DNA of 64,000 nucleotides from Candidatus Omnitrophota bacterium (lineage in GTDB: Bacteria; Omnitrophota; Gorgyraeia; Tantalellales; Tantalellaceae). This document shows positions 1 through 64,000 of this stretch, one piece after another. Position numbers and translations under genes: made by a program. The DNA lies in NCBI GenBank assembly GCA_043813915.1, contig JBDRKO010000026.1, positions 155 through 64,154 of the forward strand, given 5' to 3'. The first letter of the stretch is position 1, and the number at the start of each line of letters is the position of its first letter. The notes beneath the pieces are model-generated. The model did not search any database, was not told the origin of the DNA, and was given only the letters and a program-made list of their open reading frames with translations.

Positions 1-1
1 A

Positions 2-487
2 GACAAAATAAAAAGTCTTCGTGTTCACGGAAGCCGTGAAAAATATATACATGATGAAATAGGATGGAACTCACGTTTGGACAGCATACAAGCGGCGGTA
101 CTTCGCGTCAAATTGAAAATGCTGGATAAATGGTTAGACGGACGAAGGAAAATCGCGTCGAAATATAACGAAGCTTTCGCGGGATCTGATATTATAACTC
201 CTAAAGAAACCGGTGGGAACAAGCATACCTATCACCAATACACCATAGCATTTGATGATCGCGACGGATTGTTGAGGCATCTGAATGAGAAGGGGATAGC
301 GGCCAGGGTATATTATCCCGTTCCGCTGCATCTTCAGCCATGTTACAAGGACCTTGGCTTTTCGGCGGGGAGTTTCCCTAATTCCGAAAAAGCGGCGGAA
401 GAGGTCCTGTCTTTACCGGTCTATCCGGAACTTTCAGAGGACAAAATAGAATATATCATATCAACGGTTAAGGAATTTACAAAGTAG
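2..487 (+). CDS. DegT/DnrJ/EryC1/StrS-family PLP-dependent sugar aminotransferase, C-terminal ~160 aa (5' end lies upstream of the window)
   Basis: Frame is open from position 2 (DKIKSLRVHGSREKYIHDEIGWNSRLDSIQAAVLRVKL...). C-terminal motifs typical of ArnB/WbpE/PseC-type aminotransferases are present (GWNSRLDxIQAA, YYPxPLHLQP, SLPxYP). Ends 9 nt before the next gene. Confidence 0.75.
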   Translation, partial: DKIKSLRVHGSREKYIHDEIGWNSRLDSIQAAVLRVKLKMLDKWLDGRRKIASKYNEAFAGSDIITPKETGGNKHTYHQYTIAFDDRDGLLRHLNEKGIAARVYYPVPLHLQPCYKDLGFSAGSFPNSEKAAEEVLSLPVYPELSEDKIEYIISTVKEFTK

Positions 488-495
488 GGTGGAAT

Positions 496-1221
496 ATGGT
501 TGAAAACATTTTTTTATCTTTGATAATACCGACTTACAATGAAGAAACCAATATCTCGGATACGCTTGCCGATGTTTCCGGATATCTTGCGGATAAAAAT
601 TTCAACTATGAGGTTATAGTGAGCGATGACGGGTCTAAAGACGCGACGATAAAAGTGGTGGAGGGGATCAAAGAAAAACCGCGTAACTTAAAAATAATAA
701 GATCCGAAAAGAATAGAGGAAAAGGGCATGCTTTGAGATCGGCGGTGGACGCGGCTGTCGGGGAACACATTATGTTCATGGACGCGGATAGCGCGGTATC
801 CATAAGCGAACTTGATAAATTTATCCCGATATTGACAGACAATACCGATATATACATTGCTTCCAGAAGAATACCGGGGGCAAAGTTATCAATGCCCGCA
901 AACCGGAATATGCTGGGAAAAATATATATCTGCCTGGCCAATATCTTATTAGGGATAAATGTGAACGATATAAATTGCGGATTTAAAGTGTTTAAAAGAG
1001 AGGCCGCAAAAAAAGTCTTTTCCAGACAGATAATGAATGACTGGAGTTTTGACGCGGAATTAATTTTCTTATCGACTAAGTACGGATACAAAATAGGGGA
1101 AGTCCCCATAGAGTGGGTATATAAAGACACTTCGAAGGTGAGGCCTTTACGCGACGGTATAAAAAGTTTTATAAGCCTCCTGAAGATACGGGCGAATGAC
1201 CTGAGAGGGAAGTATGATTAG
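496..1221 (+). CDS. GT2 glycosyltransferase, DPM1/GtrB/ArnC-like polyprenyl-phosphate sugar synthase
   Basis: N-terminal LSLIIPTYNEE...VSDDGSKDAT (GT-A DxD region) and CGFKVF motif; ~240 aa size typical of soluble/monotopic UndP-sugar synthases. Confidence 0.7.
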   Translation: MVENIFLSLIIPTYNEETNISDTLADVSGYLADKNFNYEVIVSDDGSKDATIKVVEGIKEKPRNLKIIRSEKNRGKGHALRSAVDAAVGEHIMFMDADSAVSISELDKFIPILTDNTDIYIASRRIPGAKLSMPANRNMLGKIYICLANILLGINVNDINCGFKVFKREAAKKVFSRQIMNDWSFDAELIFLSTKYGYKIGEVPIEWVYKDTSKVRPLRDGIKSFISLLKIRANDLRGKYD

Positions 1222-1336
1222 TTAGAGTGTCAGGGTGTTATAGTGTCAAAGTGTCAGAGTGTCAGGGTATCAGAGTGTTAGAGTAAAAATTGACTCTTTG
1301 ACACTAATGAGCGAAGCGAATGATGACTCTAACTAA
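1218..1336. mobile_element. MITE-like miniature inverted-repeat element (119 bp) overlapping the stop codon of the upstream GT2 gene
   Basis: Perfect 11-bp terminal inverted repeats TTAGTTAGAGT (1218-1228) and ACTCTAACTAA (1326-1336). Inside are four 16-bp tandem repeats plus an inverted copy of the repeat unit (gactctttgacact, 1292-1305). No coding capacity. Confidence 0.4.
1224..1287. repeat. 4 x 16-bp tandem direct repeat (consensus AGAGTGTCAGGGTNTC)
   Basis: Units at 1224-1239, 1240-1255, 1256-1271 and 1272-1287, read directly from the sequence. Confidence 0.8.
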
Positions 1337-1560
1337 GCTGTGCTCTTTGCCATTGTTACGGTTCGCTGCAGGCGTATTATGGATAGAAGCCATGTACTAT
1401 GCGATTAGCAGTTGTTTAAAGGTTCGTTGTTCGTAGTCGGTAGTTTAACGGAATAGAGTTACAGTCAATACAACCCTATAAACTCAACAAACTCTATAAA
1501 CCCGACAAACTCTATGCGCCATGCTCTACGCGCTATGCAAAAAAACAAATAGGAACATAC

Positions 1561-2271
1561 ATGTACTTATCGATTATTATTCCGGCATACAATGAAGAGC
1601 AGCGTATAGGCGGCACTTTGAAGCATATGCGCGATCACCTTTCATCTAAGGACTATGAGTATGAAATAATTGTCGTCGATGACGGAAGCCGGGACAATAC
1701 AAGTTTTGCGGCCGCGGAAAGCGAATTGGGGAAAAGCGGGAAAGTAAAGGTGATCAAAAATCCCATGAATCGCGGGAAAGGATTTGCGGTAAAAAGAGGC
1801 ATCCTTGCCTCGGAAGGGAAGTATGTGCTTTTAAGCGACGCGGATATGTCAACCCCCTTGGAAGAAATAGACAAGCTTTTTGATCCAATAAAAAACGGAT
1901 TTGACGTAGCGATAGGTTCCAGAAGCATCAAAAGTTCGGATGTAAGAATAAAACAAGCGCGGTACAGGGAAATAATGGGGAAGACGTTCAACCTTTTCGT
2001 TAAAACATTGATAGTGAAAGATTTTAATGATACCCAATGCGGGTTTAAGTTATTTAAAGGCGATGTAGCGAGAGACCTCGCATATCTAATGAAGCTTGAT
2101 GGATTTTGTTTCGACGTAGAAATGCTTTATTTGGCAGGTATTATGGGCTATAAAATCGATGAAGTAGGGGTTATTTGGAACAATTCCCCTCAAAGCAAAG
2201 TTAGAGTATTTAACAGTTCCGCAAAAATGTTCATAGATCTTTTGCGTATAAAACGCTTACACAAGCAGTGA
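1561..2271 (+). CDS. GT2 glycosyltransferase, DPM1/GtrB-like polyprenyl-phosphate sugar synthase (paralog of 496-1221)
   Basis: LSIIIPAYNEEQRI...VVDDGSRDNT, CGFKLF; same architecture and length as the upstream GT2. Confidence 0.7.
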   Translation: MYLSIIIPAYNEEQRIGGTLKHMRDHLSSKDYEYEIIVVDDGSRDNTSFAAAESELGKSGKVKVIKNPMNRGKGFAVKRGILASEGKYVLLSDADMSTPLEEIDKLFDPIKNGFDVAIGSRSIKSSDVRIKQARYREIMGKTFNLFVKTLIVKDFNDTQCGFKLFKGDVARDLAYLMKLDGFCFDVEMLYLAGIMGYKIDEVGVIWNNSPQSKVRVFNSSAKMFIDLLRIKRLHKQ

Positions 2272-2311
2272 TCATATAAAGGCGGAAGCGTGACAATAAA
2301 GCAGGAATTAA

Positions 2312-3394
2312 ATGAAGAAAAAAATACTGACTATAGTAGGAGCTAGACCGCAATTTATTAAAGTTATGCCTTTGGCATTGGAGCTTGATAAATTTTTTAA
2401 CTCAAAGATAATACATACCGGCCAACATTATGATTATCAGATGTCAAAGATCTTTTTTAAAGAACTTAATATCCCGAAACCTTCTCACAATCTTGATGTC
2501 GGATCCGGCCCCCATGGCGCACAGACAGCAAAAATGATAGAGCGTTTGGAGAAGATCTTCAAAAAATATGCGCCAGCTTTCGTTATAGTGCCGGGAGACA
2601 CAAACTCGACTTTAGCGGGAACTCTGGCCGCGGTAAAACTCAAGATACCGGTTGTTCATATAGAAGCGGGACTCAGAAGCTACGTAAGGGATATGCCGGA
2701 GGAGATCAACAGGGTTCTGACAGACCATTCAAGCTCGGTGCTATTCTGTCCGACCAGGAACGCGATAAAGAATCTCGAGAAAGAAGGGATAAAAAAAGGG
2801 GTCTTTCTTTCGGGAGATGTAATGGCAGACTCCATCAGAAAAGCGGTTCTGGCGGCTAAAAAGAACAGGACATTGCTTAAAAGGCTTGGACTGAAGAAAA
2901 AAGAGTATTATCTTTTAACGCTTCACCGGGATTTTAATACAGACAGTAAAAAAGGATTAGTTTCATTGATCGGGAAGCTTGAAAAAAGCGTAAAAAAGAT
3001 AGTTTTTCCCGTGCATCCCAGAACCAAAAATGCGCTAGAATCATTCGGGTTGTTGAAAAAAATAAAGACAAACAAAAAATTTCTTTTGATCCCGCCTCAA
3101 GGATATGTCGATTTTGTTACTCTTCAGATCTGCGCTGATATGATAATAACCGATTCAGGAGGCGTGCAGAAAGAAGCGTATATGCTGAAAGTGCCGTGTT
3201 TAACCCTGAGAAAAGAGACAGAATGGGTAGAAACTCTTGCAGATAAGGCCAATATTCTGGTCGGAAAGTATGGCGCGAAGCTCAAAAATGGTCATTTAAG
3301 CTGTTCCCGCAAATGTACCTGGAAAGATAATGTCTTTGGACGGGGGAACAACTCTAAACGTATAGCAGAAACACTTAAGAGATATTTTTGTTAA
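2312..3394 (+). CDS. UDP-N-acetylglucosamine 2-epimerase family (WecB/WbpI/NeuC-like)
   Basis: N-terminus KILTIVGARPQFIKVMPL and HTGQHYDY...S motif typical of non-hydrolysing UDP-GlcNAc 2-epimerases; 360 aa. Confidence 0.75.
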   Translation: MKKKILTIVGARPQFIKVMPLALELDKFFNSKIIHTGQHYDYQMSKIFFKELNIPKPSHNLDVGSGPHGAQTAKMIERLEKIFKKYAPAFVIVPGDTNSTLAGTLAAVKLKIPVVHIEAGLRSYVRDMPEEINRVLTDHSSSVLFCPTRNAIKNLEKEGIKKGVFLSGDVMADSIRKAVLAAKKNRTLLKRLGLKKKEYYLLTLHRDFNTDSKKGLVSLIGKLEKSVKKIVFPVHPRTKNALESFGLLKKIKTNKKFLLIPPQGYVDFVTLQICADMIITDSGGVQKEAYMLKVPCLTLRKETEWVETLADKANILVGKYGAKLKNGHLSCSRKCTWKDNVFGRGNNSKRIAETLKRYFC

Positions 3395-3406
3395 CAGGAG
3401 AAATAG

Positions 3407-4390
3407 ATGCAGAAAAAAATGAAAATATTAATTACCGGTGTAGCGGGGTTTATAGGGTCGAATCTTGCGAAAAGAATGGCCGGAGAGGGGATCAATGTCA
3501 CCGGGATAGATAATCTGTCGCAGGGACTTAAAAGGAACATATCGGGACTGTCGAAAATGGACAATTTTGAGTTTATTAAGGCAGACATCCGGAATTACGG
3601 CTTTTTAAAGAAAAAGCTCACGCGTAAGAATTTCGATTATATATATCATTTGGCCGCGTTTAAAATACCCAGATACGGCAATGCCCTGGACACTCTTATG
3701 ATAAACGCCAAGGGGACGGAGTCTATGCTCGATCTGGCCCGCGATAAGAGATCTAAGTTCATTTTTGCCTCTACATCCGATGTCTATGGTAAGAATGAGA
3801 AACTTCCTTTTTCTGAGGAATCTGATCTTGTGCTTGGCCCTACCCGTATCAAACGCTGGGCTTACGCATCTTCAAAGGTCTTTGATGAACACCTTTGTTT
3901 CGCTTACAGGGAAAAATACGGTCTCCAGACGGTGGTAGTAAGGTTTTTCGGTGGGTATGGCCCTAACCAGAACACGACGTGGTGGGGAGGTCCTCAATCG
4001 GTATTTATAGATTGTGCGCTTAAGAATAAAGCCGTAACACTTCACGGTGACGGTAAACAGACGAGGTCGTTCACGTATATAGATGATACCGTTGAAGGTC
4101 TTATGAGGCTCATGCACCGTCCCTTTTATGATGGAGAGGTATTTAATATCGGTAATGTCCGCGAAATATGCATCGAAGACCTGGCGACCATGATATGGAA
4201 GATGATAAGGGATACAAAACCCAAGATAAAATTTATCCCGTACGATAAACTGCATAAAGGTTACGAGGATGTCATGAGGAGGGTGCCGGACACCCGGAAG
4301 GCAGAGAAATTCTTGGGTTTTAAGGCGTCCGTTCAGCTTGAAAAAGGTATGCCTCTGACTATTGAGTGGCAGAGGAGCGTTACCCAATGA
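3407..4390 (+). CDS. Extended SDR, UDP-glucuronate decarboxylase-like (UXS / ArnA C-terminal-domain-like)
   Basis: ILITGVAGFIGSNL Rossmann motif and YASSK catalytic dyad. C-terminal FGGYGPNQ...GDGKQTRSFTYIDD resembles the UXS/ArnA decarboxylase signature (GxGxQTRSF.Y..D). Confidence 0.5.
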   Translation: MQKKMKILITGVAGFIGSNLAKRMAGEGINVTGIDNLSQGLKRNISGLSKMDNFEFIKADIRNYGFLKKKLTRKNFDYIYHLAAFKIPRYGNALDTLMINAKGTESMLDLARDKRSKFIFASTSDVYGKNEKLPFSEESDLVLGPTRIKRWAYASSKVFDEHLCFAYREKYGLQTVVVRFFGGYGPNQNTTWWGGPQSVFIDCALKNKAVTLHGDGKQTRSFTYIDDTVEGLMRLMHRPFYDGEVFNIGNVREICIEDLATMIWKMIRDTKPKIKFIPYDKLHKGYEDVMRRVPDTRKAEKFLGFKASVQLEKGMPLTIEWQRSVTQ

Positions 4391-5151
4391 TATTTTTTGT
4401 CATTCCCGTCTATAACGAAGAAGACAATATAAAAAAACTGCTCAGCAACCTGTCTTTGCACGCTGAAGAAAAGGGATGGGATCATAATATCTGTATCGCT
4501 GATGATGGATCAAGCGATGCTACCGCGGAGATCGCCGGATCCATGCGTAAGGATATCCCGCTGGAAGTAGTTTCTAATAAAGTAAACATGGGTCCCGGCG
4601 CGGCTTTTGACGCGGGATTCAGGGTAGTTCTTTCTTCGGCAAAGCCGGATGATATCATAGTCACCATGGAAGCGGATAATACCAGTGACCTTATTGTCCT
4701 TGATGAAATGATAGGCAAAATAAAGAAGGGAGCGGATATCGCTCTTGCTTCCTGTTACGCGGAGAACGGCAGGGTAGAGGGAACAACGCTTTACAGAGCT
4801 ATATGCAGCCGCGGGGCCAATCTTTTGATAAGGATGATCTCCCGGGATAAAAGGATAAGGACCGTAAGCTCGTTCTATCGGTGTTACCGGGCCGGAATAT
4901 TGTCCAGAGCGTACCAAATGTACGGCACCGATTTTATTGAGGAGAAAGGTTTTGTATGTGCGGTGGATATACTTTTAAAATTGCAGAATCTGAATGCCCG
5001 TATAAGTGAAGTACCCATGATCCTCCAGTGCGACAGGCGCATAGGAAAAAGCAAGATGAAGACCATGAGGACGATAATATCCTATTTGAAATTGATCGTC
5101 AGAGAGGTAACGAGAAAAAGTGCCCGAATTGATGGAAAAAATCAAAATTAA
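4387..5151 (+). CDS. GT2 glycosyltransferase, polyprenyl-phosphate sugar synthase-like (ArnC/DPM1-like)
   Basis: MIFFVIPVYNEEDNI...IADDGSSDAT. The ATG overlaps the stop of the upstream gene (ATGA). The ORF-track start at 4366 is rejected because it overlaps the upstream CDS. Confidence 0.65.
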   Translation: MIFFVIPVYNEEDNIKKLLSNLSLHAEEKGWDHNICIADDGSSDATAEIAGSMRKDIPLEVVSNKVNMGPGAAFDAGFRVVLSSAKPDDIIVTMEADNTSDLIVLDEMIGKIKKGADIALASCYAENGRVEGTTLYRAICSRGANLLIRMISRDKRIRTVSSFYRCYRAGILSRAYQMYGTDFIEEKGFVCAVDILLKLQNLNARISEVPMILQCDRRIGKSKMKTMRTIISYLKLIVREVTRKSARIDGKNQN

Positions 5152-6427
5152 AGATCTCACTTTGTGGATAATCCTGGCGGTCTTTCTCAGACTGGCAGCT
5201 ATGATGATCGCTGTACACGGGGATTCCGTTTCCGTTAACTATTCTCCGAGTGAATTGGCGTACAAAGGTATTCTGGACATTTACCGCTATAAACGCGATA
5301 GTGTAGGCATGATCGGAGGATGGAGATCGTATTATCCGCCGCTTACATATTTTACGGTAGGTTTTTTTCAGTTCATTTCCAGACCCTTAAACCCCGGATT
5401 TTACGCATGGATACATGAGATATATCCTATCGGTATACGCCCATGGCTTGTTTCGAACGGGGTTTCTTTTGCTTTTTTTAAACATTTGTTTTTCATGAAA
5501 GCGCCGTATCTTTTGTTCGATACTTTTTGTCTTGCTTCTATTCTCGGATATATCGGCGATCCGCGTTCGAAAATAAGGGCTTTTAAATTATGGAGCGTTA
5601 ACCCCGTAATACTGTACGGCGTTTATATGTTCGGCCAGGCGGATATAATACCGGCCTTACTTACCGTGTTGGCTGTTCTGGCGGCAAGACGGCATAAGGG
5701 ACCGTGGGCGTTGATGCTGTTAAGCTTCGCCACGCTGTTCAAGACGTATCCCATGTTCCTTATACTGCCGCTATTGATAACGCAATCACGTTCGTTAAGG
5801 GATTACCTGAAGGGTACGGCGGCGATAGTCCTGCCGTTTTTTATTCTATTACCGTTCTATTTTTCCAGTAAATTTGCGGTCATATCCTCACTGTTCCCTA
5901 AGATCTATAGTGAAGATTCTCTCAGCGTAGATTGGATATTTCCGCTGAAGATCATATTTATGGTCCTTTACGCGTTCCTGATAGGGGTATGTATAAGGTC
6001 CAAAAAACGGGCGGATACGGAAATACCCGCTTTGAACCTGACTATGGCGGTCCTGATGCTTCTTTATGTCATATTTTTTGTTCATGTTCATTATTTTATA
6101 TGGGTAATACCTTTTCTAGTGATCGCCGTTTCTACGGGGGTGGTGTCGCCCCGGCTTTATTATGTTCAGATCGTTTGTCTTTTTATATTTAATCTGAACA
6201 GCCGTAACACGAGTACGGCATTGTTTATGCCGCTTGATCCGCAGTTCTTTTATGCGCTACCTGGATTGCCCGATCTGATGCATAATATTTCGATCAGATG
6301 GGGGGCAGTGATGTTAGCGGCAAGAATGTGTTTTGTCGTCATCTGCGTCATGATGGCTACGGACCTTTTAGGCGTAACGGCTTTTATCAAACGGCTACCG
6401 AAATGGATAGGCGGTAATGGCAGATAA
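5120..6427 (+). CDS. Polytopic integral membrane protein, GT-C-like glycosyltransferase candidate (DUF2029/PMT-like)
   Basis: 435 aa, more than 10 predicted hydrophobic helices. Directly downstream of a UndP-sugar-synthase-like GT2; no soluble-enzyme motifs. Confidence 0.35.
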   Translation: MPELMEKIKIKDLTLWIILAVFLRLAAMMIAVHGDSVSVNYSPSELAYKGILDIYRYKRDSVGMIGGWRSYYPPLTYFTVGFFQFISRPLNPGFYAWIHEIYPIGIRPWLVSNGVSFAFFKHLFFMKAPYLLFDTFCLASILGYIGDPRSKIRAFKLWSVNPVILYGVYMFGQADIIPALLTVLAVLAARRHKGPWALMLLSFATLFKTYPMFLILPLLITQSRSLRDYLKGTAAIVLPFFILLPFYFSSKFAVISSLFPKIYSEDSLSVDWIFPLKIIFMVLYAFLIGVCIRSKKRADTEIPALNLTMAVLMLLYVIFFVHVHYFIWVIPFLVIAVSTGVVSPRLYYVQIVCLFIFNLNSRNTSTALFMPLDPQFFYALPGLPDLMHNISIRWGAVMLAARMCFVVICVMMATDLLGVTAFIKRLPKWIGGNGR

Positions 6428-7310
6428 AACGTGTATCAATATCCATTTTGATTCGTTGGGGTGGACGCTCTCAAAAGATCCGGCTGCTTTTCATGACCCA
6501 AGCTTTTTTGATATCGCGGACCGGTTCTTCGCGGTATCGGGTAAATACGGGTTTAAGTATACGATCTTTGTTATCGGCAGGGATCTTGGAAATCCGGATG
6601 TGGCCGCCAGGGTAAAAGCATGGGCGGAAAACGGGCATGAAATAGGAAATCATTCCTACGGTCATAAATTGAATTTCGGTAGTTTAAACTATAATGAACT
6701 TGAGACCGAGGTCATGAAATCACATGAGATGATAGCGAACGTCTGCGGAAAAGAACCAAGAGGGTTTGCCGCGCCGGGATGGTCCAGTTCGGATAATTTA
6801 ACGGATATTCTCCGGAAGAACGGTTATCTGTACGATACGTCCGTATTTCCCTCATATTTCATGTGGATCGCTTCGGTAAAGGCATGGTGGAATTTCAGGG
6901 GAGATGATAGAAGAGGAGCTATATTACAACGAAAGGACAGATTAACCAATCTTTTTGCGGACAGGAAACCGTATATATCGAAAGGTCTTTTGGAGATACC
7001 CTTGCCCGTGACAGCGTTTTTACGGATACCATGCTGGCATACTATGTCTTTTCTGTTGCCAAAATCGTGTTTCGAGGCTACATTGAGATCGTGTCTCAAA
7101 CTTGAATACTTCTCCTATGTGCTGCACCCGGCAGATCTCATAGATAGTAACGATGTTAAAGACGCGAAGAATATCGAACGGTTGAATGTTTCGCTTGAGG
7201 ATAAAATGTCAAGGCTTTGCGGGTCTATCGAAACGATAATTAAAAGGAGCGGAGAGATAGTTACACTTGAAGAAATAGCTCGGGGGGTGATGGATGGTAA
7301 AAGCGCGTGA
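6417..7310 (+). CDS. Polysaccharide deacetylase (NodB/CE4 family; ArnD-like deformylase/deacetylase candidate)
   Basis: FVIGRDLGNPD...AENGHEIGNHSYGHK matches the NodB-domain His/Asp motifs; 297 aa. Confidence 0.6.
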   Translation: MADKTCINIHFDSLGWTLSKDPAAFHDPSFFDIADRFFAVSGKYGFKYTIFVIGRDLGNPDVAARVKAWAENGHEIGNHSYGHKLNFGSLNYNELETEVMKSHEMIANVCGKEPRGFAAPGWSSSDNLTDILRKNGYLYDTSVFPSYFMWIASVKAWWNFRGDDRRGAILQRKDRLTNLFADRKPYISKGLLEIPLPVTAFLRIPCWHTMSFLLPKSCFEATLRSCLKLEYFSYVLHPADLIDSNDVKDAKNIERLNVSLEDKMSRLCGSIETIIKRSGEIVTLEEIARGVMDGKSA

Positions 7311-7953
7311 ATATTTTGAAAAAGAGTACCAGGATTTCAATTCGTCATATAAACAGCCCGGCGAGCTTAAAGATGTTATTCGGAGACTATCCTTCAGGTT
7401 TAATAAGAAGGCCCTGGACGGAAGATTGAACGCGCTGCTTGATCTGGCGGGAGAGAACGTCAAAGGCAAAAGTATGCTTGATGTGGGATGCGGCCCGGGC
7501 TTTTATTCTATTGAGCTGGCGAAAAAAGGCGCTAAGGTAACCGGACTCGATTATTCTAAAGGGATGATAGACGCGGCGCGGCGAAATGCCGCCGAAGCCG
7601 GGGTCGGGGTTGATTTTAAACATGGCGATTATCTGGAGGAAGAGGGACATCCCGCGTTCGATTGTGTTTTCGCTACCGGCGTTATTGAGTATGTCGATCC
7701 GCGGGAGCAGCGGAATTTTATCAGAAAAATGGCGGATGCGTCGAAAGACGCGGTCATCGTGAGTTTTCCTAAAAAGTACATATTACACGCGTTTGCGCGT
7801 AATATATGGCTGAGAATCTTCAAGAAACTTAAGATAAGTTTTTTTTCCGATAAAGACATTGCTAATGTAACACAAGGTCTTAAAGAAACAGACAGGCGTG
7901 ATGTCGGCATTCTATGGGTAATAAAATTTAAGAGAGTTCAAAATGAAAAGTGA
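7294..7953 (+). CDS. Class I SAM-dependent methyltransferase
   Basis: MLDVGCGPGFYSIELAKKGAKVTGLDYS (motif I GxGxG), followed by an acidic motif II. Confidence 0.7.
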   Translation: MVKAREYFEKEYQDFNSSYKQPGELKDVIRRLSFRFNKKALDGRLNALLDLAGENVKGKSMLDVGCGPGFYSIELAKKGAKVTGLDYSKGMIDAARRNAAEAGVGVDFKHGDYLEEEGHPAFDCVFATGVIEYVDPREQRNFIRKMADASKDAVIVSFPKKYILHAFARNIWLRIFKKLKISFFSDKDIANVTQGLKETDRRDVGILWVIKFKRVQNEK

Positions 7954-9361
7954 TATAGTAATAGTCTATCCGCCGGTAGTAATGAAGGGAAATTATGAAA
8001 GTGTTGCTACCGGACATGAGGTGCCGCCGCAACCCCTTATTTATTTAGGTGCCGTGCTCCGTGAGAACAATTACAGATGTTCTCTGCTTGATGCCAACGC
8101 TCTGCATCTCGGTGTGGAAGAGACCATAGCCCGTATCCTGGCATTTTCGCCGAAATACGTAGGCATCTCTGCTCCCACGATGCTGATATCGGCTGCCGGA
8201 GAACTTGCCCGAAGACTGAAGGAAAAAAACGGCGACATTGTGATGATCGTAGGAGGTCCGCACATGAGCGCGGTTCCCGGCATGACCATGGAAAAATATA
8301 AAAGTATTGATGTCGGGGTGATAGGCGAGGGAGAAGTTACTATACTGGAACTATTAAAAGCATTGGATGAAAAGAAACCCCTCGGATCCGTCAAAGGTCT
8401 TATATTCAGAGAAGGAGACAGTATAAGGACTACCGCACCTCGGCCCTACATAGCGGACCTTGATACGATCCCTTTCCCGGCATGGGATATGCTCCCCGAC
8501 ATAATGGCGCATTATCAACAAAGTGCGGCCAGAATAGACAGGCTGCCCAGCATATCAATGGTCACATCGCGCGGATGTCCTTTTCAATGTATCTTTTGCG
8601 CGCGTAATGTATTCGGGAACGTGACCAGATCTCACAGCTCGGATTATCTTATCGGCTTGATCAAACATCTTAAAGAAGAATATAAGATCAAAAACATCAG
8701 TTTCGAAGACGAGAATTTTGTAGTGTACAGGGATAGATTGGTAGAGTTCTGTAATAAGTTCATTGACGATAAAACGGATATAACATGGGATTGTGCTTCC
8801 CATGTTAATAGCGTGACTCCCGAACTGCTGGCTCTTATGAGAAAAGCAGGCTGCTGGCAGATAAATTACGGTATCGAAAGCGGATCCCAGCGTATCCTGG
8901 ATTTTATAAAAAAAGGAAGCACTTTAAAAAGGATCAGAGAGGCGCTTACAATGACACGAAAAGCCGGTATTCTTTCGAAAGGATATTTCATTATAGGCCA
9001 TCCGACCGAAACATTAGAGTCAATTCAGGAAACCATAGATTTTATAAAGAAAATAGACTTGGATATTTTTCAAATGTCCCACATGGTTCCGTTCCCGGGC
9101 ACTGAACTCTATGAAAAAGCCGAACAATATGGGAAATTTGTGAACAATTGGGACGATATGAATATTTGGACACCGCTATTTATCCCCGAAGGATTGACCC
9201 AAGATATGCTTGAAAGAGAGGCAAAAAGGGCTTACAGGGAGTTTTATTTCAGGCCAAGGCCCATATTGAAATACTTTTCACGGATGATGAGACCTTCATC
9301 TTTTTGTAAATATGCGAAAGACGGGTTCAAGATATTTAAATTCTTACTGCGTAAAAGCTGA
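7943..9361 (+). CDS. B12-binding-domain radical SAM enzyme (class B rSAM), paralog 1
   Basis: N-terminal B12-binding-like Rossmann region; radical SAM cluster motif RGCPFQCIFC (CxxxCxxC). Clear paralogy with 55058-56446 (ILELLKALDEKKPLGSVKG vs IVELLTALEEKKPLSSVKG). Confidence 0.7.
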   Translation: MKSDIVIVYPPVVMKGNYESVATGHEVPPQPLIYLGAVLRENNYRCSLLDANALHLGVEETIARILAFSPKYVGISAPTMLISAAGELARRLKEKNGDIVMIVGGPHMSAVPGMTMEKYKSIDVGVIGEGEVTILELLKALDEKKPLGSVKGLIFREGDSIRTTAPRPYIADLDTIPFPAWDMLPDIMAHYQQSAARIDRLPSISMVTSRGCPFQCIFCARNVFGNVTRSHSSDYLIGLIKHLKEEYKIKNISFEDENFVVYRDRLVEFCNKFIDDKTDITWDCASHVNSVTPELLALMRKAGCWQINYGIESGSQRILDFIKKGSTLKRIREALTMTRKAGILSKGYFIIGHPTETLESIQETIDFIKKIDLDIFQMSHMVPFPGTELYEKAEQYGKFVNNWDDMNIWTPLFIPEGLTQDMLEREAKRAYREFYFRPRPILKYFSRMMRPSSFCKYAKDGFKIFKFLLRKS

Positions 9362-9448
9362 TTTTAATGTAAACACGCGGTAAATCTGTATTTCACGGGA
9401 ATAACGGTTCAGATCCGTGGATAGGACAAAGAACGGAAGAGGTAAAAA

Positions 9449-10459
9449 ATGAATAATTTAAAAATAGCGGTTGTCGGAATAGGGAACTGGGGTAAACATT
9501 TGGTGCGTAATTATTATGATCTGGGCGTGCTATACGCATGTTGTGATTTTGATGAAAAAAAACTTGAAACGGCAAAAAAGACTTTCAGTATACCGAAAAT
9601 AACTTCTGATTTTGATTCGATCATTTCGGATCCGGATATAAACGCTGTCGTGATAGCGACCCCGGCCGTGTATCATTATGAACTGGCAAAGGCGTCGCTT
9701 GAGGCAGGGAAAGCGACTTATGTGGAAAAGCCGATGGCCCTGAAGGAGTCACATTGCGCGGAGCTTGTTAAGATCGCGGAGAAGAAAGATATTGTCCTTA
9801 TGGTAGGACACCTTATGCTGTATCATCCGGCCTTTCTAAGGGTAAAGGAATATATCGATAATGGTGAGCTTGGCGATATCTATTACGGGTATTCTGTCCG
9901 GGTTAATCTTGGCACCGTGCGAAGCGACGAAAACTCACTGTGGAGTTTTGCCCCGCATGATATCTCGATGCTCCTGTATCTTTTCGGGGCTGAGGTGGAG
10001 AGCGTTTCGGCCAGGGGACAGTCCTACCTGCAGAAGGATGTTGAAGACGTTGTGTTCTTATCACTGTATTTTAAGGACAAAAAAATGGCGCAGATACAGA
10101 TATCCTGGCTTGATCCGCATAAGGAAAGGAAACTCACCATAGTGGGGAGCAAGAAAATGCTTGTTTTTGACGACGTGGAAAGTTCCGAAAAAATAAAGAT
10201 ATATAACAAAGGTGTCGACCGGAGCGGGAAGAACGAATTCGATTCCTATGGGGATTACCTTACTTTGCGCAGCGGGGACATACTTCTGCCGTATGTTAAA
10301 ATGTCGGAGCCACTCCGGGCGGAATGTATGCATTTCCTCGATTGCGTCGAGAACAATAAAAAGCCGCTAACGGATGGAAGAAATGGTCTGGATGTGGTAA
10401 AGATCCTTGAAAAAGCTCAAGAATCTTTAAGTCAAGGGGGAATACCGGTTAAGGTGTAA
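9449..10459 (+). CDS. Gfo/Idh/MocA-family NAD(P) oxidoreductase (WbpB/UDP-HexNAc 3-dehydrogenase-like)
   Basis: LKIAVVGIGNWGKHLVRNY N-terminal Rossmann motif and a C-terminal Gfo/Idh/MocA alpha/beta domain; 336 aa. Confidence 0.6.
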   Translation: MNNLKIAVVGIGNWGKHLVRNYYDLGVLYACCDFDEKKLETAKKTFSIPKITSDFDSIISDPDINAVVIATPAVYHYELAKASLEAGKATYVEKPMALKESHCAELVKIAEKKDIVLMVGHLMLYHPAFLRVKEYIDNGELGDIYYGYSVRVNLGTVRSDENSLWSFAPHDISMLLYLFGAEVESVSARGQSYLQKDVEDVVFLSLYFKDKKMAQIQISWLDPHKERKLTIVGSKKMLVFDDVESSEKIKIYNKGVDRSGKNEFDSYGDYLTLRSGDILLPYVKMSEPLRAECMHFLDCVENNKKPLTDGRNGLDVVKILEKAQESLSQGGIPVKV

Positions 10460-10498
10460 GAGGCATAGAGCATAGAGCAAGGTAGAAAGGAGAGTTTT

Positions 10499-11080
10499 GT
10501 GATGAATAAAGATTATTTTGTTCACGGGTCAAGTATTGTCGATGACGGGGCCACGATAGGGAAGGGCACAAAAATATGGCATTTTTCACATGTTCTTACG
10601 GGCTCTGTTATCGGAAAGGATTGCCGTATCGGGCAGAACGTGGTCATAGGTCCGGACGCCAGTGTCGGCAATAACTGCAAAATACAGAACAATGTATCTG
10701 TATACAAGGGAGTTGTTCTTGAGGATGACGTTTTTTGCGGCCCGTCCTGTGTCTTCACTAATGTATTCAACCCCCGATGCGAGGTGCCGCGTATGGATGA
10801 GATCAGGGGGACTGTTGTGAAAAAAGGAGCCTCAATAGGGGCTAACGCGACGATAGTATGCGGCAATTCTATCGGAAAGTACGCGTTCATAGGCGCCGGT
10901 GCCGTAGTCACAAAAGATGTTCCCGACTACGCGCTGGTATACGGTAACCCGGCAAAATTAAGCGGCTGGATATGTGAATGCGGGGAAAAACTGGACTTAA
11001 TTTCAGGAAAAGCTTCTTGCGGCGGGTGTTCAAAGAGTTATTCTAAAGACGGTAAGATTGTCAGCAGAATAGGAGGATAG
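10499..11080 (+). CDS. Left-handed beta-helix (hexapeptide) N-acetyltransferase, WbpD/PglD-like, with a C-terminal 4-Cys tail
   Basis: Repeating [LIV]GxxxxI hexapeptide pattern ([28 protein letters not shown]...). C-terminal [26 protein letters not shown] at 10499, alternative ATG at 10502, SD AAAGGAGAG upstream. Confidence 0.6.
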
Positions 11081-11084
11081 AAGA

Positions 11085-12362
11085 ATGGGGAGAAAAGAAA
11101 TAAAAGTTTTTAATACAGGGTCAAGCACCGTAGTCGACCGATGCCAGATATGCGATAATCCTGACCTTGAGTCAATATTGTTCTTAGGATACTTGCCGCC
11201 CGTCAATACGATGAATCCTATAGGCGAAAAACCGCACCAGCAGCCCAGCTATCCGGCGCAGCTCTTATACTGTCCGAAGTGCAGGCTTGTCCAGCTAGGT
11301 CTTATTGTCGACGCGAAGATACTTTTTCCTCCGGAATATCCTTATACAAGCAGTACGACAAAGGTTTTAAGGGACAATTTTGCCGAACTATATGCCGAAT
11401 GCAGTTCTTTGCTGAAATTATCCGAAAATGATCTTATCGTAGATATAGGTTCAAATGACGGTAACCTTCTCAGCAACTTCAAGGATCACCACAGGGTGCT
11501 GGGTATAACCCCTGAAGAAATAGGCAAAATCGCTATCGAGCGCGGCATTCCGACCGTTATAGATTATTTTAACCGGGAAACCGTCGAACGTGTCTTAGGT
11601 GAACACGGTCAGGCAAAGGTCGTGACCGCTACCAACGTATTCGCGCATATAGAGAACGTACACGATATAGTCGACGGAATAACAAAACTTCTGCCATCCG
11701 ACGGTGTTTTTATCTCCGAATCGCATTATCTCCTGGCGCTTGATGATACTCTGCAGTATGATACGGTCTACCATGAACACTTGAGATATTATTCCCTGCA
11801 TAGTCTTAAATATCTTTTGGAGATGCACGGTCTTGAGATATTTCACGCGAAACGTATACTCACCCACGGCGGGTCTATACGCGTATATGCCGCGAGGAAA
11901 GGGAAATATCCCGCGGGAACTGCGGTTAAAGAACTTCTGGACGCGGAAAAAGGGAAGGTATTGAGTAAAGAAGATTTCCTCAAGTTTTCGGAACGGGTCG
12001 TGATGTCCAAACTGGGTCTTGCCGGGATCTTGGCCGGTATAAAAAAAGAAGGCGGACGTATAGCGGGTATCAGCGCTCCGTCCCGGGCCAGTACGTTGAT
12101 AAACTACACAGGGCTTGACGACGGTATTATTGATTATGTCCTGGAAATAAAGGGATCGCATAAGATCGGTAAATATATCCCGGGCACGCTTATTCCGGTA
12201 TTCGAAGAATCTAAACTATACGAAGAACAGCCCGAATACGCTCTTATTTTTTCATGGCATATAGCGGATGAGCTTATCCCTAAGATAGCCGCGAAAGGGT
12301 ATAAAGGAAAATTCATTATTCCTCTTCCGGAACCTAAAATAGTGGATAACCCCGCAGGATAG
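11085..12362 (+). CDS. SAM-dependent methyltransferase with N-terminal Zn-ribbon and C-terminal C-methyltransferase-type domain (TylCIII/NovU-like architecture)
   Basis: N-terminal CQICDN...CPKCRL (Cx2C...Cx2C), a central class I MT fold (VDIGSNDGNLL) and a ~120-aa C-terminal extension. The 425-aa size fits sugar C/N-methyltransferases with this tripartite layout. Confidence 0.5.
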   Translation: MGRKEIKVFNTGSSTVVDRCQICDNPDLESILFLGYLPPVNTMNPIGEKPHQQPSYPAQLLYCPKCRLVQLGLIVDAKILFPPEYPYTSSTTKVLRDNFAELYAECSSLLKLSENDLIVDIGSNDGNLLSNFKDHHRVLGITPEEIGKIAIERGIPTVIDYFNRETVERVLGEHGQAKVVTATNVFAHIENVHDIVDGITKLLPSDGVFISESHYLLALDDTLQYDTVYHEHLRYYSLHSLKYLLEMHGLEIFHAKRILTHGGSIRVYAARKGKYPAGTAVKELLDAEKGKVLSKEDFLKFSERVVMSKLGLAGILAGIKKEGGRIAGISAPSRASTLINYTGLDDGIIDYVLEIKGSHKIGKYIPGTLIPVFEESKLYEEQPEYALIFSWHIADELIPKIAAKGYKGKFIIPLPEPKIVDNPAG

Positions 12363-12370
12363 AAAGCATT

Positions 12371-13072
12371 ATGGGACTTGATGTTATAATACCCGTATAT
12401 AACGAAGGTGAGAACATAAGAGGTGTTCTGGATTCTCTCGGAGAGTCCGTTAAAACACCTCTTAATATACTTATTTGTTACGACAACGACGATGATAATA
12501 CCCTGGAAGAGCTTAAGTCCTATCCGAGGGATAAGTTCAGGATACTTACGATAAAGAACCGCGGAACGGGCGTTCATGGGGCTATTCTTACGGGTTTTAA
12601 AGAGAGCTGCGAAGAAGCTGTTCTTGTTATGCCCGCCGATGATACTTATAACGCCTCAATAATAGATGATATGTACCGCAAATTCACCGAAGGAAATGAT
12701 ATCGTCGCGGCAAGCCGTTTCATGCCGGGGGGATGTATGGAAGGCGCTCCTCTTTTGAAGAATATTCTTGTGAGGTGCGCGGCTTTTACTCTGTATTATA
12801 TCGCAAGGCTTCCTGTCCATGATCCGTCGAACGGGTTCCGTCTTTTTTCCCGCAGGGTCATCGATACGGTCGATATAGAATCTACTCAAGGGTTTGTTTA
12901 TTCCATCGAACTTCTGGTGAAATGCCACCGGTTCGGCTGGAAAATAGCCGAAGTCTCCGCGAAATGGTTCGAACGCACCAAGGGGAAGAGCCGGTTCAGG
13001 ATCGCCGAATGGCTCCCGTCATATCTTAAATGGTACTTCTACGCATTCCGAACTAATTTTTTACGCAAATAG
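12371..13072 (+). CDS. GT2 glycosyltransferase (small, DPM1/GtrB-like)
   Basis: LDVIIPVYNEGENI, DxD region VMPADD; 233 aa. Confidence 0.6.
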   Translation: MGLDVIIPVYNEGENIRGVLDSLGESVKTPLNILICYDNDDDNTLEELKSYPRDKFRILTIKNRGTGVHGAILTGFKESCEEAVLVMPADDTYNASIIDDMYRKFTEGNDIVAASRFMPGGCMEGAPLLKNILVRCAAFTLYYIARLPVHDPSNGFRLFSRRVIDTVDIESTQGFVYSIELLVKCHRFGWKIAEVSAKWFERTKGKSRFRIAEWLPSYLKWYFYAFRTNFLRK

Positions 13073-13154
13073 CTAAGTATAGATCTCAGGTCGTTAGGCT
13101 TATTCTTATCAGGGGATCAAGCTGCCGGGCTGTTGCTATACAAGCACTGTTTAA

Positions 13155-14123
13155 CTATAGACCCGCGTTTTCGTCGTACCATTTGACGGTGGTGAATATA
13201 CCGTCGCGCAGAGCGTGTGAGGGGGCGTATCCCAGTTTTTTTAATTTGGTAATGTCGGGACAGCGTCTGGAAGTACTGCCTGCGGAAAGTTTACCGGGTA
13301 TGATCTCGATTTTTTTTCCGTAATATTCCGCTACAAGGTATATTATTTTATTTATGGTCACTTCTTCCGATGTGCCGATATTATAGATGTTCAGGTGTTC
13401 GCCTTTTTCGATGACCTTCATCAGACCGTCGATAAAGTCGTCAATGAAAACGAACGCGCGGGTCTCTTCGCCGGTTCCCTGGATAGGGAACCGTATCGGA
13501 CCTTTGTTCTTTGAAACAAGCGCTTTCATCCTTATGGCGGATTGCGGCACTACGTGTTCGGTACCCATATCCGGTCCGTAAACATTGTGGGGCCTAAAGA
13601 TGACCGCGCGGTCAAAATATTTCCGGCCATAGTTAAGTGTCATGATCTCGCTTATTATCTTACCGGCGCCGTAAGAATACCGCGGGTTCAAGGGGTCCGG
13701 TATAGAAAGAGGCACATTTTCATTTGTCGGGACAGAAGGCGGTGTCTGGTATACTTCGGAACTTGATGCCAGTATAAGTTCTTTTATGTTGTTTTCCCTG
13801 CAGGCATCGAGGACGTTCACCATGCCTTTTACCCCTACATCCAGAACGAGCTCGGGTTTGGAATAGAAAAATTCCGTTCCGTTCACGAAAGCGAGATGGC
13901 ATACACTGTCCGCGCCTATCGCGGCTTTTCTGACAGCTTCGGCATCCCTGATGTCGGCTTCGATAAACTCTATCCTGTCTATTACATCCGTAAGACGTTC
14001 CGCCGAACCTCTTGACTGGTTGTCGAGCACACGCACGCGGTATCCCGTTTCGGCCATACGGCGGACCAGCGCGGAACCTATAAACCCGGAGCCCCCGGTA
14101 ATAAGATAAAGTTTTTTGGTCAT
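13155..14123 (-). CDS. NAD-dependent epimerase/dehydratase (extended SDR; WbpP/GalE-like nucleotide-sugar epimerase candidate)
   Basis: LYLITGGSGFIGSALV Rossmann motif, YSYGAGK (YxxxK); 322 aa. Confidence 0.6.
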   Translation of the reverse strand: MTKKLYLITGGSGFIGSALVRRMAETGYRVRVLDNQSRGSAERLTDVIDRIEFIEADIRDAEAVRKAAIGADSVCHLAFVNGTEFFYSKPELVLDVGVKGMVNVLDACRENNIKELILASSSEVYQTPPSVPTNENVPLSIPDPLNPRYSYGAGKIISEIMTLNYGRKYFDRAVIFRPHNVYGPDMGTEHVVPQSAIRMKALVSKNKGPIRFPIQGTGEETRAFVFIDDFIDGLMKVIEKGEHLNIYNIGTSEEVTINKIIYLVAEYYGKKIEIIPGKLSAGSTSRRCPDITKLKKLGYAPSHALRDGIFTTVKWYDENAGL

Positions 14124-14128
14124 ATCGG

Positions 14129-15187
14129 CTATTTATTCACCTCGATCCGTTGTTCCGATCCGTTCGATCTGCGCGCCGCGTCCAGAAGCTGCTGAACGCG
14201 AAGACTGTCTTTTAAGTCCGGTCTCTGGGGAAGGCCTGTCTCGATCCAGTCCAGGAAACGGTTCACAAGGCAGGATACAGGAGCGATACGGCTGTCCGGA
14301 TCCGGCGCTGACAATGAATGCTGACAGGTTTCTTCGATCTTAGATGTCCCGCGTTTTGCCGTAAAAATTTTAAAACCGTTGATATGATCGGAAGAAGTGT
14401 TTTCCAGGACCATCGTCCCTTCGCTTCCGTAAAATTCTATCCTGTGCCCGCCGCCCGGAATAGAATGAGTAGATATAGTGACCGAAAGAGCGCATCCCGA
14501 GGCTGTTTTAGCGGAGATAATATTAAGCGTATCTGTCCGGCGCGTATCTCCGGGCGCTTTATGCATCCGGCACGAAAGTGACGTGATGGGTCCCACGAAC
14601 CATTCAAGGTAATAGAATACATGAGACGCGAATTGGTTAAGTGTTCCGCCGCCTTCGTCTGTGCGGGTTTTCCATGAGTCCAGACCTTTTTTATTGGAAT
14701 ATGTCTCAATGTCCCACGAAACGACGATATGCCGCAGCGTTCCTATATCGCCGCGTTCCAGTATGGACTTGGCTTTTTTCCATTCGAGTATCTCCGGGAA
14801 TTCAAGATCAATCATATTGGCGGTTCCGGCTTGTACGGAAGCTTCTACTATTTTGCGTCCCGAATCCATATCGATAGAAAGCGGTTTTTCACAAAAGACC
14901 GCTTTGCCCGCTAAAAATGCTTTAATAGCTATTTCACCTTGAACAGATGGGGGAACAGCGATGGATACGGCGTCAATTTCCGGTGAATTTAACATATCCT
15001 GCCAGGAGCCGAAGACCTTCGGGATACCGAGTTTTTTAGCTGTTTCCGATGCTTTTTCAGGGTCTCCTGACGCAATAGCCGCAACTTCACATCTTCCGTC
15101 CGAACGGAAAGCGGGTATATGTGTGCTTTGCGCGAACCCTCTTCCTATAATGCCGATCCTGATCTTTTTGTTATTATGATTTGTCAT
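14129..15187 (-). CDS. Gfo/Idh/MocA-family oxidoreductase
   Basis: KIRIGIIGRGFAQSTHIPAF N-terminal NAD-binding motif; 352 aa. Confidence 0.6.
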   Translation of the reverse strand: MTNHNNKKIRIGIIGRGFAQSTHIPAFRSDGRCEVAAIASGDPEKASETAKKLGIPKVFGSWQDMLNSPEIDAVSIAVPPSVQGEIAIKAFLAGKAVFCEKPLSIDMDSGRKIVEASVQAGTANMIDLEFPEILEWKKAKSILERGDIGTLRHIVVSWDIETYSNKKGLDSWKTRTDEGGGTLNQFASHVFYYLEWFVGPITSLSCRMHKAPGDTRRTDTLNIISAKTASGCALSVTISTHSIPGGGHRIEFYGSEGTMVLENTSSDHINGFKIFTAKRGTSKIEETCQHSLSAPDPDSRIAPVSCLVNRFLDWIETGLPQRPDLKDSLRVQQLLDAARRSNGSEQRIEVNK

Positions 15188-15202
15188 TCTGCGGTCAGAA
15201 CT

Positions 15203-16420
15203 TTATACTGTCGCGGTTAAAAAGTTTTGTTTCAGGAAACCCCATACGTCCAAGATCGGTTTCCCTTTAAGGTCCAGGTCTTTATATTCTTTGTGCGGCG
15301 CGCATAACACCAGAACATCGCTTTTTGATATAACTTCTTCTAAAGGCACTAGAGACGGGTCGGTCGTTACGTGAGGATCTGTCATAAGAAGCCCTTTGGC
15401 CCGGAAGGCCAGCAGTTTTTTCAGCTTATAGCTTAAAGAAGACCTGACATCATCGCTGTCCGCCTTGAATGCCATGCCGAGAAGTCCTACGGTCGTATCT
15501 TCCAGGTCGCATTTTTGTGATAATTCCTCGACCAGATAGAGGGGCAGTCCTTCGTTGACGAGCATTGCCGCGTGTCCCAGAGAGAAGTTATTGTTATTGA
15601 ATGCCGCAAGCTGCATAGTGTCCTTAAAAAGACACGGCCCAGCCGCGAACCCCGGCCCCGGAATATTTGACGCCCGGGGATAATCCTGTTTTATCCCTTC
15701 CAGTACCTTATGATAGTCTACGCCGGCCGAATTGGCCATCATGAAGAACTGGTTTGTCGCGGCGAACTGTATGTATCTGTAAGCATTGCTGAAAAGTTTG
15801 GCGAATTCCGCTTCTATAGGAGATAATCTGACCAGAGAAGGCGCTATCTTACCGAAAAGTTCCGCTGCTTTTTCTTCTGATCCAGGTGTTGTTCCGCTTA
15901 TTATCTGCGGCAGGTTTTGCAGTTCTTTTATAGCGTATCCTTGTACGATACGTTCAGGACAGAAAGCTACGGACATTTCCTTGCCGTTCTCTTTGAGATA
16001 TTTATCCAGCCAGGTTGTCATGCCGGGGAATACCGTTGAACGGAGCACTAAAAGCCCTCCTCGGAAGAGATGGGGGAGAAGAGGCGCAAGACAATCTTTT
16101 ACGGTCTGACGGACCGGATTGAGAAATTCATCTACCGGGGTCCCTATCGTTATCACTACGGTCGAGGCTTTAGCGACATCGGCCGGATCGGAGGAAAAGG
16201 AGAGTCTTTTCTCTTTCAGGGCTTTCTTTAAAAGCGGCTCGGCATCATGTTCCATAAAAGGGAGACGGCCTTCGCTTATTGTCCGCATCGAGCCCTCGTT
16301 TATGTCGTTTATCAGGACGTTCATTCCTTTGTGAGCAAAGACTATAGCCAGAGGAAGACCTACATGTCCTGCGCCGCCGACTATACATACATCATATTGT
16401 TTTTTGTTTTCCATGGTCAT
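15203..16420 (-). CDS. Nucleotide-sugar dehydrogenase, UDP-N-acetylhexosamine 6-dehydrogenase family (WbpA/WecC/TviB-like)
   Basis: VCIVGGAGHVGLPLAIVFA (GxGxVGLP motif characteristic of the UDP-ManNAc/UDP-GlcNAc dehydrogenase subgroup); 405 aa. Confidence 0.6.
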   Translation of the reverse strand: MTMENKKQYDVCIVGGAGHVGLPLAIVFAHKGMNVLINDINEGSMRTISEGRLPFMEHDAEPLLKKALKEKRLSFSSDPADVAKASTVVITIGTPVDEFLNPVRQTVKDCLAPLLPHLFRGGLLVLRSTVFPGMTTWLDKYLKENGKEMSVAFCPERIVQGYAIKELQNLPQIISGTTPGSEEKAAELFGKIAPSLVRLSPIEAEFAKLFSNAYRYIQFAATNQFFMMANSAGVDYHKVLEGIKQDYPRASNIPGPGFAAGPCLFKDTMQLAAFNNNNFSLGHAAMLVNEGLPLYLVEELSQKCDLEDTTVGLLGMAFKADSDDVRSSLSYKLKKLLAFRAKGLLMTDPHVTTDPSLVPLEEVISKSDVLVLCAPHKEYKDLDLKGKPILDVWGFLKQNFLTATV

Positions 16421-16450
16421 TACGCCTCATATTGTGTTACGGACTATAGT

Positions 16451-17005
16451 CTAATTTATCGCTAATGTTAATTTACCTTTTGATACTGCCAACATAACGA
16501 GACCCAGGTTAAGGGCATGTGTAAATTTGTCTTCACATATGTATTTAGTCAACTCATCGATGGTACAAGTGATCACTTCGATATTCTCTTCACCCGAAGG
16601 AGAGCTTTTCGACAGTATAGCATTATCGGAAAAATAACACCACATACGGTTTGCCATACGGCCCGTATCCGGCATGAGGCACCCCAAAAGTTCAGCTTTT
16701 TCGATATAGTAACCGGTCTCTTCCAGGAGCTCACGCTTAGCGGATGCTTCGGGAGCTTCACCTTTATCGACATGTCCGCTGGGCAGCTCCAGCACATAAG
16801 CTTCCACAGCGGGGCGGTACTGTCTGATCAAAATAACCCGGTTATCGGTTGTTACAGCGAGGATGGAGACATAATCATCCGGTTTAACGGCGTAGTATTG
16901 GTGTTCTTTGCCGGAAGGGTCCATCCCCTTAAGATTCTTGGAAAGGACTTTGAACCAAGGGGTTTCGAATTCAACAGTACGTTTTGTGATCTCCGGAACG
17001 GTCAT
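16451..17005 (-). CDS. NUDIX hydrolase (nucleoside-diphosphate-sugar pyrophosphatase candidate)
   Basis: Nudix box GHVDKGEAPEASAKRELLEETGY (Gx5Ex7REUxEExGU). Confidence 0.7.
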   Translation of the reverse strand: MTVPEITKRTVEFETPWFKVLSKNLKGMDPSGKEHQYYAVKPDDYVSILAVTTDNRVILIRQYRPAVEAYVLELPSGHVDKGEAPEASAKRELLEETGYYIEKAELLGCLMPDTGRMANRMWCYFSDNAILSKSSPSGEENIEVITCTIDELTKYICEDKFTHALNLGLVMLAVSKGKLTLAIN

Positions 17006-17171
17006 TTCAGCCTCTGTGTATATCTATTGAAGTAAACAGTATCATACACTATAGGTTAAAATATCGCAATTATTTTAAACCTTGGATCGGGGCGAACGCT
17101 CAGAAGGGCTCTTACTGAGTTAAATTTAAAAAAGTTTGATTTTTCATTATCGTTCATGAGGGATTATTTGA

Positions 17172-17200
17172 TTGACAATACGGGATTTTCAAAATAATAT
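17172..17200 (+). promoter_or_regulatory. Candidate sigma70-type promoter for the GT-C gene at 17216
   Basis: TTGACA (17172-17177), 17-nt spacer, TAATAT (17195-17200); lies in the 210-bp divergent intergenic region. Confidence 0.3.
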
Positions 17201-17215
17201 ACCTACGAAGTAACT

Positions 17216-18712
17216 ATGTTAAAATACCTAAGTTATAATATACATAACCTAAGCGATAAGGGGAAGCTTTTTTTGGTCCTGGCGGTATCTTTCCTGGCCA
17301 GGATCATCAATATTACCATGCCGATCCTTGAAGGGACGGCAGCACGTCAGATACAAACTGCCGGTATCGCGAAGTTCTTTTACAATAACAGCTTCGATAT
17401 ATTGTTCCCCAGGCTGGATTTCCTGACCGGAAAAGAAAGCTGTCTTATCCTTGAACTTCCGCTGTACAACGCTATTCTGGCGTCTTTATACCGTATGACA
17501 GGCGGGGTGCATGAGTGGATGGGGCGCCTGGTGAGCATACTTTTTTTTCTCGGCGCGGGATTTTTTGTCTATTTGATAATAAAAAGGCTCTATGGCGCGG
17601 GGATAGCTCTTACGGGGCTCATCGTTTACAATCTGTCGCCTCTGGGTATAATATTCAGCCGCGCGATCATGCCGGACTCGGCAATGCTTTTTTTCTCAAC
17701 GGGAGCCGTTTATTTTCTTTTTTCTTTCGTTCAGGGCGCGAAACCGCAGAATTATTGGATATCGGCTGTTTTTACGATGACCGCTTTACTGGTCAAACCG
17801 CATTCCTTCTATATCCTGTTGCCGCTTTTATACCTGGTTTTCTACAGACAGAGAATGAGGTGTTTTCTTGATGTTAAGAATTATATTTTCGCCTTGATCG
17901 TATTGACACCGGCCTTTTTCTGGTATTCGCACGGCTCTTCGGTGCATAGTTCTTTATCAGCGGGCAAGATGATGAATTTCAGTATTTCTAACTGGTTCGA
18001 CCCGAAGTTATTCTTAAGTCCGGGTTTCTACCGGGATATATTTGAGATCTTTTCCGGGATACTATTGACGCCTGTCGGGCTTGTTCTTTTTGTTCTGGGC
18101 ATATCGGTAAAGATGCGCGACAGGATCGAGTTCGTGCTGGCAGCATGGCTGGCGGGAGTGACGCTTTACCTGACTTCGTTTAACGCGCTTTTATGGGAAC
18201 CGTATTATTATCTTTCGGTCCTGCCCATAGCGTCGATCTTCATATCCCGTGTTTTTCTTCCGCATCGGGGAGAAGGCCTTAAAAAACCGTATTTTTCGGG
18301 TAAGACCGCGAAAATACTGATCTTTACCGTTACAGCGTTATTTATAGGGAAATATGCGTTACAGGCGTATATGGTGCCGTCCGGGTACAGATATATCCCT
18401 GAAGCCGCGGAAGCGGTCAGGCGTTTAACCGGGCCCGATGATCTTGTGGTCGTATGCGAGAGGCAGGGGTCGGGAGCGCTGCTGTACTATTTTGACAGAA
18501 AAGGCTGGGTGATGCCTGTTCCTCAGGAAGAAGCCGCTTTCAAGGCCGGGATAGTGAAGGAACTGGAAAAGTTCAGATCTAAAGGGGCCGGATATTTTAT
18601 TGCCGCTGACGGAGGCAGGTTCTCGGCGGATTTTCTCGGGCGTAATTTACCGGAAAGATACGAGTTGATCGAACATCGGAAAAATAAATACGTGATCTAT
18701 AAATTAAGTTAA
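17216..18712 (+). CDS. GT-C membrane glycosyltransferase, ArnT/GT83-like (undecaprenyl-phosphate sugar dependent)
   Basis: About 11 N-terminal TM helices. First loops carry an ArnT-like pattern (ARQIQTAGIAKFF...ELPLYNAILASLYRMTGGVHEWMGRLVSILFF). C-terminal soluble domain. Confidence 0.55.
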   Translation: MLKYLSYNIHNLSDKGKLFLVLAVSFLARIINITMPILEGTAARQIQTAGIAKFFYNNSFDILFPRLDFLTGKESCLILELPLYNAILASLYRMTGGVHEWMGRLVSILFFLGAGFFVYLIIKRLYGAGIALTGLIVYNLSPLGIIFSRAIMPDSAMLFFSTGAVYFLFSFVQGAKPQNYWISAVFTMTALLVKPHSFYILLPLLYLVFYRQRMRCFLDVKNYIFALIVLTPAFFWYSHGSSVHSSLSAGKMMNFSISNWFDPKLFLSPGFYRDIFEIFSGILLTPVGLVLFVLGISVKMRDRIEFVLAAWLAGVTLYLTSFNALLWEPYYYLSVLPIASIFISRVFLPHRGEGLKKPYFSGKTAKILIFTVTALFIGKYALQAYMVPSGYRYIPEAAEAVRRLTGPDDLVVVCERQGSGALLYYFDRKGWVMPVPQEEAAFKAGIVKELEKFRSKGAGYFIAADGGRFSADFLGRNLPERYELIEHRKNKYVIYKLS

Positions 18713-18713
18713 T

Positions 18714-18842
18714 ATGAAAATAGCATTGATCAATCCTCCGCCGATCCCCAGGAGTATTTCAGAAAACTTGGATATACACGGAGAGCGCATGCTTTTTTTA
18801 AGCAGTAAAACTTATTTTCGAAGGTCCAAAAAAAACAGGTGA
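18714..18842 (+). other. 42-codon ORF (MKIALINPPPIPRSISENLDIHGERMLFLSSKTYFRRSKKNR); possible gene remnant or leader peptide
   Basis: ATG 2 nt after the upstream stop; the N-terminus resembles the start of B12-rSAM proteins (MKIxLINPP...), but the ORF terminates early and has no SD. Confidence 0.15.
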
Positions 18843-18850
18843 GGTCATAG

Positions 18851-21031
18851 ATGAAAAAGATCCTTGTTACGGGCGGCGCCGGATATCTCGGGTCGGTTCT
18901 CTGTCATAAACTTATCGATAAGGGATATTCCATAAGATGTTTTGACCGGCTTTATTTCGGAGATGGGTCCGTCAAGGACCTTTCTTCAACGGGACGTTTT
19001 GAGCTCATTAAAGGAAATATAGTCAACCTTAAGGATTTCCCTGAACTTCTTGACGACATAGATAGTGTGATACATCTGGCGGGCTTGGCTAACGATCCTA
19101 CCGCGGAACTTGATACGGAGCTGACCAGGATAACCAATCAGTATGCGTCGGTAGAACTGGCAAAAGAAGCAAAAAAGAAAGGGATATCCAAATTTATATT
19201 CGCGTCAAGCTGCAGCGTTTACGGAAAAGGCCTTTCGGAAGAGATAACGGAAGAGTCCCCGCTTAATCCCGTCTCGGTGTATGCCGAGTCCAAAGTGCTG
19301 GCAGAACAGGAGATAGCGCTTCTTAAGGACGAAAAGTTCCATCCGGTGTTTCTCCGGCAGGCGACACTTTTCGGCAGATCATACAGGATGCGTTTTGACC
19401 TTGCGATAAACCTCATGGTGGTGCATGCTCTTACCAAAAAGAAGATATTCGTATGGGGCGGCGGCGAACAGTGGCGGCCATTTCTGCACGTCGACGACGC
19501 GGCGGAGGCTTTTTTGGCCTGCCTTGAAGCCGAGACGAAAACGGTTTCAGGAAAAGTTTTCAATGTCGGAGATTCAAAAGTAAATTATAAGATAATCGAC
19601 CTGGCCAATTTTGTTAAGGACAGGATAAAAGGGACGGAGCTGGAAATAGTGCCGGACACCCCGGATAAACGCAGTTACAAGGTGCGTTTTGATAAGATAG
19701 GAAAGAGCCTTGGATGGTATCCGAAGATAAAGGTGGAAGACGGTATAAAAGAGCTCAGCGACTATCTGCTGGAAGGTAAGATAAAAGATTTTGACAGTCC
19801 CGAGTTCTATAATATCAAGACGATAATGAGTTTTATCGAAAAACCGGCGATAGAGGGAGGCGACCCGGTCAGGACCGAATTCCTTCCGTTCTCTCTTCCC
19901 CTGATAGGTAAAGAAGAAGAGGAAGAGGTTCTTGATACATTGAGGTCCGGATGGCTTACCACGGGTCCTAAAACAAAGAAACTGGAAGATGAGTTCAGCG
20001 GGTACCTGGGGGCAAAACATTCCATATGCGTCAGTTCCTGTACGGCCGCTCTTCATCTCGCGCTGGTCGCTTTGGGTATAAAAAAAGGAGACGAGGTCAT
20101 AACCTCGCCCATTACCTGGCCCGCTACCGCGAACGTTATTGTCCATACAGGCGCGGTCCCTGTTTTTGCGGACGTTGAACGCGATACGTTAAATATCGAT
20201 CCCGCCAAAATAGAAAAGAAAATAACAAAAAAGACCAAGGCGATAATCCCGGTACATATGGCAGGCCAGCCCTGTGACATGGATAAGATAAGCAGGATAG
20301 CTAAAAAACACGGTCTGTTCGTGATAGAGGACGCGGCTCACGCGATAGGAGCCGAATATAACGGCAGTAAGATAGGGGTGGTAAGCGACATGACCTGTTT
20401 CAGTTTCTATCCGATAAAGAACATGACCACCATAGAAGGAGGGCTCATAACCACGAACAATGACGGCTGGGCGGAAAATATGCGCGTTAACAGTCTGCAC
20501 GGCATAGATAAGGATGCGTGGAAGAGGTACACAAATACGGAGTTCAAACATCATGAGGTTGTCTATCCGGGGTTCAAATACAATATGAGCGATATTCAGG
20601 CATCCATGGGGCTTGCTCAGCTCAGGAAACTGGACGGATTTATCGGCAGAAGAAAAGAGATCACAAGCATATATAACGACTCGTTCAGGTCTTTTGAAGA
20701 GATAATACTGCCGGTATCAAAAGGGAACATCAAACACGCTCATCATCTTTATGTGATCATTCTCGATACTGACAGACTTAAAGTAGGCAGAGATAAGATC
20801 ATACAAACACTGAACAAAGAGAATATCGGCACGGGGCTCCATTTCAGGTCTTTACATGTGCAGGAGTATTATAAAAAGACCTTTGCGTATAAGCCGGAAG
20901 ACTTGCCCGAAGCGGCGTTCCTGAGCGACAGGATAATATCTCTGCCGCTTTACCCGAAGATGGATCAATATGATGTTGATTCGGTAATAAGGGCCGTCAG
21001 AAAAGCGATCATTTATTATAAAGCGGCGTAA
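18851..21031 (+). CDS. Bifunctional fusion: N-terminal extended SDR epimerase/dehydratase (~330 aa) + C-terminal DegT-family PLP aminotransferase (~390 aa)
   Basis: N-terminus ILVTGGAGYLGSVL...YAESK...RPFLHVDD. C-terminus EEEEVLDTLRSGWLTTGPK...CVSSCTAALHLAL...PxHMAG...CFSFYPxKN (DegT motifs). The SDR half is paralogous to 39037-40449. Confidence 0.65.
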   Translation: MKKILVTGGAGYLGSVLCHKLIDKGYSIRCFDRLYFGDGSVKDLSSTGRFELIKGNIVNLKDFPELLDDIDSVIHLAGLANDPTAELDTELTRITNQYASVELAKEAKKKGISKFIFASSCSVYGKGLSEEITEESPLNPVSVYAESKVLAEQEIALLKDEKFHPVFLRQATLFGRSYRMRFDLAINLMVVHALTKKKIFVWGGGEQWRPFLHVDDAAEAFLACLEAETKTVSGKVFNVGDSKVNYKIIDLANFVKDRIKGTELEIVPDTPDKRSYKVRFDKIGKSLGWYPKIKVEDGIKELSDYLLEGKIKDFDSPEFYNIKTIMSFIEKPAIEGGDPVRTEFLPFSLPLIGKEEEEEVLDTLRSGWLTTGPKTKKLEDEFSGYLGAKHSICVSSCTAALHLALVALGIKKGDEVITSPITWPATANVIVHTGAVPVFADVERDTLNIDPAKIEKKITKKTKAIIPVHMAGQPCDMDKISRIAKKHGLFVIEDAAHAIGAEYNGSKIGVVSDMTCFSFYPIKNMTTIEGGLITTNNDGWAENMRVNSLHGIDKDAWKRYTNTEFKHHEVVYPGFKYNMSDIQASMGLAQLRKLDGFIGRRKEITSIYNDSFRSFEEIILPVSKGNIKHAHHLYVIILDTDRLKVGRDKIIQTLNKENIGTGLHFRSLHVQEYYKKTFAYKPEDLPEAAFLSDRIISLPLYPKMDQYDVDSVIRAVRKAIIYYKAA

Positions 21032-21130
21032 CGGATACCGGCATGTAGCTGGCTGTAATAACAGATGACGGCAGTATCGACGGGATTGTCTCGCGGGTAC
21101 CGCAAAGTGAATTAGCTTCGGAAGGAAGTC

Positions 21131-22849
21131 ATGAGAAATATCGAACGCACTAGGACCATTCTGTTTTTCATACTGATAGCGGCTTTTGTCGTCCGGTTAA
21201 CCGGCGTAAATTTCGGCCTGCCGTTCCTTTATCATAACGATGAGCCTATAATCGTCAATTACGCTCTTGCTTACGGCGCGGGCGACCTGAACCCTCATTT
21301 TTTCAAGATACCGCCTTTTTTGTCATATATACTTTTCTTTCTTTACGGTGTGTTCTATCTCCTGGGCAGAGTAACGGGTCTTTTCGGCGGAGTTAATGAT
21401 TTCGGTTATTTTTTTCTGAACGACGTCAGCGTTTTTTATCTTATAGGAAGGATAGCCTCGGGCGTTGTTTTGGGCACGGCATCGGTCTATCTTATGTATG
21501 TTCTAGGTAAACGCGTATTTTCGAGGCCGGCGGGTCTTATAGCCGCGCTGTTTCTGGCATTCAATTTTCTGCATGTCCGGGACTCGCATTACATATACCT
21601 CGATGTGCCGCTTGTATTTTTCACGACCCTTTATTTTATAGTTCTCGGCACGCTTTACAAAAAAGACCGTCCGCGCGATTACATGATATCGGGATTTGTT
21701 ATGGCCCTGGCTGTGTCGATGAAATATAACGGCATATTAATGGCCGTTCCGACCGTTCTTATTATGGCGAGAGCCCTGATAAGGGCCCGCAAAGAGATAC
21801 CGGTCCTGCTTAAAAAATACGGGTTATATATTTCTTTTTTCGTTCTGGGACTCTTCCTTACAAATCCTTTCATGTTCCTGGACTGGAAATTCTTTTTTGC
21901 CAGGACCGCCAACATGCCTTTTACGGGCTCCGATCCCTGGTATCATATAAGGATATCGCTTTTGGGAAGTTGCGGGATATATATGTGTATAGCGGCGGTT
22001 ATAGGCATGATAACGGCTTTCATAAAGAAAAAGGATATTTTTACAGTATCCCTTGTATGTTTTACGGCAGCATATTATTTTATTCTCACAAGGGCAAGTC
22101 AGCCTGCGGAAAGATATATTTTTCCCATATTACCGATAGTCCTTTTGTTTTCAGCGTATTTAGTAACGGTGCTTTCGGACTTGACCAGCGACAGGCGGAT
22201 TAAAACAACGGTCTTAGTTTTTTGCTGTCTCTTGTTCATGGTACCGTCCGGTCTAAGAATATATCATAGCGAGAGGCTCTTCCTGGCGGAGGATACCCGG
22301 ACACAGTGTTATGACTGGATAACGAAGAACATCGCCTATGGCAGCGCGATAGCTCTTGACGCTACCGGGCCTGTATTTCCTCGGCTTAAGCAGACAAAAG
22401 AACTTGTGGAAGAAAGTTTCAGTAATTTCAACAACCCCAAGTTCGCGACCCCCGAAGGGTCCATGAGCTATAAGGTCAAACTTCTGCTTTCGAACCCCGA
22501 TTACCCGGAAGATACATATCGGATACTTTACCTGCGCAAGAAGATATCGAGAAAGAACCGTTTTCTCGGTCTTTACCCCGAATCGCTCCTTGATATGGAT
22601 GAATTGAGAAGGCAGGGAATAGAGTACGTGGTCGCGCACAATATTCTGCTGAGTTCTTACTATAAGGATTTTCTGGAACAGCTGGAGGAAGGCTCTGTCC
22701 TGGTAAAAGAGTTCTCTCCATATAAACCCGGACGCGGGAGGATAAAACCGCTGGAAGAATCTTCTCTGGCGGCCGCTCCTTTTTCTTTCAGGGAACTTTC
22801 GGACCGTGAAAGGCCGGGGCCTGTTCTCAGGATATATCGGTTGAGGTGA
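21131..22849 (+). CDS. GT-C membrane glycosyltransferase, PMT_2/ArnT-like
   Basis: FFILIAAFVVRLTGVNFGLPFLYHNDEP and multiple TM helices; 572 aa with a C-terminal soluble region. Confidence 0.5.
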   Translation: MRNIERTRTILFFILIAAFVVRLTGVNFGLPFLYHNDEPIIVNYALAYGAGDLNPHFFKIPPFLSYILFFLYGVFYLLGRVTGLFGGVNDFGYFFLNDVSVFYLIGRIASGVVLGTASVYLMYVLGKRVFSRPAGLIAALFLAFNFLHVRDSHYIYLDVPLVFFTTLYFIVLGTLYKKDRPRDYMISGFVMALAVSMKYNGILMAVPTVLIMARALIRARKEIPVLLKKYGLYISFFVLGLFLTNPFMFLDWKFFFARTANMPFTGSDPWYHIRISLLGSCGIYMCIAAVIGMITAFIKKKDIFTVSLVCFTAAYYFILTRASQPAERYIFPILPIVLLFSAYLVTVLSDLTSDRRIKTTVLVFCCLLFMVPSGLRIYHSERLFLAEDTRTQCYDWITKNIAYGSAIALDATGPVFPRLKQTKELVEESFSNFNNPKFATPEGSMSYKVKLLLSNPDYPEDTYRILYLRKKISRKNRFLGLYPESLLDMDELRRQGIEYVVAHNILLSSYYKDFLEQLEEGSVLVKEFSPYKPGRGRIKPLEESSLAAAPFSFRELSDRERPGPVLRIYRLR

Positions 22850-22853
22850 AAAA

Positions 22854-23606
22854 ATGGACCATTCGGTCGTAGTTCCGGTGTATAACGAGCAAGAGTCGAT
22901 AAGAGCTTTATACGATCGGCTGAAACATGTTATGGAAAAGATGGCTTCCGATTATGAAATCGTATTCGTTGACGATGGTTCGGGAGACGCTTCTTTTAAC
23001 GTATTGAAAAAAATAGCTTCCGGTGACGGTAAAGTGAAAATTCTGAGTTTTTCCCGTAATTTCGGACAGCATCCGGCCGTAATAGCCGGGTTTGAAGCGG
23101 CTTCGGGAGAGATGATACTGACGCTTGACGCTGATCTTCAGAACCCGCCGGAAGAAATACCGCGTCTTATCGAGGCAATGCGCGGCGGGCATGATATGGT
23201 AAGCGGGATCCGCTCGGCCAGGCAGGATACCGCTTTTCGCAGGTCCGGTTCTTTTTTCACTGTTATGTTCCTGAATATACTTAGCGGGAGTAACGTCAGG
23301 GACTATGGGACCATGCTGCGCGCTTTCCGGAAAGATTTCGCTAAGACCCTGGCGGAGCGTTACCGAAAAGAAAGGCTGTATATACCGGTACTTGTCAATA
23401 AACTTACGAAAAATATTCTTGAAGTGGAAGCCGGGCATGAAACCCGTTTCTCCGGAAGCTCCAAGTACGGTATGCTTAAGCTCATAAAGACTTTCATCTC
23501 GATATTCATCAGGTGGCATCATAAATTATCGCTTTTTCTGCAGTCCGTTCACATGATGAAAAAAGACGGGATACTTTATGAAATCGAGGAGAAGATAAAT
23601 CTTTGA
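22854..23606 (+). CDS. GT2 UndP-sugar synthase, GtrB/ArnC-like
   Basis: VVPVYNEQESI, FVDDGSGDAS, FSRNFGQHPA (characteristic GtrB/ArnC/DPM motif). Confidence 0.7.
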   Translation: MDHSVVVPVYNEQESIRALYDRLKHVMEKMASDYEIVFVDDGSGDASFNVLKKIASGDGKVKILSFSRNFGQHPAVIAGFEAASGEMILTLDADLQNPPEEIPRLIEAMRGGHDMVSGIRSARQDTAFRRSGSFFTVMFLNILSGSNVRDYGTMLRAFRKDFAKTLAERYRKERLYIPVLVNKLTKNILEVEAGHETRFSGSSKYGMLKLIKTFISIFIRWHHKLSLFLQSVHMMKKDGILYEIEEKINL

Positions 23607-24349
23607 AGATATCCATACGAAGCAATAAATGGGATAGTTCCTTTTTCGGGAAAAAGATCGGCAGAATGACCTGCGCGGGCCCTGCGAAGCCGTCTCGTAT
23701 TTTTTTCGCGGAACTGCTGGAGACAGCCATAAGAAGGGCCGCTTTGTTGAAATTTAACTACCTTATCTTCACCGTATCGGAAGGTCACGTTTTTTCTGTA
23801 AACACTTTAAAAGAAAAAGGGTTTACCCTGGGAGGATCGTCTGTTGACAGTAAGTTACGTCTCAAAAAAACGCCGGAAAGAACAAGAGGTCCCAGGTACG
23901 ATATCGCCGAAGCCGGGAAAAGGGACATGCGTGAAGCCGAAAAAATATCCGGATATTCTTTTAGAAAAAGCAGATTGTATAATATCGAGTTCGCATCCGG
24001 GAAAAAAGTCGATCGTTATCATGCGTTATGGGTAAGGAACCTGCATGAGAACGAGAATTCGGTTGTTCTCCTCGCGAAAGACAAAAATAAGATATATGGA
24101 TTTCTGGCCGGCACGATCGATATCAGGAACAGAACATCGAGGATAATACTCATGGCGAGTGCTCGGGGCAAACGGAGCAGAGGAGCGGGAAGCGACCTTA
24201 TGCGCGGTTTTCTTGAATGGAGCAGAGAGAGGGGCGTTAACACCGTGTACGTTAAAACCCAGAAAGAGAACGAGGGGGCTCTGAGATTCTATAAAAAACA
24301 CGGATTCAAGATCTGTTCACGGGAAGAACACTATCATATACATCTATGA
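23603..24349 (+). CDS. GNAT-family N-acetyltransferase (WecD-like amino-sugar N-acetyltransferase candidate)
   Basis: C-terminal GNAT motifs (KIYGFLAG..., RGKRSRGAGSDLM, GALRFYKKHGFK) with an N-terminal non-GNAT extension; 248 aa. Confidence 0.5.
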   Translation: MKISIRSNKWDSSFFGKKIGRMTCAGPAKPSRIFFAELLETAIRRAALLKFNYLIFTVSEGHVFSVNTLKEKGFTLGGSSVDSKLRLKKTPERTRGPRYDIAEAGKRDMREAEKISGYSFRKSRLYNIEFASGKKVDRYHALWVRNLHENENSVVLLAKDKNKIYGFLAGTIDIRNRTSRIILMASARGKRSRGAGSDLMRGFLEWSRERGVNTVYVKTQKENEGALRFYKKHGFKICSREEHYHIHL

Positions 24350-26016
24350 AAAAGATCATACTGAGCATACTCATAATGCTGTTCGTCTTCTTATGCCTGG
24401 GGACAATGAACAGCACTTCGCCTATCTGTGACGAAGTAGCGCACCATCTGGCGAACGGTTATTCTTATGTGAAGACCGGTGATTTCCGCATGAACCCTTC
24501 CTCGCCGGCCCTTTCAAGAAGCTTAATAGGCTTACCTATGCTTTTCATGGGCCTCAAACTGCCCACAGATCATGTTTCCTGGAAGGAGAACGATAGTCCC
24601 ACTTTCGGCAGACTGTTCCTGTATGAATATAACGACGATCCTGAAAAAATAGTTTTTTGGGGCCGTGTCCCCGTGATGATCCAATCGGTATTTCTTTGTT
24701 TGTTGATATACGCGTGGGGCAAACGTATATACGGCACGAACGCGGCGCTTTTTTCCGTCTTTTTATATCTATTCTCACCGGCAGTTCTCGGCAACTCATG
24801 TCTCGCTATGACGGATATTTCCGGAAGTCTGTTCATATTTCTATCGGTTTATCAGTTCTGGAGATATTTGAAGAAAAAGACGATTCCGACCATGATCCTG
24901 GCGGGGGTTTGTCTTGGTCTGGCCCAATCCGCTAAACATACGGCTGTAGTACTGGTTCCTATGTTCGTTATCCTAGGGATCATAGATGCCGCGTCGTCAA
25001 AAAACCTGAGGGAAAATTTACTTCAATTTACAAAAGACATGATCTTTATCTGCCTGGCGGCTTTTTTCGCGTTATGGGCTACATACTTTTTTGAGTTTAA
25101 ACCGCTCCTTTTGAACGCGCCTGATGTCGGGGAGAAAGTACAATACATAAAAAAAGCACTGGCTTTTATTCCGTTATTGAACAAAGAACATATTGCCGGC
25201 TGGTGCATCTATTTCGCGAAGAATGTTCCTATACCGCTGAGCTCTTTCCTCGTATCCCTTCTGGGAGTATTACACCAAGGTACGATAGGGCAGGGTGTTT
25301 TCTTTTTCGGAGAGAATATTACAGGTGGATCAAGGATCTACTATGTTGTGGATTATCTTATCAAAGCACCGCTCCCAATTTTGATCTTTATAGCAACCGC
25401 TATTTCGCTTTCGATAGCGAAGAAGAAAACAAAGACAGACCTTATTACTATCAGCTGTATGGTCCTTCCTATAATAGTGATCTTTGGCTTTTCATCAGCA
25501 TCCAAAGTCCAGGGAGGCATACGGTACTTGTTGCCGATGTATCCGTTCCTCTTTATGTGGGTCGGAGATATCATTAACGTTAAATTCACGGCAAATAAGA
25601 AGATGTTCTATAGGACTATTCTGGGGGTTCTATGCATATGGCAGTTATGGATAGTAATGGCCGCGTATCCTGATTATTTATGTTATTTCAACGAATCTGT
25701 CGGTGGTCTTGACGGTACGGCTAACGGTATAACGCACGATAGCGATTGGGGGCAGGATCTTAAAGCTCTCGGCAGGTATGTTAAAGAGAATGATGTAGAG
25801 GAGACAGTTCTTACGTATTTTGGGACAGCCGATCCTGATCTTTACGGTATTAAATACCGGCTCATGCAGCCTGATGAGAAGGAAACGCCGCGCAGAGAAG
25901 TATACGCGGTAAGCGTGCGGTACATAACAGCCGCGGAATGGACGAAAAAATATGAACCCACGGCGAAAGCCGGATATTCGATATTTATTTACGATTTCAG
26001 GGAACGGTCAGAATGA
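24346..26016 (+). CDS. GT-C membrane glycosyltransferase, PMT_2/GT39/ArnT-like
   Basis: Loop-1 DE motif (SPICDEVAHHLANGYSY), then ~11 TM helices and a C-terminal soluble domain; 556 aa. Confidence 0.55.
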   Translation: MKKIILSILIMLFVFLCLGTMNSTSPICDEVAHHLANGYSYVKTGDFRMNPSSPALSRSLIGLPMLFMGLKLPTDHVSWKENDSPTFGRLFLYEYNDDPEKIVFWGRVPVMIQSVFLCLLIYAWGKRIYGTNAALFSVFLYLFSPAVLGNSCLAMTDISGSLFIFLSVYQFWRYLKKKTIPTMILAGVCLGLAQSAKHTAVVLVPMFVILGIIDAASSKNLRENLLQFTKDMIFICLAAFFALWATYFFEFKPLLLNAPDVGEKVQYIKKALAFIPLLNKEHIAGWCIYFAKNVPIPLSSFLVSLLGVLHQGTIGQGVFFFGENITGGSRIYYVVDYLIKAPLPILIFIATAISLSIAKKKTKTDLITISCMVLPIIVIFGFSSASKVQGGIRYLLPMYPFLFMWVGDIINVKFTANKKMFYRTILGVLCIWQLWIVMAAYPDYLCYFNESVGGLDGTANGITHDSDWGQDLKALGRYVKENDVEETVLTYFGTADPDLYGIKYRLMQPDEKETPRREVYAVSVRYITAAEWTKKYEPTAKAGYSIFIYDFRERSE

Positions 26017-28220
26017 GGGATATTTTTAAAAAACACGGATTATTCATATCGATATTTTCTTTTTCGGTAGTCATTTTTCTGGCAGGTATCGTTTTTCTGA
26101 GAAAAGGTTTCTTGACCGGAGACAATATCAGCCAGGCATACCCCTGGCTCAAGGTTTATTCGGAATTCTTAAAAGACGGTAGTTTCCCGTATTGGGTAAA
26201 AGATATACACTGCGGGTTTCCGCTTATGGGAGAAGGGCAGGTAGGAGGGTTCTATCCGCTGAATATCCTGTTCTTTTATGTTCTTCCGTTCCGTCCGGCG
26301 TATAACTTTATAATAATTTTCCATTACATGCTTCTGGGGACTTTTACCTACCTCTTTACGCGGAAGCTGGGCGCGGATGAATGGGGCGGAACCCTTGCGG
26401 CTATTATACTCTGTTTCGGTGAAACTTTAGCTAATCTCGGATATCACGTGGCCATGCTGCGCGCGCTTACGTGGTTCCCGCTGGTCCTCCTTTTGTTCGA
26501 GCATTATCTGGAAAAAGGGCGCCTCAGGTATATGGTCATAGCCGCGTTGGCGGCTGGAACGCAGCTTCTTTCCGGTTCGGTGCAGATGGCTTCTTACAGC
26601 ATGATATGTTATTTTTTCTATCTATCATACGCCGCACGTATCAGAAAAAGACCCCTTTTAAAGACGTACGTTTCTTTTGCGGGTTTCGCCGCAATAGCCG
26701 CTATCATGTTCCTTCCTCAGCTTCTGTTGACACTTAAGGTCTTGAAATATTCGGGCAGGCTCGCCTCGCTTGATTTTTCGTTATGGGGCTCTCTTAATCC
26801 GTTATCTTTCCTGACCACGGTCTTTCCCTGGCCGGCTAGGGCACACGGGCAGATAGCGACCGAGGGGATGTTCCTCGGAGTGCTGTCTATACTGTTCCTG
26901 ATCGTCTCGGTCCGCCTGCTGAAAGAAAAAAAAGAAATAAGGCCGCTTGTCCTTATAGCGGCCGTGTCGGTCTTTGCGGCTCTCGGCTGGTTCAATCCCT
27001 TTTATGTGCTGGCGCTTAAAGTCTCAAAATTCTATTTTTTCAGAGGAGGCGCCAGATTTATCTTTTTCGGTCTGTTCAGCGCTTCTGTCCTGGCCGGCAT
27101 AGGTTTTTCGCGTTTCTTTTCCCAAAGACATTCTGATCGTTTAAAACAGATAAAGTCTTTTTATCGATTTATCCTTTTTTGCGCTGTTATGATAGGAGGT
27201 TCTGTTTTAACTCTTATTTACGCTAAGCCGTGGATAATAAAGACCGGACATAAATTCGTCGATATGTTCATAGCGGGTATGCCATACCACCGGCGCAGTC
27301 TTGAAGAATATTATTTGAGAGTTGAAAATGTTTATCAGGGACTCTTGAGCAGTAAGGCTCTGACAAGTTCTCATATGCTGCTAGCCGCATTATTCGTGGT
27401 AAGCGCGGTGATCTATTGCGCTATAGCAAAAAAATATCTTACAGATAACAATTCTAAAAAATACAAACTCTATGCAAAAAGCGCGGCGATCATGTTGATC
27501 CTCGCCAACCTGTACGCGTATAAATATTTTCCGGGAGGAATAAATGATAACTTAGCGGGCTATAATATCTCCGAGAAGCCGGCTTCTGTCATTTACGGAA
27601 AAATAAAGGAAGATAAGGATGAATTTCGCGTTGCTCCTTATGGTATACGTTCAGGGAAACTGCCTTTCTGGATAATGCCCAATATGAACATGATCTACGG
27701 GGTCGACTCGATAGGTGTTTATTCTCCGCTTTCCGGGGAGGGTTACAAAAAAGCTCTTGAAAAAGTTCAGATGGTGGATGATTCGGTAGGGCTTTTGGAT
27801 CCAAAAGAGGGGGCACTTGATGCGGATACTTTATCTCTTCTCGGGCAGATGAATGTCAAATATCTTATGGCACCCGAGGCCGTAAATGATCCCATGTTGG
27901 CAGAAGTCTCCCGCGAAAACGGAGTATACCTTTACCGGTTGAAGGATTTTCTCGGTAAAGGGTTTTTTAGCGCCGACCTGAATGCTTCGTCAGTATCCGG
28001 TGAGGGGATAAAAGTGGTCGAATATTCATCCGGATACGCCGAATTAGAGGTAGATCTTGCTTCCGGTGGTTATATTGTATTCTCCGAATGGTTCTTCCCG
28101 GGTTGGACCGCCCGGATAGACGGGAAGAACGTCAAAATAGAGCCTTTCAAGAGTGTGCTTCAAGCCGTGCGTTGCTCCAAAGGAAAGCACAGGATAGTTT
28201 TCACATACCGACCATTTTAA
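26013..28220 (+). CDS. Large polytopic membrane protein, YfhO-like (GT-C-type lipid-linked sugar transferase candidate)
   Basis: 735 aa, about 13 TM helices, N-terminal QAYPWLKVYSEF...GFPLMGEGQVGGFYPLN region and a large C-terminal extracytoplasmic domain. Confidence 0.4.
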   Translation: MRDIFKKHGLFISIFSFSVVIFLAGIVFLRKGFLTGDNISQAYPWLKVYSEFLKDGSFPYWVKDIHCGFPLMGEGQVGGFYPLNILFFYVLPFRPAYNFIIIFHYMLLGTFTYLFTRKLGADEWGGTLAAIILCFGETLANLGYHVAMLRALTWFPLVLLLFEHYLEKGRLRYMVIAALAAGTQLLSGSVQMASYSMICYFFYLSYAARIRKRPLLKTYVSFAGFAAIAAIMFLPQLLLTLKVLKYSGRLASLDFSLWGSLNPLSFLTTVFPWPARAHGQIATEGMFLGVLSILFLIVSVRLLKEKKEIRPLVLIAAVSVFAALGWFNPFYVLALKVSKFYFFRGGARFIFFGLFSASVLAGIGFSRFFSQRHSDRLKQIKSFYRFILFCAVMIGGSVLTLIYAKPWIIKTGHKFVDMFIAGMPYHRRSLEEYYLRVENVYQGLLSSKALTSSHMLLAALFVVSAVIYCAIAKKYLTDNNSKKYKLYAKSAAIMLILANLYAYKYFPGGINDNLAGYNISEKPASVIYGKIKEDKDEFRVAPYGIRSGKLPFWIMPNMNMIYGVDSIGVYSPLSGEGYKKALEKVQMVDDSVGLLDPKEGALDADTLSLLGQMNVKYLMAPEAVNDPMLAEVSRENGVYLYRLKDFLGKGFFSADLNASSVSGEGIKVVEYSSGYAELEVDLASGGYIVFSEWFFPGWTARIDGKNVKIEPFKSVLQAVRCSKGKHRIVFTYRPF

Positions 28221-28277
28221 TAAACAATACAGCTCACTTTCTATTCTCTAAACATTAGTGAATACATATGATAGCTA

Positions 28278-28305
28278 TTGACATTTTATGACCATCACCT
28301 ATAAT
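28278..28305 (+). promoter_or_regulatory. Consensus sigma70-type promoter in front of the 28324-38601 operon
   Basis: TTGACA (28278-28283), 16-nt spacer, TATAAT (28300-28305). An SD AAGGGGG follows 5-8 nt before the ATG at 28324. Confidence 0.5.
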
Positions 28306-28323
28306 AACAAAAAAGGGGGCCAA

Positions 28324-37982: not shown

Positions 37983-38601
37983 CGGAGTATTGGTAGAATC
38001 TCTGGATATAAAGACCGCGGCTTTTGGGAAGTTATTCGAAGATAAAGGGAAAGATGTCCGGAATGAGGTGGTTAAATATCATCTGGATAATTCAGGGGTG
38101 TCACGGTTCGAGAAAATAAAGTACATATACCGTGAGATATTGAAAGAAGCCTTAGATGAAAAGACGTTCGTTCTTTTGTGTGACAGGTTCTCCAGTCTTG
38201 TCGTAGAAGAAGTGATAAAAGCGCCGTATGTGGCGGGAGCTTTGGAACTTCTTGAAGGATACAGGCGGAAGTACTCCTTTTATATATGCTCGGGAACTCC
38301 TCTAGGGGAACTGGAGAAGATCATAAAGAAGCGGAAGATAGACGGATATTTCGAGGAAGTTTACGGTTCTCCCATGAGAAAAGAGGATATAGTGAGAAAC
38401 ATATTAAAAGAGAACAGATTGCGCTCCGATGAGACGGTCTATGTAGGGGATGCTATGAGCGATTACAAGGCCGCTGAAAGTAACGCGGTCCGTTTTATAG
38501 GACGCAATACGGCGGATAAAGAGGGATTATTCTCCGATATAGATTGTATCAAGATAGACGATCTTGAAGGATTGCCGCGGATGTTGGAGCAATTGGGATG
38601 A
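37951..38601 (+). CDS. HAD-superfamily hydrolase, subfamily IA (phosphatase)
   Basis: IIFDFDGVLVES (motif I DxDGxL), the later VGDAMSDYKAA (motif IV) and an inserted cap domain. Confidence 0.7.
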   Translation: MMIKTIIFDFDGVLVESLDIKTAAFGKLFEDKGKDVRNEVVKYHLDNSGVSRFEKIKYIYREILKEALDEKTFVLLCDRFSSLVVEEVIKAPYVAGALELLEGYRRKYSFYICSGTPLGELEKIIKKRKIDGYFEEVYGSPMRKEDIVRNILKENRLRSDETVYVGDAMSDYKAAESNAVRFIGRNTADKEGLFSDIDCIKIDDLEGLPRMLEQLG

Positions 38602-38691
38602 AAATAATACCGTCATGACCCATTCACCCCGCTTAAGCCCGTGCTTCAGCGCGGAAAAAAAAGGCGGAGTTCAGGATCAATTGTAGACAAG

Positions 38692-38709
38692 CCCGGCCTT
38701 CAAGCCGGG
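38692..38709 (+). other. Short GC hairpin (CCCGGC-CTTCAA-GCCGGG) in the 153-bp inter-module gap
   Basis: Perfect 6-bp stem read from the sequence. No downstream U-tract, so not a canonical intrinsic terminator. Confidence 0.25.
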
Positions 38710-38754
38710 ATATATGTGAATTGACAAGGCGGTATTTAAATAGGAGGAGATAAA

Positions 38755-38994
38755 GTGGAAATAAGAGAAAATGAGGTCTATACCTTAAAAGAAGCTCAGG
38801 AACTGTTAAAAGTGAGCCCGAGCACGTCGATGCGGCTTATTAAAAAGGGTATCATCAAAGCCGCTAAAGTAGGCAAACAGTACCGTATTCTGGGCAAAGA
38901 GCTGATACGTATTGTCTCACCCGAATTGGAAGACAAAGTGGGTAAGATCTACAACAAAGGCAGACACTGGCTTCATCAGGGTATAGATAGCTGA
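38755..38994 (+). CDS. Small excisionase/MerR-type HTH DNA-binding protein (HTH_17-like), 79 aa
   Basis: YTLKEAQELLKVSPSTSMRLIKKGIIKAAKVGKQYRI matches the excisionase-family HTH (LTVxEAAxLLGVSxxTVYRLIxxGxLPAxKIGxxWRI). GTG start with SD AGGAGGAG 6 nt upstream. Confidence 0.55.
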   Translation: MEIRENEVYTLKEAQELLKVSPSTSMRLIKKGIIKAAKVGKQYRILGKELIRIVSPELEDKVGKIYNKGRHWLHQGIDS

Positions 38995-39036
38995 TAGGGA
39001 ACACTTTTTTATGTCCGATCAAAGGAGAATCTGAAG

Positions 39037-40449
39037 ATGAAAACTATGCTTGAAAAGCTCATCATAAATAAAGACGCGTCTGTAAAGGAAGCGATAAGGG
39101 CTATAATGGAGAACGGATGCGGATGTGTCTTTTTAACGGATGAAAATGGGAGCTTTGTAAGCGTCATTACTGACGGAGATATAAGAAAAGCCATTCTTTC
39201 CGGAAAACAGATCGCTGATAACGCCCGGACGATATCTAACAAGGATCCTCTTTTTGTGCGGGATGACATGAGCGAGGAAGACGCTCTGGCGCTGCTCAGG
39301 AAGAAAAAGAATATAAAACATAAGGTGCAGCACGGAGGAACTCTTAAGGTCCCTGTCGTGGACGGGTCAGGAAAGATAGTCAATGTCCTTTTTGTCTCAC
39401 TCAAGGAAGACGATCAGCATATAATAGAGTGTGATATCAAAAATACCGAAGAAACAAAGAAACTGACGGGAGTGAAATCGGTCCTCATAACCGGAGGAGC
39501 CGGTTATCTCGGTTCAATTCTATGCAGGAAGCTTCTTGATAAAAATTATAAGGTCAGGGTCCTGGATAATCTCATGTACGGAGATGAAAGCATCAGAGAA
39601 CTTTACGGCGATCCTGATTTCGAGCTTATAAAGGGTGATATAAGGAACCTGCAGACAGTAGTAGAGGCCATAAAAGGTGTAGACGCCGCTGTCCATCTGG
39701 CCGCGATAGTGGGGGATCCGGCTACTACAAGATTCCCGCAGGAAGCGATAGACGTGAACTATCTCGCTACTAAGGTCATGGCGGAAGCCTGTAAATATTA
39801 TCAGGTCAACAGATTCATCTTCGCCTCGACCTGTAGCGTTTACGGGGAAAGCATAAAAGACGGAGAAAAACTGACCACGTCTTCCAGGACAAATCCGGTC
39901 TCACTATACGCTAAAAATAAACTCGAATCGGAAAAAGCCATACTTTCCATGGCGGACGGGAATTTTTTCCCTATAGTTCTCAGAATGGCTACGCTTTACG
40001 GCCTTTCGCCGAGGATGAGGTTCGACCTGGTGGTAAATCAATTGACCGCCGAAGCCGTGGTCCGGAAAAAGATCAATATATTCGGCGGAAAACAGTGGAG
40101 GCCTTTTCTGCATGTGAGTGACGCCGCGGGAGCTTACATAAAATGTCTGGAGTTGCCGTATGGTAACTCCAAGAGCCGTATACTTAATATCGGTACGGAT
40201 GACCAGAATTACCGGATAGACGATGTCGGTAAATTGATAAAAGACCTTGTGCCCGATACGGAAGTTAATATTTTGGAGAAAAATATCGATATAAGGAATT
40301 ACAAGGTGCTTTTTAATGACTCTGTCAGTATATTGGGGTTCAACGCGGATATGAAAGTATCTGACGGGATCTCGGAGATCCGTGATTCCATGGAAGGCGG
40401 AAGTTATTCCGATTACAAGGACCCGAAATACAGTAACGTAAGTAAATAA
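39037..40449 (+). CDS. Fusion of an N-terminal CBS-domain pair with an extended-SDR nucleotide-sugar epimerase/dehydratase
   Basis: Residues 1-120 carry two CBS-like repeats (VKEAIRAIMENGCGCVFLTDENGSFVSVITDGDIRKAIL...; ...LKVPVVDGSGKIVNVLF). Residues ~150-470 begin VLITGGAGYLGSILCRKL and carry YAKNK and RPFLHVSD. Paralogous to the N-terminal half of 18851-21031. Confidence 0.6.
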   Translation: MKTMLEKLIINKDASVKEAIRAIMENGCGCVFLTDENGSFVSVITDGDIRKAILSGKQIADNARTISNKDPLFVRDDMSEEDALALLRKKKNIKHKVQHGGTLKVPVVDGSGKIVNVLFVSLKEDDQHIIECDIKNTEETKKLTGVKSVLITGGAGYLGSILCRKLLDKNYKVRVLDNLMYGDESIRELYGDPDFELIKGDIRNLQTVVEAIKGVDAAVHLAAIVGDPATTRFPQEAIDVNYLATKVMAEACKYYQVNRFIFASTCSVYGESIKDGEKLTTSSRTNPVSLYAKNKLESEKAILSMADGNFFPIVLRMATLYGLSPRMRFDLVVNQLTAEAVVRKKINIFGGKQWRPFLHVSDAAGAYIKCLELPYGNSKSRILNIGTDDQNYRIDDVGKLIKDLVPDTEVNILEKNIDIRNYKVLFNDSVSILGFNADMKVSDGISEIRDSMEGGSYSDYKDPKYSNVSK

Positions 40450-40463
40450 AAAGGAGCGTAATA

Positions 40464-40916
40464 ATGGAAAGGACTATGCCCAGACCCGAACTGGTGGAAC
40501 TCGAGTTCTACAGCGATGAAAGGGGATACCTTGTTCCCATGAGTAACAGTCTGAGTCCCGAAATGAACAGCGCGGTAAAGAGGACTTATATCGTCGGTAA
40601 TTTCGGCAAAGGTGTTATACGCGGCATGCATTTTCACAAGAAAGAGACAAAGATATTTTATATTGCTCACGGCGCGGCGAAATTCGTAGGAATAAACCCT
40701 GATTCCCCGGAAGACGACAGGCACGTTTTTGTTCTTTCCGATAAAAAGCCCGGTATGGTCATAATCCCTCCGGGATATGCGAACGGTTGGATGTCTCTTG
40801 CGGATGATACGATATTAGTCGCGCTTTCAACGTCAAGTTTCGAGGAAAGCGCAAAGGACGATAAGAGGTATGACCCTTATCAGTGGGGGGATATCTGGTC
40901 GTTAAAAGCGAGGTGA
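40464..40916 (+). CDS. Cupin-fold sugar 3,4-ketoisomerase-like protein (FdtA/QdtA/WxcM-C-like)
   Basis: 150 aa; RGMHFHKKETKIFYIAHGAAKFV resembles the RGxHxH...E motif of FdtA-type ketoisomerases. Confidence 0.5.
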   Translation: MERTMPRPELVELEFYSDERGYLVPMSNSLSPEMNSAVKRTYIVGNFGKGVIRGMHFHKKETKIFYIAHGAAKFVGINPDSPEDDRHVFVLSDKKPGMVIIPPGYANGWMSLADDTILVALSTSSFEESAKDDKRYDPYQWGDIWSLKAR

Positions 40917-40923
40917 TGGTACT

Positions 40924-42090
40924 ATGGACAAAAGAATAATCCCATACGGCAGTCAGTGGATATGTTCTGAGGATATAGATTCGGTAAAAAGTGTTTTCGA
41001 TACGGGATGGATAACGCAGGGCCCCAAGATCCGTCAGTTCGAGGAAGCCGTCGCGGACTATTGCGGAGTGAAATACGCGGTTGCCGTATCATCCGGGACG
41101 GCAGCTCTTCATATAGCGGTCCTGGCGGCGGGTCTGAAAAAAGGCGATACCGCTATTACGACACCGATGACCTTTTTAGCGACGTCGAATTCGGTGCTTT
41201 ACAGCGGGGCAAGTCCGGTGTTCGCCGACATAGATATAGATACGGTGAATATAAGCGTAGCCCAGATAAAGAAAAAGATAACCAAAAGGACAAAAGCGAT
41301 ATTACCGGTGGATTTCGCGGGTCTTCCCTGTGATCTGGCTGAGATAAAGAACATAGCGGAAGAGAACGGCCTTACCGTAATAGAGGACGCCTGCCACGCG
41401 TTAGGGGCGACATATAAGGATTCCAGAACGGGTGACTGCAGGTATTCCGCTATGACCATATTCAGTTTTCATCCGGTGAAACATATTACGACAGGTGAAG
41501 GCGGAATGGTAACGACAAATTCCGCAAAACTGTACGAAAAACTGCTGGCGCTCAGGAATCATGGTATGTATAAGCATAGCAGCACAGTTAAAAAAGAAGG
41601 ACCATGGTATTACGAGATGGAAGAGCTCGGTTTTAATTACAGGATAACGGATCTTCAGACCGCGTTGGGTTTGAGCCAGATGAATAAACTGGACTCGTTC
41701 CTCGAAAGGAGACGCGGCATAGTAAAGGAATATGATAAAGCGTTCGCGGAGCTCGGAGACCTGGTGATATTGCCTGAAGCAGAGCGTGATGACAGAAGGT
41801 CCGCCTGGCATCTTTATCTTTTTAGGCTGAATAAAGCCCTGAAATATATAACAAGAAGAGAATTCTTCGAAGAGCTCCACCGGAGGGGCATAAAAGTCCA
41901 GGTGCATTATATTCCGATAACGAGACAGCCGTATTACCGTAAACAGGGATTTAAGAGGACAGATTTCCCTAACGCGGAAAAATATTATAAAAGTGTAGTT
42001 TCTCTTCCGCTTTATCCGAGGATGACGGATGAGGACGTGGATTACGTAGTAAAGAACGTGAAAGAGATAATAAGGAGTTCTTGCGGATGA
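40924..42090 (+). CDS. DegT/DnrJ/EryC1/StrS-family PLP-dependent sugar aminotransferase
   Basis: IPYGSQWI, VSSGTAALHIAV, DACHALGA, FSFHPVKHITTGEGGMVTT (Lys in SFHxxK); 388 aa. Confidence 0.8.
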   Translation: MDKRIIPYGSQWICSEDIDSVKSVFDTGWITQGPKIRQFEEAVADYCGVKYAVAVSSGTAALHIAVLAAGLKKGDTAITTPMTFLATSNSVLYSGASPVFADIDIDTVNISVAQIKKKITKRTKAILPVDFAGLPCDLAEIKNIAEENGLTVIEDACHALGATYKDSRTGDCRYSAMTIFSFHPVKHITTGEGGMVTTNSAKLYEKLLALRNHGMYKHSSTVKKEGPWYYEMEELGFNYRITDLQTALGLSQMNKLDSFLERRRGIVKEYDKAFAELGDLVILPEAERDDRRSAWHLYLFRLNKALKYITRREFFEELHRRGIKVQVHYIPITRQPYYRKQGFKRTDFPNAEKYYKSVVSLPLYPRMTDEDVDYVVKNVKEIIRSSCG

Positions 42091-43001
42091 ATATATCCAA
42101 ATTGACGCTTGGTACGGCCCAGCTGGGGTCTGTCTACGGTATTGCCAATAAGACCGGTAAACCGGATACTGAGGGAGCGGCGGAGATACTGAAGACGGCG
42201 GTAAGTAAGGGCATAAACACTTTCGATACCGCGTATATGTACGGTGACAGCGAGGAAGTTATAGGAGCTTTTCTGACCTCACGTTCCGGAGGCGGCCAGG
42301 CGCCGAATATAATATCAAAATTGCCCAAGATAGAGCTGGCAGAAAATACCGGATTTGATGGAGTCTATGCTGTAGTAAAAGAATACGTTACAACTTCGCT
42401 TGAGCGGTTACATCTGCGCAGCATACCTATATATATGATGCATAGCGCTTTAAATCTGGATTCTCATAATGGGAATGTTGTGAAGAGCCTTATACGTCTC
42501 AGGGATGAAGGGCTTATAGAGAAGGCGGGAGTGTCGGTATACCATCCGCGTGAGGCGGAACGTGCTTTGGAATTCAGCGCCTTAGAAGCGGTACAGATAA
42601 TGCTGAATGTTCTTGACCACCGCTTTTTGGCAAAAGAACTCCTTCCGCGTCTGGCGGCGGAAAAAACAGTGTTCGTCCGCAGTGTTTTTCTTCAGGGATT
42701 ATTCTTTCTGGAAGACGGAGAATTGCCCGCGAACCTTAAAGGGGCCGCCGGATATTTAAAAAAGCTCAAAAGCCTTTCGGAAGAAGAAGGCAAGGGGATA
42801 GATGAGATAGCTATGGGGTTCGTTGCGGGTTTCCGTGAAGTGGACAGCATGGTCATAGGCGCTGAATCGGCCGAGCAGGTCTTAAGGAACGCGGAATTGC
42901 TTGATCGCGCGAAGATCAGTGATGACTTGCGCGGGAGGATAATGGAAGTTTTTTCCGGAGTCCCGGAGGAGATAGTGGTTCCTTACATGTGGAACGCTTA
43001 G
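42081..43001 (+). CDS. Aldo/keto reductase family oxidoreductase
   Basis: LTLGTAQLGSVYG...INTFDTAYMYGDSEE (AKR N-terminal signature with catalytic D/Y); 306 aa. Confidence 0.65.
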   Translation: MRMNISKLTLGTAQLGSVYGIANKTGKPDTEGAAEILKTAVSKGINTFDTAYMYGDSEEVIGAFLTSRSGGGQAPNIISKLPKIELAENTGFDGVYAVVKEYVTTSLERLHLRSIPIYMMHSALNLDSHNGNVVKSLIRLRDEGLIEKAGVSVYHPREAERALEFSALEAVQIMLNVLDHRFLAKELLPRLAAEKTVFVRSVFLQGLFFLEDGELPANLKGAAGYLKKLKSLSEEEGKGIDEIAMGFVAGFREVDSMVIGAESAEQVLRNAELLDRAKISDDLRGRIMEVFSGVPEEIVVPYMWNA

Positions 43002-43016
43002 GAGGGAGGAGTAAAA

Positions 43017-43808
43017 ATGGGAATAAATACTTTATTCGATCTGGAAGGCAAAACAGCTGTTGTGACCGGAGGCACTTCTCATCTCGGCAGGGCTATCTGT
43101 GAAAGTTTGATGGGAGCCGGCGCGGATGTCGCGGTTGCCGGAAGAGACCTTGAAGCGTGCCGAAAACTGGCAAAAGAACTATCCGCCGAATATAACAGTA
43201 CGGCCGCCGCCGTTAAAATAGACATATCTTCCGTGAGCAGCGTGAATAAGTGTATCGAGGATGTATATAAAATATTCAAACGCGTCGATATTCTGGTAAA
43301 TAACGCGTGTTTCGGAGCCGCCGGAGGTATCGAACAGCTCACTGAAGCTAAATGGAAAAAAGGTATCGACGGTACTATAAACGGGGTTTTCAGATGTACG
43401 CAAGCGGTTACGCCGTATATGAGAAAACAAAAGGGCGGAGTGATAATCAATATCGCTTCGATGTACGGGGTCATTTCTCCGGATCCCGGCATATACGGAG
43501 ACTCCGGGTTCAATAATCCTCCGAACTATGGAGCGGGAAAAGCCGCCGTGATACAATTCACAAAGTACGGCGCGTGTCATCTGGCGGACAAAAATATACG
43601 GATAAATTCTATTACCCCGGGAGCGTTCCCGTCCGAAAAAGTCCAGAAGAACAAAAAATTCGTAAACAATCTGAAGAAAAAAATACCTCTCGGACGTATA
43701 GGAAGACCGGATGAGCTTAAAGGCGCGGTGCTGTTCTTGGCATCGGACGCTTCAAGTTATGTTACCGGTACTAATATCATAGTAGACGGGGGATGGACGG
43801 CATGGTAG
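43017..43808 (+). CDS. Classical short-chain dehydrogenase/reductase (SDR)
   Basis: GKTAVVTGGTSHLGRAI (TGxxxGxG), NNAG, SMYG...YGAGKAA (YxxxK); 263 aa. Confidence 0.7.
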   Translation: MGINTLFDLEGKTAVVTGGTSHLGRAICESLMGAGADVAVAGRDLEACRKLAKELSAEYNSTAAAVKIDISSVSSVNKCIEDVYKIFKRVDILVNNACFGAAGGIEQLTEAKWKKGIDGTINGVFRCTQAVTPYMRKQKGGVIINIASMYGVISPDPGIYGDSGFNNPPNYGAGKAAVIQFTKYGACHLADKNIRINSITPGAFPSEKVQKNKKFVNNLKKKIPLGRIGRPDELKGAVLFLASDASSYVTGTNIIVDGGWTAW

Positions 43809-44563
43809 ACGCGGAGAAAAAGCTCAAAGTAACGGCGATAGTGCAGGCCCGCATGGATTCCGCACGGCTTCCCGGCAAAGTGTTAATGGATATATCCGGG
43901 TATCCGATGCTCCAGCATATAATAGACCGGCTGGCCGTTTGCGCGTCGATAAATAAGACAGTGGTCGCTACAAGTACGAATGATAAGGATAATGCCGTCG
44001 AGGAGTTTTGCCGGACGAGGGGGATACCTTTTTACAGAGGAAGTGAACGCGATGTTCTGGATAGATACTATCAGGCGGCATCTATCCAGCAGGCCGATAT
44101 AGTCGTAAGGGTAACGGCGGATAACCCTCTGATAGACCCAAAAGTAATAGATAACGTGATAGATCGATATATAAAGGACATGGACAAATTCGATCTCGCG
44201 GGAAACGCCGTCAGCCACAGATGTCCGATAGGTTTCGGCGTGGAGGTGTTCTCATTTTCATGTCTCGAGAAGTGCCGTAAAGAAGCTAAGAAAGATTATC
44301 AGAAAGAACACGTGACGGTCTGTGTATACGAGAACACCGATAAGTTCAGGATACTCAGTATCGATGACGGTCCCGACCTGTCGGGTCTGAGGCTGACCGT
44401 TGACGAAGAAGCGGACATTAAGTTCGTACGTGAGATATATAAGAGGTTGTACCGCGAAGGAGAGGTTTTCGGGCTGGAAGAGGTACTGAACGTAATAAAA
44501 GAAGAACCCGAGCTTAAAGATATAAACAGCGCAGTAAAACAGTTCACGATAGCCGGGATATGA
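43793..44563 (+). CDS. Cytidylyltransferase, CTP_transf_3 family (SpsF/PseF-like)
   Basis: TAIVQARMDSARLPGKVL (ARxxSxRLPGK signature of SpsF/acylneuraminate cytidylyltransferase-like proteins). The start may be the internal ATG at 43802. Confidence 0.55.
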   Translation: MDGMVDAEKKLKVTAIVQARMDSARLPGKVLMDISGYPMLQHIIDRLAVCASINKTVVATSTNDKDNAVEEFCRTRGIPFYRGSERDVLDRYYQAASIQQADIVVRVTADNPLIDPKVIDNVIDRYIKDMDKFDLAGNAVSHRCPIGFGVEVFSFSCLEKCRKEAKKDYQKEHVTVCVYENTDKFRILSIDDGPDLSGLRLTVDEEADIKFVREIYKRLYREGEVFGLEEVLNVIKEEPELKDINSAVKQFTIAGI

Positions 44564-45174
44564 AAAGGAGAGATGATATGCCGTCGGTATTGAGCAATTT
44601 TAACGAAAGAAGTTTTTGTTCCATGCGCCGGGAGTATCTGGAGGATATCAAGAACTGGAGAAACGCCCAGATGGAGGTTTTGAGGCAGTGGAAACCCCTT
44701 ACCGAGCACGACCAGAAAAAGTGGTTTGAGCTTATAAGCACCGACGATAAGCAGATAATCTTCGCGATACTGGGTCCGTCCCTGCCGGGGTCCAAAGAAG
44801 CTTCCGGCGGGCTTATAGGGTATTGCGGTATTACCAACCTGGACACCAAGAACCGCAGAGGAGAAATATCTTTTTTGGTAGACCCAGAGAGAGTGAAGGA
44901 CGAGAAGATATACAGGGATGATTTTTTGTCGGCACTGTATATGCTTTGCCGGTATGCTTTTGAAAGTATTGACCTTAACAAGCTTTTTACCGAAACCTAT
45001 GTTTTCAGGGAATATCATATAGGTATACTCGAGGAGTTCGGGCTTAAGGCTGATTCGATCCTGCGTCAGCATGAGTTCATTAACGGCAAATTTTACGATT
45101 CCGTGATCCATTCGATATTATGCGATGAATGGCCCGGAGTAAAAGAAAGGATAGATAATGAACCTGGAAAATAA
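44560..45174 (+). CDS. GNAT N-acetyltransferase, PseH-like
   Basis: IKNWRNAQMEV (the WRN motif seen in PseH/RimL-type GNATs) and a later GNAT core; 204 aa. Alternative start at 44578. Confidence 0.4.
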   Translation: MKRRDDMPSVLSNFNERSFCSMRREYLEDIKNWRNAQMEVLRQWKPLTEHDQKKWFELISTDDKQIIFAILGPSLPGSKEASGGLIGYCGITNLDTKNRRGEISFLVDPERVKDEKIYRDDFLSALYMLCRYAFESIDLNKLFTETYVFREYHIGILEEFGLKADSILRQHEFINGKFYDSVIHSILCDEWPGVKERIDNEPGK

Positions 45175-46114
45175 GAATGTTCTGGTAACCGGCGGAGCCG
45201 GTGTAATAGGCAGGGAGCTTATTTCGAGGCTTGTCTCTTCCGGCGCAAACGTGCTATGCGTAGACCGCGAGCCAAAACCGGAGGATATGTCCGGCCGTGT
45301 CAGATACCGTAAAGCGGATATCTCGGAAATGGATATGTCCCCGATAGAGGAATTCGATCCGGAAATAATATTTCATCTCGCGGCAAGTTTTGAGAGGACT
45401 ATAGAAACACCGGATTTCTGGGAGACGAATTTCAGGGATAACATACTAGTGAGCCATCGTATTATCGATACCGCGAAAGATCTGAAGAACCTTAGAAAAT
45501 TCGTATTTGCCTCATCTTATCTTATATACTCGCCGGATCTGTATCTTAAAAGCGCGCCCGAAGGTCAAGCCAGGCAGTTAAAGGAGGAAGATCCTTATAA
45601 CACAAGGAACCTTACCGGCGGCGCGAAATACTATAACGAGAACGAATTTAACTTCATACACGATATGTACGGCGCCTTCACGCTTCTTTCGGCAAGGATA
45701 TTCAGGGTATACGGAAAAGGTTCCAGGGACATAGTATCCAGATGGGTCAGGATGGCGCTCCGCGGCGAAGAGCTGGTCGTTTATAACGAGGAAAATATAT
45801 TTGATTATATTTTTGCCGGTGATGTGGCCGAAGGTCTGTTAAGGATATGTGAGAGCTCGGACAAGAGTAACGTGATAAACCTGGGGACCGGTCTGCCTAA
45901 AAAAGTGAAAGACGTGGTCGCGGCTATACGGAAAGAGATACCCGGACTTAAATGGAAATATGCCCCGGATACCGGGGATTATGAAGCTAGCTGCGCGGAA
46001 ACGTCAAAACTGTCCGGAATAACGGGATGGATCCCTCCGACGGAGCTGAAAGACGGCATCAAAATGATAGTTGAACATGAAAAGAAATTTAAGATAAAGG
46101 CGGAACATGCATAA
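45158..46114 (+). CDS. NAD-dependent epimerase/dehydratase (extended SDR; PseB/CapD-like candidate)
   Basis: VLVTGGAGVIGRELISRL and a later YxxxK region; 318 aa. Confidence 0.55.
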   Translation: MNLENKNVLVTGGAGVIGRELISRLVSSGANVLCVDREPKPEDMSGRVRYRKADISEMDMSPIEEFDPEIIFHLAASFERTIETPDFWETNFRDNILVSHRIIDTAKDLKNLRKFVFASSYLIYSPDLYLKSAPEGQARQLKEEDPYNTRNLTGGAKYYNENEFNFIHDMYGAFTLLSARIFRVYGKGSRDIVSRWVRMALRGEELVVYNEENIFDYIFAGDVAEGLLRICESSDKSNVINLGTGLPKKVKDVVAAIRKEIPGLKWKYAPDTGDYEASCAETSKLSGITGWIPPTELKDGIKMIVEHEKKFKIKAEHA

Positions 46115-47000
46115 AGGCAGATCCGTTGTCGAGTGCGGAGAATATAAGGTCATCGACTGCAGCGAGTGCGGGTTCAAACATCTGGACCCCATACCTTCGG
46201 AAGAAGAACTCGGCAGATATTATAAAGAACGGTATTTTCAGGAGGAAATACCCAAACTTCTTTCTCCCGAAAAAGAGGCGCGGGAATCGGAATGGTCGGA
46301 ATTATGGCACAGGGACAGGTTGTTGACCTTTAACAGGTATGCGCTCGGAGAAACCCGTTCTTTGCTTGACGTGGGATGCGGGAACGGTTTTTTTGCGGAT
46401 TTCATGAGACGGAACTATTGGGAAGTGACCTGCGTGGAACCGTCCGAAAAGGCCTATCTCCACGCAAAAGAACTAGGGCTCAACGTATTCAAAGGGACAT
46501 TCGAGAATTTTGTAGAAGAAAAAAGAACTGGGTCTTTCGATGCTATCAATTTGAAAAGCGTACTTGAACATATGCCGGATCCGGCGGGGACTCTTGAGAA
46601 TTGTAAGAGTCTTCTGAAGAGAGAAGGGATAATGTGTGTATATATCCCGAATGACTTTAACTCTTTTCAATTGCGGGCGCATAGATCAGGCAGGAGAAGG
46701 TGGTGGGTCGATTCCCCCGGGCACATAAACTATTTTAATTTTAAAGATCTGAGAGGTCTTTTGAAACGTACGGGGTTTGATATTATTTCAGAGACAACGG
46801 ATTTTCCTATGGAGATATTCCTTTTATTGGGGAAAAATTATGTAGATGACGATACGGTCGGTAAAGCATGTCATGATCTAAGGATGAAACTTGAGATGAG
46901 CGTTCCCGGATGGTTCAGAAGGGGCGCATATTCCGCTTTAGCCAAATTCGGTATGGGAAGAAGCTGTATGATATACGCGAGACCGACAGGGGCGGTGTGA
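46107..47000 (+). CDS. Class I SAM-dependent methyltransferase with N-terminal Cys4 Zn-ribbon
   Basis: CGEYKVIDCSECGF, then LLDVGCGNGFFADFM (motif I); 297 aa. Confidence 0.65.
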   Translation: MHKGRSVVECGEYKVIDCSECGFKHLDPIPSEEELGRYYKERYFQEEIPKLLSPEKEARESEWSELWHRDRLLTFNRYALGETRSLLDVGCGNGFFADFMRRNYWEVTCVEPSEKAYLHAKELGLNVFKGTFENFVEEKRTGSFDAINLKSVLEHMPDPAGTLENCKSLLKREGIMCVYIPNDFNSFQLRAHRSGRRRWWVDSPGHINYFNFKDLRGLLKRTGFDIISETTDFPMEIFLLLGKNYVDDDTVGKACHDLRMKLEMSVPGWFRRGAYSALAKFGMGRSCMIYARPTGAV

Positions 47001-47001
47001 T

Positions 47002-47982
47002 ATGAAGGTAAATGTGTTGATAACAAGCGCTTCCAGGAAAGTATGGCTGGTCAACGCTTTTAAGAAAGCGCTTTCTACCGAGGGCAAAGGTAAGGTCGTA
47101 TCCGTAGACTCAAACGGCATGTCAGCCGCGCTGCGGGTAAGCGACAGCCATTCCCTTGTTCCTTATTCATCGGATGATGATTTTATCCCGAGCATATTGG
47201 AAATATGCCTGAAGGAAGACATAAAGCTCATAGTTCCGACCAGAGATGAGGAATTACTGCTTTTTGCCGAAAACAGCGGTAAGTTCATGGAAAAAGGGAT
47301 CCGCGTCATGATATCCCGTCCCGAAGTTATCAGGATATGCCGGGATAAATATGAGTTTTTCAGATTTCTCGAGAAAAAAAATATTCCTACGGTTAAGACG
47401 TATCTTCCCGGAGAGAAAACCCTGTTCAGGGATAACGGGAAATATCCTCTGATAATAAAACCGCGGCGCGGTTCCGGAGGCAAAGGAGTGTTCAAAGCCG
47501 AGAATGAGGATGAACTCAGGTTCTTCAGCGGGTATGTTAAGGATCCCGTGATCCAGGAGTTTGCCGAAGGTAAGGAATACACGATAGATCTTTTCTCGGA
47601 TTTTGATGCTAAAGTCCTTACGGCCGTTCCCAGAGAGAGGATCGAGGTCTTCAGCGGCGAGTCGTATAAATCCCGCACTGTCATGGATAAAGACATGATC
47701 GAAAAGGCCGGGATCCTGGCGGAAGAACTCGGCACGGTAGGGCATATAACCATTCAGTGCATAAAAAATGATAAAGGTATAAAATTCATCGAGATCAATC
47801 CGCGTTTCGGAGGGGGAGCCGCCCTGGGTTTTAAAGCGGGAGCGGATACTCCGGCGCTGTTGGTAAAACTTATTTCCGGTCAACCCGTGAAAAGGGACCC
47901 GGTAGAGTTCATTCCGGATGTAGTGATGCTGAGATATACGGACGACATTTTTCTGGACGGAAAGACCATGAGGCAATTATGA
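47002..47982 (+). CDS. ATP-grasp-fold carboxylate-amine ligase
   Basis: PLIIKPRRGSGGKGVFKAENEDEL (ATP-grasp phosphate-binding loop), EFAEGKEYTIDLF, ERIEV; 326 aa. Confidence 0.6.
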   Translation: MKVNVLITSASRKVWLVNAFKKALSTEGKGKVVSVDSNGMSAALRVSDSHSLVPYSSDDDFIPSILEICLKEDIKLIVPTRDEELLLFAENSGKFMEKGIRVMISRPEVIRICRDKYEFFRFLEKKNIPTVKTYLPGEKTLFRDNGKYPLIIKPRRGSGGKGVFKAENEDELRFFSGYVKDPVIQEFAEGKEYTIDLFSDFDAKVLTAVPRERIEVFSGESYKSRTVMDKDMIEKAGILAEELGTVGHITIQCIKNDKGIKFIEINPRFGGGAALGFKAGADTPALLVKLISGQPVKRDPVEFIPDVVMLRYTDDIFLDGKTMRQL

Positions 47983-48662
47983 GAAAAACGGTCATTTTTG
48001 ATCTTGATAACACTCTTTATGACGAAATACAGTTCGTGAAAAGCGGATTTAACGAGGTTTCCGGGTGGATGTCTGATAAATTCGGGGTAGATAAAGAGAA
48101 GATCTACGGGTTTTTGATGGATGTGCTGGATACGGACGGAAGAGGCAGGGTATTCGATACCGTTCTTCAAAAAATAGGTCTTAAAGAGACCGGTCTTGCG
48201 GGAAAGATGGTAGAGGTGTATCGTTCTCACTATCCGGATATCAGTTTATATCCGGAAACGAAAGAGGTACTTTTGACCCTTAAGTGTTCCGGGTATAAAC
48301 TCGGCATAATTACCGACGGGGATGCAGGGGTGCAGAGAAAAAAAGTAGAAGCTTTGGGTATCGGCTGTCTTTTTGACACTATAATATTTTCCGATGAATA
48401 CGGCACACAGAACCGGAAACCCAGTTTTCATCCTTACATGAAGGCTCTGGAAGGACTAGGCTCTCTTCCGGAAGAATCGGTATATGTCGGAGACAACCCG
48501 AACAAGGATTTTGTTTCAGCCAGGAAAATAGGGATGGGGACCATAAGGATAATGAAGGGTGAATATCGCAGCGTGGACGCCAAGACCGAAGATGACGCGG
48601 ACCACAAGGTCCGGGACCTTAACGGCGCGCTTAAAATATTAATGGATCCAAAAGGAGAATGA
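47979..48662 (+). CDS. HAD-superfamily hydrolase (subfamily IA phosphatase)
   Basis: VIFDLDNTLYD (motif I), VGDNPNKD (motif IV); 227 aa. Confidence 0.7.
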   Translation: MRKTVIFDLDNTLYDEIQFVKSGFNEVSGWMSDKFGVDKEKIYGFLMDVLDTDGRGRVFDTVLQKIGLKETGLAGKMVEVYRSHYPDISLYPETKEVLLTLKCSGYKLGIITDGDAGVQRKKVEALGIGCLFDTIIFSDEYGTQNRKPSFHPYMKALEGLGSLPEESVYVGDNPNKDFVSARKIGMGTIRIMKGEYRSVDAKTEDDADHKVRDLNGALKILMDPKGE

Positions 48663-49720
48663 TGGCAAGGACTGTCAGTATAGCCGGAAGGAAGATAGGC
48701 GAGGGACATCCCGTTTTTATAATAGCGGAACTTTCCGCGAATCATCGGCAGAGTTATACGAACGCGGTCAAGCTTATAAAAGCCGCGAAATCTTCCGGCG
48801 CGGATGCCGTGAAACTTCAGACGTATACGCCCGATACCATAACAATAGATGTTGATAACAGGTTTTTCAGGGTGGATCATCCCGAGTGGGGCGGTCAGAC
48901 GCTGTATCAGCTGTATAAAAAAGCGTATACCCCGTGGAAATGGTTCGGGAAATTAAAAAAAGCGGCGGATGACGCGGGGATAATATTTTTTTCAACGGCT
49001 TTTGATAAGACAAGCGTGGATTTTTTGGAAGAACTGGGTGTTCCGGCGCACAAGTTATCCTCTTTTGAACTTGTGGACCTGCCCCTGATCGAATATACCG
49101 CGAAAACAAAAAAACCCCTGATACTTTCAACCGGTATGGCTACGGAAAACGAAATAAAAGAGGCGGTTGATACCGCGAAAAAAGCGGGAGCTAAAGATAT
49201 TATCCTTCTGAAATGCGTCAGCAGCTACCCCGCGGATCCCGCGCAGATGAACCTGAAGATGATCCCTCATCTTGAGAAGACGTTTTGTTTGCCGGTAGGC
49301 CTTTCCGATCATGGGCTGGATATGGCGGTTCCGTCCGCCGCTGTAGCGCTCGGCGCGAAAGTCATAGAACGGCATTTTACTTTATCAAGAAATACGAAGT
49401 CTCCTGACAGCTTTTTTTCTACCGAGCCGGATGAATTGAAAGAACTTATAACTAATATCCGCAGTGTGGAGAAAGCCCTGGGCAAAGTGCGGTACAGTTT
49501 GTCCCGCGAGGAAAAGAAAAGCCGTCTCCACCGCAGGTCGCTTTTCGCGGTAAAAGACATAAAAAAAGGAGAGATATTCACCGGGGAGAACATAAGGTCT
49601 ATAAGGCCGGCATACGGCATTTCTCCTAAATACGAAAAAAAGATGATCGGCAGGAGATCATCTAAAAACATAAAAAAGGGAACGCCGATCAGTTTCGGCC
49701 AGATCGGAAAAAGCAGATGA
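48659..49720 (+). CDS. Nonulosonic acid synthase family (NeuB/PseI/LegI-like) with C-terminal SAF domain
   Basis: RKIGEGHPVFIIAELSANH...GADAVKLQTY (NeuB TIM-barrel N-terminus) and a C-terminal antifreeze-like domain (IKKGEIFTGENIRSIRP); 353 aa. Confidence 0.8.
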   Translation: MMARTVSIAGRKIGEGHPVFIIAELSANHRQSYTNAVKLIKAAKSSGADAVKLQTYTPDTITIDVDNRFFRVDHPEWGGQTLYQLYKKAYTPWKWFGKLKKAADDAGIIFFSTAFDKTSVDFLEELGVPAHKLSSFELVDLPLIEYTAKTKKPLILSTGMATENEIKEAVDTAKKAGAKDIILLKCVSSYPADPAQMNLKMIPHLEKTFCLPVGLSDHGLDMAVPSAAVALGAKVIERHFTLSRNTKSPDSFFSTEPDELKELITNIRSVEKALGKVRYSLSREEKKSRLHRRSLFAVKDIKKGEIFTGENIRSIRPAYGISPKYEKKMIGRRSSKNIKKGTPISFGQIGKSR

Positions 49721-51573
49721 AACTGATAATTGTACCGCCTGAGGTCGATAGTACGGATGATATCAGGAAGATATCGGACGGGGAGAGTTTTATCTTCACG
49801 GCGGATCATTTATTGAAGAAAGAGCTTGTGCGCGGAAAAATAGCGCGTCCGGATAAAGTATTGACCATTAGCGACGTCGCGGATGATAGTGTTTTCGATG
49901 ATGTCAACGATCTGACAAGACGCTATTCCAGAGAGTGGTTCAAAGCGGAAGAGGCGGATGAAATCCTGTCTTTCAGGGGGGTGAACCTGGCCGGACAGCT
50001 TGTAGCCGAAACAAGTTTTTATTTTATAAAAGTGTTGAGGGCGGTATGTATATCGCAGGCTATTCGCGGCTCTTACGGCGGCAAGGCGGAATTTATTCTG
50101 GCCGATGATGAAAGCATCTGGGCAAAAGTGTTCAAATATACGGCCCGGAAGAGAGGTATAGGGTTAGATATAAGAAAGTTCGCTCCCGCCAAAGGTTCGT
50201 TGGACAGCGGGATATTCCCGATCAAGGATATGATCAGAAGATCCGCGGCCAGACTTTACGGTCGGACGCGGCGGAATATTCCCTCAGGCGGTATATTATA
50301 TTCGTGCGCTCCGGGTTATTTTAAGCTGTTCCGGGATATTTCCGCGACAGGGGGGACGTCATATTACTTAAGGCCTGAGTTTTCGCCCCGGACGGGGATC
50401 GAGTTCCGCGGGAAAGAAACGGTCTATCTGACCCCCGAGTGTTTTATTGAGAAAGAGGACAAAACGATATGCCGAAAGTGGCTCAAGAACAGGGATATCC
50501 GGGCGGTGCTGGACTCTCATTTTAAGGACTCGGATTTTTTTGTATATAAAGGAGATAACCTATGGGAGATCATTAAGCATGATCTTTTTCATATGCTGGA
50601 TCAGGCGCTTTTTCGGGGAGCGGTATGGGTTCTCGGTTTTAACAGGATATTAGACAGCCTCAAACCGAGAACTATAATAGTGGAAGAAAATATATGTCCT
50701 TTCAATAAGACCCTTATAGAATGCGCCGACAAAAAAGGTATACCCAGCGTATATCTTCTGCACGGCCTCTTGACATATGATCTTTTTTCAAGCATAGGGT
50801 CGGCTTCTACGGTCGTTGTGCCGGGAACATATACGAAGAAATTCTTAACAGATCATGGAGTGGCAGAAAATATGATCGCGGAAATAGGGCTTCCTTATTA
50901 CGAGAAGAAAATAAGTTCTATCGACAGGACCGGGAGCAGACGAAAGTTTTTCTCAAGGTACGGTCTTGATGACGGAAAAAGGATAGTGATGCTGGCTTCA
51001 CATGATGTTTTCACGGAAAAACGTCCGTATTATACAGGGAACCCGCATACTCCTGAAAATGCCGAAAGAATGATGGAAATAACCTGTGAGGCCGTGCGGG
51101 CTTCAAAAAACACCAGGATGGTGATCAAGATACATCCCATGGACGGTAATCTCCGGTTTATCGTGAATGTGCTGAAACGGATGAAGATGACAGAAGATGT
51201 TCTTATTGTGAAAGACTTCGATGCCATGGAGCTTATCGCTATCAGTGACCTGGTCCTTTGCGGGTGTTCGACCGTTTATCTCGAAGCTTTACTTCTAAAA
51301 GTCCCGGTCCTGGTATTCGATGATGTTGAGAGAGGGTTTCTCCGGAAATTGGGCAGTGAGTTTGTCAGCCTGAAGGATAAAGAGAAAAGCGTAAAAAGTA
51401 TTAACGGTCTTATTGAAGATAAACTGCTTAGAACGGAGCGTTTAAAAAGGCAGGAAGATGAACTTTCGTGGCATTTTGTGGATAAGAATAATGGGTCTCA
51501 GGAAAAGTTCAGGGAGCTTTTAAACAGGATCGCGATAGAAAACGGAGGACGGGTATATGAAAAGAGCGGATAA
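49717..51573 (+). CDS. Large GT-B-fold-like protein with HP motif (TagF/KpsS/bacterial-sialyltransferase-like)
   Basis: 618 aa. C-terminal region VIKIHPMDGN...ISDLVLCGCSTVYLEALLLKVPVLVFDD resembles the HP motif and nucleotide-binding strand of TagF-like or polysialyltransferase-like GT-B enzymes. Confidence 0.35.
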   Translation: MKLIIVPPEVDSTDDIRKISDGESFIFTADHLLKKELVRGKIARPDKVLTISDVADDSVFDDVNDLTRRYSREWFKAEEADEILSFRGVNLAGQLVAETSFYFIKVLRAVCISQAIRGSYGGKAEFILADDESIWAKVFKYTARKRGIGLDIRKFAPAKGSLDSGIFPIKDMIRRSAARLYGRTRRNIPSGGILYSCAPGYFKLFRDISATGGTSYYLRPEFSPRTGIEFRGKETVYLTPECFIEKEDKTICRKWLKNRDIRAVLDSHFKDSDFFVYKGDNLWEIIKHDLFHMLDQALFRGAVWVLGFNRILDSLKPRTIIVEENICPFNKTLIECADKKGIPSVYLLHGLLTYDLFSSIGSASTVVVPGTYTKKFLTDHGVAENMIAEIGLPYYEKKISSIDRTGSRRKFFSRYGLDDGKRIVMLASHDVFTEKRPYYTGNPHTPENAERMMEITCEAVRASKNTRMVIKIHPMDGNLRFIVNVLKRMKMTEDVLIVKDFDAMELIAISDLVLCGCSTVYLEALLLKVPVLVFDDVERGFLRKLGSEFVSLKDKEKSVKSINGLIEDKLLRTERLKRQEDELSWHFVDKNNGSQEKFRELLNRIAIENGGRVYEKSG

Positions 51574-52270
51574 GCTGGATCACAGAAAGTATAAGTACAG
51601 TGACATGAACGCCCTTATCAGGGAAATAGAAGGGCTTTGCGACGGACTGGACCAAAAACATCCCATGGAGCGTAAGATCCGTTTCCTCTTAGACATAAGA
51701 GGGTATCTGAAGGTGAACGGTATAAGGGGAAGTTATATCGAATTCGGGTCATATCATTCGGAGATGCAGTATGCCGCGTATAACGTTCTGGATGAAACGG
51801 GTATGATGGATTCATATGTGGGCCTTGAGATCTTTTCCGGTGAGCCCGAACTGACCCCGGAAGAAAAGAAAAGTTTTCCCGCTATGTGTACGGGAGACTT
51901 CTCTTGCGATCATGAAGCTGTTTTGAGTTTTGTCGAGAACAATTTCGGAGGTAAAGGCGTTATCGTAAAAGGGGATTTCAGGAAAAAGGAGGTCATGGCC
52001 CGGTGTGACGCGCATCTTCCGCTGAGCGTAGCGGTCATAGACTGCAACCTCCTTTCTTCCACTGAATACGCTTTGAAGTATACGCTTAAGAATATGACGC
52101 CCGGAGGCGTGATATTTATCGATGATTATCTGAGTAATATGAGCGGCGGTATTCCCAGAGTAAAGGATCTTTTTGAAGCGGTTGTAAGGGAAGAAGGAAA
52201 AGAGGTCCTAGAACATAATTTTTATCCGCCGTTCGCGAAGTCCTTCATAGCTGTGGGTAAACAGGCATGA
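51557..52270 (+). CDS. TylF/MycF-family (macrocin-O-methyltransferase-like) SAM-dependent O-methyltransferase
   Basis: GSYIEFGSYHSEM (FGxYxG), a later DCNLLSSTEYALKYTLKNMTPGGVIFIDDY (DxDxYESTxxxLxxLxxxxxxGGxxxxDDY pattern). Confidence 0.5.
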   Translation: MKRADKLDHRKYKYSDMNALIREIEGLCDGLDQKHPMERKIRFLLDIRGYLKVNGIRGSYIEFGSYHSEMQYAAYNVLDETGMMDSYVGLEIFSGEPELTPEEKKSFPAMCTGDFSCDHEAVLSFVENNFGGKGVIVKGDFRKKEVMARCDAHLPLSVAVIDCNLLSSTEYALKYTLKNMTPGGVIFIDDYLSNMSGGIPRVKDLFEAVVREEGKEVLEHNFYPPFAKSFIAVGKQA

Positions 52271-52280
52271 GAATAAGACG

Positions 52281-53765
52281 ATGAATAAAATAAAAAGCAT
52301 AGGATATGTGGCCGGTTCAAAACTCGCGGCGTTCGTAATGGGCATAACGCGGGGATTTCTTGTGCCCGGATATTTGGGCCCACAACTTTACGGGGTAATA
52401 GGTCTCCTTAAGCTGGTTAAGATAATACTGGGTTTTACGGCGTTCGGTATGGACCAGGCGTATTTCAGACTGTCTCTGGAATACGGCGGCAGTGACCGTG
52501 ATGAAAGCAGGAAAAAGGCGCTTGAGGACAATGTGTTCACATTCCTTTTTTGTTCGGCCCTTATCGGTATGATCCTGACCGTTCTTCTGCCGTTTATCCT
52601 GAAAACGAGTGATGCCGGTCTTCAGAAAATAATGATATTCTGTTTCGCCGTGACCGGTGTGCAGCATTTTTTTCAGTTCACGGGAAATTTTTTCTTTAAG
52701 ACGATGCATATTAAGAAAGAGTTCCGGTTCATATCGCTGATGAACATCGTGCAGCCTTTGATAGCGCTTATTCTTATACTCGCTATGGTGTTCCGATGGA
52801 AGATATACGCGGTGTTTATCGCGGATCTTGTAGCGGTTGCCGCGGTCCAGATATTGTATTTCCGCAATGCGGGGATAATGCCGGAATTAAGGATACACCT
52901 GAGCGAATTCCGGAAGACATTCCGGTATGCTTTACCGTTCTTTATAGCGGGTATATGTTTTTATCTGTTCCGGTTCACGGACAGGACCGTTATAGCTTCT
53001 TTTCTGACGCTCCGGGAACTGGGGCTTTACACATTCGCTATAGGGATAGCGGAGAACACCAGGATGCTGAGCGTCGCTATCGATGAGGTGTTTTCGCCTT
53101 TCATGGTAGAAAAAATAAGCAAAGCGGATAACCTTCGTTCCCTTTCAGGCGAAATAACGTCGTATACGTATACACTGCTTTTTATAACCACAGCCGTTTC
53201 GCTTTTATCGGTCTTTTTCTGTCCGTTCATAAAACTTATATTACCCAAATATGCCGACGCGCTTCTTGTTCTCAAGATACTCCTTATCAATATAATACCG
53301 CGGACCTTTATTCTCTATCAGATACTGCTTTTAAGCTCGCCCAGGGTGAACAGGCAGAACCATATAAATATCGCCATGACCGTATCAGGGATCATTAACG
53401 TTGTTTTGAGCATATTTCTGATCAAACGGGGTTACGGTATAACAGGCGTCGTCGCGGCGACCTTTCTATCTCAGATATTAATGGCCGCGTTCTATCTTAT
53501 AACATCCGGTAAATATTATTTAGCCGGGAAAAAGACCGTATTCTATTTCAAAATATCCGTTACTATGGCGATCATGATCATATATTGTTATCTGCAGAGG
53601 ATGGATGCCGCGGTCACTTTAAAGAACTTCACCCATGACTCCGTCGCGTTTCTCGCGCTGACCGGAGCTCTTGCATTCATTTTTAAAAAAGAAATAACCG
53701 GGATCATCTCGAAATTCAAGGAAAAAATGATTTCAACGGAAAAGAGCGGGGAAGAGGTAACGTAA
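52281..53765 (+). CDS. Wzx-type oligosaccharide flippase (MOP superfamily, polysaccharide biosynthesis protein)
   Basis: 494 aa, about 12-14 TM helices and a typical Wzx-like N-terminus (KSIGYVAGSKLAAFVMGITRGFLVPGYLGPQLYG). Confidence 0.55.
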   Translation: MNKIKSIGYVAGSKLAAFVMGITRGFLVPGYLGPQLYGVIGLLKLVKIILGFTAFGMDQAYFRLSLEYGGSDRDESRKKALEDNVFTFLFCSALIGMILTVLLPFILKTSDAGLQKIMIFCFAVTGVQHFFQFTGNFFFKTMHIKKEFRFISLMNIVQPLIALILILAMVFRWKIYAVFIADLVAVAAVQILYFRNAGIMPELRIHLSEFRKTFRYALPFFIAGICFYLFRFTDRTVIASFLTLRELGLYTFAIGIAENTRMLSVAIDEVFSPFMVEKISKADNLRSLSGEITSYTYTLLFITTAVSLLSVFFCPFIKLILPKYADALLVLKILLINIIPRTFILYQILLLSSPRVNRQNHINIAMTVSGIINVVLSIFLIKRGYGITGVVAATFLSQILMAAFYLITSGKYYLAGKKTVFYFKISVTMAIMIIYCYLQRMDAAVTLKNFTHDSVAFLALTGALAFIFKKEITGIISKFKEKMISTEKSGEEVT

Positions 53766-53766
53766 G

Positions 53767-55083
53767 ATGAATGGTAAAGATAAAAAATACGATATAGTGT
53801 TCTGGGCGTATATCGACAGCGTTGTCGACAGGTGCATTCCGCTTATGGTGAAGATGAACAAGCGGGGGTACAGGACGCTTCTCTTTTACCAGAATTATGA
53901 CATGTTCGATAATAATTCCGTTGCCCAGGAGAAGTTGATAAGTAAATACGGACTGGAAGTCGCGACTTATTCCGATCATCTGAAGGTGAATCCGCTTGTC
54001 GGGATACTGACATTTTTCATTAAGAGGATACCGAACAGGTTTGTACGGAATAAACTTCGGGGGATCCGCTTCAGATTCCTTGACAAGGACGTCAATAACG
54101 AGAAATTCATAAGCGGGTTGATAGAGGATCTCGGGCACAAATTGAACGTTTTCGATATATTGGAATTCGGCAAGTATACGAACTTTCCTTACGGCAGTTA
54201 TTACGTGAAGAAATTGTCCGACAAACAGGGGATCAAAAGCATTTCAATGTGCCACGGCGTAGCCGCTCATTATAAGGAACATCGCAAAGCTGACAGAACG
54301 ATAGATTTTAAGACGGTGATAATATGTAATGAAAAGGAAAAAGAATATATCGCGCCCAAATGCACGGAAAGCGATGTGGATATAGTCCCTATAGGTGACC
54401 CTCGTTTTGATTCGTCCTGGAAGCCCGAGGTGAGGTCGGTATTTGCCGACGAGGCCAGAAAGATAGTGCCGGTAGACGATAAGATCAACATACTTTATAT
54501 CTCACCGGGCCTGGAGCATTTTCATCTGACCGATGAAAAGTATAAGGCGCTCAGCGATATGGCATCAATAGCCGCTTCTCTCGGTTATGTCAGGCTTATC
54601 CTGAAACCGCATCCGCGTCACAGATATGAGGACCGCATAATAAAGATAATGAAGAGGAACGGTCTTAAAGATTTTATCATATTGAAGAACGACCCGATGA
54701 TAGCATACGCGGATATCGTAGATTATGTCGTATCGCCCGTTTCCAGCGCCGTTTTTGACATTCTGCCGGAGATGCCGGAAAAGGCGGTCATCTACGATGG
54801 CTTCTCAAAAAAGGAGCGTCTACTTAATATTTTCGACGGACATGTGAACTTCTTTGAGGAAGCCGGAGCCTTAAAGACTTTTATTAAAAACAGCCGCGCA
54901 CTCAGACAGACCGGAAAAGACGGTAATACGCGGGTTTGCAGTAAGGATATAGGAGATTTTTGTAATAAATGGGTGGCTAACGGCGAGGGGCTTGATACCA
55001 TAATAGACCGGTACGCCCGGCTGATAGAGAGCAAAATAAAATACGAGGGGATAGAAAATGAAAGTTCTATTGGTGATCTATGA
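53767..55083 (+). CDS. GT-B-fold-like protein with HP motif (TagF-like glycerophosphotransferase or nonulosonic-acid transferase candidate)
   Basis: 438 aa; LILKPHPRHRY (HP motif) and a preceding YISPGLEHF region; no TM segments. Confidence 0.3.
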   Translation: MNGKDKKYDIVFWAYIDSVVDRCIPLMVKMNKRGYRTLLFYQNYDMFDNNSVAQEKLISKYGLEVATYSDHLKVNPLVGILTFFIKRIPNRFVRNKLRGIRFRFLDKDVNNEKFISGLIEDLGHKLNVFDILEFGKYTNFPYGSYYVKKLSDKQGIKSISMCHGVAAHYKEHRKADRTIDFKTVIICNEKEKEYIAPKCTESDVDIVPIGDPRFDSSWKPEVRSVFADEARKIVPVDDKINILYISPGLEHFHLTDEKYKALSDMASIAASLGYVRLILKPHPRHRYEDRIIKIMKRNGLKDFIILKNDPMIAYADIVDYVVSPVSSAVFDILPEMPEKAVIYDGFSKKERLLNIFDGHVNFFEEAGALKTFIKNSRALRQTGKDGNTRVCSKDIGDFCNKWVANGEGLDTIIDRYARLIESKIKYEGIENESSIGDL

Positions 55084-56446
55084 CAACATCTCGTACATAC
55101 ACTGGTTCCCGCAGGGATTAGCGTATATAGCGGCAGTCCTTCTGAAGGCAGGGCATGAAGTCGAGATATATAGCCAGGATATGCATCACTACACGGAAGA
55201 ACATCTTACGGAATACCTGAACAACAATAAGTTCGATGTGATCGGCATGGGAATAACGGCAGGTTACTGGCAGTACCGGAAGATGCAGAAAATATCCGAT
55301 GCCATAAACAGGTCCGATAACAGGCCGTTCTATATCATGGGTGGTCATGGCCCGACACCGGAACCTGAATTCTATATAAGGAAAACAGGCGCGAACGCTA
55401 TAGTGATGGGCGAAGGCGAGATAACCATCGTTGAGCTTTTAACGGCACTGGAAGAGAAAAAACCGCTTTCCTCCGTTAAGGGGATAGCTTATTCCGAAAA
55501 AGGGGAGGTCAAGGTCAACGAGAGGAACCCTCTTATTAAAGACATCGATACAATGCCGATGCCGGCGTATGAGCTGTTCCCGATGGAGTATTACAGGCTG
55601 ATGAGAAAACCTCATGCTACGAACGAAGATTTTGTTATGTCGGTTATTTCAGGACGGGGATGTTTGTTCAAATGCAATTTCTGTTACCGCATGGACGAAG
55701 GGTTCAGGCCCAGAAGCAGCGAAAGTATCGTCGACGAGGTCATGATGCTCAAGGAAAAATACGGCATAACGTATATTGACTTCTATGATGAACTTTTGAT
55801 GTCGTCTCCGGAAAGGACCATAAAACTGTGCGAGACTTTCATAAAAAGAAAAATGAACATGAAATGGTGCTGCAGCGGCAGGTTGAATCACGCGAAGCCG
55901 GAAGTTCTGAAAATAATGAAACGCGCGGGATGTGTATTCATAAACTACGGGATCGAGTCTATGGATAACGTGGTCCTGAAGAACATGAGAAAGGGGCTGA
56001 CCGATAATATCATCATCAAAGGGATCGAGGCTACGCTTGAGCTCGGCATAAGCCCGGGGCTTAATATGATGTTCGGTAATTTCGGGGACAATAAGGATAC
56101 TTTGAACAAGGCGGTTGATTTTCTGATCAAGTATGATGACGGGGCTCAGGTCAGGACCATACGCCCGGTAACACCTTATCCCGGCACACCGCTTTATGAA
56201 TACGCTCTTGAAAAAGGGATGATAAAGGATTGCGAAGATTTTTACGAAAACAAACACACTAACTCGGACCTCTTATCGGTCAATTTTACAGATATGAGCG
56301 ATGATGATTTCTACCGGTGTTTGATGGACGCGAACAGAAGGCTGCTTACGAATTATCACAATAAACAGATGACTTCCATGCTTAAACAGACGGAGGATCT
56401 TTATGTTAAGCGGGACGCGAGTTTTCGCGGTTTCCGCCAGAGCTGA
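55058..56446 (+). CDS. B12-binding-domain radical SAM enzyme, paralog 3
   Basis: GRGCLFKCNFC (CxxxCxxC); the N-terminal domain is homologous to 7943-9361. Confidence 0.7.
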   Translation: MKVLLVIYDNISYIHWFPQGLAYIAAVLLKAGHEVEIYSQDMHHYTEEHLTEYLNNNKFDVIGMGITAGYWQYRKMQKISDAINRSDNRPFYIMGGHGPTPEPEFYIRKTGANAIVMGEGEITIVELLTALEEKKPLSSVKGIAYSEKGEVKVNERNPLIKDIDTMPMPAYELFPMEYYRLMRKPHATNEDFVMSVISGRGCLFKCNFCYRMDEGFRPRSSESIVDEVMMLKEKYGITYIDFYDELLMSSPERTIKLCETFIKRKMNMKWCCSGRLNHAKPEVLKIMKRAGCVFINYGIESMDNVVLKNMRKGLTDNIIIKGIEATLELGISPGLNMMFGNFGDNKDTLNKAVDFLIKYDDGAQVRTIRPVTPYPGTPLYEYALEKGMIKDCEDFYENKHTNSDLLSVNFTDMSDDDFYRCLMDANRRLLTNYHNKQMTSMLKQTEDLYVKRDASFRGFRQS

Positions 56447-56571
56447 ACGGGGCCGCAACTTACGAAGTGAAGCGCCGTAAGCTCTATGGACTGATCTAAA
56501 ACCGCACCCGGCGAAAGAGGATACAGTGTCATTAAAATAAAGGAGCTGGGTGCGGGGTTTAATCCGTATTT

Positions 56572-56604
56572 ATAACTTATGCTCCTTACGGTCGCATAAG
56601 TTAT
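56572..56604 (+). other. Perfect 11-bp-stem hairpin (ATAACTTATGC-11 nt loop-GCATAAGTTAT) immediately upstream of the RBS of the gene at 56631
   Basis: Read from the sequence. A second imperfect long-range hairpin lies at 56498-56560 (AAAACCGCACCC...GGGTGCGGGGTTT). Confidence 0.4.
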
Positions 56605-56630
56605 GTGCTCATTAAAGGAGGAAAGATAAT

Positions 56631-57317
56631 ATGTCAAAAGTTACGGCTGTAATACCCGTCAGGGGAGGGAGCGAGAGATTAAAGAACAAGAATCTGCGGT
56701 TAATAGGAGGGGAAAGTCTCCTGTGCCGGAAGATAAGGATACTGAAAGAGTGCGGGAACGTAGAACGTATAATAGTCAATTCGGATTCTGATGTAATGCT
56801 GGACACCGCGCGCAGCCGGGGAGTAGAAGCGGTGAAAAGGGATCCGGCTTTTGCTTCTTCCGGAGCTCCCATGAACGAGGCAATACACCACGTCCTGGCC
56901 AATACGCCGGGTGAGCATATTATATGGGCGCAGGTCACAAGTCCGCTGCTTTCAAGCGCAAGGATAGACGAGTTCATAGGTATGTATTTTAACGGTCTGA
57001 AAAAAGGATACGACAGTCTCGCGACCTACAAGAACGTGAGAGAATACCTGTGGGACGATAACGGGCCCGTTAATTATGAGAAGGGCGGACATCCCAGGAG
57101 TCAGGACCTCAAGATATACAAGGCATTGACCTTTACCGTGGCTATAATAGGGAAACAGCTGGGAATGAAAAGAAAATATTATATAGGAGATAAACCTTAT
57201 TTTGTAGAAGTTACTGATGAAGAGGCCGTGGATATTGATAATGAAATGGACCTGTACATAGCGAATGCTTTGCTGGCGAGAGAGTCTTTGCTGGATATCC
57301 ATCTCAGTGAGGCATAG
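56631..57317 (+). CDS. Acylneuraminate cytidylyltransferase family (NeuA/PseF/LegF-like CMP-nonulosonic acid synthetase)
   Basis: TAVIPVRGGSERLKNKNLRLIGGESLL matches the (A/V)IPARGGSKGIxxKN signature; 228 aa. Confidence 0.7.
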   Translation: MSKVTAVIPVRGGSERLKNKNLRLIGGESLLCRKIRILKECGNVERIIVNSDSDVMLDTARSRGVEAVKRDPAFASSGAPMNEAIHHVLANTPGEHIIWAQVTSPLLSSARIDEFIGMYFNGLKKGYDSLATYKNVREYLWDDNGPVNYEKGGHPRSQDLKIYKALTFTVAIIGKQLGMKRKYYIGDKPYFVEVTDEEAVDIDNEMDLYIANALLARESLLDIHLSEA

Positions 57318-57348
57318 CGCGGACAGTAAGACCAAAGGAGAAAATATC

Positions 57349-58254
57349 ATGAAGACCATAGTTTTCGGTGGATCGGGTTTTTTAGGAAGTTATTTGGCGG
57401 AAGCCTTAGTAGCCGCGGGATACGAGGTGACAATATTCGATCTGAAAGGATCAGGGCTGGATAACGTCAATATGGTAATAGGGGATATAACGGATGCCCC
57501 TAAGGTCAGAGAGGCGATAACAGGTGCGGATATAGTATATAACCTGGCCGCTATCGCCGATATTGATGAATGCGTGAAAAATCCCGTAGAAGCGGTTAAA
57601 TATAACATATTGGGCAATACCGTCATACTGAATGAATGCGCGAAAGCAAAAAAACCTATCAAAAGATTCGTCTACGCCAGTTCGGTATACGTTTATTCGT
57701 CTTCAGGAGGGTTCTACAGATCTACGAAACAGGCGAGTGAATCCATAATAGAGAACTATAATAAATACTACGGCATACCTTACACGATCGTCCGGTACGG
57801 CACGCCGTACGGTCCGATGGCCGATGAGAAGAACAGCGTGTATCGTTTTATCAAAGACGCGTGCGAGAAAGGCAAGATGCAGTATGTCGGTGTCGGCACC
57901 GAGGTTCGCGAATATATCCACGCGAGCGACGCGGCGCGTCTCAGTGTTAAGATACTTGATGCCGAATACGAGAACCAGAGGGTCATGCTTACGGGTCATC
58001 ATCCCGTCAAGGTGAGCGATCTCTTGATGATGATAAACGAGATACTCGGAGGAAAGATAGGGATAGAATATCTGGGCAAGAAAAAAGACGTTCCGGAAAG
58101 GCACTATACCATAACCCCGTATTCGTATAACCCCAGGATAGCGAAAAAACTCGTCGATCATTATTACCTTGATCTCGGACAGGGGCTGCTGGACTGTGTG
58201 GAAAAATTCAAATCAAAAGAAGTCGGCAAACCGTTTACGGAGATGAAAAAGTGA
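57349..58254 (+). CDS. NAD-dependent epimerase/dehydratase (extended SDR)
   Basis: MKTIVFGGSGFLGSYL and YRSTK (YxxxK). Start at 57349 with SD AAAGGAG 8 nt upstream; the ORF-track start 57265 is rejected. Confidence 0.6.
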   Translation: MKTIVFGGSGFLGSYLAEALVAAGYEVTIFDLKGSGLDNVNMVIGDITDAPKVREAITGADIVYNLAAIADIDECVKNPVEAVKYNILGNTVILNECAKAKKPIKRFVYASSVYVYSSSGGFYRSTKQASESIIENYNKYYGIPYTIVRYGTPYGPMADEKNSVYRFIKDACEKGKMQYVGVGTEVREYIHASDAARLSVKILDAEYENQRVMLTGHHPVKVSDLLMMINEILGGKIGIEYLGKKKDVPERHYTITPYSYNPRIAKKLVDHYYLDLGQGLLDCVEKFKSKEVGKPFTEMKK

Positions 58255-60329
58255 CACTGAAAAGCAAAGGACATAAAAGATATAAGGAAGGACAGTGTGT
58301 GATCTATCTGGCTGACCTGGTCCATAATTACGCCGCCAAGGGTCCGCATACTTTTCCTCTCAATATAGGCTATATCTGCGCCTATACGAAGAAACTCTAC
58401 GGCGATAAAGTGGGTATAAGGCTCTTTAAATATCCGTCGGACCTGATCGAAGCCGTAAAGCGTCAAACGCCGCATGTAGTGGGATTGGGTAATTATACGT
58501 GGAACCTTGAAATAAATAACAAGATCAGCCGCTGGATCAAATCGGTCTCGCCCGGAACCCTTGTTGTGTACGGCGGGCCCGATTATCCCGCGGACCCGGA
58601 AGGAGCCCCGGAATATCTCCGCCGGAGGCCTGACACGGATATTTATGTCATGCTGCAGGGCGAAAGAGGGTTCGCTAACGTTATTGGGAGGTTTTTAGAG
58701 TACGGTTCCATAGAAGGAGTAAGATCTTCCGCGGTGGAGAATTGCGCGTTTTATGACAGGGACGCGGATAAGGTGATCACGGCGGATACTTATAACTATA
58801 TAGATGACATGGACGAGATACCGTCCCCTTATTTAACGGGGGTAATGGATGATTTTTTCGACACTTATCTTATCCCGGTCATTGAGACTAACCGGGGATG
58901 TCCTTATTCCTGCACATTTTGCGCCTGGGGTAATTCCAGCCAGCGGAAGATCTTCCGGTTCCCGCTTGAACGGGTAAAACAGGAAGTGGAATATATCGCC
59001 GAAAATATAAAGAACGCGAGCCTGCTGACGGTAGGAGACGCGAATTTCGGTATACTCGAAAGGGATCTTGAGATAGCCGAACATATAAAGAGCGTCAAGT
59101 GCCGGTACGGTTATCCGCGTCACATGGCCATAGGTTGGGCTAAAACGATAGACAGAATAATAAAAATGTCGGATGTAGTGGGCGATATGGTAAGCGTAAG
59201 CTGTTCTCTCCAGACGCTGGATGCCGAGGTTATGAAGAACGTGAAGAGGACCAATATCAGTTTTGATGAATTTAAAAGAGCACAGAGATATTTCAATTCA
59301 AAAGGTGTCTCAACGCACACCGAAATAATACTTGCCCTTCCGGGTGAAACAAGAGAAACGCATATGAAGGGGCTTAAAGACCTGTTTGATTACGGGACGG
59401 CGTCAATGCAGTGCTATAACCTGAGGATGCTGGGCGGAAGCCGGCTGAATGCCGCCAAGAACAGGAAGAAATACGGATTGAAGACAAAATACAGGCTTGT
59501 GGACGGTTGTTTCGGAAAATATGAAGATATAATATCGATCGAATCCGAAGAAATGGTCGTGGGTACCGATACCATGACCATGGACGATATCCTGTATTTC
59601 CGGCCTATACATTTTTTGATACAGTTTTTCTGGAATTATAAATACTACAAAGAACTCCTGCATTTTCTCGGAAGTAAGGACATTAACGCGGTAGATTTTA
59701 TCGTCAAAGTGATAGCGAACATGGGTTCCGCTTCTCCTGCCGTAAAAGGGATATTCGATGATTTCATGAAAGAGGCGCGTGACGAATGGTTCGATACCGA
59801 GGAAGAACTTTTCGAGCATTATTCCGGACCTGAAAATTTTAAGATGATATGTGAAGGCGGTTTTGGTAAACTTAACTTTAAGTATACGTATCGTTTTCTG
59901 CTCGAATGTAAGAATGAGTGCGATGAATATGTGTTCGCTACAGCCGCGGAGCTCTTGGATGAACGGAAGAAACTGGATGAGATCTCAAAACAGCAGATGG
60001 AAGACCTTCTCCGGTATATAAAGAACAGGTTTATTGACCTGGCGACGGTTTCCGGCAGTCCGCGGTATAGAACATCCCTGGACTTTAAATATGATATTTT
60101 TGGATGGAAGAACCGGGCATGTATAGGGCCCATTCCTGCCGCGGCAGGCTCCGGGGTGAAGCTGAGCTTTATACTGCCGAACGAACAGGCTACGGCTCTG
60201 AGGAAGCTTTACAAGCAGTTCAAGTCCGATAATATCAACCAGACTTTAAGGAAGATGGTAGAATGTATCATGAACAAGGACGAGTTGTTCTATAAAGTCG
60301 ATTACGCGTCAAACCTGGAGGGGAAATGA
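58251..60329 (+). CDS. B12-binding-domain radical SAM enzyme, paralog 4 (692 aa, long C-terminal extension)
   Basis: NRGCPYSCTFC (CxxxCxxC) after a ~200-aa N-terminal B12-binding-like domain; ~250 extra C-terminal residues. Confidence 0.65.
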   Translation: MTLKSKGHKRYKEGQCVIYLADLVHNYAAKGPHTFPLNIGYICAYTKKLYGDKVGIRLFKYPSDLIEAVKRQTPHVVGLGNYTWNLEINNKISRWIKSVSPGTLVVYGGPDYPADPEGAPEYLRRRPDTDIYVMLQGERGFANVIGRFLEYGSIEGVRSSAVENCAFYDRDADKVITADTYNYIDDMDEIPSPYLTGVMDDFFDTYLIPVIETNRGCPYSCTFCAWGNSSQRKIFRFPLERVKQEVEYIAENIKNASLLTVGDANFGILERDLEIAEHIKSVKCRYGYPRHMAIGWAKTIDRIIKMSDVVGDMVSVSCSLQTLDAEVMKNVKRTNISFDEFKRAQRYFNSKGVSTHTEIILALPGETRETHMKGLKDLFDYGTASMQCYNLRMLGGSRLNAAKNRKKYGLKTKYRLVDGCFGKYEDIISIESEEMVVGTDTMTMDDILYFRPIHFLIQFFWNYKYYKELLHFLGSKDINAVDFIVKVIANMGSASPAVKGIFDDFMKEARDEWFDTEEELFEHYSGPENFKMICEGGFGKLNFKYTYRFLLECKNECDEYVFATAAELLDERKKLDEISKQQMEDLLRYIKNRFIDLATVSGSPRYRTSLDFKYDIFGWKNRACIGPIPAAAGSGVKLSFILPNEQATALRKLYKQFKSDNINQTLRKMVECIMNKDELFYKVDYASNLEGK

Positions 60330-61276
60330 AGCTGATCATCCAAATACCGTGTTATAACGAGGAAAAGACCCTGCCCCCTACGCTTAAAGACCTTCCGAAA
60401 AAGATAGAGGGGGTGGATGAGATCGAGGTGCTGGTGATCAATGACGGATCATCGGATGCGACCGTAGAAGTCGCTAAAAGAGAAGGCGTCCATCACGTGC
60501 TGGACCTTCCCGTAAATTCCGGTTTGGCAAAAGCTTTCAGGTGCGGGCTTGAAAAGTCGGTAGAGCTTGGGGCGGATATCATAGTTAATACCGACGGGGA
60601 TAACCAGTATCAGGGACAGGACATACCCAAACTTATAGAGCCTATACTGCGCCGCAAAGCCGAGATAGTCATAGGATGCCGGGACATATCCGCGATATCA
60701 CATTTTTCTCCCGTAAAAAAGCTGCTCCAGAACTTCGGAAGCTGTGTCGTCCGTAAATTCTCGAAAACCGATATTCCGGATACAACCAGCGGGTTCAGGG
60801 CATACACAAAAGACGCGGCTTTAAGGATCAATATCTTCTCGAATTACACGTATACCATAGAGAGCATTATACAGGCGGGAAGAAAGGATATACCGATCAC
60901 GCATGTTAATATATCCACTAACGGGAAATTAAGGGAATCACGTCTTATTAAGAACATTTACTCGTATATGACCAGAAGCATAGCCACCATGATGCGCATA
61001 TACCTCATGTATGAACCGTTAAAGAGCTTTATCAAGATAAGCCTAGTGCCGATATCCCTGAGTGTTGTCCTGATCACGCGTTTTCTGATCGCGCATTTTA
61101 CGCGGCACCAGGGCGGGCATGTGCAGTCTCTTGTGATCGCGGCAGCGGGTCTTATCCTGGGGTTTATAATCATCATGATAGGGCTGTTGGGAGATTTAAT
61201 TTCGGCTAACAGAAAGTTGAACGAAGAGATACTGTACAGGCTCAAGAAAAATGCACTTAACAGCAAGGGCAGATAG
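60326..61276 (+). CDS. GT2 UndP-sugar synthase, GtrB/ArnC-like with C-terminal TM helices
   Basis: IIQIPCYNEEKTL, VINDGSSDAT and two C-terminal hydrophobic helices (LVPISLSVVLITRFLIAHF; AAAGLILGFIIIMIGLLG) as in GtrB/ArnC. Confidence 0.7.
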   Translation: MKLIIQIPCYNEEKTLPPTLKDLPKKIEGVDEIEVLVINDGSSDATVEVAKREGVHHVLDLPVNSGLAKAFRCGLEKSVELGADIIVNTDGDNQYQGQDIPKLIEPILRRKAEIVIGCRDISAISHFSPVKKLLQNFGSCVVRKFSKTDIPDTTSGFRAYTKDAALRINIFSNYTYTIESIIQAGRKDIPITHVNISTNGKLRESRLIKNIYSYMTRSIATMMRIYLMYEPLKSFIKISLVPISLSVVLITRFLIAHFTRHQGGHVQSLVIAAAGLILGFIIIMIGLLGDLISANRKLNEEILYRLKKNALNSKGR

Positions 61277-62030
61277 GGTGAAAGAAAAATTCAGACATAA
61301 ACTTTTCGTAGAGCGGAATAAAGACGCGGAGCAGGCGTATATAGACAACAGGATGCAGAAAGCCGCTAAGATCAAGGCCGTTCTTAACGATTTCGGTAAA
61401 AGAACGGGAGACCTGCTGGACATAGGCTGTTCTCTCGGTATAATTTCAGAATCCTTAAAGGATGAATTTAAGGTGACGGGTATAGATGTCGATGCGCAGG
61501 CTGTCGGTTATGCGTCCGATAAATGGTCCGGGATAGATTTTTTTATCCGTGATGCCGAAAGAACGGATTTTCCGGACGGATCGTTCGATGTGGTGATATG
61601 TGCGGGTATATATGAGCACGTGAATGACCCGAAAAATCTTTTAAAAGAGATACACCGTGTCCTTAGAACAGGAGGGGTATGTTACTTCACGGCTATGAAC
61701 CGGCTTATACCCGTGGAACCGCATTACGGACTGCCGTTCCTTTCATATCTATCTAAACCACTGGCTGACATTTATTTGAGAGCAAAGAACGGTAAAACAT
61801 ATGATGTTAAGGCCTTTTGCCTGCCGGGGCTAAGACGCCTTGTATCGGATTTTAAGGTTTTTGACTATACTTCTAAGGTTATTATGGATCCCGAAGGTTT
61901 TTATGCCTCGGATGTGGTGAAACCCGGATCTTTGAACCAGAAGATAGCGTCCTGGGTCTCAAAATACCTGTATTGGATGGTGCCTACCTATATATGGTTA
62001 TTGCAGAAAGAGGATAACGCAAAAGTTTAA
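61251..62030 (+). CDS. Class I SAM-dependent methyltransferase
   Basis: LLDIGCSLGIISESL (motif I), VLRTGGVCYF (motif III). An alternative GTG start at 61278 lies just after the upstream stop. Confidence 0.6.
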   Translation: MHLTARADRVKEKFRHKLFVERNKDAEQAYIDNRMQKAAKIKAVLNDFGKRTGDLLDIGCSLGIISESLKDEFKVTGIDVDAQAVGYASDKWSGIDFFIRDAERTDFPDGSFDVVICAGIYEHVNDPKNLLKEIHRVLRTGGVCYFTAMNRLIPVEPHYGLPFLSYLSKPLADIYLRAKNGKTYDVKAFCLPGLRRLVSDFKVFDYTSKVIMDPEGFYASDVVKPGSLNQKIASWVSKYLYWMVPTYIWLLQKEDNAKV

Positions 62031-62042
62031 GGTGTCAAAACA

Positions 62043-62837
62043 ATGATAAGAGGACATAATATCAACGAGACCGATAGGGTCACCAAAAAGGCGTGGGGCG
62101 AGAACTGGGAAAAGATAGATATCCCGACTATACTCGGGATATTTGAATATCCGCGGGTAAAAAAACTTATGAATATTGTTACCGGCACGCTTCCGGGCTC
62201 CGGACGCGTACTGGAAGCGGGATGCGGTCTTGGGCCTTGGGTGATCAAGCTCGGCGAACTAGGGCACGATGTGGTAGGGATAGATTACCAGGAAGAGTGC
62301 GTGAAAAAGATAAACGATCATTGCGGAGAGGAAAAAGCCTTTACCGCGGATATCAGGGATATACCTTTTGGAGATAATACTTTCAACGCGTATCTGTCGT
62401 TCGGCGTAATAGAACATTTAGCCGAAGGTCCTGAAGAAGCTATCAAAGAAGCGCACAGGGTGCTGGCCAAAGGGGGAAGATTGATCCTTTTCGTACCGCA
62501 CCTGAACATATTCCTGAGGGCCAAAGCGCCGCTTAATTATCTTAAGCGTAATTCCTTGGTCCGAAGATTGTTCAAAAAACCTCTGAAGGATCATTATTAT
62601 CAGAAGTATTTCAAAGTAAGCGAGCTTGAAAGTATCATCACAGATCACGGATTTGTAATAGAGAAAACGATGCCGGTGGACCATATATTCAGTCTGGTGG
62701 GATTTTCGGACATTTTCAGGGACAAGGATAGTTATGACGGCGAGAATACGCTGGCGGTCATTTTAGGCGGAGTTTTGGAAAAGGTCCTGCCATGGGCAGG
62801 AGCCGCTTCTATGCTTGTGGTGGCTAAAAAAGGATAA
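62043..62837 (+). CDS. Class I SAM-dependent methyltransferase
   Basis: VLEAGCGLGPWVIKLGELGHDVVGIDY (motif I), VLAKGGRLILF (motif III). Confidence 0.65.
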   Translation: MIRGHNINETDRVTKKAWGENWEKIDIPTILGIFEYPRVKKLMNIVTGTLPGSGRVLEAGCGLGPWVIKLGELGHDVVGIDYQEECVKKINDHCGEEKAFTADIRDIPFGDNTFNAYLSFGVIEHLAEGPEEAIKEAHRVLAKGGRLILFVPHLNIFLRAKAPLNYLKRNSLVRRLFKKPLKDHYYQKYFKVSELESIITDHGFVIEKTMPVDHIFSLVGFSDIFRDKDSYDGENTLAVILGGVLEKVLPWAGAASMLVVAKKG

Positions 62838-62858
62838 GCGGTCTAAAAAAACGTAAAA

Positions 62859-64000
62859 GTGAAGAAAAAAATACTTATAGTCACAAGCACTTTTCCCAAG
62901 AATGGGGAAGATATACGGACCGCGGGATTCGTCAGCGATCTGGCTGTTTCGCTTACGGAATATTACCGTGTGCATGTCCTTGCACCTCATTCGTCCGGAG
63001 CGAAGACAACGGAGGTGAAGCGGGACGTTACGGTGCATAGGTTCAGGTACTTTTTCCCGGTCCGAGCCCAGGCTCTCACAAGCGGGAACGGAATGCTGAA
63101 CGATATTAAAAATAACCCGCTGGCCGTTCTGCAGGTACCGTTCTTCATGCTGTTTGAATTCCTGGCGGTCCTGAGGATAGCGAGGAAAGAGAAAATAGAT
63201 ATAATAAACTCACACTGGATAGTTCCCCAGGGACTTATCTGTTCGGTCGTTAAAAAACTCACGGGCACGATCCATGTGGCCACGGTCCATGCCGCCGGCA
63301 TATTCCTGCTCAAGAGGATGGGGCGCATGGGAGGCATGATTGCCCGTTTTATAGACAAGCGGTGCGATGGGATGCTGCCCGTAAGCAGGTATATCGCCTC
63401 AGAGGTCACGTCACTTACCGGTAACGCGGATCATTCGGCGGTGATACCCATGGGTGTTGATACGGAAAAATTCTCTAAAATATGCGATAAAAAAAACCTA
63501 AGAGAAAAGATAGGGTTTAGCGATAAGTTCACATTTCTTTTCGTAGGTAAATTCGTGGAAAAAAAAGGACTGTTCGTTCTTTTCGATGCCGTAAAAAAGT
63601 TGAAAGATAACGGCGCGGATTTTAAGGTTGTTATCGTAGGGGGCGGGCCGTTGGAAGAACGCCTTAAAAATGATGCAGCCGGCAGAGGTCTTACCGGTCT
63701 TATAGAGTTTGCCGGGTGGAAAAAGAATGACGAGTTGCCGGAGATATATTCGGCAAGCGACGTTGTGGTCGTCCCCTCGGTATTCGACTCGAAAGGGGAA
63801 AGTGAAGGCATGCCGGTCGTGATAAATGAAGCATTCGCCGCCGGTGTTCCTGTTCTGGCCAGCGGGATAAGCGGCATTACGGACCTTGTTGAGAACGGCA
63901 GGAACGGATGGCTGGCGGAAGCGGAAGATGCCTCGGACCTTGCCGGAAAGATGGGTCATATCATGGGCCTTCCCGATCTTGAAAGCTTCTCGAAGGAAGC
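62859..64000 (+). CDS. GT4-family (GT-B, retaining-type) glycosyltransferase, 3' end beyond the window
   Basis: Open frame from GTG 62859 to the window end: VKKKILIVTSTFP...; C-terminal EGMPVVINEAFAAGVPVLAS (EX7E motif). Not in the ORF track because no stop codon falls inside the window. Confidence 0.65.
   Translation, partial: MKKKILIVTSTFPKNGEDIRTAGFVSDLAVSLTEYYRVHVLAPHSSGAKTTEVKRDVTVHRFRYFFPVRAQALTSGNGMLNDIKNNPLAVLQVPFFMLFEFLAVLRIARKEKIDIINSHWIVPQGLICSVVKKLTGTIHVATVHAAGIFLLKRMGRMGGMIARFIDKRCDGMLPVSRYIASEVTSLTGNADHSAVIPMGVDTEKFSKICDKKNLREKIGFSDKFTFLFVGKFVEKKGLFVLFDAVKKLKDNGADFKVVIVGGGPLEERLKNDAAGRGLTGLIEFAGWKKNDELPEIYSASDVVVVPSVFDSKGESEGMPVVINEAFAAGVPVLASGISGITDLVENGRNGWLAEAEDASDLAGKMGHIMGLPDLESFSKE

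What the first reader, a model, noticed from the sequence alone, without database searches (positions are those of the whole stretch)
1218..1336. MITE-like insertion with perfect terminal inverted repeats overlapping a stop codon between tandem GT2 paralogs
The 11-bp perfect inverted repeats TTAGTTAGAGT / ACTCTAACTAA bracket 119 bp. Inside are four tandem 16-bp repeats (AGAGTGTCAGGGTNTC) and an inverted copy of the unit. The left repeat supplies the TAG stop of the upstream GT2 gene. The element sits exactly between two paralogous GtrB-like genes, suggesting involvement in the duplication, or a phase/expression-modulating structured spacer.
Basis: seen in the sequence. Interest (0 to 1): 0.55.

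Follow-up and report, generated by a model that had tools for sequence, protein, structure and literature searches.

The report
Octamer-repeat hairpin, not a MITE
The supposed miniature transposon is a single-copy hairpin made of a short 8-base tandem repeat and inverted copies of its own units, sitting in a lineage-specific spacer between two sugar-transferase genes of an uncultured Omnitrophota bacterium; it is a local example of a known, poorly understood kind of bacterial intergenic repeat.

Summary
The sequence features are real. There is a perfect 11-nt inverted repeat (1218-1228 / 1326-1336), the left arm contains the TAG stop of the upstream GT2 gene, and a tandem array with inverted unit copies lies inside. 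The 119 nt fold far better than shuffles (-37.9 kcal/mol, z -4.8). The base period is 8 (AGAGTGTC x7.6), not 16, and the "TIRs" are array units facing inverted copies of themselves.

The MITE reading is not supported. I found no second copy in about 76 kb of this genome, and none in JGI metagenomes apart from the same locus. The two GT2 genes are only 35% identical, and orthologous pairs in relatives are 4-8 bp apart, so the element had no part in the duplication.

The whole 339-bp spacer is a lineage-specific gain. Both of its ends resemble a 420-bp spacer about 2 kb upstream in the same gene cluster.

Period-7/8 arrays that start at stop codons, sometimes with inverted partners, recur in spacers of related and unrelated phyla. 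This matches the known class of intergenic long simple-sequence repeats.

The likely effect (inferred, not shown) is an intercistronic RNA stem-loop that uncouples the two genes. Interest is low.

The parts
496..1221 (+). GT2a: 241-aa family-2 glycosyltransferase (polyprenyl-phosphate hexosyltransferase type). Its TAG stop is at 1219-1221.
   Evidence: ORF. NCBIfam hits are all below cut-off. A source names it 'dolichyl-phosphate beta-glucosyltransferase [Candidatus Omnitrophota bacterium]'.
1218..1228 (+). Left arm of the perfect 11-nt inverted repeat (TTAGTTAGAGT). It is octamer unit 0 plus the start of unit 1, and it contains the stop codon.
   Evidence: I5.
1224..1284 (+). Imperfect octamer tandem array, AGAGTGTC x7.6, G+T-rich. 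The stretch 1222-1289 is only 7% C.
   Evidence: TRF. Pattern enrichment. Composition.
1290..1305 (+). Two tandem inverted octamer units (TTGACTCT TTGACACT) that pair with the array to form the inner stem.
   Evidence: I2, I3; MFE structure.
1326..1336 (+). Right arm of the 11-nt inverted repeat (ACTCTAACTAA), an inverted copy of unit 0 and the start of unit 1.
   Evidence: I5.
1218..1336 (+). Long imperfect hairpin: 40 pairs on the sense strand, 6 of them G-U.
   Evidence: Sense RNA -37.9 kcal/mol, z -4.76. Antisense -28.1, z -4.91. DNA -16.1, z -3.81. Pair counts. The same hairpin forms in the 356-nt context.
1353..1380 (+). The only sigma-70-like promoter match in the spacer (TTGTTA-16-TATTAT, 9 of 12). 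A weak consensus hit.
   Evidence: 1 site found against 1.6 expected, so it is not evidence by itself.
1382..1538 (+). Right-hand module. It is paralogous to L001 510-612, the leader of the cluster's epimerase gene about 2 kb upstream of the window. Here it is interrupted by a local duplication (1411-1451) and by the 9-mer array.
   Evidence: blastn blocks of 90-100% identity, colinear; alignment. It folds no better than shuffles (z +1.3; L001 copy z +2.2).
1472..1515 (+). Period-9/18 array (AACTCTATAAACCCAACA x2.4). The stretch 1462-1516 is 5% G and 31% C. It is weakly complementary to the octamer array (71% over 24 nt).
   Evidence: (I1).
1510..1538 (+). Heptamer-pair array (GCCATGC / GCTATGC type, TRF period 14), shared with the upstream paralogous spacer.
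1561..2271 (+). GT2b: 236-aa family-2 glycosyltransferase, 35% identical to GT2a.
   Evidence: Orthologs: L092, 62% identity, and L005.

Best explanation
The 119 bp are not a transposon. They are the structured, stop-codon-abutting first third of a 339-bp spacer that this Omnitrophota lineage gained between two GT2 genes. In relatives those genes are 4-8 bp apart and probably translationally coupled.

The segment is an imperfect octamer microsatellite (AGAGTGTC, about 8 units) followed by inverted copies of its own units. The "terminal inverted repeats" are simply units pairing with their inverted copies.

Inferred origin: replication slippage together with an inverted (template-switch) duplication. 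This happened within a spacer whose two ends are copies of the spacer in front of the cluster's epimerase gene.

Inferred effect: on the operon transcript the segment forms a roughly 40-pair imperfect stem-loop that starts at the GT2a stop codon. The stem-loop would act as a 3' barrier or processing site (against exonucleases, or for RNase III or pausing). This would uncouple GT2a from GT2b, which is then served by the duplicated, unstructured leader module at 1382-1538.

Shown: the anatomy, single-copy status, lineage-specific gain, partial paralogy with the upstream spacer, and recurrence of the same architecture elsewhere.
Inferred: how it was generated, and any role of the RNA.
For: 1. The array has period 8, and the arms are array units plus inverted units.
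2. Folding is strong in isolation and in context.
3. It is single copy. There is nothing else in the window, nothing in 8.8 kb beyond it, and only the same locus in JGI metagenomes.
4. Orthologous GT2a-GT2b junctions are 8 bp (L092) and 4 bp (L005).
5. Both ends of the spacer match the 420-bp spacer L001 217-635. The first 22 nt from the stop are 17/22 identical in register. The right module is 90-100% identical in colinear blocks.
6. That paralogous spacer also has an array (AGTTACC x4.3) with a nearby inverted copy (MFE structure), although its own 111-nt stretch does not fold better than shuffles (z -0.96).
7. The same architecture with unrelated unit sequences occurs elsewhere:
   - L006 (AGTGACA x7) and L008 (AGTATCG and AAAGGAA arrays) start at the GT2a stop.
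   - Parcubacteria L046 has array plus inverted units right after the homologous GT2 stop, -29.7 kcal/mol, z -9.3.
   - Chloroflexi L060 8268-8375 has stop, array, inverted array, RBS.
8. Across 86 loci plus the window, non-coding arrays of 5-10 nt were period 7 (22) or period 8 (5, counting this locus twice). They were about 13-fold denser than in coding DNA, and half began within 9 nt of a gene end.
9. 6 of 28 arrays had a significant inverted unit copy within 120 nt.
10. This matches published work. Heptanucleotides are the commonest long simple-sequence repeats in prokaryotes and are attributed to slippage (Mrazek 2007, as summarised in PMC4679880). Inverted heptamer arrays are reported in Xanthomonas (PMC4692102).
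Against: - There is no transcript, end-mapping or expression data, so the RNA role is pure inference.
- No U-tract follows the stem and no terminator-like site was found.
- Sense and antisense z-scores are equal (-4.8 and -4.9). The 10 kcal/mol sense advantage may only reflect G+T richness, so it gives no strand evidence.
- No relative is closer than 63% amino-acid identity. Intermediate states and covariation therefore cannot be examined.
- A TA-flanked insertion model fits the junction formally (see rival 1).
- Only about 76 kb of the genome could be searched.
Confidence: 0.55

Rival explanations
1. Selectively neutral by-product. The array and its inverted copies arose by slippage and template switching in unconstrained spacer DNA. 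The hairpin has no regulatory consequence.
For: - Units differ in every spacer and every lineage.
- Spacer length at this junction ranges from 0 to 339 bp among relatives.
- The units are imperfect, 77% matches.
- Published work attributes the heptamer excess to polymerase slippage.
Against: - These genomes are very compact. Most junctions in the window are under 30 bp or overlap, so keeping 339 bp of useless DNA is somewhat unexpected.
- Arrays with inverted partners recur at stop codons in several phyla.
Confidence: 0.22
2. One reading: a non-autonomous transposon (MITE, e.g. Tc1/IS630-type with TA target duplication) inserted into the TAA stop codon of GT2a.
For: - There is a perfect 11-nt TIR.
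- The core GTTAGAGT...ACTCTAAC is flanked by TA on both sides. Removing 1221-1335 would leave GAT TAA GCT, a stop at the same codon (read directly).
- Orthologous loci lack the sequence.
Against: - No other copy of the TIR or of the array exists in the window, in 8.8 kb beyond it, or in JGI metagenomes apart from the same locus.
- The TIR is an array unit, so it is explained without transposition.
- The TA flanks are part of the palindrome (TTA...TAA) and cannot be told apart from it.
- What is missing in orthologs is the whole 339 bp, not the 119 bp.
- Architecturally identical array-plus-inverted-array hairpins with unrelated sequences occur elsewhere.
Confidence: 0.07
3. The mobile or duplicated unit is the whole spacer. 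This would be a low-copy modular intergenic cassette (comparable to pneumococcal BOX elements or ERIC) with a stop-proximal structured part and a start-proximal leader part. It is present at least twice in this gene cluster.
For: - Both ends of the 339-bp spacer match both ends of the 420-bp spacer L001 217-635, in the same order and the same position relative to stop and start codons.
- Both sites are short in relatives: about 51-57 bp and 4-8 bp.
Against: - Only two copies are known, 2.3 kb apart, so a local duplication of a regulatory region is simpler.
- The left-end similarity is short. It was significant only when the search was restricted to the stop-proximal 45 nt (0/500 shuffles), against 52/500 for the whole spacer.
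- The interiors are unrelated.
- No further copy was found in 76 kb, and the core motif was absent from viral contigs.
Confidence: 0.1
4. Either a phase-variable simple-sequence repeat (contingency locus) that changes GT2b expression by gain or loss of units, or an array of binding sites (iterons) for a DNA- or RNA-binding regulator.
For: - SSRs near surface-glycan genes are the classic setting for phase variation. Heptanucleotide repeats in a 5' UTR together with an RNase III-targeted stem drive it in Haemophilus influenzae, according to the abstract of PMC12721329.
- TAACTGA arrays were proposed as binding sites for S1, Csp or CsrA (PMC4679880).
- Arrays of the same octamer, (GTGTCARR)3 or longer, occur in six phage contigs in regions that look intergenic.
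Against: - The units are imperfect (77%), which strongly lowers slippage.
- Five assemblies show the same length. This is weak evidence, because they are near-clonal, with 0-2 mismatches over 2-4 kb.
- The array lies 277 nt upstream of the GT2b start and upstream of the only promoter-like site.
- The unit sequence is not conserved between orthologous spacers, which argues against a dedicated binding protein.
Confidence: 0.06

Closest known systems
Long simple-sequence repeats of 5-11 nt in prokaryotic intergenic DNA. Sources: Mrazek et al. 2007 (as summarised in PMC4679880), cyanobacterial STRR heptamers, TAACTGA repeats of Beggiatoaceae (PMC4679880), and GGGAATC repeats of Xanthomonas (PMC4692102).
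   Same: - Head-to-tail arrays of a 7-8-nt unit.
- Confined to spacers and imperfect.
- Length and unit vary between related genomes at the same junction.
- Occasional inverted pairs of arrays able to form stem-loops (PMC4692102).
- Function unknown.
   Different: - The unit here is 8 nt rather than the dominant 7.
- The published families reuse one unit at tens to hundreds of sites per genome. Here every spacer has its own unit and this unit is single-copy in 76 kb.
- The array starts at a stop codon rather than just upstream of a start codon, as TAACTGA arrays do.
MITEs that sit between genes, such as Neisseria Correia elements (from my own knowledge, not checked in a paper here).
   Same: - Size of about 100-150 bp.
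- Terminal inverted repeat and TA flanks.
- Intergenic position.
- Ability to form an RNA hairpin that could be cut by RNase III.
   Different: - Single copy.
- The arms are derived from an internal microsatellite.
- No related IS was seen.
- The sequence missing from orthologs is three times longer than the element.
REP/BIME and pneumococcal BOX elements: intercistronic palindromic or modular repeats that stabilise upstream mRNA (from my own knowledge).
   Same: - Intercistronic stem-loop directly after a stop codon inside a gene cluster.
- Modular build with a tandemly repeated middle part (boxB-like).
- Proposed effect on segmental mRNA stability.
   Different: - Those families have tens to hundreds of conserved copies per genome. 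Here there is one copy of the hairpin and two copies of the flanking modules.
- No conserved family sequence.
- Function untested.
Heptanucleotide SSR in the 5' UTR of Haemophilus influenzae phase-variable genes, acting together with an RNase III-targeted RNA element (abstract of PMC12721329).
   Same: - A 7-8-nt tandem repeat combined with a stem-loop in untranslated RNA next to a surface-structure gene.
   Different: - The repeats here are imperfect.
- No copy-number variation was seen.
- The array lies upstream of the candidate promoter rather than between promoter and start codon.

Membership tests
MITE (miniature inverted-repeat transposable element) | Terminal inverted repeats | tested here: met
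   An 11-nt perfect inverted repeat. However, the arms are units of the internal octamer array, so the feature does not discriminate.
MITE (miniature inverted-repeat transposable element) | Multiple dispersed copies in the genome | tested here: not met
   No second copy in the 64-kb window, in 3.1 kb upstream (L003), or in 8.8 kb downstream. The JGI metagenome scan found only the same locus plus one chance hit. The complete genome could not be searched.
MITE (miniature inverted-repeat transposable element) | Target-site duplication flanking the TIRs | tested here: inconclusive
   TA lies on both sides of GTTAGAGT...ACTCTAAC. It is part of the palindrome TTA...TAA, and no close empty site exists to confirm a duplication.
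MITE (miniature inverted-repeat transposable element) | Empty site in orthologous loci differing by exactly the element | tested here: not met
   Orthologous junctions in L092 and L005 lack the whole 339-bp spacer, not just the 119 bp. The nearest relative is only 63% identical in protein.
MITE (miniature inverted-repeat transposable element) | A parent IS/transposase with matching ends | not testable with these tools
   The TIR sequence is absent from the rest of the window. The whole genome was not available.
Intergenic long simple-sequence repeat (5-11-nt unit) | Head-to-tail copies of a 5-11-nt unit, longer than chance | tested here: met
   TRF: period 8, 7.6 copies, score 73. The pattern occurs 6 times against 0.13 expected.
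Intergenic long simple-sequence repeat (5-11-nt unit) | Non-coding location, with a unit length that is not a multiple of 3 | tested here: met
   The array lies in spacer 1222-1560. In 86 loci plus the window, non-coding arrays were period 7 or 8 only, and about 13-fold denser than in coding DNA.
Intergenic long simple-sequence repeat (5-11-nt unit) | Length or sequence turnover between related genomes at the same junction | tested here: met
   At the GT2a 3' junction the spacer is 0, 4, 8, 17, 52, 65, 123 or 339 bp in different genomes. Different units are used wherever arrays exist.
Phase-variable contingency locus | Repeat-number polymorphism within or between populations | tested here: inconclusive
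   Five assemblies are identical, but they are near-clonal.
Intrinsic (Rho-independent) terminator | G+C-rich stem followed by a U-tract | tested here: not met
   No terminator-like site in 1100-1700. The stem is A/U- and G-U-rich. The downstream sequence is GCTGTGCTCTTTGCC.
Integron attC site | Inverse core RYYYAAC at the gene-proximal end and core GTTRRRY at the distal end | tested here: not met
   Here the order is GTTAGAG ... CTCTAAC, the reverse, on either strand. The flanking genes are a conserved syntenic pair, not cassettes. The consensus is from my own knowledge.
Described RNA family (Rfam 15) | Match at or near the gathering score | tested here: not met
   No hit at gathering thresholds in the window. 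Only two chance-level hits (E 2.6 and 4.6) in 1150-1620.

The most novel reading that the evidence does not exclude
Arrays of 7-8-nt units that start at a stop codon and pair with inverted partner arrays may be a convergently evolving, selected class of intercistronic RNA stem-loops. Such "array hairpins" would split or tune operons, especially glycan clusters, in compact genomes of Omnitrophota, Patescibacteria, Chloroflexi and Acidobacteriota. In this organism a two-copy modular cassette (hairpin part plus leader part) would have converted a translationally coupled GT2 pair into two separately controlled units.
Probability: 0.1. Interest if true: 0.55.

Novelty: new member of a known kind. 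Interest (0 to 1): 0.2.

Why it matters
On its own it matters little. It removes a candidate mobile element and shows how a microsatellite next to inverted copies of its own units can look like a MITE with perfect terminal repeats. That is a useful caution for repeat annotation in metagenome-assembled genomes.

The wider pattern seen on the way is a possible handle on the long-unexplained excess of heptamer repeats in bacterial spacers. Non-coding arrays were almost exclusively period 7 or 8. They often began at stop codons and sometimes had inverted partners, across several phyla. This rests on a small, non-random sample of loci.

Tried and rejected
It returned only GT2s of other phyla at 40% identity or less. 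It was useless for orthology, and I used those loci only as a background sample.
2. Two orthologs, P0011 and P0003, gave gene maps but no DNA.
3. Rfam found nothing at gathering thresholds or at permissive thresholds. There are no tRNA or tmRNA genes in the window.
4. I considered an intrinsic terminator and rejected it.
5. I considered an integron attC site and rejected it because the core-site order is reversed and the genes are syntenic.
6. I considered REP/RAYT-type elements and rejected them because the element is single copy.
7. A promoter made from the TTGACT / TTGACA motifs inside the inverted units: I read the sequence and found no acceptable -10 hexamer at 16-18 nt spacing.
8. Strand of action from G-U pairs: the sense strand is 10 kcal/mol more stable with 6 G-U pairs, but z-scores are equal on both strands, so this is uninformative.
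9. Small ORFs in the spacer are all 38 aa or shorter. Periods of 7 and 8 are not multiples of 3, so I did not pursue them.
10. The second GT2 of L006 and L008 first looked like the orthologous pair. It is only 27-35% identical to GT2b, so those loci show analogous rather than orthologous junctions.
11. The right-module core motif was absent from viral contigs.

Full report
**Setting.** The window comes from an uncultured Candidatus Omnitrophota bacterium. GT2a (496..1221) is named as such by NCBI. The same locus is present 100% identically in four other assemblies: ENA ERZ27247128, Logan SRR10568895, JGI 3300014656 and GCA_018817765.1. The window is a tightly packed glycan-biosynthesis cluster in which most gene junctions overlap or are under 30 bp. 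The finding lies in the 339-bp spacer 1222-1560 between GT2a and GT2b (1561..2271).

**Observation.**
- The 11-nt perfect inverted repeat 1218-1228 / 1326-1336 is real.
- The TAG stop (1219-1221) lies in the left arm.
- The internal tandem repeat has a base period of 8 (AGAGTGTC, 7.6 copies, 77% matches, 1224-1284).
- Read in register from 1218, the segment is nine octamers: TTAGTTAG AGTGTCAG GGTGTTAT AGTGTCAA AGTGTCAG AGTGTCAG GGTATCAG AGTGTTAG AGTAAAAA.
- These are followed by two inverted units (TTGACTCT TTGACACT, 1290-1305), 16 unrelated nt, and an inverted copy of the first unit and a half (1324-1336).
- The "TIR" is therefore a repeat unit facing its own inverted copy.
- A single perfect 11-nt inverted repeat within 120 nt is not unusual (6 observed, 2.1 expected per window). 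Two such pairs are nested here, and the octamer pattern is 6 against 0.13 expected.
- The 119 nt fold to -37.9 kcal/mol (z -4.76), and the same hairpin forms in the full-spacer context.
- The antisense strand folds to -28.1 kcal/mol (z -4.91). The sense strand has 40 pairs, 6 of them G-U, against 30 pairs and no G-U on the antisense strand. The z-scores are equal, so this does not identify the acting strand.

**Is it a MITE?**
- No other copy of the TIR or of the array exists in the window.
- None exists in 3.1 kb upstream (L003) or in 8.8 kb downstream (L100).
- A scan of 241 million JGI metagenome records for TTAGTTAGAGT-N80-110-ACTCTAACTAA returned the same locus (L091 = L003) and one chance hit in an unrelated AT-rich (AGTTAGTTAG)n contig.
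- A TA-duplication model fits formally. Removing 1221-1335 leaves GAT TAA GCT, so the stop stays at the same codon. The TA is part of the palindrome, however, and there is no close empty site.

**Orthologous loci.**
- GT2a and GT2b are 35% identical, so they are old paralogs.
- The nearest GT2a homolog in 5.8 billion proteins is 63% identical.
- Two relatives carry the true orthologous pair. L092 has GT2a at 58% and GT2b at 62% identity with an 8-bp junction. L005 has GT2a at 63% and a GT2b ortholog with one in-frame stop, with a 4-bp junction.
- The pair therefore predates the spacer, and all 339 bp are a gain in this lineage.
- Elsewhere the gene after GT2a differs: another GT2 at 27-35% identity in L006 and L008, a radical-SAM gene, a lipase or a PMT-type gene.
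- The junction in those loci is 0-123 bp. Where it exceeds 60 bp it is made of heptamer arrays that begin at the stop codon: L006 (AGTGACA)x7, and L008 (AGTATCG)x4 then (AAAGGAA)x8.

**The rest of the spacer.**
- The right part (1382-1538) is paralogous to L001 510-612, the region just upstream of the cluster's 329-aa epimerase gene, about 2 kb before the window starts.
- The shared colinear blocks are GATAGAAGCCATG, CTATGCGATTAGCAGTT, AGTTTAAnGGAATAGAGTnnCAGTCAATACAAC and ATGCGCCATGCTCTnnGCGCTATGC, at 90-100% identity.
- The first 22 nt from the stop codon also match in register (17 of 22). This was exceeded by 0 of 500 shuffles in the local test but by 52 of 500 when the whole spacers were compared.
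- That 420-bp spacer has its own arrays: CAGAGAGT x2 at the stop, AGTTACC x4.3, TTACGAA x3.9, and GCCATGC / CGCTATG x4.
- It also has an inverted copy of the AGTTACC array, and the two pair in the MFE structure. The 111-nt stretch around them does not fold better than shuffles, however (z -0.96).
- In relatives the same junction is 51-57 bp.
- The right module folds no better than shuffles (z +1.3 and +2.2), as expected for an open leader.
- The only promoter-like match (1353-1380) lies just upstream of the right module, but it is a weak consensus hit.

**Generality.** I ran TRF over 86 non-redundant loci plus the window, using crude greedy ORF calls.
- Of the arrays with period 5-10, at least 3 copies and score at least 40, 27 lay in non-coding DNA. 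Of these, 22 had period 7 and 5 had period 8 (this locus is counted twice). None had period 5, 6, 9 or 10.
- Density was 0.358 per kb in non-coding DNA against 0.027 per kb in coding DNA.
- Half of the arrays began within 9 nt of a gene end.
- They occur in Acidobacteriota, Chloroflexi, Patescibacteria and Armatimonadota as well as Omnitrophota.
- 6 of 28 arrays have a significant inverted copy of their units within 120 nt.
- One example lies directly after the stop of the homologous GT2 in a Parcubacteria genome (L046: -29.7 kcal/mol, z -9.3). Another is a stop, array, inverted array, RBS arrangement in Chloroflexi L060.
- Arrays of the same octamer, (GTGTCARR)3 or longer, occur in six unrelated phage contigs, so the unit is not specific to this locus.

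**Literature.**
- Mrazek et al. 2007 found heptanucleotides to be the most abundant long simple-sequence repeats in most prokaryotic genomes and proposed polymerase slippage as the cause (as summarised in PMC4679880).
- TAACTGA arrays in Beggiatoaceae were proposed as post-transcriptional regulator sites.
- GGGAATC arrays in Xanthomonas include inverted pairs, and they vary in length between close relatives at the same junction (PMC4692102).
- None of these has an established function.

**Interpretation.**
- Shown: the segment is a single-copy, octamer-array-derived palindrome at the stop-codon end of a lineage-specific spacer. Both ends of that spacer are copies of another spacer in the same cluster.
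- Inferred: it arose by slippage plus inverted duplication. Its most likely effect is an RNA stem-loop that ends or protects the GT2a-containing transcript segment, while the duplicated leader module serves GT2b. This would turn a translationally coupled pair into two separately expressed units.
- I rate the combined statement at 0.55, and the functional half taken alone at about 0.3.
- Rivals are a neutral by-product (0.22), a two-copy modular cassette as the real repeated unit (0.10), a MITE (0.07), and phase variation or iterons (0.06).

**Verdict.** This is a real sequence feature that was misread as a transposon. It is a new member of a known, functionally unexplained kind (intergenic 7-8-nt tandem arrays). 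Interest is low.

Noticed in passing
window 1382-1538 and L001 510-612 (about 1.7-2.1 kb upstream of window base 1): A module of about 100-160 bp occurs twice in the same glycan cluster, each time ending 20-25 nt before a start codon (GT2b and the 329-aa epimerase). Its blocks are GATAGAAGCCATG ... CTATGCGATTAGCAGTT ... GGAATAGAGTnnCAGTCAATACAAC ... GCCATGC/GCTATGC heptamers. It may be a duplicated promoter or leader. It folds worse than shuffles.
   Followed up: partly
window 1462-1516: The period-9 array region is 5% G, 31% C and 44% A, and it is predicted to be unstructured. It lies just upstream of the GT2b start. By composition it looks like a Rho-utilisation (rut) site. This is a recollection of rut features, not a test.
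   Followed up: no
86 loci plus the window; examples L014 4776-4837, L060 4779-4807, L046 4732-4761, L081 1746-1802: Non-coding short tandem arrays across several phyla were exclusively period 7 (22) or period 8 (5, this locus counted twice). About half start within 9 nt of a gene end. In L014, L060 and L006 the unit itself contains or supplies the stop codon.
   Followed up: partly
L046 4728-4800 (Parcubacteria GW2011_GWD2_38_12): Directly after the stop of a GT2 homologous to GT2a lies an (ACATTTG)x4 array, a small hairpin, and inverted units. Together they form a 70-nt stem-loop (-29.7 kcal/mol, z -9.3). The architecture matches the finding, but the sequence is unrelated.
   Followed up: partly
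L094 838-859, L095 13375-13396, L096 12-57, L097 945-1014, L098 1574-1595, L099 684-705 (IMG/VR contigs): Arrays of the same octamer (GGGTGTCA / AGAGTGTC, 3-5 or more units) occur in six unrelated viral contigs. Some lie next to palindromes or to other octamer arrays (L098 also has GACCTTCT x3). Their role there is unknown; iterons are one possibility.
   Followed up: no
L002 versus L001/L003/L004, window-relative coordinates from about -1584 onward, inside the 329-aa epimerase gene: Assemblies that are otherwise identical differ by 76-78 mismatches clustered in one stretch of the epimerase gene. This suggests a recombined patch between strains. Separately, L001 and L003 differ from the window at 1944-1945.
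   Followed up: no
L005 5770-6477 (GCA_024277375.1): The GT2b ortholog of this relative has an in-frame TAA at codon 14 (MFISIIIPAYNEE*). It is either a pseudogene or a sequencing error. The gene caller started the gene downstream, at 5875.
   Followed up: partly
L005-L008, L092, L093 gene maps: The block epimerase - DegT aminotransferase - GT2a is conserved among Omnitrophota relatives. The gene after GT2a varies (GT2b, another GT2, radical SAM, GDSL lipase, PMT). The GT2a 3' junction is therefore a synteny break point within the cluster.
   Followed up: partly

Follow-up and report, generated by a model that had tools for sequence, protein, structure and literature searches.

A glycan locus of an Omnitrophota bacterium with four B12-binding-type radical SAM enzymes in different gene modules

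To our knowledge, the described legionaminic and pseudaminic acid pathways contain no radical SAM enzyme. Fom3 methylates a CMP-activated substrate. Most of the characterised radical SAM enzymes with a B12-binding domain (B12-rSAM) are methyltransferases, and Fom3, GenK, GenD1 and MoeK5 are listed as such in a review (PMC12931638). According to the same source, HpnJ and BchE are non-methylating and AprD4 is a sugar diol dehydratase without cobalamin binding (PMC12931638).

Here, we analyse a 64-kb stretch of DNA from an uncultured Omnitrophota bacterium, called the window below. It carries a long, almost uni-directional glycan locus with four B12-rSAM genes, rS1 to rS4. The glycan context consists of a Wzx-type flippase, GT-C proteins (three PMT_2, one YfhO, one GT87-like), five small GT2, PseC/PseI, two CMP-sugar synthetases and many class I methyltransferases. 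Seven SAM methyltransferase genes were found, including one TylCIII-like and one weak call, where the original prediction had counted eight (the TylCIII-like gene and seven others).

On balance we favour, with some reserve, the reading that the window is one cell-surface glycan locus assembled from conserved modules, where the four B12-rSAM serve as radical tailoring enzymes of four different modules and none is a duplicate of another, with the roles proposed below. Related glycan loci repeatedly carry more than one B12-rSAM gene, with at least two in 23 of 82 rS3-type loci and in 15 of 33 rS1-type loci.

Architecture and kinship of the four enzymes

7943..9361, + strand, rS1, B12-binding-domain radical SAM protein, 472 aa, CPFQCIFC at residue 212 (PF02310 69.7 bits, PF04055 85 bits)
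32624..34231, + strand, rS2, radical SAM protein, 535 aa, CPYMCSFC at residue 272 (PF04055 92.7 bits; PF02310 25.3 bits, below the cut-off of 32.1)
55058..56446, + strand, rS3, B12-binding-domain radical SAM protein, 462 aa, CLFKCNFC at residue 202 (Pfam, homologue survey)
58251..60329, + strand, rS4, TokK/CysS/KedN5-type B12 radical SAM protein, 692 aa, CPYSCTFC at residue 217 (TokK and CysS homology)

The four open reading frames were confirmed at these coordinates, and each protein contains CxxxCxxC once. A search with PF02310 and PF04055 supports the class-B architecture that had been predicted for them. All four exceed the Radical_SAM cut-off (51-93 bits against 29.5), and rS1, rS3 (63.5 bits) and rS4 (34.4 bits) also pass the B12-binding domain. 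For rS2, the N-terminal B12-binding-type Rossmann domain is below the Pfam cut-off and is supported by the AlphaFold model (pLDDT 91), which shows a Rossmann-like domain interrupted by a helical insert and has the cobalamin enzyme TsrM as its top Foldseek match (E 6e-16). The Pfam search gave no DUF4070 match in any of the four. The GG(P/H) and GEGE/GERG motifs are common to rS1-rS4, the DxHxxG motif is absent from all of them, and none reaches the cut-off of a curated NCBIfam family.

The term paralogous, used in the original prediction, overstates the kinship. The mutual identity is 24-32%, and each enzyme has closer relatives in other phyla (rS3 66-72%, rS1 62-76%, rS2 51-65%, rS4 56%), so they are not close or recent paralogues. 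The homology of rS1 and rS3 does hold, but it is not restricted to the N-terminal halves as had been proposed, the alignment spanning about 390 residues. A neighbourhood of GT2, methyltransferase and ACP genes, assumed for each of the four, has to be dropped for rS3, which is flanked by a gene for a 438-aa protein and a cytidylyltransferase.

The rS3 family and nonulosonic acid loci

39037..51573, + strand, nonulosonic acid block (Pfam and NCBIfam)
40924-42090, + strand, PseC-type aminotransferase (PseC 508 bits, cut-off 423.5)
43793-44563, + strand, cytidylyltransferase of the nonulosonic acid block (Pfam)
48659-49720, + strand, PseI-type synthase (PseI 459 bits, cut-off 340)
52281-53765, + strand, polysaccharide flippase (family search)
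..55083, + strand, 438-aa protein overlapping the rS3 start (no family match)
56631..57317, + strand, CTP_transf_3 cytidylyltransferase, CMP-nonulosonate synthetase type, directly 3' of rS3 (Pfam)

The nonulosonic acid block starts with a CBS-SDR, a cupin, the PseC-type aminotransferase, an AKR, an SDR and the cytidylyltransferase, and continues with GNAT, SDR, methyltransferase, ATP-grasp, HAD, the PseI-type synthase and a 618-aa BFO_1060-like transferase.

Relatives of rS3 occur in 416 species genomes, both bacterial and archaeal. The pairwise identity is about 69% among the 82 relatives examined, and as the roughly 80 loci examined are the best-scoring of the 416, the apparent conservation is inflated. 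Among the rS3 loci of at least 15 kb, 46 of 54 have NeuB within 10 kb, compared with one of 18 control loci of the rS1 family (Fisher p 1e-9). The commonest neighbour (cluster 1) is the CTP_transf_3 gene: 57 of the 83 loci contain it, and in 20 it is the next gene to the rS3 orthologue. Neighbour clusters defined de novo pass the NCBIfam cut-offs of LegB, LegC, NeuB, NeuC, NeuD/PglD and WbuX. In Desulfoscipio geothermicus DSM 3669 the order is Maf-like, rS3, a 336-aa gene, LegB, LegC, LegH, LegG, LegI, PtmE-like and LegF, while the neighbours in the window are of the PseC and PseI type. The rS3 family is thus tied to nonulosonic acid (sialic-acid-like) loci.

We regard this as the most interesting result: a very conserved, uncharacterised family located beside nonulosonic acid pathways. 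In the literature library searched, no paper connected radical SAM enzymes with the synthesis of nonulosonic acids; pairings with "legionaminic" or "pseudaminic" were unrelated, judged by title.

Together with the adjacent cytidylyltransferase, rS3 may act on a 5,7-diamino-tetradeoxy-nonulosonic acid of the pseudaminic/legionaminic type, on its precursor or on the CMP-activated form. By analogy with Fom3, C-methylation would be our first choice for the reaction. The AlphaFold model of rS3 (pLDDT 86) matches TsrM (E 2.6e-23) and AprD4 (TM 0.74) in Foldseek, and superposes on AprD4, which needs no cobalamin, at least as well as on TsrM. Sequence by itself does not demonstrate cobalamin binding.

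The modules of rS1, rS2 and rS4

4366-5151, + strand, GT2 (Pfam)
5120-6427, + strand, GT87-like membrane GT-C (family search)
6417-7310, + strand, Polysacc_deac_1 deacetylase (Pfam)
7294..7953, + strand, class I SAM methyltransferase, partner of rS1, whose start it overlaps by 11 nt (Methyltransf_11/12/23/25/31)
11085..12362, + strand, TylCIII-like C-methyltransferase (Pfam PF08421, PF13489, PF08484; Methyltransf_13 + Methyltransf_14)

The overlapping genes from 4366 to 7310 run into the methyltransferase and then rS1. Orthologues of rS1 with 62-76% identity are found in Planctomycetota, Elusimicrobia and Omnitrophota, and only two close orthologue contexts back the module. In one (L167) a deacetylase of 48% identity adjoins the orthologue; in the other (contig P0150) a Polysacc_deac_1-like gene, a GT2 and a GT87-like gene adjoin it, and a gene of the TylCIII-like type is also near. 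A formyltransferase and PMT_2 are also located near rS1 orthologues. In more distant homologues (31-48% identity) the deacetylase and methyltransferase are not kept nearby, and in five homologues of 45-48% identity (P0196, P0204, P0207, P0211, P0226) a methyltransferase domain is fused to the radical SAM protein. From the gene logic shared with HpnI (glycosyltransferase), HpnK (deacetylase) and HpnJ (B12-rSAM), for which the order hpnI-hpnJ-hpnK was observed, we propose that the small GT2 loads a sugar on polyprenyl phosphate, that the deacetylase frees it as an amino sugar, and that rS1 and the methyltransferase act on the latter. The substrate would be lipid-linked, and the reaction either a methylation or a rearrangement.

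28288..38601, + strand, Module B (Pfam and family matches)
29333-30901, + strand, AMP-ligase, fatty-acyl-ligase-like
31674-32363, + strand, class I methyltransferase of Module B (Pfam)
32377-32634, + strand, carrier protein (DS motif)
34221-35030, + strand, AAC(3)-like N-acyltransferase (Pfam)

Module B consists of an M29/NicX-like protein, the AMP-ligase, an unknown 259-aa protein, the class I methyltransferase, the carrier protein and rS2, followed by the AAC(3)-like N-acyltransferase, DUF4910, a 2-hydroxyacid dehydrogenase, a cyclase and HAD. The rS2 family is small, with 13 clusters above 50% identity and the next at 36%. The cassette is conserved: around rS2 orthologues eight of its genes recur in one locus (L169) and four in another (L170). 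In the order of steps that we propose, the AMP-ligase would load an acyl group on the adjacent carrier protein, rS2 would modify it, and the N-acyltransferase would then transfer it to an amino sugar.

57265..58254, + strand, SDR epimerase/dehydratase overlapping the rS4 start (Pfam)
60326-61276, + strand, GT2 downstream of rS4 (Pfam)
61251-62030, + strand, class I methyltransferase downstream of rS4 (Pfam)
62043-62837, + strand, second class I methyltransferase downstream of rS4 (Pfam)

rS4 matches TokK (E 3.8e-50) and CysS (E 1.5e-47), and its Trp84 and Trp226 align with Trp76 and Trp215 of TokK. Its relatives form 1606 clusters at E<=1e-30. With this homology and both hallmark tryptophans conserved, C-methylation has good homology support, and rS4 is predicted to be a cobalamin-dependent C-methyltransferase of the TokK/CysS type that puts at least one methyl on an sp3 carbon. 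Three nonulosonic acid loci from other genomes (L082, L060, L063) contain rS4-like genes, and the tie of rS4 to such loci is based on these three.

Chemistry of the enzymes and comparison with known systems

According to the original prediction, all four enzymes are cobalamin-dependent C-methyltransferases on sugar carbons and produce, with the class I methyltransferases, an exceptionally methylated glycan. This agrees with the majority of characterised B12-rSAM enzymes (PMC12931638), with the TokK/CysS likeness of rS4, with the presence in the window of seven methyltransferase genes of the class I or TylCIII-like type, and with the profiles of MgmA/QCMT, PhpK, TsrM and RiPP C-methyltransferases, which match rS1-rS3. 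However, homology favours C-methylation for rS4 only. The best NCBIfam profiles of rS1 and rS3 are the non-methylating HpnJ and BchE (213 and 206 bits for rS1), far below the family cut-offs, and the best sequence match among solved structures is AprD4 (E 1.4e-24 for rS1, 2.6e-19 for rS3), which goes part of the way towards refuting the prediction for these two. The methylases MgmA/QCMT, PhpK, TokK and TsrM score comparably, and methylation by rS1 and rS3 is therefore not refuted. The carrier protein and ligase beside rS2 suggest that it acts on an acyl group and not on a sugar carbon. For rS1 and rS3, the scores with methylases do not exceed those with the non-methylating relatives. Heavy C-methylation of the glycan is thus plausible without being proven by these comparisons, and we consider it unlikely that all four enzymes methylate sugar carbons.

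That rS1, rS3 or both are not methylases is possible, if still on the doubtful side. A sugar would then be dehydrated, rearranged or cyclised by radical chemistry: 1,2-diol dehydration of the AprD4 kind would yield a deoxy sugar, and ring contraction of the HpnJ/OxsB kind a contracted or carbocyclic one. Besides the scores above, the rS3 model reaches its highest TM-score (0.74/0.75) with AprD4, a protein of almost equal length, and the GT2-deacetylase-rSAM arrangement of rS1 parallels hpnI-hpnK-hpnJ. However, the AprD4 sequence matches are confined to the radical SAM half, and the N-domains of rS1 and rS3 instead resemble those of the cobalamin-binding TokK, OxsB, QCMT, CysS and TsrM. rS1 is 29% identical to HpnJ and to BchE, which is below its identity to rS3; every score of the two enzymes against the non-methylating families is far below the cut-off, and a methyltransferase is paired with or fused to rS1. 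Legionaminic and pseudaminic acids are also not known to have a vicinal diol like that in the substrate of AprD4, which counts against such a dehydration. Very improbable, in our view, is a secondary-metabolite cluster, aminoglycoside-like or for an acylated sugar antibiotic, covering the locus or its middle part, with the radical SAM enzymes as GenK- or AprD4-type tailoring enzymes. The AAC(3)-like N-acyltransferase, the TylCIII-like C-methyltransferase, the carrier protein with its AMP-ligase and the AprD4-like similarity would fit, but the Wzx-type flippase, the PMT_2/YfhO/GT87-like GT-C, the small GT2, PseC/PseI and the two CMP-sugar synthetases do not; neither a 2-deoxy-scyllo-inosose synthase nor a PKS or NRPS turned up in the window, and the orthologous rS3 context in Desulfoscipio has a Maf-type flagellin glycosyltransferase.

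A cell-surface glycan locus of separate modules, the reading we favour, shares parts with several known systems. In the TokK/ThnK/CysS/KedN5 group (PDB 7KDX, 9N1B), the alignments of TokK and CysS with rS4 span about 400 residues, and rS4 shares the length of about 680 aa, typical also of its own relatives, and the C-terminal extension. The TokK tryptophan aligned with Trp84 lies below the corrin, and the one aligned with Trp226 follows the cluster motif. However, the 212 bits of rS4 with the KedN5 model fall short of the cut-off of 700 for that subfamily, and the known members sit in carbapenem, cystobactamid and enediyne clusters, whereas rS4 is in a glycan/nonulosonic acid locus. According to their PDB titles, the crystals of TokK and CysS contained pantetheinylated substrates, whereas no carrier protein adjoins rS4.

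HpnI-HpnK-HpnJ converts hopanoid glucosamine to a cyclitol ether. The rS1 module shares its logic of glycosyltransferase, deacetylase and B12-rSAM, and the HpnJ profile matches rS1 over its full length, but with 213 bits against a cut-off of 577.6 and only 29% identity. Unlike that system, the rS1 locus has no hopanoid genes, its deacetylase is Polysacc_deac_1 and not of the HpnK type, and a class I methyltransferase is inserted.

AprD4, the radical SAM 1,2-diol dehydratase of apramycin (PDB 6FD2), is similar in size to rS1 and rS3 and acts on an amino sugar, but does not bind cobalamin (PMC12931638), and its NCBIfam model gives 96 and 83 bits on rS1 and rS3 against a cut-off of 500. Fom3, GenK, GenD1 and MoeK5 compare with rS3 by functional analogy only, as a B12-rSAM beside a cytidylyltransferase that may act on a CMP-activated substrate or on a sugar sp3 carbon. 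From the Campylobacter-type legionaminic pathway (LegB, C, H, G, I, F, PtmE), LegB and LegC are found among the neighbours of rS3 orthologues, as are NeuB, NeuC, NeuD and WbuX, and for the pseudaminic acid pathway two genes in the window itself reach the cut-offs of PseC and PseI.

Four B12-type radical SAM proteins and their locus

The interpretation that fits the locus best is a modular factory for surface glycans, where each of four unrelated B12-type radical SAM proteins would tailor a different building block. The proteins, named rS1 to rS4 in 5' to 3' order, are encoded where the original prediction had placed them, each with a single CxxxCxxC motif located 200-270 residues from the N-terminus:

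7943-9361, + strand, rS1, 472 aa, CxxxCxxC at residue 212
32624-34231, + strand, rS2, 535 aa, CxxxCxxC at residue 272
55058-56446, + strand, rS3, 462 aa, CxxxCxxC at residue 202
58251-60329, + strand, rS4, 692 aa, CxxxCxxC at residue 217

The radical SAM core (PF04055) obtains 51-93 bits in the four proteins, compared with a Pfam gathering score of 29.5. An N-terminal B12-binding domain (PF02310, gathering score 32.1) had been claimed for all of them and is identified by Pfam in rS1 (69.7 bits), rS3 (63.5) and rS4 (34.4), while rS2 (25.3) is below the cut-off and its tentative assignment comes from an AlphaFold model (mean pLDDT 91, built on 32 homologues). In this model, residues 46-143 form a helical insert that splits the Rossmann-like sheet of the N-domain, and the best Foldseek matches are TsrM (top), MgmA (9CCB), OxsB, AprD4 and TokK. 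The alternative that the N-domains are of the DUF4070 type finds no match, as Pfam reports no DUF4070 in any of the four. A GG(P/H) motif, followed 23-31 residues on by GEGE/GERG, is common to rS1-rS4 and TokK; the DxHxxG histidine-ligand motif is absent from all four.

The description of the four as paralogous is not borne out as close paralogy. By BLASTP rS1 and rS3 are 31.6% identical over 392 residues and the other pairs 24-26%. Closer relatives of rS3 (66-72% identity) are found in Nitrospirota, Desulfobacterota, Planctomycetota, Eremiobacterota and others, and those of rS1 (62-76%) in Planctomycetota, Elusimicrobia and Omnitrophota. For rS2 the relatives are 51-65% identical, in a small family (13 clusters) that includes marine Gammaproteobacteria, and the nearest relative of rS4 is 56% identical, the next 41-43%. 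Identical rS proteins exist on contigs labelled Candidatus Omnitrophica/Omnitrophota, e.g. GCA_018817765.1.

The window contains about 58 genes, nearly all in one direction, with a GC content of 42-48%.

Gene content of the window.
496-28220, left part: five small GT2 (polyprenyl-phosphate sugar synthase type); five GT-C membrane transferases (three PMT_2, one YfhO, one GT87-like); UDP-GlcNAc 2-epimerase, SDRs, UDP-sugar dehydrogenase, SDR-aminotransferase fusion; GFO oxidoreductases, hexapeptide N-acetyltransferase, TylCIII-like C-methyltransferase
From 4366, rS1 run of overlapping genes: GT2 (4366), GT87-like (5120), Polysacc_deac_1 (6417), class I methyltransferase (7294), rS1 (7943)
28288-38601, middle part: M29-like, AMP-ligase, 259-aa protein without assignment, methyltransferase and carrier protein (85 aa, DS motif) upstream of rS2; AAC(3)-like N-acyltransferase, DUF4910, 2-hydroxyacid dehydrogenase, cyclase and HAD hydrolase after it
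39037-62837, right part: nonulosonic acid block with PseC-type aminotransferase, PseI-type synthase, two CTP_transf_3 cytidylyltransferases, ATP-grasp enzyme, BFO_1060-like transferase, flippase and a 438-aa gene without assignment; 3' run of rS3, cytidylyltransferase, SDR, rS4, GT2 and two methyltransferases

Both pseudaminic acid enzymes pass their NCBIfam equivalog cut-offs (PseC 508.1 bits vs 423.5, PseI 459.3 vs 340.25); no PseB, PseF, PseG or PseH is found above the NCBIfam cut-off in the window. The window also has no Rfam RNA, cobalamin riboswitch included, and no tRNA. With five GT2 and five GT-C genes clustered at 496-28220, this single locus may encode several periplasmic glycosylation branches of a Gtr/Arn-like type. 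Two fusions are unusual: an SDR dehydratase/epimerase joined to a DegT aminotransferase (18851-21031, 726 aa), and a CBS pair joined to an SDR (39037-40449, 470 aa), a combination that also adjoins rS3 orthologues in two other loci (L005, L006). Just past the window end, the locus is followed by a lysylphosphatidylglycerol-synthase-type membrane protein (L003 19213-20178). The same type of protein follows the Mycetohabitans hpnI-hpnJ-hpnK operon (L171 7129-8190), which may be a coincidence.

Association of rS3 with nonulosonic acid loci

In a scan with one genome per species, relatives of rS3 were found in 416 genomes. The best 80 of these are 61-70% identical to rS3, and their carriers include archaea (Methanolobus, Promethearchaeota, Woesearchaeota), members of the candidate phyla radiation (Parcubacteria, Levyibacteriota), Bacillota, Actinomycetota and Campylobacterales. 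Two of the carriers are in culture, Geomonas silvestris Red330 and Desulfoscipio geothermicus DSM 3669. A plasmid collection contained no orthologues of rS3 or rS1, all matches being below 32% identity.

The genomic context was analysed in 83 loci, i.e. the best 80 of the 416 relatives and three from exact-protein look-ups. Distances were counted in the 54 loci that span 15 kb or more. Of these, 46 have a NeuB homologue within 10 kb of rS3 (median distance 4.2 kb); a CTP_transf_3 homologue occurs in 36/54 and a DegT aminotransferase in 40/54. In the control loci, rS1-family homologues from a metagenome scan with an rS1 alignment, the corresponding counts are 1/18, 0/18 and 1/18 (Fisher p 1e-9 to 4e-7). 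The rS3 family is thus statistically tied to nonulosonic acid loci. De novo clustering of the ORFs in all 83 loci recovered the whole Campylobacter-type legionaminic acid set.

Gene families recovered around rS3, in number of loci out of 83.
CMP-sugar synthetase, 57
Aminotransferase, 49
NeuB, 49
CBS + nucleotidyltransferase (PtmE-like), 45
SDR, 43
NeuC, 42
NeuD/PglD acetyltransferase, 27
HisH-like, 23
WbuX amidotransferase, 21
HisF-like, 18

The cluster representatives score above the cut-offs of the NCBIfam models for LegB (479.5 bits, cut-off 475), LegC (512, 420), NeuB (469.9, 399.65), NeuC (496.7, 235.9), NeuD (222.6, 160.8) and also WbuX. The Desulfoscipio locus is arranged as Maf-like flagellin glycosyltransferase, rS3 orthologue, a 336-aa gene, LegB, LegC, LegH, LegG, LegI, PtmE-like, LegF. 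Immediately beside the rS3 orthologues, the genes found most often encode a CMP-sugar synthetase (20 loci) and a protein of about 632 aa that has no annotation (10 loci). The family of the latter is directly downstream of rS3 in these 10 loci and present in 16 (L020 2301-4196, L086 7909-9810, L060 11408-13309 and 13 more); it has no Pfam match, and one member faintly matches transferases of the LIC12162 family. The ~632-aa protein could be the transferase for the modified sugar. The 618-aa BFO_1060-like transferase of the window was considered as a member and rejected, being unrelated to this family.

Among loci picked by their similarity to rS3 (L004-L086, from bacteria and archaea), the rS3 orthologues have a median pairwise identity of 68.7%, compared with 30-45% for the pathway enzymes of the same loci. 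Either an unusually strong constraint or an independent movement of the gene between loci would account for this conservation.

Proteins similar to rS4 (678-689 aa, 28-40% identity) are found inside nonulosonic acid loci, beside or near rS3 orthologues, in three genomes (Geobacteraceae L082, Omnitrophota L060, Parcubacteria L063). Loci with several B12-binding radical SAM genes are common in these lineages, so the count of four in the window is less remarkable than the conserved rS3 family. A 21-kb glycan locus of Thermodesulfovibrionales (L004, GCA_049302185.1, 5103-17078) carries four such genes, including an rS3 orthologue, together with one radical SAM gene of the SPASM type, a type that recurs in 10 of the rS3 loci.

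Given this context, rS3 would act on a nonulosonic acid, either as such or CMP-activated. Tentatively, the rS3 family could be an unrecognised and extremely conserved tailoring enzyme of Leg/Pse-type nonulosonic acids, present in more than 400 species (mostly anaerobic bacteria, candidate-phyla-radiation members and archaea) and making chemically undescribed radical-derived, e.g. C-methylated, sialic-acid-like sugars, with rS4-type TokK-like methylases sometimes adding carbons to the same sugar or its N-acyl group; we regard this as a serious possibility that falls somewhat short of probable. Nonulosonic acids are decorations of flagellins, pili, S-layers and LPS, and they influence recognition by the immune system and by phages. 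If the proposal is true, a conserved radical enzyme acts in the nonulosonic pathway of hundreds of anaerobes, and current structural catalogues would then lack a widespread sialic-acid-like sugar.

B12 radical SAM enzymes have been described in the context of antibiotics, cofactors, lipids and peptides; to our knowledge, they are uncharacterised in cell-surface glycan assembly. Searches of the available literature library returned no paper pairing "radical SAM" with "nonulosonic", only unrelated topics, judged by title, for "radical SAM" with "legionaminic" or "pseudaminic", and only unrelated topics for B12 with "legionaminic acid" and "methyltransferase". A paper on the anammox S-layer describes methylated sugars and makes no radical SAM connection. 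The words "sugar", "polysaccharide" and "glyc-" are not used in a 2026 review (PMC12931638).

Family assignment and predicted chemistry

In a search of all NCBIfam models, none of the four proteins reaches a curated cut-off. rS4 is nevertheless clearly of the TokK/ThnK/CysS/KedN5 kind: it matches the solved TokK (E 3.8e-50) and CysS (E 1.5e-47) over the full length, and obtains 212 bits against the KedN5 subfamily model (NF033712, cut-off 700). Its family comprises 1606 clusters at E<=1e-30, mostly of 670-700 aa, consistent with the ~680-aa architecture. Trp84 and Trp226 of rS4 line up with Trp76 and Trp215 of TokK. Trp76 of TokK lies below the corrin. Trp215 is a hydrophobic residue sited between the cobalamin and the cluster (PMC12931638).

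The top NCBIfam profiles of rS1 are HpnJ (TIGR03471, 212.8 bits, cut-off 577.6) and BchE (TIGR02026, 205.6 bits, cut-off 481), and those of rS3 are BchE (134.3 bits), HpnJ (132) and a ladderane-lipid model (131). With the AprD4 family (NF033070, cut-off 500) rS1 obtains 96.3 and rS3 82.6 bits, and with the HpnR model (cut-off 650) rS1-rS4 obtain 73, 59, 89 and 28 bits. rS1 is 29% identical to each of the PGAP-annotated HpnJ and BchE sequences from the plasmid collection, less than to rS3, and the window contains no hopanoid genes (hpnI/hpnK context) and no bacteriochlorophyll genes. rS1 and rS3 are generic superfamily members.

Membership of rS1-rS4 in class B is domain-based, with cobalamin binding and methyl transfer via methylcobalamin as predicted properties. 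The N-domains of rS1 and rS3 align with those of the cobalamin-binding OxsB, MgmA/QCMT, CysS, TokK and TsrM; queries with the N-domain alone match solved structures weakly (rS1 to TokK 1.3e-5, rS3 0.44). The best solved sequence match of both is AprD4, in the radical SAM half only. The AlphaFold model of rS3 (pLDDT 86) has a TM-score of 0.74/0.75 to AprD4 and 0.67 to TsrM, but TsrM has the lowest Foldseek E-value. The predicted structure superposes on AprD4 at least as well as on TsrM, and such a comparison of folds does not separate cobalamin enzymes from AprD4; AprD4 and ArsL bind no cobalamin and have a similar fold (PMC12931638).

Overall, methylation would be the most likely chemistry. 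As a prediction it is well supported for rS4 only, since the profiles and solved matches of rS1 and rS3 and the fold of rS3 are not methylase-specific. Rearrangement or dehydration by rS1 and rS3 is less likely, yet a realistic alternative: the two proteins score best with HpnJ and BchE, which are classed under "other or unknown transformations" (PMC12931638), while their N-domains resemble those of cobalamin-binding enzymes. The unusually methylated glycan of the original prediction is plausible and has partial support, with the TokK/CysS homology of rS4 in its favour and the HpnJ, BchE and AprD4 scores of rS1 and rS3 against it.

The rS1 module and the rS2 cassette

Conservation extends to the other modules. 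The rS2 cassette recurs in a marine gammaproteobacterial MAG (L169), where the identities to the window are 57% for the methyltransferase, 48% for the N-acyltransferase, 47% for the carrier protein, 40% for DUF4910, 38% for the 259-aa protein without assignment, 29% for the ligase and 25% for the cyclase. Another locus (L170) has the cassette in part, plus a phosphopantetheinyl transferase and an HMGL-like enzyme. The substrate of rS2 is probably a carrier-bound acyl group. In L169 (5371-20656), the cassette adjoins homologues of the window GT2 (4366) and GT87-like (5120) genes, a 2-epimerase and an SDR. There are hints that the rS1 and rS2 modules of the window feed one amino sugar, by deacetylation and then re-acylation.

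An Elusimicrobia locus with an rS1 orthologue (L167) has kept the deacetylase (48%), the 2-epimerase (46%) and the SDR (49%), and also contains a formyltransferase, a GT2 and a second B12-binding radical SAM gene. On the contig of another orthologue (P0150), Polysacc_deac_1-like, GT2, GT87-like, PMT_2, formyltransferase and TylCIII-like methyltransferase genes are kept. Five homologues (P0196, P0204, P0207, P0211, P0226; 45-48% identity) carry a fused class I methyltransferase. The fused proteins, of about 698 aa with the methyltransferase N-terminal, also occur at L168 3694-5790, and in the window the methyltransferase (7294) and rS1 genes overlap by 11 nt. BchM and CpaM (corrinoid-protein-associated methyltransferase) are the best profiles of this methyltransferase; both are sub-threshold and were rejected as generic class I similarity. 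The metagenome scan with the rS1 alignment gave mostly 31-48% identical homologues on short contigs, where the deacetylase and methyltransferase neighbours are not kept. Around distant relatives of rS1 the sole recurrent neighbour is a small GT2 (19/83 loci).

From these neighbours, the substrate of rS1 would be a deacetylated, possibly lipid-linked amino sugar, and the conserved rS1 and rS2 modules point to unexplored amino-sugar and N-acyl chemistry. The rS1 module follows the same logic of glycosyltransferase, B12-binding radical SAM protein and deacetylase as the hopanoid hpnI-hpnJ-hpnK operon.

Follow-up and report, generated by a model that had tools for sequence, protein, structure and literature searches.

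The stretch of DNA analysed here (the window, 64 kb from the genome of an uncultivated Candidatus Omnitrophota bacterium) encodes five membrane sugar-transferases, as judged by Pfam or fold classification, together with small lipid-loading GT2 enzymes (Table 1). The original prediction, all of whose ORFs were found where it placed them, had read them as systems that make a lipid-phosphate sugar in the cytoplasm and transfer it outside. We think it likely that the window belongs to a very large island of cell-surface glycan genes and holds several separate two-step glycosylation systems, each with a lipid-loading GT2 and a GT-C enzyme; as a system for surface glycans, the whole is coherent but of a fairly ordinary kind.

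Table 1. Features of the window, in order of position
Feature	Coordinates	Strand	Basis
GT2 without TM segment, 241 aa, PpgS / dolichyl-phosphate hexose transferase type	496-1221	+	PF00535
GT2 without TM segment, 236 aa, PpgS / dolichyl-phosphate hexose transferase type	1561-2271	+	PF00535
GT2 without TM segment, 254 aa, paired with the adjoining GT87-like GT-C	4387..5151	+	PF00535
GT87-like GT-C-fold membrane protein, 431-435 aa	5120..6427	+	GT87 24.1 bits, below cutoff 25
NodB-type polysaccharide deacetylase	6417..7310	+	Polysacc_deac_1 63 bits
GT2 without TM segment, 233 aa	12371..13072	+	PF00535
Divergent sugar-nucleotide operon: SDR (LegB/RmlB-like), GFO/MocA oxidoreductase, NDP-sugar 6-dehydrogenase (405 aa), NUDIX hydrolase	13155..17005	-	Profile matches
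Promoter-like site upstream of the first GT-C gene: TTGACA, 17 nt spacer, TAATAT	17172..17200	+	Consensus match only
GT-C glycosyltransferase, PMT_2 family, 498 aa	17216..18712	+	PMT_2 56.3 bits (cutoff 26.1)
Bifunctional SDR-aminotransferase, 726 aa	18851..21031	+	Pfam Epimerase-type SDR and DegT
GT-C glycosyltransferase 'A', 572 aa	21131..22849	+	PMT_2 48.8 bits, PMT 42.6 bits
ArnC-like GT2, polyprenyl-phosphate glycosyl synthase, 250 aa	22854..23606	+	Pfam GT2, ArnC structures
WecD/RffC-like GNAT N-acetyltransferase, 248 aa	23603..24349	+	Acetyltransf_1 55 bits
GT-C glycosyltransferase 'B', 556 aa	24346..26016	+	PMT_2 44.3 bits, PMT 36.0 bits
YfhO-family GT-C-fold membrane protein, 735 aa	26013..28220	+	YfhO 39.8 bits (cutoff 28.5)
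Wzx-type (Polysacc_synt) flippase candidate	52281..53765	+	Polytopic; no further such membrane protein in the window
GT2 with two C-terminal TM helices, 316 aa	60326..61276	+	PF00535

Three of the membrane proteins (17216, 21131 and 24346, designated by their first nucleotide) had been called ArnT/PMT_2-like. All three pass the Pfam PMT_2 threshold. Among solved structures, the GT-C profile comes nearest to Pmt1 and Pmt4, with the D-E motif aligned (PMT E 2.5e-7), while its sequence match to ArnT is not significant (E 0.078). By this measure, the GT-Cs appear closer to PMT than to ArnT. The YfhO match of the 26013 protein covers only residues 664-734, but its AF2 model is confident (pLDDT 90.6, pTM 0.91) and, searched against the PDB with Foldseek, retrieves STT3, ArnT, PglB, AftD and EmbB at probability 1.0 and transporters at no more than 0.15. 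The 5120 protein, although slightly short of the GT87 cutoff, gave a model (pLDDT 89.4) whose high-probability matches are GT-C folds only: PIGU, ALG6 (TMq 0.61), ArnT, PIG-M and ALG3/9/12. The TM-scores of the fold matches are modest (0.34-0.61). A test set beforehand, GT-C enzyme against transporter or Wzy polymerase, thus came out for GT-C with all five proteins, by fold for 26013 and 5120 and by PMT_2 for the others.

An acidic residue after TM1 is conserved in each of the five. In 17216, which has at least six hydrophobic segments by hydropathy, it is Glu39, within P-x-L-E-x4-R-Q-x-Q-T-A, a motif kept in its ortholog on contig L005 (3602-5119, 28-31% identity). GT-C 'A', for which hydropathy gives about 11 TM followed by a soluble C-terminal domain, has an H-N-D-E motif at this place and an invariant Asp37; the motif is C-D-E in GT-C 'B', which is about 20% identical to 'A' and weakly matches Agl23 and LA_3751. 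In alignments, Gly36-Asp37 of the YfhO-like protein, which also has a C-terminal beta-rich extracytoplasmic domain, is nearly invariant, and His33 and Asp35 of 5120 are invariant.

The six GT2s had all been described as GtrB-like. They do belong to the GT2 family, PF00535 being matched by 496, 1561, 4366/4387, 12371 and 60326, and 22854 by Pfam GT2, but only 60326 has the GtrB/ArnC/AglJ architecture; the other five lack any TM segment, including the C-terminal hairpin of GtrB/ArnC, and are therefore not of the GtrB type. Their C-terminal ends form a juxtamembrane-type amphipathic helix. In NCBIfam and the PDB, the GT2s match best to ArnC, GtrB, DPMS, PpgS, PgfS, AglJ and DolP-hexose transferase; the short ones cover the whole of the PpgS (226 positions) and DolP-hexose transferase (213 positions) models, with no GT2 reaching an equivalog cutoff and scores far below it for the PpgS-type models. 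The five are predicted to be PpgS/DPM1-like peripheral enzymes with ArnC/PpgS/DPM1-like catalytic domains, which probably act at the membrane through their amphipathic helices and probably dock on the neighbouring GT-C.

GT2 22854, which contains LSFSRNFGQHPAV and the conserved DADLQNPPEEIP motif, has ArnC as its closest solved relative: its residues 4-215 align to residues 11-222 of structures 9bhc/8vxh (E 1e-48). It scores 198 bits against positions 9-219 of 316 of the NCBIfam ArnC model (equivalog cutoff 529), and consists of a GT-A domain and juxtamembrane-type amphipathic helices without the TM hairpin. GT2 4387 shares 49% identity with the N-terminal half of P0214, a GT2-GT87 fusion. The alignment with P0214 and a 254-aa call in another assembly make the start at 4387, as originally given, likelier than the longest-ORF start at 4366. 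The counterparts of GT2 4387 and GT-C 5120 form a single polypeptide in P0214 and P0215, and such natural fusions tie the TM-less GT2s to the adjoining GT-Cs. The adjacency recurs in relatives; GT2 1561 is 54-63% identical to GT2s found beside PMT-type GT-Cs in contigs L001 and L003. The ArnC relative, the GT2/GT-C adjacency and the fusions support synthesis of a lipid-phosphate sugar inside and its transfer outside.

The core of the region, 18851-28220, comprises an SDR-ArnB-like 4-aminotransferase fusion, a WecD-like GNAT, an ArnC-like GT2, two divergent PMT-like GT-Cs and the YfhO-like GT-C; Pfam confirmed the proposed interleaving of fusion, GT2 and GNAT with the GT-Cs. From 21131 to 28220 the genes overlap or lie 4 nt apart, an arrangement that reads as translational coupling of 21131, 24346 and 26013. 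The order fusion, GT-C, GT2, GNAT, GT-C is common to L001, L003 and L005, with the GNAT in the same place in each, and a YfhO-like gene comes next in L001 and L003. Since the gene order is conserved in three other related contigs at 36-57% amino-acid identity, these are real genes under selection. Minimal versions were found in a Planctomycetota MAG (fusion, PMT_2 and GT2) and in a Woesearchaeota MAG (formyltransferase, fusion and PMT_2), there next to an archaeal ribosomal operon; the archaeal relative implies that the acceptor need not be lipid A.

The fusion protein bears on the nature of the sugar. Pfam places an Epimerase-type SDR at residues 4-240 and a DegT aminotransferase at 352-717. 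The latter is a DegT/ArnB-like sugar 4-aminotransferase with ArnB as its top NCBIfam match (423.6 bits, against 383 bits for PseC) and an invariant Lys523, presumably the PLP-binding lysine. The SDR half, N-terminal, is of the extended type (TGGAGYLGS, SSCSVYG, YAESK), and its closest solved homolog is 6vo6 (E 6.5e-38); it shares the motif R-x-A-T-x-F-G-x-S-x-R-M-R-x-D-L-x-x-N with 6vo6/6vo8, which we take to be the Campylobacter jejuni GDP-heptose C4-dehydrogenase Cj1427. Cj1427 works in heptose epimerisation as a stand-alone enzyme, whereas the window SDR is joined to a transaminase. This SDR does not have the Glu of the decarboxylases (SSCSVYG versus STSEVYG in UXS), a residue conserved in ArnA as well, and the sugar is therefore probably not L-Ara4N; ArnA was absent among the 60 PDB matches listed for this domain. 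Full-length relatives of the fusion were found in the homolog search, in which 6343 of 8000 scored candidates had E<=1e-10, many possibly matching one domain alone.

The GNAT matches the WecD model PRK10975 over its full length (80 bits) and probably acetylates the nucleotide sugar at its 4-amino group; the acyl group of the core module would be acetyl, not formyl. An acyltransferase has its place in the operon because ArnC takes only an N-acylated donor (PMC12690121). Two close homologs of GT2 22854, P0232 and P0271, are fused to ArnA-type formyltransferase domains. Three independent family assignments, the ArnB/PseC-like aminotransferase, the WecD-like GNAT and the ArnC-like GT2, all point to 4-amino-sugar chemistry.

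The family and fold assignments, the lack of the TM hairpin, the conservation of gene order and the existence of fusion proteins were all directly observed; from them we infer the catalytic steps, the sugar, its nucleotide and the acceptor along the following lines. In each system a small cytoplasmic GT2 would load the sugar from its nucleotide onto polyprenyl phosphate, and a GT-C-fold enzyme would move it from the flipped lipid to an extracytoplasmic acceptor. In the core, the SDR domain would oxidise C4 of the nucleotide sugar, the fused aminotransferase would yield the 4-amino-4-deoxy sugar, and the GNAT would N-acetylate it in place of the formylation by ArnA. The ArnC-like GT2 would then put the 4-acetamido sugar on polyprenyl phosphate, a protein encoded outside the window would flip it, and up to three co-transcribed GT-Cs (21131, 24346 and 26013) would attach it to at least one acceptor.

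So described, the core resembles the known aminoarabinose (Arn, PmrHFIJKLM) surface-modification pathway closely enough to pass for a variant of it. Both have the same logic and three enzyme families in common: a C4-oxidising SDR feeds an ArnB-like 4-aminotransferase, the sugar is N-acylated before it goes onto the lipid, an ArnC-like GT2 puts it there, and the enzyme that passes it on is a GT-C of the PMT_2 family. That it is the Arn pathway itself, adding L-Ara4N or a close analogue to lipid A phosphate for cationic peptide resistance, is highly improbable, even though ArnB and ArnC are the top NCBIfam matches of the aminotransferase and GT2, ArnT likewise belongs to PMT_2, and an NDP-sugar 6-dehydrogenase is encoded divergently upstream. 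Every score is under its equivalog cutoff, the SDR has neither the decarboxylase Glu nor ArnA among its 60 listed PDB matches, the acyl group would be acetyl and not formyl, and the GT-Cs, three PMT-resembling ones against a single ArnT, lean towards PMT. The Arn SDR is fused to the acyltransferase, a formyltransferase, and not to the aminotransferase; ArnC has TM1, TM2 and a C-terminal hairpin that 22854 lacks; the operon has no ArnD or ArnE/F; and the fusion, a formyltransferase and a GT-C occur together in Woesearchaeota, an organism without lipid A. An Arn-like pathway for a 4-acylamido sugar is the better description of the core.

The PMT-like GT-Cs might instead be O-glycosyltransferases that act on proteins of the cell surface or on secreted ones (S-layer, pili, giant surface proteins), as actinobacterial Pmt does with Ppm1. 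The relation to Pmt1 and Pmt4, the PMT model matches of 21131 and 24346 and the spread of the system over an archaeon and phyla of varied envelopes speak for this; the similarity is weak, however (29-33 bits, in the N-terminal membrane region common to PMT_2/GT83/GT39), the Pfam scan found no MIR domain, and an island with Wzx-type and nonulosonic-acid genes suits polysaccharide modification equally, so that we hold this reading to be doubtful. We give very little credence to the GT2s being ordinary cytoplasmic chain extenders on an Und-PP repeat and the polytopic proteins polymerases, ligases or transporters. PF00535 is broad, equivalog cutoffs are not reached and a Wzx-type protein is present, but the best GT2 matches are consistently polyprenyl-phosphate glycosyl synthases, the GT2s end in an amphipathic helix, GT2-GT-C fusions are known, and the folds that the membrane proteins match are those of GT-C enzymes and not of Wzy, WaaL or transporters.

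The preferred two-step reading has parallels in the three-component transmembrane glycosylation systems that modify O-antigen (GtrA/GtrB/GtrC) and teichoic acids (CsbB (GtlA)/GtcA/YfhO (GtlB)) (PMC5836110, PMC8035078). There the GT2 product is a C55-P-sugar, and the GT-Cs that transfer it on the outside include one of the YfhO family. The window differs in that most of its GT2s have no TM anchor, its host is an Omnitrophota and not a Gram-positive bacterium, and no GtrA/GtcA flippase gene is present; as originally claimed, no small multi-TM protein of the GtrA or ArnE/F kind was found among its ORFs on both strands, and the small unassigned ORFs that were tested matched no Pfam family. Nor does the core operon include a deacylase. 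The mycobacterial PpgS (Rv3631)/Rv3779 and Ppm1/Pmt systems and eukaryotic DPM1 likewise have TM-less polyprenyl-phosphate glycosyl synthases, which work together with a GT-C and a membrane partner of their own. On the PpgS route, polyprenyl-P-GalNAc is deacetylated before transfer, and the GT2/GT-C/NodB-deacetylase trio at 4387-7310 parallels this route; the deacetylase, of the ArnD superfamily, is encoded directly 3' of the 4387/5120 pair and matched no specific NCBIfam equivalog. The mycobacterial system differs in its GtrA-like Rv3632, which has no counterpart here, and the window proteins score far below its equivalog cutoffs.

Among the neighbouring genes, the divergent operon may supply a precursor. 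GC skew drops to about 0 over this operon, and nonulosonic-acid genes are also present in the island. The promoter-like site lies within the 211-nt divergent intergenic region and is a bare consensus match, not proof of function.

The open reading frames named in the original prediction were all recovered where it had placed them. Three of its membrane proteins, encoded at 17216, 21131 and 24346 (genes are designated here by their start position), belong as it had proposed to the PMT_2 family: they score 56.3, 48.8 and 44.3 bits with PF13231, for a gathering threshold of 26.1, and those at 21131 and 24346 also match the PMT Pfam model. For 26013, which encodes 735 aa, the YfhO model PF09586 gave 39.8 bits versus a cutoff of 28.5, over an alignment limited to residues 664–734 (profile positions 754–825); its remote full-length homologs bear PF09586, and the NCBI protein identical to its product is named 'YfhO family'. 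The fifth candidate, 5120, is a GT-C protein by its fold and falls short of the threshold of the GT87 model PF09594 (24.1 bits versus 25); some of its relatives bear PF09594, and its NCBI name is 'GT87 family'. A Kyte-Doolittle scan found 6–11 hydrophobic segments in the five proteins, in line with the polytopic N-terminal membrane domain (at least 8 TM segments) of GT-C enzymes.

Single-sequence comparison was uninformative for the large membrane proteins: phmmer searches with four of them against the PDB sequences returned no match, and information came from profile and fold searches alone. The profile built from the two PMT-like families (21131 and 24346) retrieved Pmt1 at E 2.5e-7 and Pmt4 at E 4e-6, the D-E motif coinciding in the alignment; to ArnT (GT83), neither phmmer against the PDB nor this profile revealed significant sequence similarity (5ezm, E 0.078). 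The proteins 26013 and 5120 were modelled with AlphaFold2, which gave many long helices in both cases. The model of 26013 (pLDDT 90.6, pTM 0.91), for which a 30-sequence alignment was also built, had STT3, ArnT, PglB, AftD and EmbB as top Foldseek PDB matches with a probability of 1.0, versus 0.15 or less for transporters. That of 5120 (pLDDT 89.4) matched ALG6 (TMq 0.61), PIGU, ArnT, PIG-M and ALG3/9/12, the nearest being ALG6 and PIG-M. For these two proteins the top matches were exclusively GT-C or GT-C-like, with probabilities of 0.9–1.0, and an identity as Wzy polymerase, ligase or transporter was rejected from the fold. Each family also conserves an acidic residue after TM1: Asp37, within the HNDE and CDE motifs of the two PMT-like families, is invariant in all 10 sequences of their alignment, the YfhO-like family has a nearly invariant Gly36-Asp37, the GT87-like family an invariant His33 and Asp35, and Glu39 is conserved between 17216 and its ortholog. 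This residue would lie in the first extracytoplasmic loop, hence outside the cytoplasm. Pfam scores, GT-C folds and the acidic residue concur in classifying the proteins as GT-C, and not as the transporters or Wzy polymerases against which the original prediction had been staked.

The 250-aa GT2 of the core operon, 22854, has a GT-A domain with a DXD motif, homologous to those of ArnC (E 1e-48), GtrB (5e-25) and DPMS (6e-23); DADLQNPPEEIP is conserved, and the alignment to solved ArnC covers ArnC residues 11–222. With the NCBIfam ArnC model it scores 198.1 bits, far from the 529 bits required of an equivalog. The best NCBIfam matches of the remaining GT2s were PgfS, AglJ, PpgS, DolP-hexose transferase and ArnC. 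The architecture of ArnC combines a GT-A domain with two juxtamembrane helices, a pair of TM helices and a C-terminal hairpin; its tetramer is built by the C-terminal TM pair and the C-terminal β-hairpin, and the only donor it accepts is the N-formylated one (PMC12690121). The description of the window's GT2s as GtrB-like therefore holds for the catalytic domain, and for the C-terminal TM pair in one case only: 60326 has the two helices, as in GtrB, ArnC and AglJ, and 496, 1561, 4387, 12371 and 22854 have no TM segment. The orthologs of 22854 on three related contigs are equally short and devoid of TM segment, and the hairpin is kept in the nearest homologs, from Planctomycetota (329 aa) and Hydrogenedentota (316 aa). 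That the short GT2s are pseudogenes cut short, or artefacts of assembly, was rejected, since ortholog length is the same on independent contigs and the next gene begins 4 nt before the stop codon. The GT2s 496, 1561, 4387 and 12371, which are only 25–35% identical to each other, span the whole of two models of TM-less enzymes, PpgS and dolichyl-phosphate hexose transferase, with scores below the cutoffs. Among 1.84 billion representative proteins searched with 22854, 804 matched at E ≤1e-30; the top 150 are mostly of 300–345 aa, with some short forms and some fusions.

The combination of a GT2 lipid-phosphate sugar synthase with a GT-C transferase is a well-established general mechanism. In the window, the GT87-like gene 5120 begins within GT2 4387, and the same pair forms a single polypeptide of 673–674 aa in two independent metagenomic contigs (P0214 and P0215), its GT2 half being 49% identical to 4387. 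Of the evidence for a physical partnership between the TM-less GT2s and the neighbouring GT-C, this Rosetta-stone fusion is the strongest. Among the relatives on contigs L001, L003 and L005, a GT2 of 235–257 aa adjoins almost every GT-C. On contig L088, downstream of the fusion gene (368–2389), come genes for a GFO/MocA protein and a hexapeptide acyltransferase, the pair also present at 9449–11080 of the window, and one for a DUF2079 membrane protein. The GT2/GT-C/NodB deacetylase trio at 4387–7310 recalls ArnC/ArnD and the mycobacterial PpgS route. Close homologs of the ArnC-like GT2 also exist in several other fused forms (P0232, P0271, P0333, P0249, P0283, P0366 and P0219), the partners being ArnA-type formyltransferase domains, a nucleotidyltransferase, N-terminal TPR arrays or tandem GT2s. 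The presence of ArnA-type formyltransferase domains in two of them, P0232 and P0271, connects this subfamily of GT2s with donors that are N-acylated amino sugars.

The 726-aa protein of the core operon (18851) joins an extended SDR (TGGAGYLGS, SSCSVYG and YAESK motifs) to an aminotransferase whose best models were ArnB (423 bits) and PseC (383 bits), both below their equivalog cutoffs; ArnB and PseC are 4-aminotransferases. The GNAT 23603 matches over its full length WecD, a 4-amino-sugar N-acetyltransferase. Three independent assignments, those of the aminotransferase, the GNAT and the GT2, thus indicate C4 amination of a sugar, followed by its N-acylation and its transfer to a lipid, as in the logic of the Arn pathway. 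The SDR is another matter. Aligned to human UXS, it has S-C-S in place of the T-S-E of the decarboxylases, the Glu of which has a catalytic role in ArnA and UXS; the 60 PDB hits listed for this domain do not include ArnA, and the ArnA-type decarboxylase model PRK11908 gave only 56 bits on the fusion for a cutoff of 294. Its best solved relative is PDB 6vo6 (E 6.5e-38), which we take to be the C4-dehydrogenase Cj1427, and the two share the motif R-x-A-T-x-F-G-x-S-x-R-M-R-x-D-L-x-x-N, invariant in the fusion family. Cj1427 holds NADH tightly bound and re-oxidises it with α-ketoglutarate (PMC10680097). By analogy, the fusion could be a self-contained, redox-neutral C4-amination enzyme in which the α-ketoglutarate derived from transamination recycles the SDR-bound NADH, a scheme that we regard as quite unlikely. 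Overall, NDP-sugar and Glu would be converted to NDP-4-amino-sugar and 2-hydroxyglutarate, without 6-deoxygenation or decarboxylation; acetylation would yield a 4-acetamido-4-deoxy-hexose or -hexuronate of an unusual kind, and its loading would fall to the ArnC relative without TM anchor, docked on its GT-C partner. If so, the system may be widespread in Omnitrophota, Planctomycetota, Hydrogenedentota and DPANN archaea, without a characterised member. NCBI names the family 'bifunctional SDR family oxidoreductase/aminotransferase', and no characterised member was found in the literature searched.

The module recurs in other genomes. The order fusion, GT-C (566–570 aa), GT2 (249–257 aa), GNAT, GT-C (553–556 aa) was found in two Omnitrophota contigs (L001 and L003), where the YfhO-like gene comes next, and in one 'Patescibacteria group' contig. 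The latter (L005, GCA_040756075.1) has a fusion protein of 65% identity and full synteny with the Omnitrophota loci, which points to a taxonomic mislabel, mis-binning or recent transfer; beside its module lie a sulfatase/APS-kinase fusion and an ATP sulfurylase, a hint of sulfated glycans. A Planctomycetota MAG has the fusion, a PMT_2 protein and a 329-aa GT2. In a Woesearchaeota MAG (L006, 7282–12181), an archaeal ribosomal-protein operon has as its immediate neighbours the genes for a formyltransferase, for the fusion and for a divergent GT-C of the PMT_2 family, an Arn-like module in a DPANN archaeon. A scan of GTDB contigs by aminotransferase-domain patterns returned mostly stand-alone aminotransferases; true fusions, present in 5 of 80 new loci, occur also in Myxococcales (with the GNAT directly upstream), Nitrospiraceae and Hydrogenedentota, and Acidobacteria have unfused sets of SDR, aminotransferase and WecD-like GNAT. 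Acidobacteria 'SDR' ORFs of 548–563 aa were discarded as new fusions, Pfam showing an SDR domain only; their extra N-terminal residues probably reflect over-extended ORFs. Co-occurrence with a GT-C was seen for Omnitrophota, Planctomycetota and Woesearchaeota, single-sequence phmmer being unable to detect distant GT-Cs in the loci from the GTDB scan.

From the above, we consider it likely that several GT2/GT-C pairs glycosylate extracytoplasmic acceptors via polyprenyl-phosphate sugars, with the core operon proposed to deliver a 4-acetamido-4-deoxy sugar. The data show directly the families and folds, the loss of the TM hairpin, the conserved gene order and the fusions; from these we infer that a nucleotide-linked precursor would be modified and loaded in the cytoplasm, flipped, and used by the three GT-Cs, perhaps as a shared donor. 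We judge a true pathway for transfer of Ara4N to lipid A very improbable. Here the SDR is fused to the aminotransferase and is not ArnA-like, whereas the SDR of ArnA is joined to a formyltransferase; acylation would be carried out by a GNAT instead of the ArnA N-terminal formyltransferase; the core GT2 lacks the two TM helices of ArnC; and there are three GT-Cs, the two PMT-like ones giving a profile closer to Pmt1/Pmt4 than to ArnT. The core operon contains neither a deacylase (ArnD) nor a flippase (ArnE/F), the nearest NodB gene being at 6417, and the archaeal module suggests that lipid A is not a required acceptor. The Gtr and Csb-Gtc-YfhO three-component systems differ in having a small flippase companion, GtrA/GtcA: as originally noted, no such gene is evident within this 64-kb window, a hydropathy scan of ORFs of at least 50 aa on both strands having revealed no small multi-TM protein of GtrA or ArnE/F type.

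The PMT-like profile of the GT-Cs would be in keeping with protein O-glycosylation, on the whole an unlikely function; as the operon belongs to an island that also holds Wzx-type and nonulosonic-acid genes, an acceptor of the surface-polysaccharide or LPS-like kind is favoured. That the locus encodes ordinary chain-extending GT2s alongside membrane proteins other than GT-Cs is most improbable, given the folds of 26013 and 5120. The proposed route to a lipid-linked 4-acetamido sugar does not overturn current understanding, and its gene families are already named by NCBI. What is new lies in the variant: an uncharacterised SDR-aminotransferase fusion, acetyl in place of formyl, anchorless ArnC relatives paired with or fused to GT-Cs, three GT-Cs in one operon, and the lack of a nearby flippase gene. 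Omnitrophota are abundant, mostly uncultivated and very small bacteria, the surface chemistry of which is, to our knowledge, essentially unknown; the locus offers a concrete, testable pathway for one of their surface modifications. It also identifies an uncharacterised bifunctional family (SDR and 4-aminotransferase) across several candidate phyla and archaea, and shows that loss of the membrane anchor is possible in ArnC-like lipid-sugar synthases that pair with or fuse to GT-C transferases, which bears on the handover and flipping of donor lipids.

Pfam searches on all large ORFs describe the whole 64 kb as a surface-glycan island (see table), with many SDR epimerases/dehydratases, DegT aminotransferases, GFO/MocA oxidoreductases and acyltransferases, about 10 methyltransferases, six GT2s, five polytopic membrane proteins, a Wzx-type protein and a NeuB/CMP-transferase nonulosonic acid cluster. 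The latter encodes a CBS-SDR, an FdtA-like isomerase, a DegT aminotransferase, a CMP-transferase, a GNAT, an ATP-grasp enzyme, a HAD hydrolase, NeuB, a 618-aa protein resembling a 2-epimerase or capsule-synthesis enzyme, and a second cytidylyltransferase. Nearly all genes are on the + strand, where GC skew is positive; GC content is even throughout (0.41–0.49), and the window holds no tRNA gene.

Features of the glycan island around the GT-C operon
Feature	Position	Strand	Remarks
B12-binding radical-SAM enzymes (four)	7943-9361, 32624-34231, 55058-56446, 58251-60329		among glycan genes
Four-gene block	13155-17005	-	only minus-strand block in 64 kb; GC skew ~0; includes NudE-like NUDIX hydrolase
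Perfect sigma-70 consensus (TTGACA, 16-nt spacer, TATAAT)	28278-28305		overlaps longest-ORF start of next gene, 28288
M29-aminopeptidase-like (sub-threshold), AMP-binding adenylating enzyme, glyoxalase-fold protein, methyltransferase	28288-32363		downstream of operon
Aminoglycoside 3-N-acetyltransferase-like (Antibiotic_NAT), then DUF4910/DUF2172/HTH_47 protein	34221-36373		in glycan island
Nonulosonic-acid cluster	39037-51573 and 56631-57317
Wzx-type protein	52281-53765		after nonulosonic-acid genes 39037-51573
438-aa protein	53767-55083		directly after Wzx-type gene; no Pfam family; <2 predicted TM segments

The place of the minus-strand block is taken on L001 and L003 by a PMT and GT2 pair on the + strand, which suggests an inversion or an insertion. 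The radical-SAM enzymes may methylate sugar carbons or lipid-linked sugars; in relatives, B12-binding radical-SAM genes directly adjoin GT2/GT-C pairs (8549–9988 and 19939–21348 on L001, 2143–3540 on L005). A promoter-like site lies upstream of 17216, and between 21131 and 28220 neighbouring genes either overlap or leave 4 nt between them. The real start of 28288 may be Met13, at about 28324, and the GT-C operon may end at the sigma-70 consensus. The enzymes encoded at 28288–32363 may acylate or aminoacylate a sugar.

Follow-up and report, generated by a model that had tools for sequence, protein, structure and literature searches.

The Arn system (PmrHFIJKLM), which comprises the dehydrogenase domain of ArnA (ArnA-DH), ArnB, the formyltransferase domain of ArnA (ArnA-FT), ArnC and ArnT, starts from a UDP-4-keto sugar that is transaminated with glutamate and N-acylated, before a GT2 enzyme loads it onto polyprenyl phosphate and a GT-C enzyme transfers it. 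ArnA is itself a two-domain fusion of enzymes acting in one pathway, and a contact between ArnA and ArnB, with channelling, has been proposed but not demonstrated (PMC12650200). The succession of an SDR and a C4-acting DegT aminotransferase is also seen in the first two steps of nonulosonic acid synthesis (PseB/PseC and LegB/LegC), where PseB is a Polysacc_synt_2-type inverting 4,6-dehydratase. In P. aeruginosa, WbpB (UDP-GlcNAcA 3-dehydrogenase) and WbpE (3-aminotransferase) form another oxidase–aminotransferase pair, and WbpB is said, following the work of Larkin and Imperiali in 2009, to be coupled to the 2-oxoglutarate made by WbpE. The bound NADH of WbpB is re-oxidised with 2-oxoglutarate (PMC8651671). 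Finally, Cj1427 solely oxidises the C4 of GDP-heptose; its tightly bound NADH is likewise regenerated by 2-oxoglutarate, and the 4-keto product is released (PMC10680097).

In the window, i.e., the whole stretch of 64,000 nucleotides analysed here, from a Candidatus Omnitrophota bacterium, a single open reading frame (18851..21031, + strand) encodes a protein of 726 aa in which an extended SDR is joined to a DegT aminotransferase, as the original prediction had stated. The frame starts with ATG, its stop codon lies within the coordinates, and a Shine-Dalgarno-like AGGTGAGG (18837..18844, +) can be read directly from the sequence 6 nt 5' of the start codon. A protein cluster search returned P0001, a protein with 100% identity that is encoded on a contig of 183 kb in an NCBI Omnitrophota MAG. 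The SDR domain spans residues 1–325 (18851..19825, +; Pfam PF01370, 164 bits, E 5e-48 over residues 4–240), while the DegT/ArnB-like PLP aminotransferase domain spans residues 340–726 (19868..21028, +; Pfam PF01041, 448 bits; DegT_DnrJ_EryC1 match over residues 352–717, E 3e-134). The two are separated by a connector of about 15 residues (326–339; 19826..19867, +), which follows a conserved YYNIKT in the alignment of 33 homologues. The motifs YAESK, QWRPFLHVDD and FIFASSCSVYG all occur in the protein.

At face value, such a protein might result from a sequencing or assembly frameshift joining two genes, and split versions of the pair do occur in other genomes, even though we found no support for this explanation. 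However, more than 120 independent protein clusters of ~725 aa, with 51–76% identity and from many sources, have the same SDR–aminotransferase architecture, one continuous ORF was found in 17 GTDB species representatives, including the cultured Nocardia barduliensis, and the connector sequence is conserved. These three observations together exclude an artefact, the chances of which we regard as practically nil. The 17 loci are those retained after correcting a tblastn criterion (“in-frame, small gap”) that overcalled fusions: three candidates (L028, L033 and L023; Bacillus niameyensis, Cytobacillus and a Bacillaceae MAG) were rejected because a stop separates their SDR from their aminotransferase, and three others (L035, L039, L048) because their long ORFs were spurious, at high GC. 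In five loci (L018, L031, L035, L053, L055), the SDR and the aminotransferase are separate adjoining genes. The pair recurs in three forms: fused, CBS-tagged and free. The fusion was found in Omnitrophota, Planctomycetota, Hydrogenedentota, Nitrospirota, Patescibacteria-labelled MAGs, Woesearchaeota and one Nocardia, and our literature searches for a characterised SDR–DegT fusion returned none.

Both halves retain their catalytic residues, as is also at odds with an artefact, and these are invariant across the 33 homologues: G8-G9-A10-G11-Y12-x-G14, D32, S120, Y144 and K148 in the SDR half, K523 (the PLP lysine, codon 20417-20419, +) and D494 (the PLP-N1 aspartate) in the other. With its Rossmann GxxGxxG (here GGAGYLG), its catalytic Ser and its YxxxK, the N-terminal half is an extended SDR, in which the catalytic pair Y144-A-E-S-K148 (19280..19294, +) is kept in 33/33 homologues. 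In the PDB, it comes closest to 6vo6 (35% identity over 305 aa, E 6.5e-38), the chain of a C. jejuni protein of 313 aa that we take to be Cj1427, a non-dehydrating C4-dehydrogenase. The RMRFDL-containing signature RSYRMRFDLAINL of the fusion aligns with ISPRMRLDLLVND of 6vo6, within the Cj1427-type loop SPRMRxDLxVN after beta-6, and this closest relationship and common loop suggest that the SDR half belongs to the Cj1427-type C4-dehydrogenase subfamily. The second-best match, 6zl6, labelled “Epimerase domain-containing protein”, is presumably a UDP-GlcA 4-epimerase. Identity with the E. coli ArnA dehydrogenase reaches 22% only.

According to the alignment with ArnA, the triplet S120-C121-S122 (19208..19216, +), kept in 33/33 homologues, stands at the positions of T-D-E in RmlB-type dehydratases and of T-S-E (T432/S433/E434) in ArnA. 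The Asp/Glu acid–base pair of the RmlB/GMD/LegB 4,6-dehydratases, sought in the SDR half, is thus absent, and the scores of dehydratase models fall far short of the respective cut-offs (TIGR01181: 104 bits vs. 365; LegB: 83 vs. 475). Likewise, neither the T-S-E nor the orthologue-level similarity expected of UDP-GlcA decarboxylases (ArnA-DH/UXS) was found in this half (PRK11908: 56 bits, cut-off 294). The dehydration step contained in the original prediction is therefore without residue support, and the lack of dehydratase or decarboxylase acid/base residues speaks for a dehydrogenase. Judging from homology and gene context, we consider it somewhat more probable than not that the fusion is a bifunctional nucleotide-sugar 4-dehydrogenase/4-aminotransferase, even though the nearest characterised homologue is just 35% identical and acts on GDP-heptose.

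An active site reduced to Ser/Tyr/Lys would nevertheless suit a 4-epimerase equally well. If the SDR half were a 4-epimerase, or the reductase of another step, its partner would receive its keto substrate from a separate enzyme, and the fusion would mean co-regulation rather than consecutive catalysis. Indeed, 6zl6 and GalE-type UDP-glucose 4-epimerases are high among the PDB matches, and the window has a separate UXS-like SDR. Yet, the pair is kept, fused or adjoining, across many phyla, most of the eight other loci whose gene context was read lack a second keto-sugar-forming enzyme within 8 kb (the exceptions being L002 and L089, which carry another extended SDR), the best structural relative releases its 4-keto product (PMC10680097), and the conserved connector is ordered in the model, where the domains are packed with confidence. 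An epimerase or reductase thus appears quite improbable.

The window encodes a paralogue of the fused SDR (39037..40449, +), in which the SDR is preceded by a CBS pair, as originally predicted: Pfam recognises two CBS stretches, and residues 7–113 align with the whole CBS-pair protein 2ef7. Pairwise alignment of the two SDRs gives 42% identity (135/324, E 3e-87), close to the ~45% first estimated by eye, while the next-best SDR of the window reaches ~30%. The closest solved relative of the paralogue is also 6vo6 (34% identity), and the signature G-x-S-x-RMR-x-DL-x-x-N, common to both SDRs and to 6vo6, supports, along with their identity, a single subfamily at the sequence level. Proteins of the CBS-SDR family are widespread. 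Downstream come a cupin-fold protein of 150 aa (40464..40916, +), presumed to be a 4-keto-sugar epimerase or isomerase, and a separate DegT aminotransferase (40924..42090, +). This gene order agrees with the prediction, but the label “FdtA-like” given to the cupin does not stand as such, since the RmlC-type model scores higher (49 bits vs. 36.5 for FdtA), although an H-x-H motif and the lack of the Tyr of RmlC speak rather for the FdtA/QdtA type.

The separate aminotransferase passes the PseC cut-off (TIGR03588: 508 bits, cut-off 423.5), and a PseI-type nonulosonic acid synthase (48659..49720, +) passes its own (TIGR03586: 459 bits, cut-off 340), which shows that the split module (39037-42090) is part of a pseudaminic-acid-like cluster, hence of another pathway than the fusion. 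The view of the two modules as two solutions to one task consequently has to be abandoned, the fusion lying in an Arn-like operon. The channelling by the fusion and the gating by the CBS pair, which the original prediction also proposed, are to be seen as hypotheses. A close paralogy of the two aminotransferases does not hold either, the fused one being nearer to E. coli ArnB (46% identity) than to the product of 40924..42090 (153/380 = 40%, E 5e-89).

In nonulosonic-acid clusters, the CBS-SDR paralogues stand at the slot of the PseB/LegB 4,6-dehydratases, which suggests that this SDR subfamily might dehydrate via unconventional residues, such as the invariant Cys121. The SDR half of the fusion would then be an unconventional NDP-hexose 4,6-dehydratase, with Cys121 possibly acting as the C5 base; NAD+ would be restored internally, no external oxidant would be needed, and the final product would be a 4-amino-4,6-dideoxy-hexose (viosamine, bacillosamine or AltNAc4N type). 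Besides the position of the CBS-SDRs in clusters with a PseC and a PseI above their equivalog cut-offs, this agrees with the presence of LegB among the weak NCBIfam matches of both SDRs, with the invariance (33/33) of the Cys beside the catalytic Ser and with the GNAT next to the fusion, which is closest to the dTDP-4-amino-4,6-dideoxygalactose acyltransferase WecD. Conversely, the T-D-E positions hold no Asp/Glu pair, every dehydratase model remains far under its cut-off, Ala replaces Cys121 in the Nocardia fusion, and the nearest homologue of known function is a dehydrogenase only, in an organism whose 4,6-dehydratase is another enzyme (PMC10680097). Overall, we regard such a dehydratase as unlikely.

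The C-terminal half has the hallmarks of a fold-type I PLP enzyme and is a DegT/DnrJ/EryC1/StrS sugar aminotransferase. ArnB is its best named family and its best match both by sequence (structure 1mdo, E 1e-102) and by fold, this half aligning in Foldseek with 4oca at a TM of 0.94 and with ArnB structures in general at 0.93–0.94. Nonetheless, both the ArnB equivalog cut-off (423.6 bits vs. 631) and the PseC cut-off (TIGR03588: 383 bits vs. 423.5) are missed. In ArnB, substrate and donor are bound by W89, H185, R229 and K241, of which K241 is the Glu/2-oxoglutarate-binding Lys, and a Trp at the W89 position is described as incompatible with a 2-acetamido group (PMC5936713). The fusion has K576 at the position of K241 (invariant in the 33 homologues) and W423 at that of W89, whereas H185, a His in canonical arn operons, is replaced by Tyr520 in 33/33 fusions and R229 by Glu564 in the window protein, at a variable position. 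Across the fusion family, the W89 position is Trp in 25 proteins and Phe in 8, while the PseC-like paralogue of the window has Phe. We dropped this residue as a marker for the absence of a 2-acetamido group, because it is Phe in canonical arn aminotransferases of Synergistaceae, Elusimicrobia and Facilibium.

In the AF2 model of the whole fusion (pTM 0.85), pLDDT values range from 77 to 91 over residues 311–350. The connector, conserved in the 33 homologues, is thus predicted to be ordered, which, together with the pTM, argues for a fixed domain arrangement. A Foldseek search with the whole model retrieved no solved structure spanning both halves (query TM <= 0.49). Enzymes of the SDR type and of the DegT type alike form dimers.

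The fusion lies among genes of the same strand. Upstream is a PMT_2 GT-C glycosyltransferase gene (17216..18712, +; Pfam PF13231), and downstream, according to Pfam, a PMT_2/PMT GT-C glycosyltransferase gene (21131..22849, +; with a counterpart at this position in both L003 and L086), a putative polyprenyl-phosphate sugar transferase gene of the GT2 family (22854..23606, +), a GNAT gene for a WecD-like 4-amino-sugar N-acyltransferase (23603..24349, +; NF008212, 80 bits, under cut-off), a third PMT_2 GT-C glycosyltransferase gene (24346..26016, +) and a YfhO-like membrane protein gene (26013..28220, +). The GT2 is ArnC-like, ArnC being its best NCBIfam match (NF007986: 198 bits, under the cut-off of 529) and E. 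coli ArnC being 41% identical over 211 aa. By contrast, the PMT_2 proteins have no BLAST-level similarity to ArnT, and orthologues of ArnA-FT, ArnA-DH and ArnD are absent from the operon. Elsewhere, the window has a nucleotide-sugar 6-dehydrogenase gene (15203-16420; TIGR03026 cut-off passed), a gene for a UXS/ArnA-DH-like SDR (3407-4390) and a weak deacetylase-like gene (6417-7310).

Gene context was compared between the window and eight homologous loci using precomputed Pfam annotation, tblastn with the PMT_2, GNAT and YfhO proteins of the window being too insensitive for synteny in distant loci. PMT_2 GT-C genes are found in eight of the nine contexts, small GT2 genes in six and a GNAT or formyltransferase gene in seven; L004 is devoid of GT-C and GT2, L089 of GT2 and GNAT. 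In a Woesearchaeota homologue, a Formyl_trans_N gene is directly upstream of the fusion. A UDP-Glc dehydrogenase gene near the fusion is seen in this window only, and in none of the eight other loci. The conserved gene linkage, like the domain identities and the catalytic residues, is a matter of measurement.

Under the dehydrogenase/aminotransferase reading, the N-terminal SDR would use NAD+ and Ser120/Tyr144/Lys148 to oxidise an NDP-sugar, probably a UDP-sugar, at its C4-OH, which would give a 4-keto sugar without any dedicated dehydration or decarboxylation apparatus; the ArnB-like half, through Lys523, would convert this 4-keto sugar and L-glutamate into an NDP-4-amino-4-deoxy sugar and 2-oxoglutarate. 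The WecD-like GNAT next door would N-acylate the sugar amine, the ArnC-like GT2 would put the amino sugar onto polyprenyl phosphate, and the PMT_2 GT-C enzymes would pass it to a surface acceptor. In other words, the probable product of the fusion is a 4-amino sugar that would be used by a lipid-carrier surface-glycosylation operon. We infer the C4 oxidation, the order of the steps and the hand-over of the keto sugar inside the fusion from homology and gene context. Candidate conversions are UDP-pentose or UDP-GlcA to UDP-L-Ara4N, or UDP-hexose to a 4-amino-hexose.

A substrate-specific version of this explanation, with the same mechanism, sees the fusion as a non-orthologous substitute for ArnA-DH and ArnB that would make UDP-L-Ara4N via UDP-4-keto-pentose. 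Either UDP-GlcA would be oxidised to a 4-keto product that, as a beta-keto acid, loses CO2, or UDP-xylose or UDP-L-arabinose would be oxidised, both routes yielding UDP-4-keto-pentose; UDP-L-Ara4N would then be N-acetylated and given to the ArnC-like GT2. The similarities to E. coli ArnB and ArnC point that way, as do the aminotransferases of canonical arn operons (46–48% identical to the fused one), the Formyl_trans_N gene of the Woesearchaeota locus and the Trp at the W89 position of the window fusion; moreover, the 15203-16420 dehydrogenase and the 3407-4390 SDR could supply UDP-GlcA or UDP-Xyl. On the other hand, the SDR half is distant from ArnA-DH and devoid of Ser433/Glu434 equivalents, the ArnB cut-off is missed, H185 is replaced by Tyr throughout the fusions, the W89 position is an unreliable guide (other phyla have Phe there in canonical arn operons, and the fusion family has either residue), UDP-Glc dehydrogenase is, among the nine contexts compared, confined to this window, and tblastn detected no ArnD homologue in the window, the deacetylase-like gene being a weak one. 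Overall, we regard this version as less likely than not.

How the SDR half regains its NAD+ may be considered by analogy. The WbpB/WbpE pair provides the model for a hydrogen-borrowing cycle, in which the bound NADH of the SDR would be re-oxidised by the 2-oxoglutarate released from its own aminotransferase half; the tightly bound NADH and the 2-oxoglutarate recycling of Cj1427 (PMC10680097) are, for the fusion, an analogy only. The net reaction, sugar-C4-OH + L-Glu -> sugar-C4-NH2 + 2-hydroxyglutarate, would proceed without turnover of free cofactor, the use of 2-oxoglutarate would pull two unfavourable equilibria forward, and the ordered connector would align the sites for the exchange of keto sugar and 2-oxoglutarate. 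Both the recycling and its net balance are put forward tentatively, and we hold them to be rather doubtful.

If the dehydrogenase/aminotransferase reading is true, bacteria and archaea over a large phylogenetic range, most of them uncultured, would make 4-amino sugars by a one-polypeptide oxidase–aminotransferase, with products that would feed an Arn-like lipid-carrier/GT-C route, suggesting surface amino-sugar decoration well beyond the lipid A modification of Proteobacteria. The fusion would also be a candidate biocatalyst for the redox-neutral amination of sugar nucleotides. As read from its sequence, it appears as an arrangement of known chemistry, and not as a new kind or category of system.

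Among known systems, Cj1427, with 6vo6 taken as its structure, is the nearest solved protein to the two paralogous SDRs of the window, with which it shares the SPRMRxDLxVN loop and the lack of a dehydratase acid/base pair. However, it is free-standing, uses GDP-heptose, has an epimerase and a reductase after it where the fusion has an aminotransferase, and carries Asn at the position of Cys121. WbpB and WbpE resemble the fusion as an oxidase–aminotransferase pair, but WbpB has a GFO/IDH/MocA fold instead of an SDR fold, the chemistry concerns C3 instead of C4, WbpB and WbpE are distinct polypeptides, and WbpE matches the fused aminotransferase much more weakly than ArnB does (157 vs. 347 bits). 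We dropped SepI, an enzyme from septacidin biosynthesis, as an analogue because it is a GMC flavoenzyme and not an SDR. The PseB/PseC and LegB/LegC pairs have the same order of SDR and C4-acting DegT aminotransferase, yet the split module has a CBS-tagged Cj1427-like SDR and a cupin in place of PseB, while the fused protein belongs to another operon and its aminotransferase falls short of PseC. With Arn, the putative pathway would have in common the whole course from UDP-4-keto sugar to GT-C transfer; unlike Arn, its oxidase is not ArnA-DH and is joined to an aminotransferase instead of a formyltransferase, a GNAT takes the place of the formyltransferase in this window (acetyl for formyl), tblastn detected no ArnD, the GT-C enzymes are PMT_2 proteins that do not resemble ArnT at the BLAST level, and the fusion family extends to organisms without lipid A (archaea, a Patescibacteria-labelled MAG). 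Finally, ArnA is also a fusion, but its partners are a formyltransferase and a dehydrogenase (FT-DH), whereas those of the window protein are a dehydrogenase and an aminotransferase (DH-AT), i.e., the very steps for which the Arn system relies on two separate proteins, ArnA and ArnB. Since these are the steps of the postulated, unobserved ArnA–ArnB complex (PMC12650200), the fusion could serve as a model for the channelling of a labile 4-keto sugar.

The fusion is encoded by an ORF of 726 aa on the forward strand (18851–21031, ATG start), preceded by AGGTGAGG at 18837–18844, as read from the sequence. Pfam searches recover the architecture of the original prediction, with an extended SDR first (PF01370, residues 4–240; GDP_Man_Dehyd coverage to about residue 301) and a DegT_DnrJ_EryC1 domain second (residues 352–717). 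Linker analysis and a database search for the same fusion had both been proposed as checks, an assembly or frameshift artefact being the alternative. The connector (residues ~326–339, after a conserved YYNIKT) turned out to be kept across an alignment of 33 homologues, while a search of 5.8 billion proteins yielded more than 120 clusters of about 725 aa (query coverage 99–100%, identity 51–76%), labelled as Omnitrophota, Planctomycetota, Patescibacteria, Woesearchaeota and Chloroflexota, of which one bears the NCBI name “bifunctional SDR family oxidoreductase/aminotransferase”. A 100% match lies on a 183-kb contig of an Omnitrophota MAG. Moreover, 17 of the 80 best loci from GTDB species representatives encode SDR and aminotransferase in a single unbroken ORF whose SDR is orthologous, in taxa including Planctomycetia, Thermodesulfobacteriota, Myxococcales, Hydrogenedentota, Nitrospiraceae and the cultured Nocardia barduliensis. 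Altogether, the clusters, the continuous ORFs and the conserved connector establish the fusion as genuine rather than artefactual. The SDR and the aminotransferase are separate neighbouring genes, in either order, in loci L018, L031, L035, L053 and L055, and such recurrence of one pair, fused or as neighbours, is a classic sign of two activities acting jointly. The fusion is a widespread, uncharacterised domain arrangement of known chemistry. In the AlphaFold2 model (mean pLDDT 88), the pTM of 0.85 and the pLDDT of 77–91 over residues 311–350 imply that the two predicted domains would be held in a defined arrangement; Foldseek queries with this model found no solved structure spanning both halves. 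An adjacent but unfused pair also occurs in a Bacillaceae MAG (L023), Bacillus niameyensis (L028) and Cytobacillus gottheilii (L033), where the SDR is of another type (STCMVYD, with a Cys after the Thr there too) and is followed in the same frame, after a stop codon, by a PseC-like aminotransferase (SFHPVKH).

The best PDB match of the aminotransferase half is ArnB (E 1e-102), with 46% identity to the E. coli enzyme, and Foldseek superposes it on 4oca with a TM of 0.94. The PLP-binding lysine K523, D494 and the donor-binding lysine K576 (ArnB K241) are invariant in the 33-homologue alignment. This half scores below the curated cut-offs for both ArnB and PseC, and its SFYPIKN motif carries Tyr520 (codon 20408–20410), a residue shared by 33/33 fusions and by many free-standing relatives; ArnB and PseC have His there (H185/H180; SFHxxKN), and canonical arn-operon enzymes keep it. 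Given the invariant Tyr and the missed cut-offs, the aminotransferase half forms a clade of its own beside ArnB.

Since the SDR half shares 22% identity with ArnA-DH and aligns S120-C121-S122 where ArnA has T-S-E and dehydratases T-D-E, it is, judging from this alignment, not an ArnA-DH. Among solved structures it is closest to 6vo6 (35% identity), a C. jejuni protein of 313 aa that has the same unusual SPRMRxDLxVN loop and that we take to be Cj1427, the GDP-heptose C4-dehydrogenase. Cj1427 performs C4 oxidation only and uses 2-oxoglutarate to re-oxidise the NADH that it binds tightly (PMC10680097). Cys121 (codon 19211–19213), directly after the catalytic Ser, is invariant in 33/33 fusions; the position is Asn in 6vo6 and Ala in the Nocardia fusion, and the CBS-SDR at 39037–40449 likewise has a Cys after its catalytic Thr (T-C-S). 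Cys121 might act as acid or base in chemistry at C5.

The fusion operon is tightly packed and runs from a PMT_2 GT-C gene (17216) through the fusion to a second PMT_2 (21131), a GT2 (22854), a GNAT (23603), a third PMT_2 (24346) and a YfhO-like gene (26013). The GT2 shares 41% identity with E. coli ArnC, and the GNAT is closest to WecD, a 4-amino-sugar acyltransferase. Of the nine loci compared, namely the window and eight homologous ones, 8/9 have a PMT_2 GT-C near the fusion, 6/9 have a small GT2 there, and 7/9 have either a GNAT or, in the case of a Woesearchaeota archaeon, a formyltransferase. The presence of three paralogous PMT_2 GT-C genes and a YfhO-like gene in one operon (17216–28220), in an order kept in loci L003 and L086, implies that there are several acceptors or that several lipid-linked donors are used. 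We consider it fairly probable that the SDR half would oxidise the C4-OH of a (probably UDP-) sugar with NAD+ and hand the 4-keto sugar to the PLP site, where L-Glu would provide the amino group, the product then being used by the GNAT, the GT2 and the GT-Cs. By analogy with Cj1427 and with WbpB, in which NADH is re-oxidised with 2-oxoglutarate (PMC8651671), the SDR-bound NADH might reduce the 2-oxoglutarate released by the aminotransferase half, an attractive possibility that we nevertheless rate as rather unlikely. The similarities of the aminotransferase half to ArnB and of the GT2 to ArnC suggest a route from UDP-4-keto-pentose to L-Ara4N. A nucleotide-sugar dehydrogenase (15203) and a UXS-like SDR (3407) are also encoded in the window; in the other homologous loci examined, the fusion has no such neighbours.

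As described by the original prediction, domain searches recover a split module in which a protein with an N-terminal CBS pair and an SDR (39037–40449) is followed by a 150-aa cupin (40464–40916) and a separate DegT enzyme (40924–42090). The fused SDR half aligns with the SDR of this module at 42% identity (135/324, E 3e-87), against ~30% for the second most similar SDR of the window, and the aminotransferases at 40% (153/380). The claimed paralogy stands for the SDRs, old paralogues within a single subfamily; the aminotransferases come from different clades and are not close paralogues. Because 40924 scores above the PseC cut-off and 48659 above the PseI cut-off, with cytidylyltransferases at 43793 and 56631, the split module serves a different pathway, and the idea of two solutions to one task is abandoned. 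The original observation is confirmed; its interpretation is supported in part. The region 39037–49720 is a pseudaminic-acid-like nonulosonic acid cluster, with PseC and PseI above equivalog cut-offs and the cytidylyltransferase at 43793, in which the slot of a canonical PseB is held by the CBS-tagged Cj1427-like SDR and the cupin. CBS-SDR proteins form a widespread family, found with cupin, DegT, NeuB and CTP_transf_3 in locus L090 and in a Leg-like set without cupin in L091. Since these paralogues hold the PseB/LegB slot of nonulosonic-acid clusters, the SDR half of the fusion may instead be a 4,6-dehydratase. If the CBS-SDR were non-dehydrating, the cluster product would be a 9-hydroxylated 5,7-diamino nonulosonic acid, of which we know of no description. 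The cupin scores 49 bits with the RmlC model and 36.5 bits with the FdtA model, yet it carries an H-x-H motif and has Phe where the alignment places the Tyr of RmlC, features that lean towards the FdtA type; it may thus be of either type. Directly after the PseI-like gene, a 618-aa protein (49717–51573) combines a glycosyltransferase domain of the BFO_1060 family with weak matches to Epimerase_2/Capsule_synth and is a candidate nonulosonic-acid transferase.

Elsewhere in the window, a third sugar-nucleotide set lies upstream (2312–4390 and 6417–7310), with WecB above its cut-off, a polysaccharide-deacetylase-like gene and a UXS/ArnA-DH-like SDR (best PDB match human UXS1, E 1.6e-43). A third, partial DegT is found at the window start (32–475). 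Adjoining the fusion operon, a divergent operon on the reverse strand (13155–17005) encodes a NUDIX protein (NudE-like), a nucleotide-sugar 6-dehydrogenase, a GFO/IDH/MocA oxidoreductase and an SDR whose motif reads S-S-E; it may represent a branch towards uronic acids or keto sugars. Four B12-binding radical SAM enzymes (7943–9361, 32624–34231, 55058–56446, 58251–60329), several SAM methyltransferases, an acyl-CoA ligase (29333–30901) and an ATP-grasp protein (47002–47982), scattered in the glycan island, together suggest heavily modified sugars. Finally, two long same-strand ORFs (35051–36373 and 36238–37302) overlap by 136 nt; translation of ORF 36238, which is 2-hydroxyacid-dehydrogenase-like, probably starts further downstream than the ATG listed for it.

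Among known systems, the logic of the fusion operon, i.e., keto sugar, transamination, N-acylation, polyprenyl-phosphate loading and GT-C transfer, resembles that of the Arn pathway, but it relies on another oxidase, and the fusion partner differs too. Canonical arn operons recovered in the scan of GTDB species representatives combine ArnA-FT/DH, ArnC, ArnD and ArnT with an aminotransferase 46–48% identical to the fused one.
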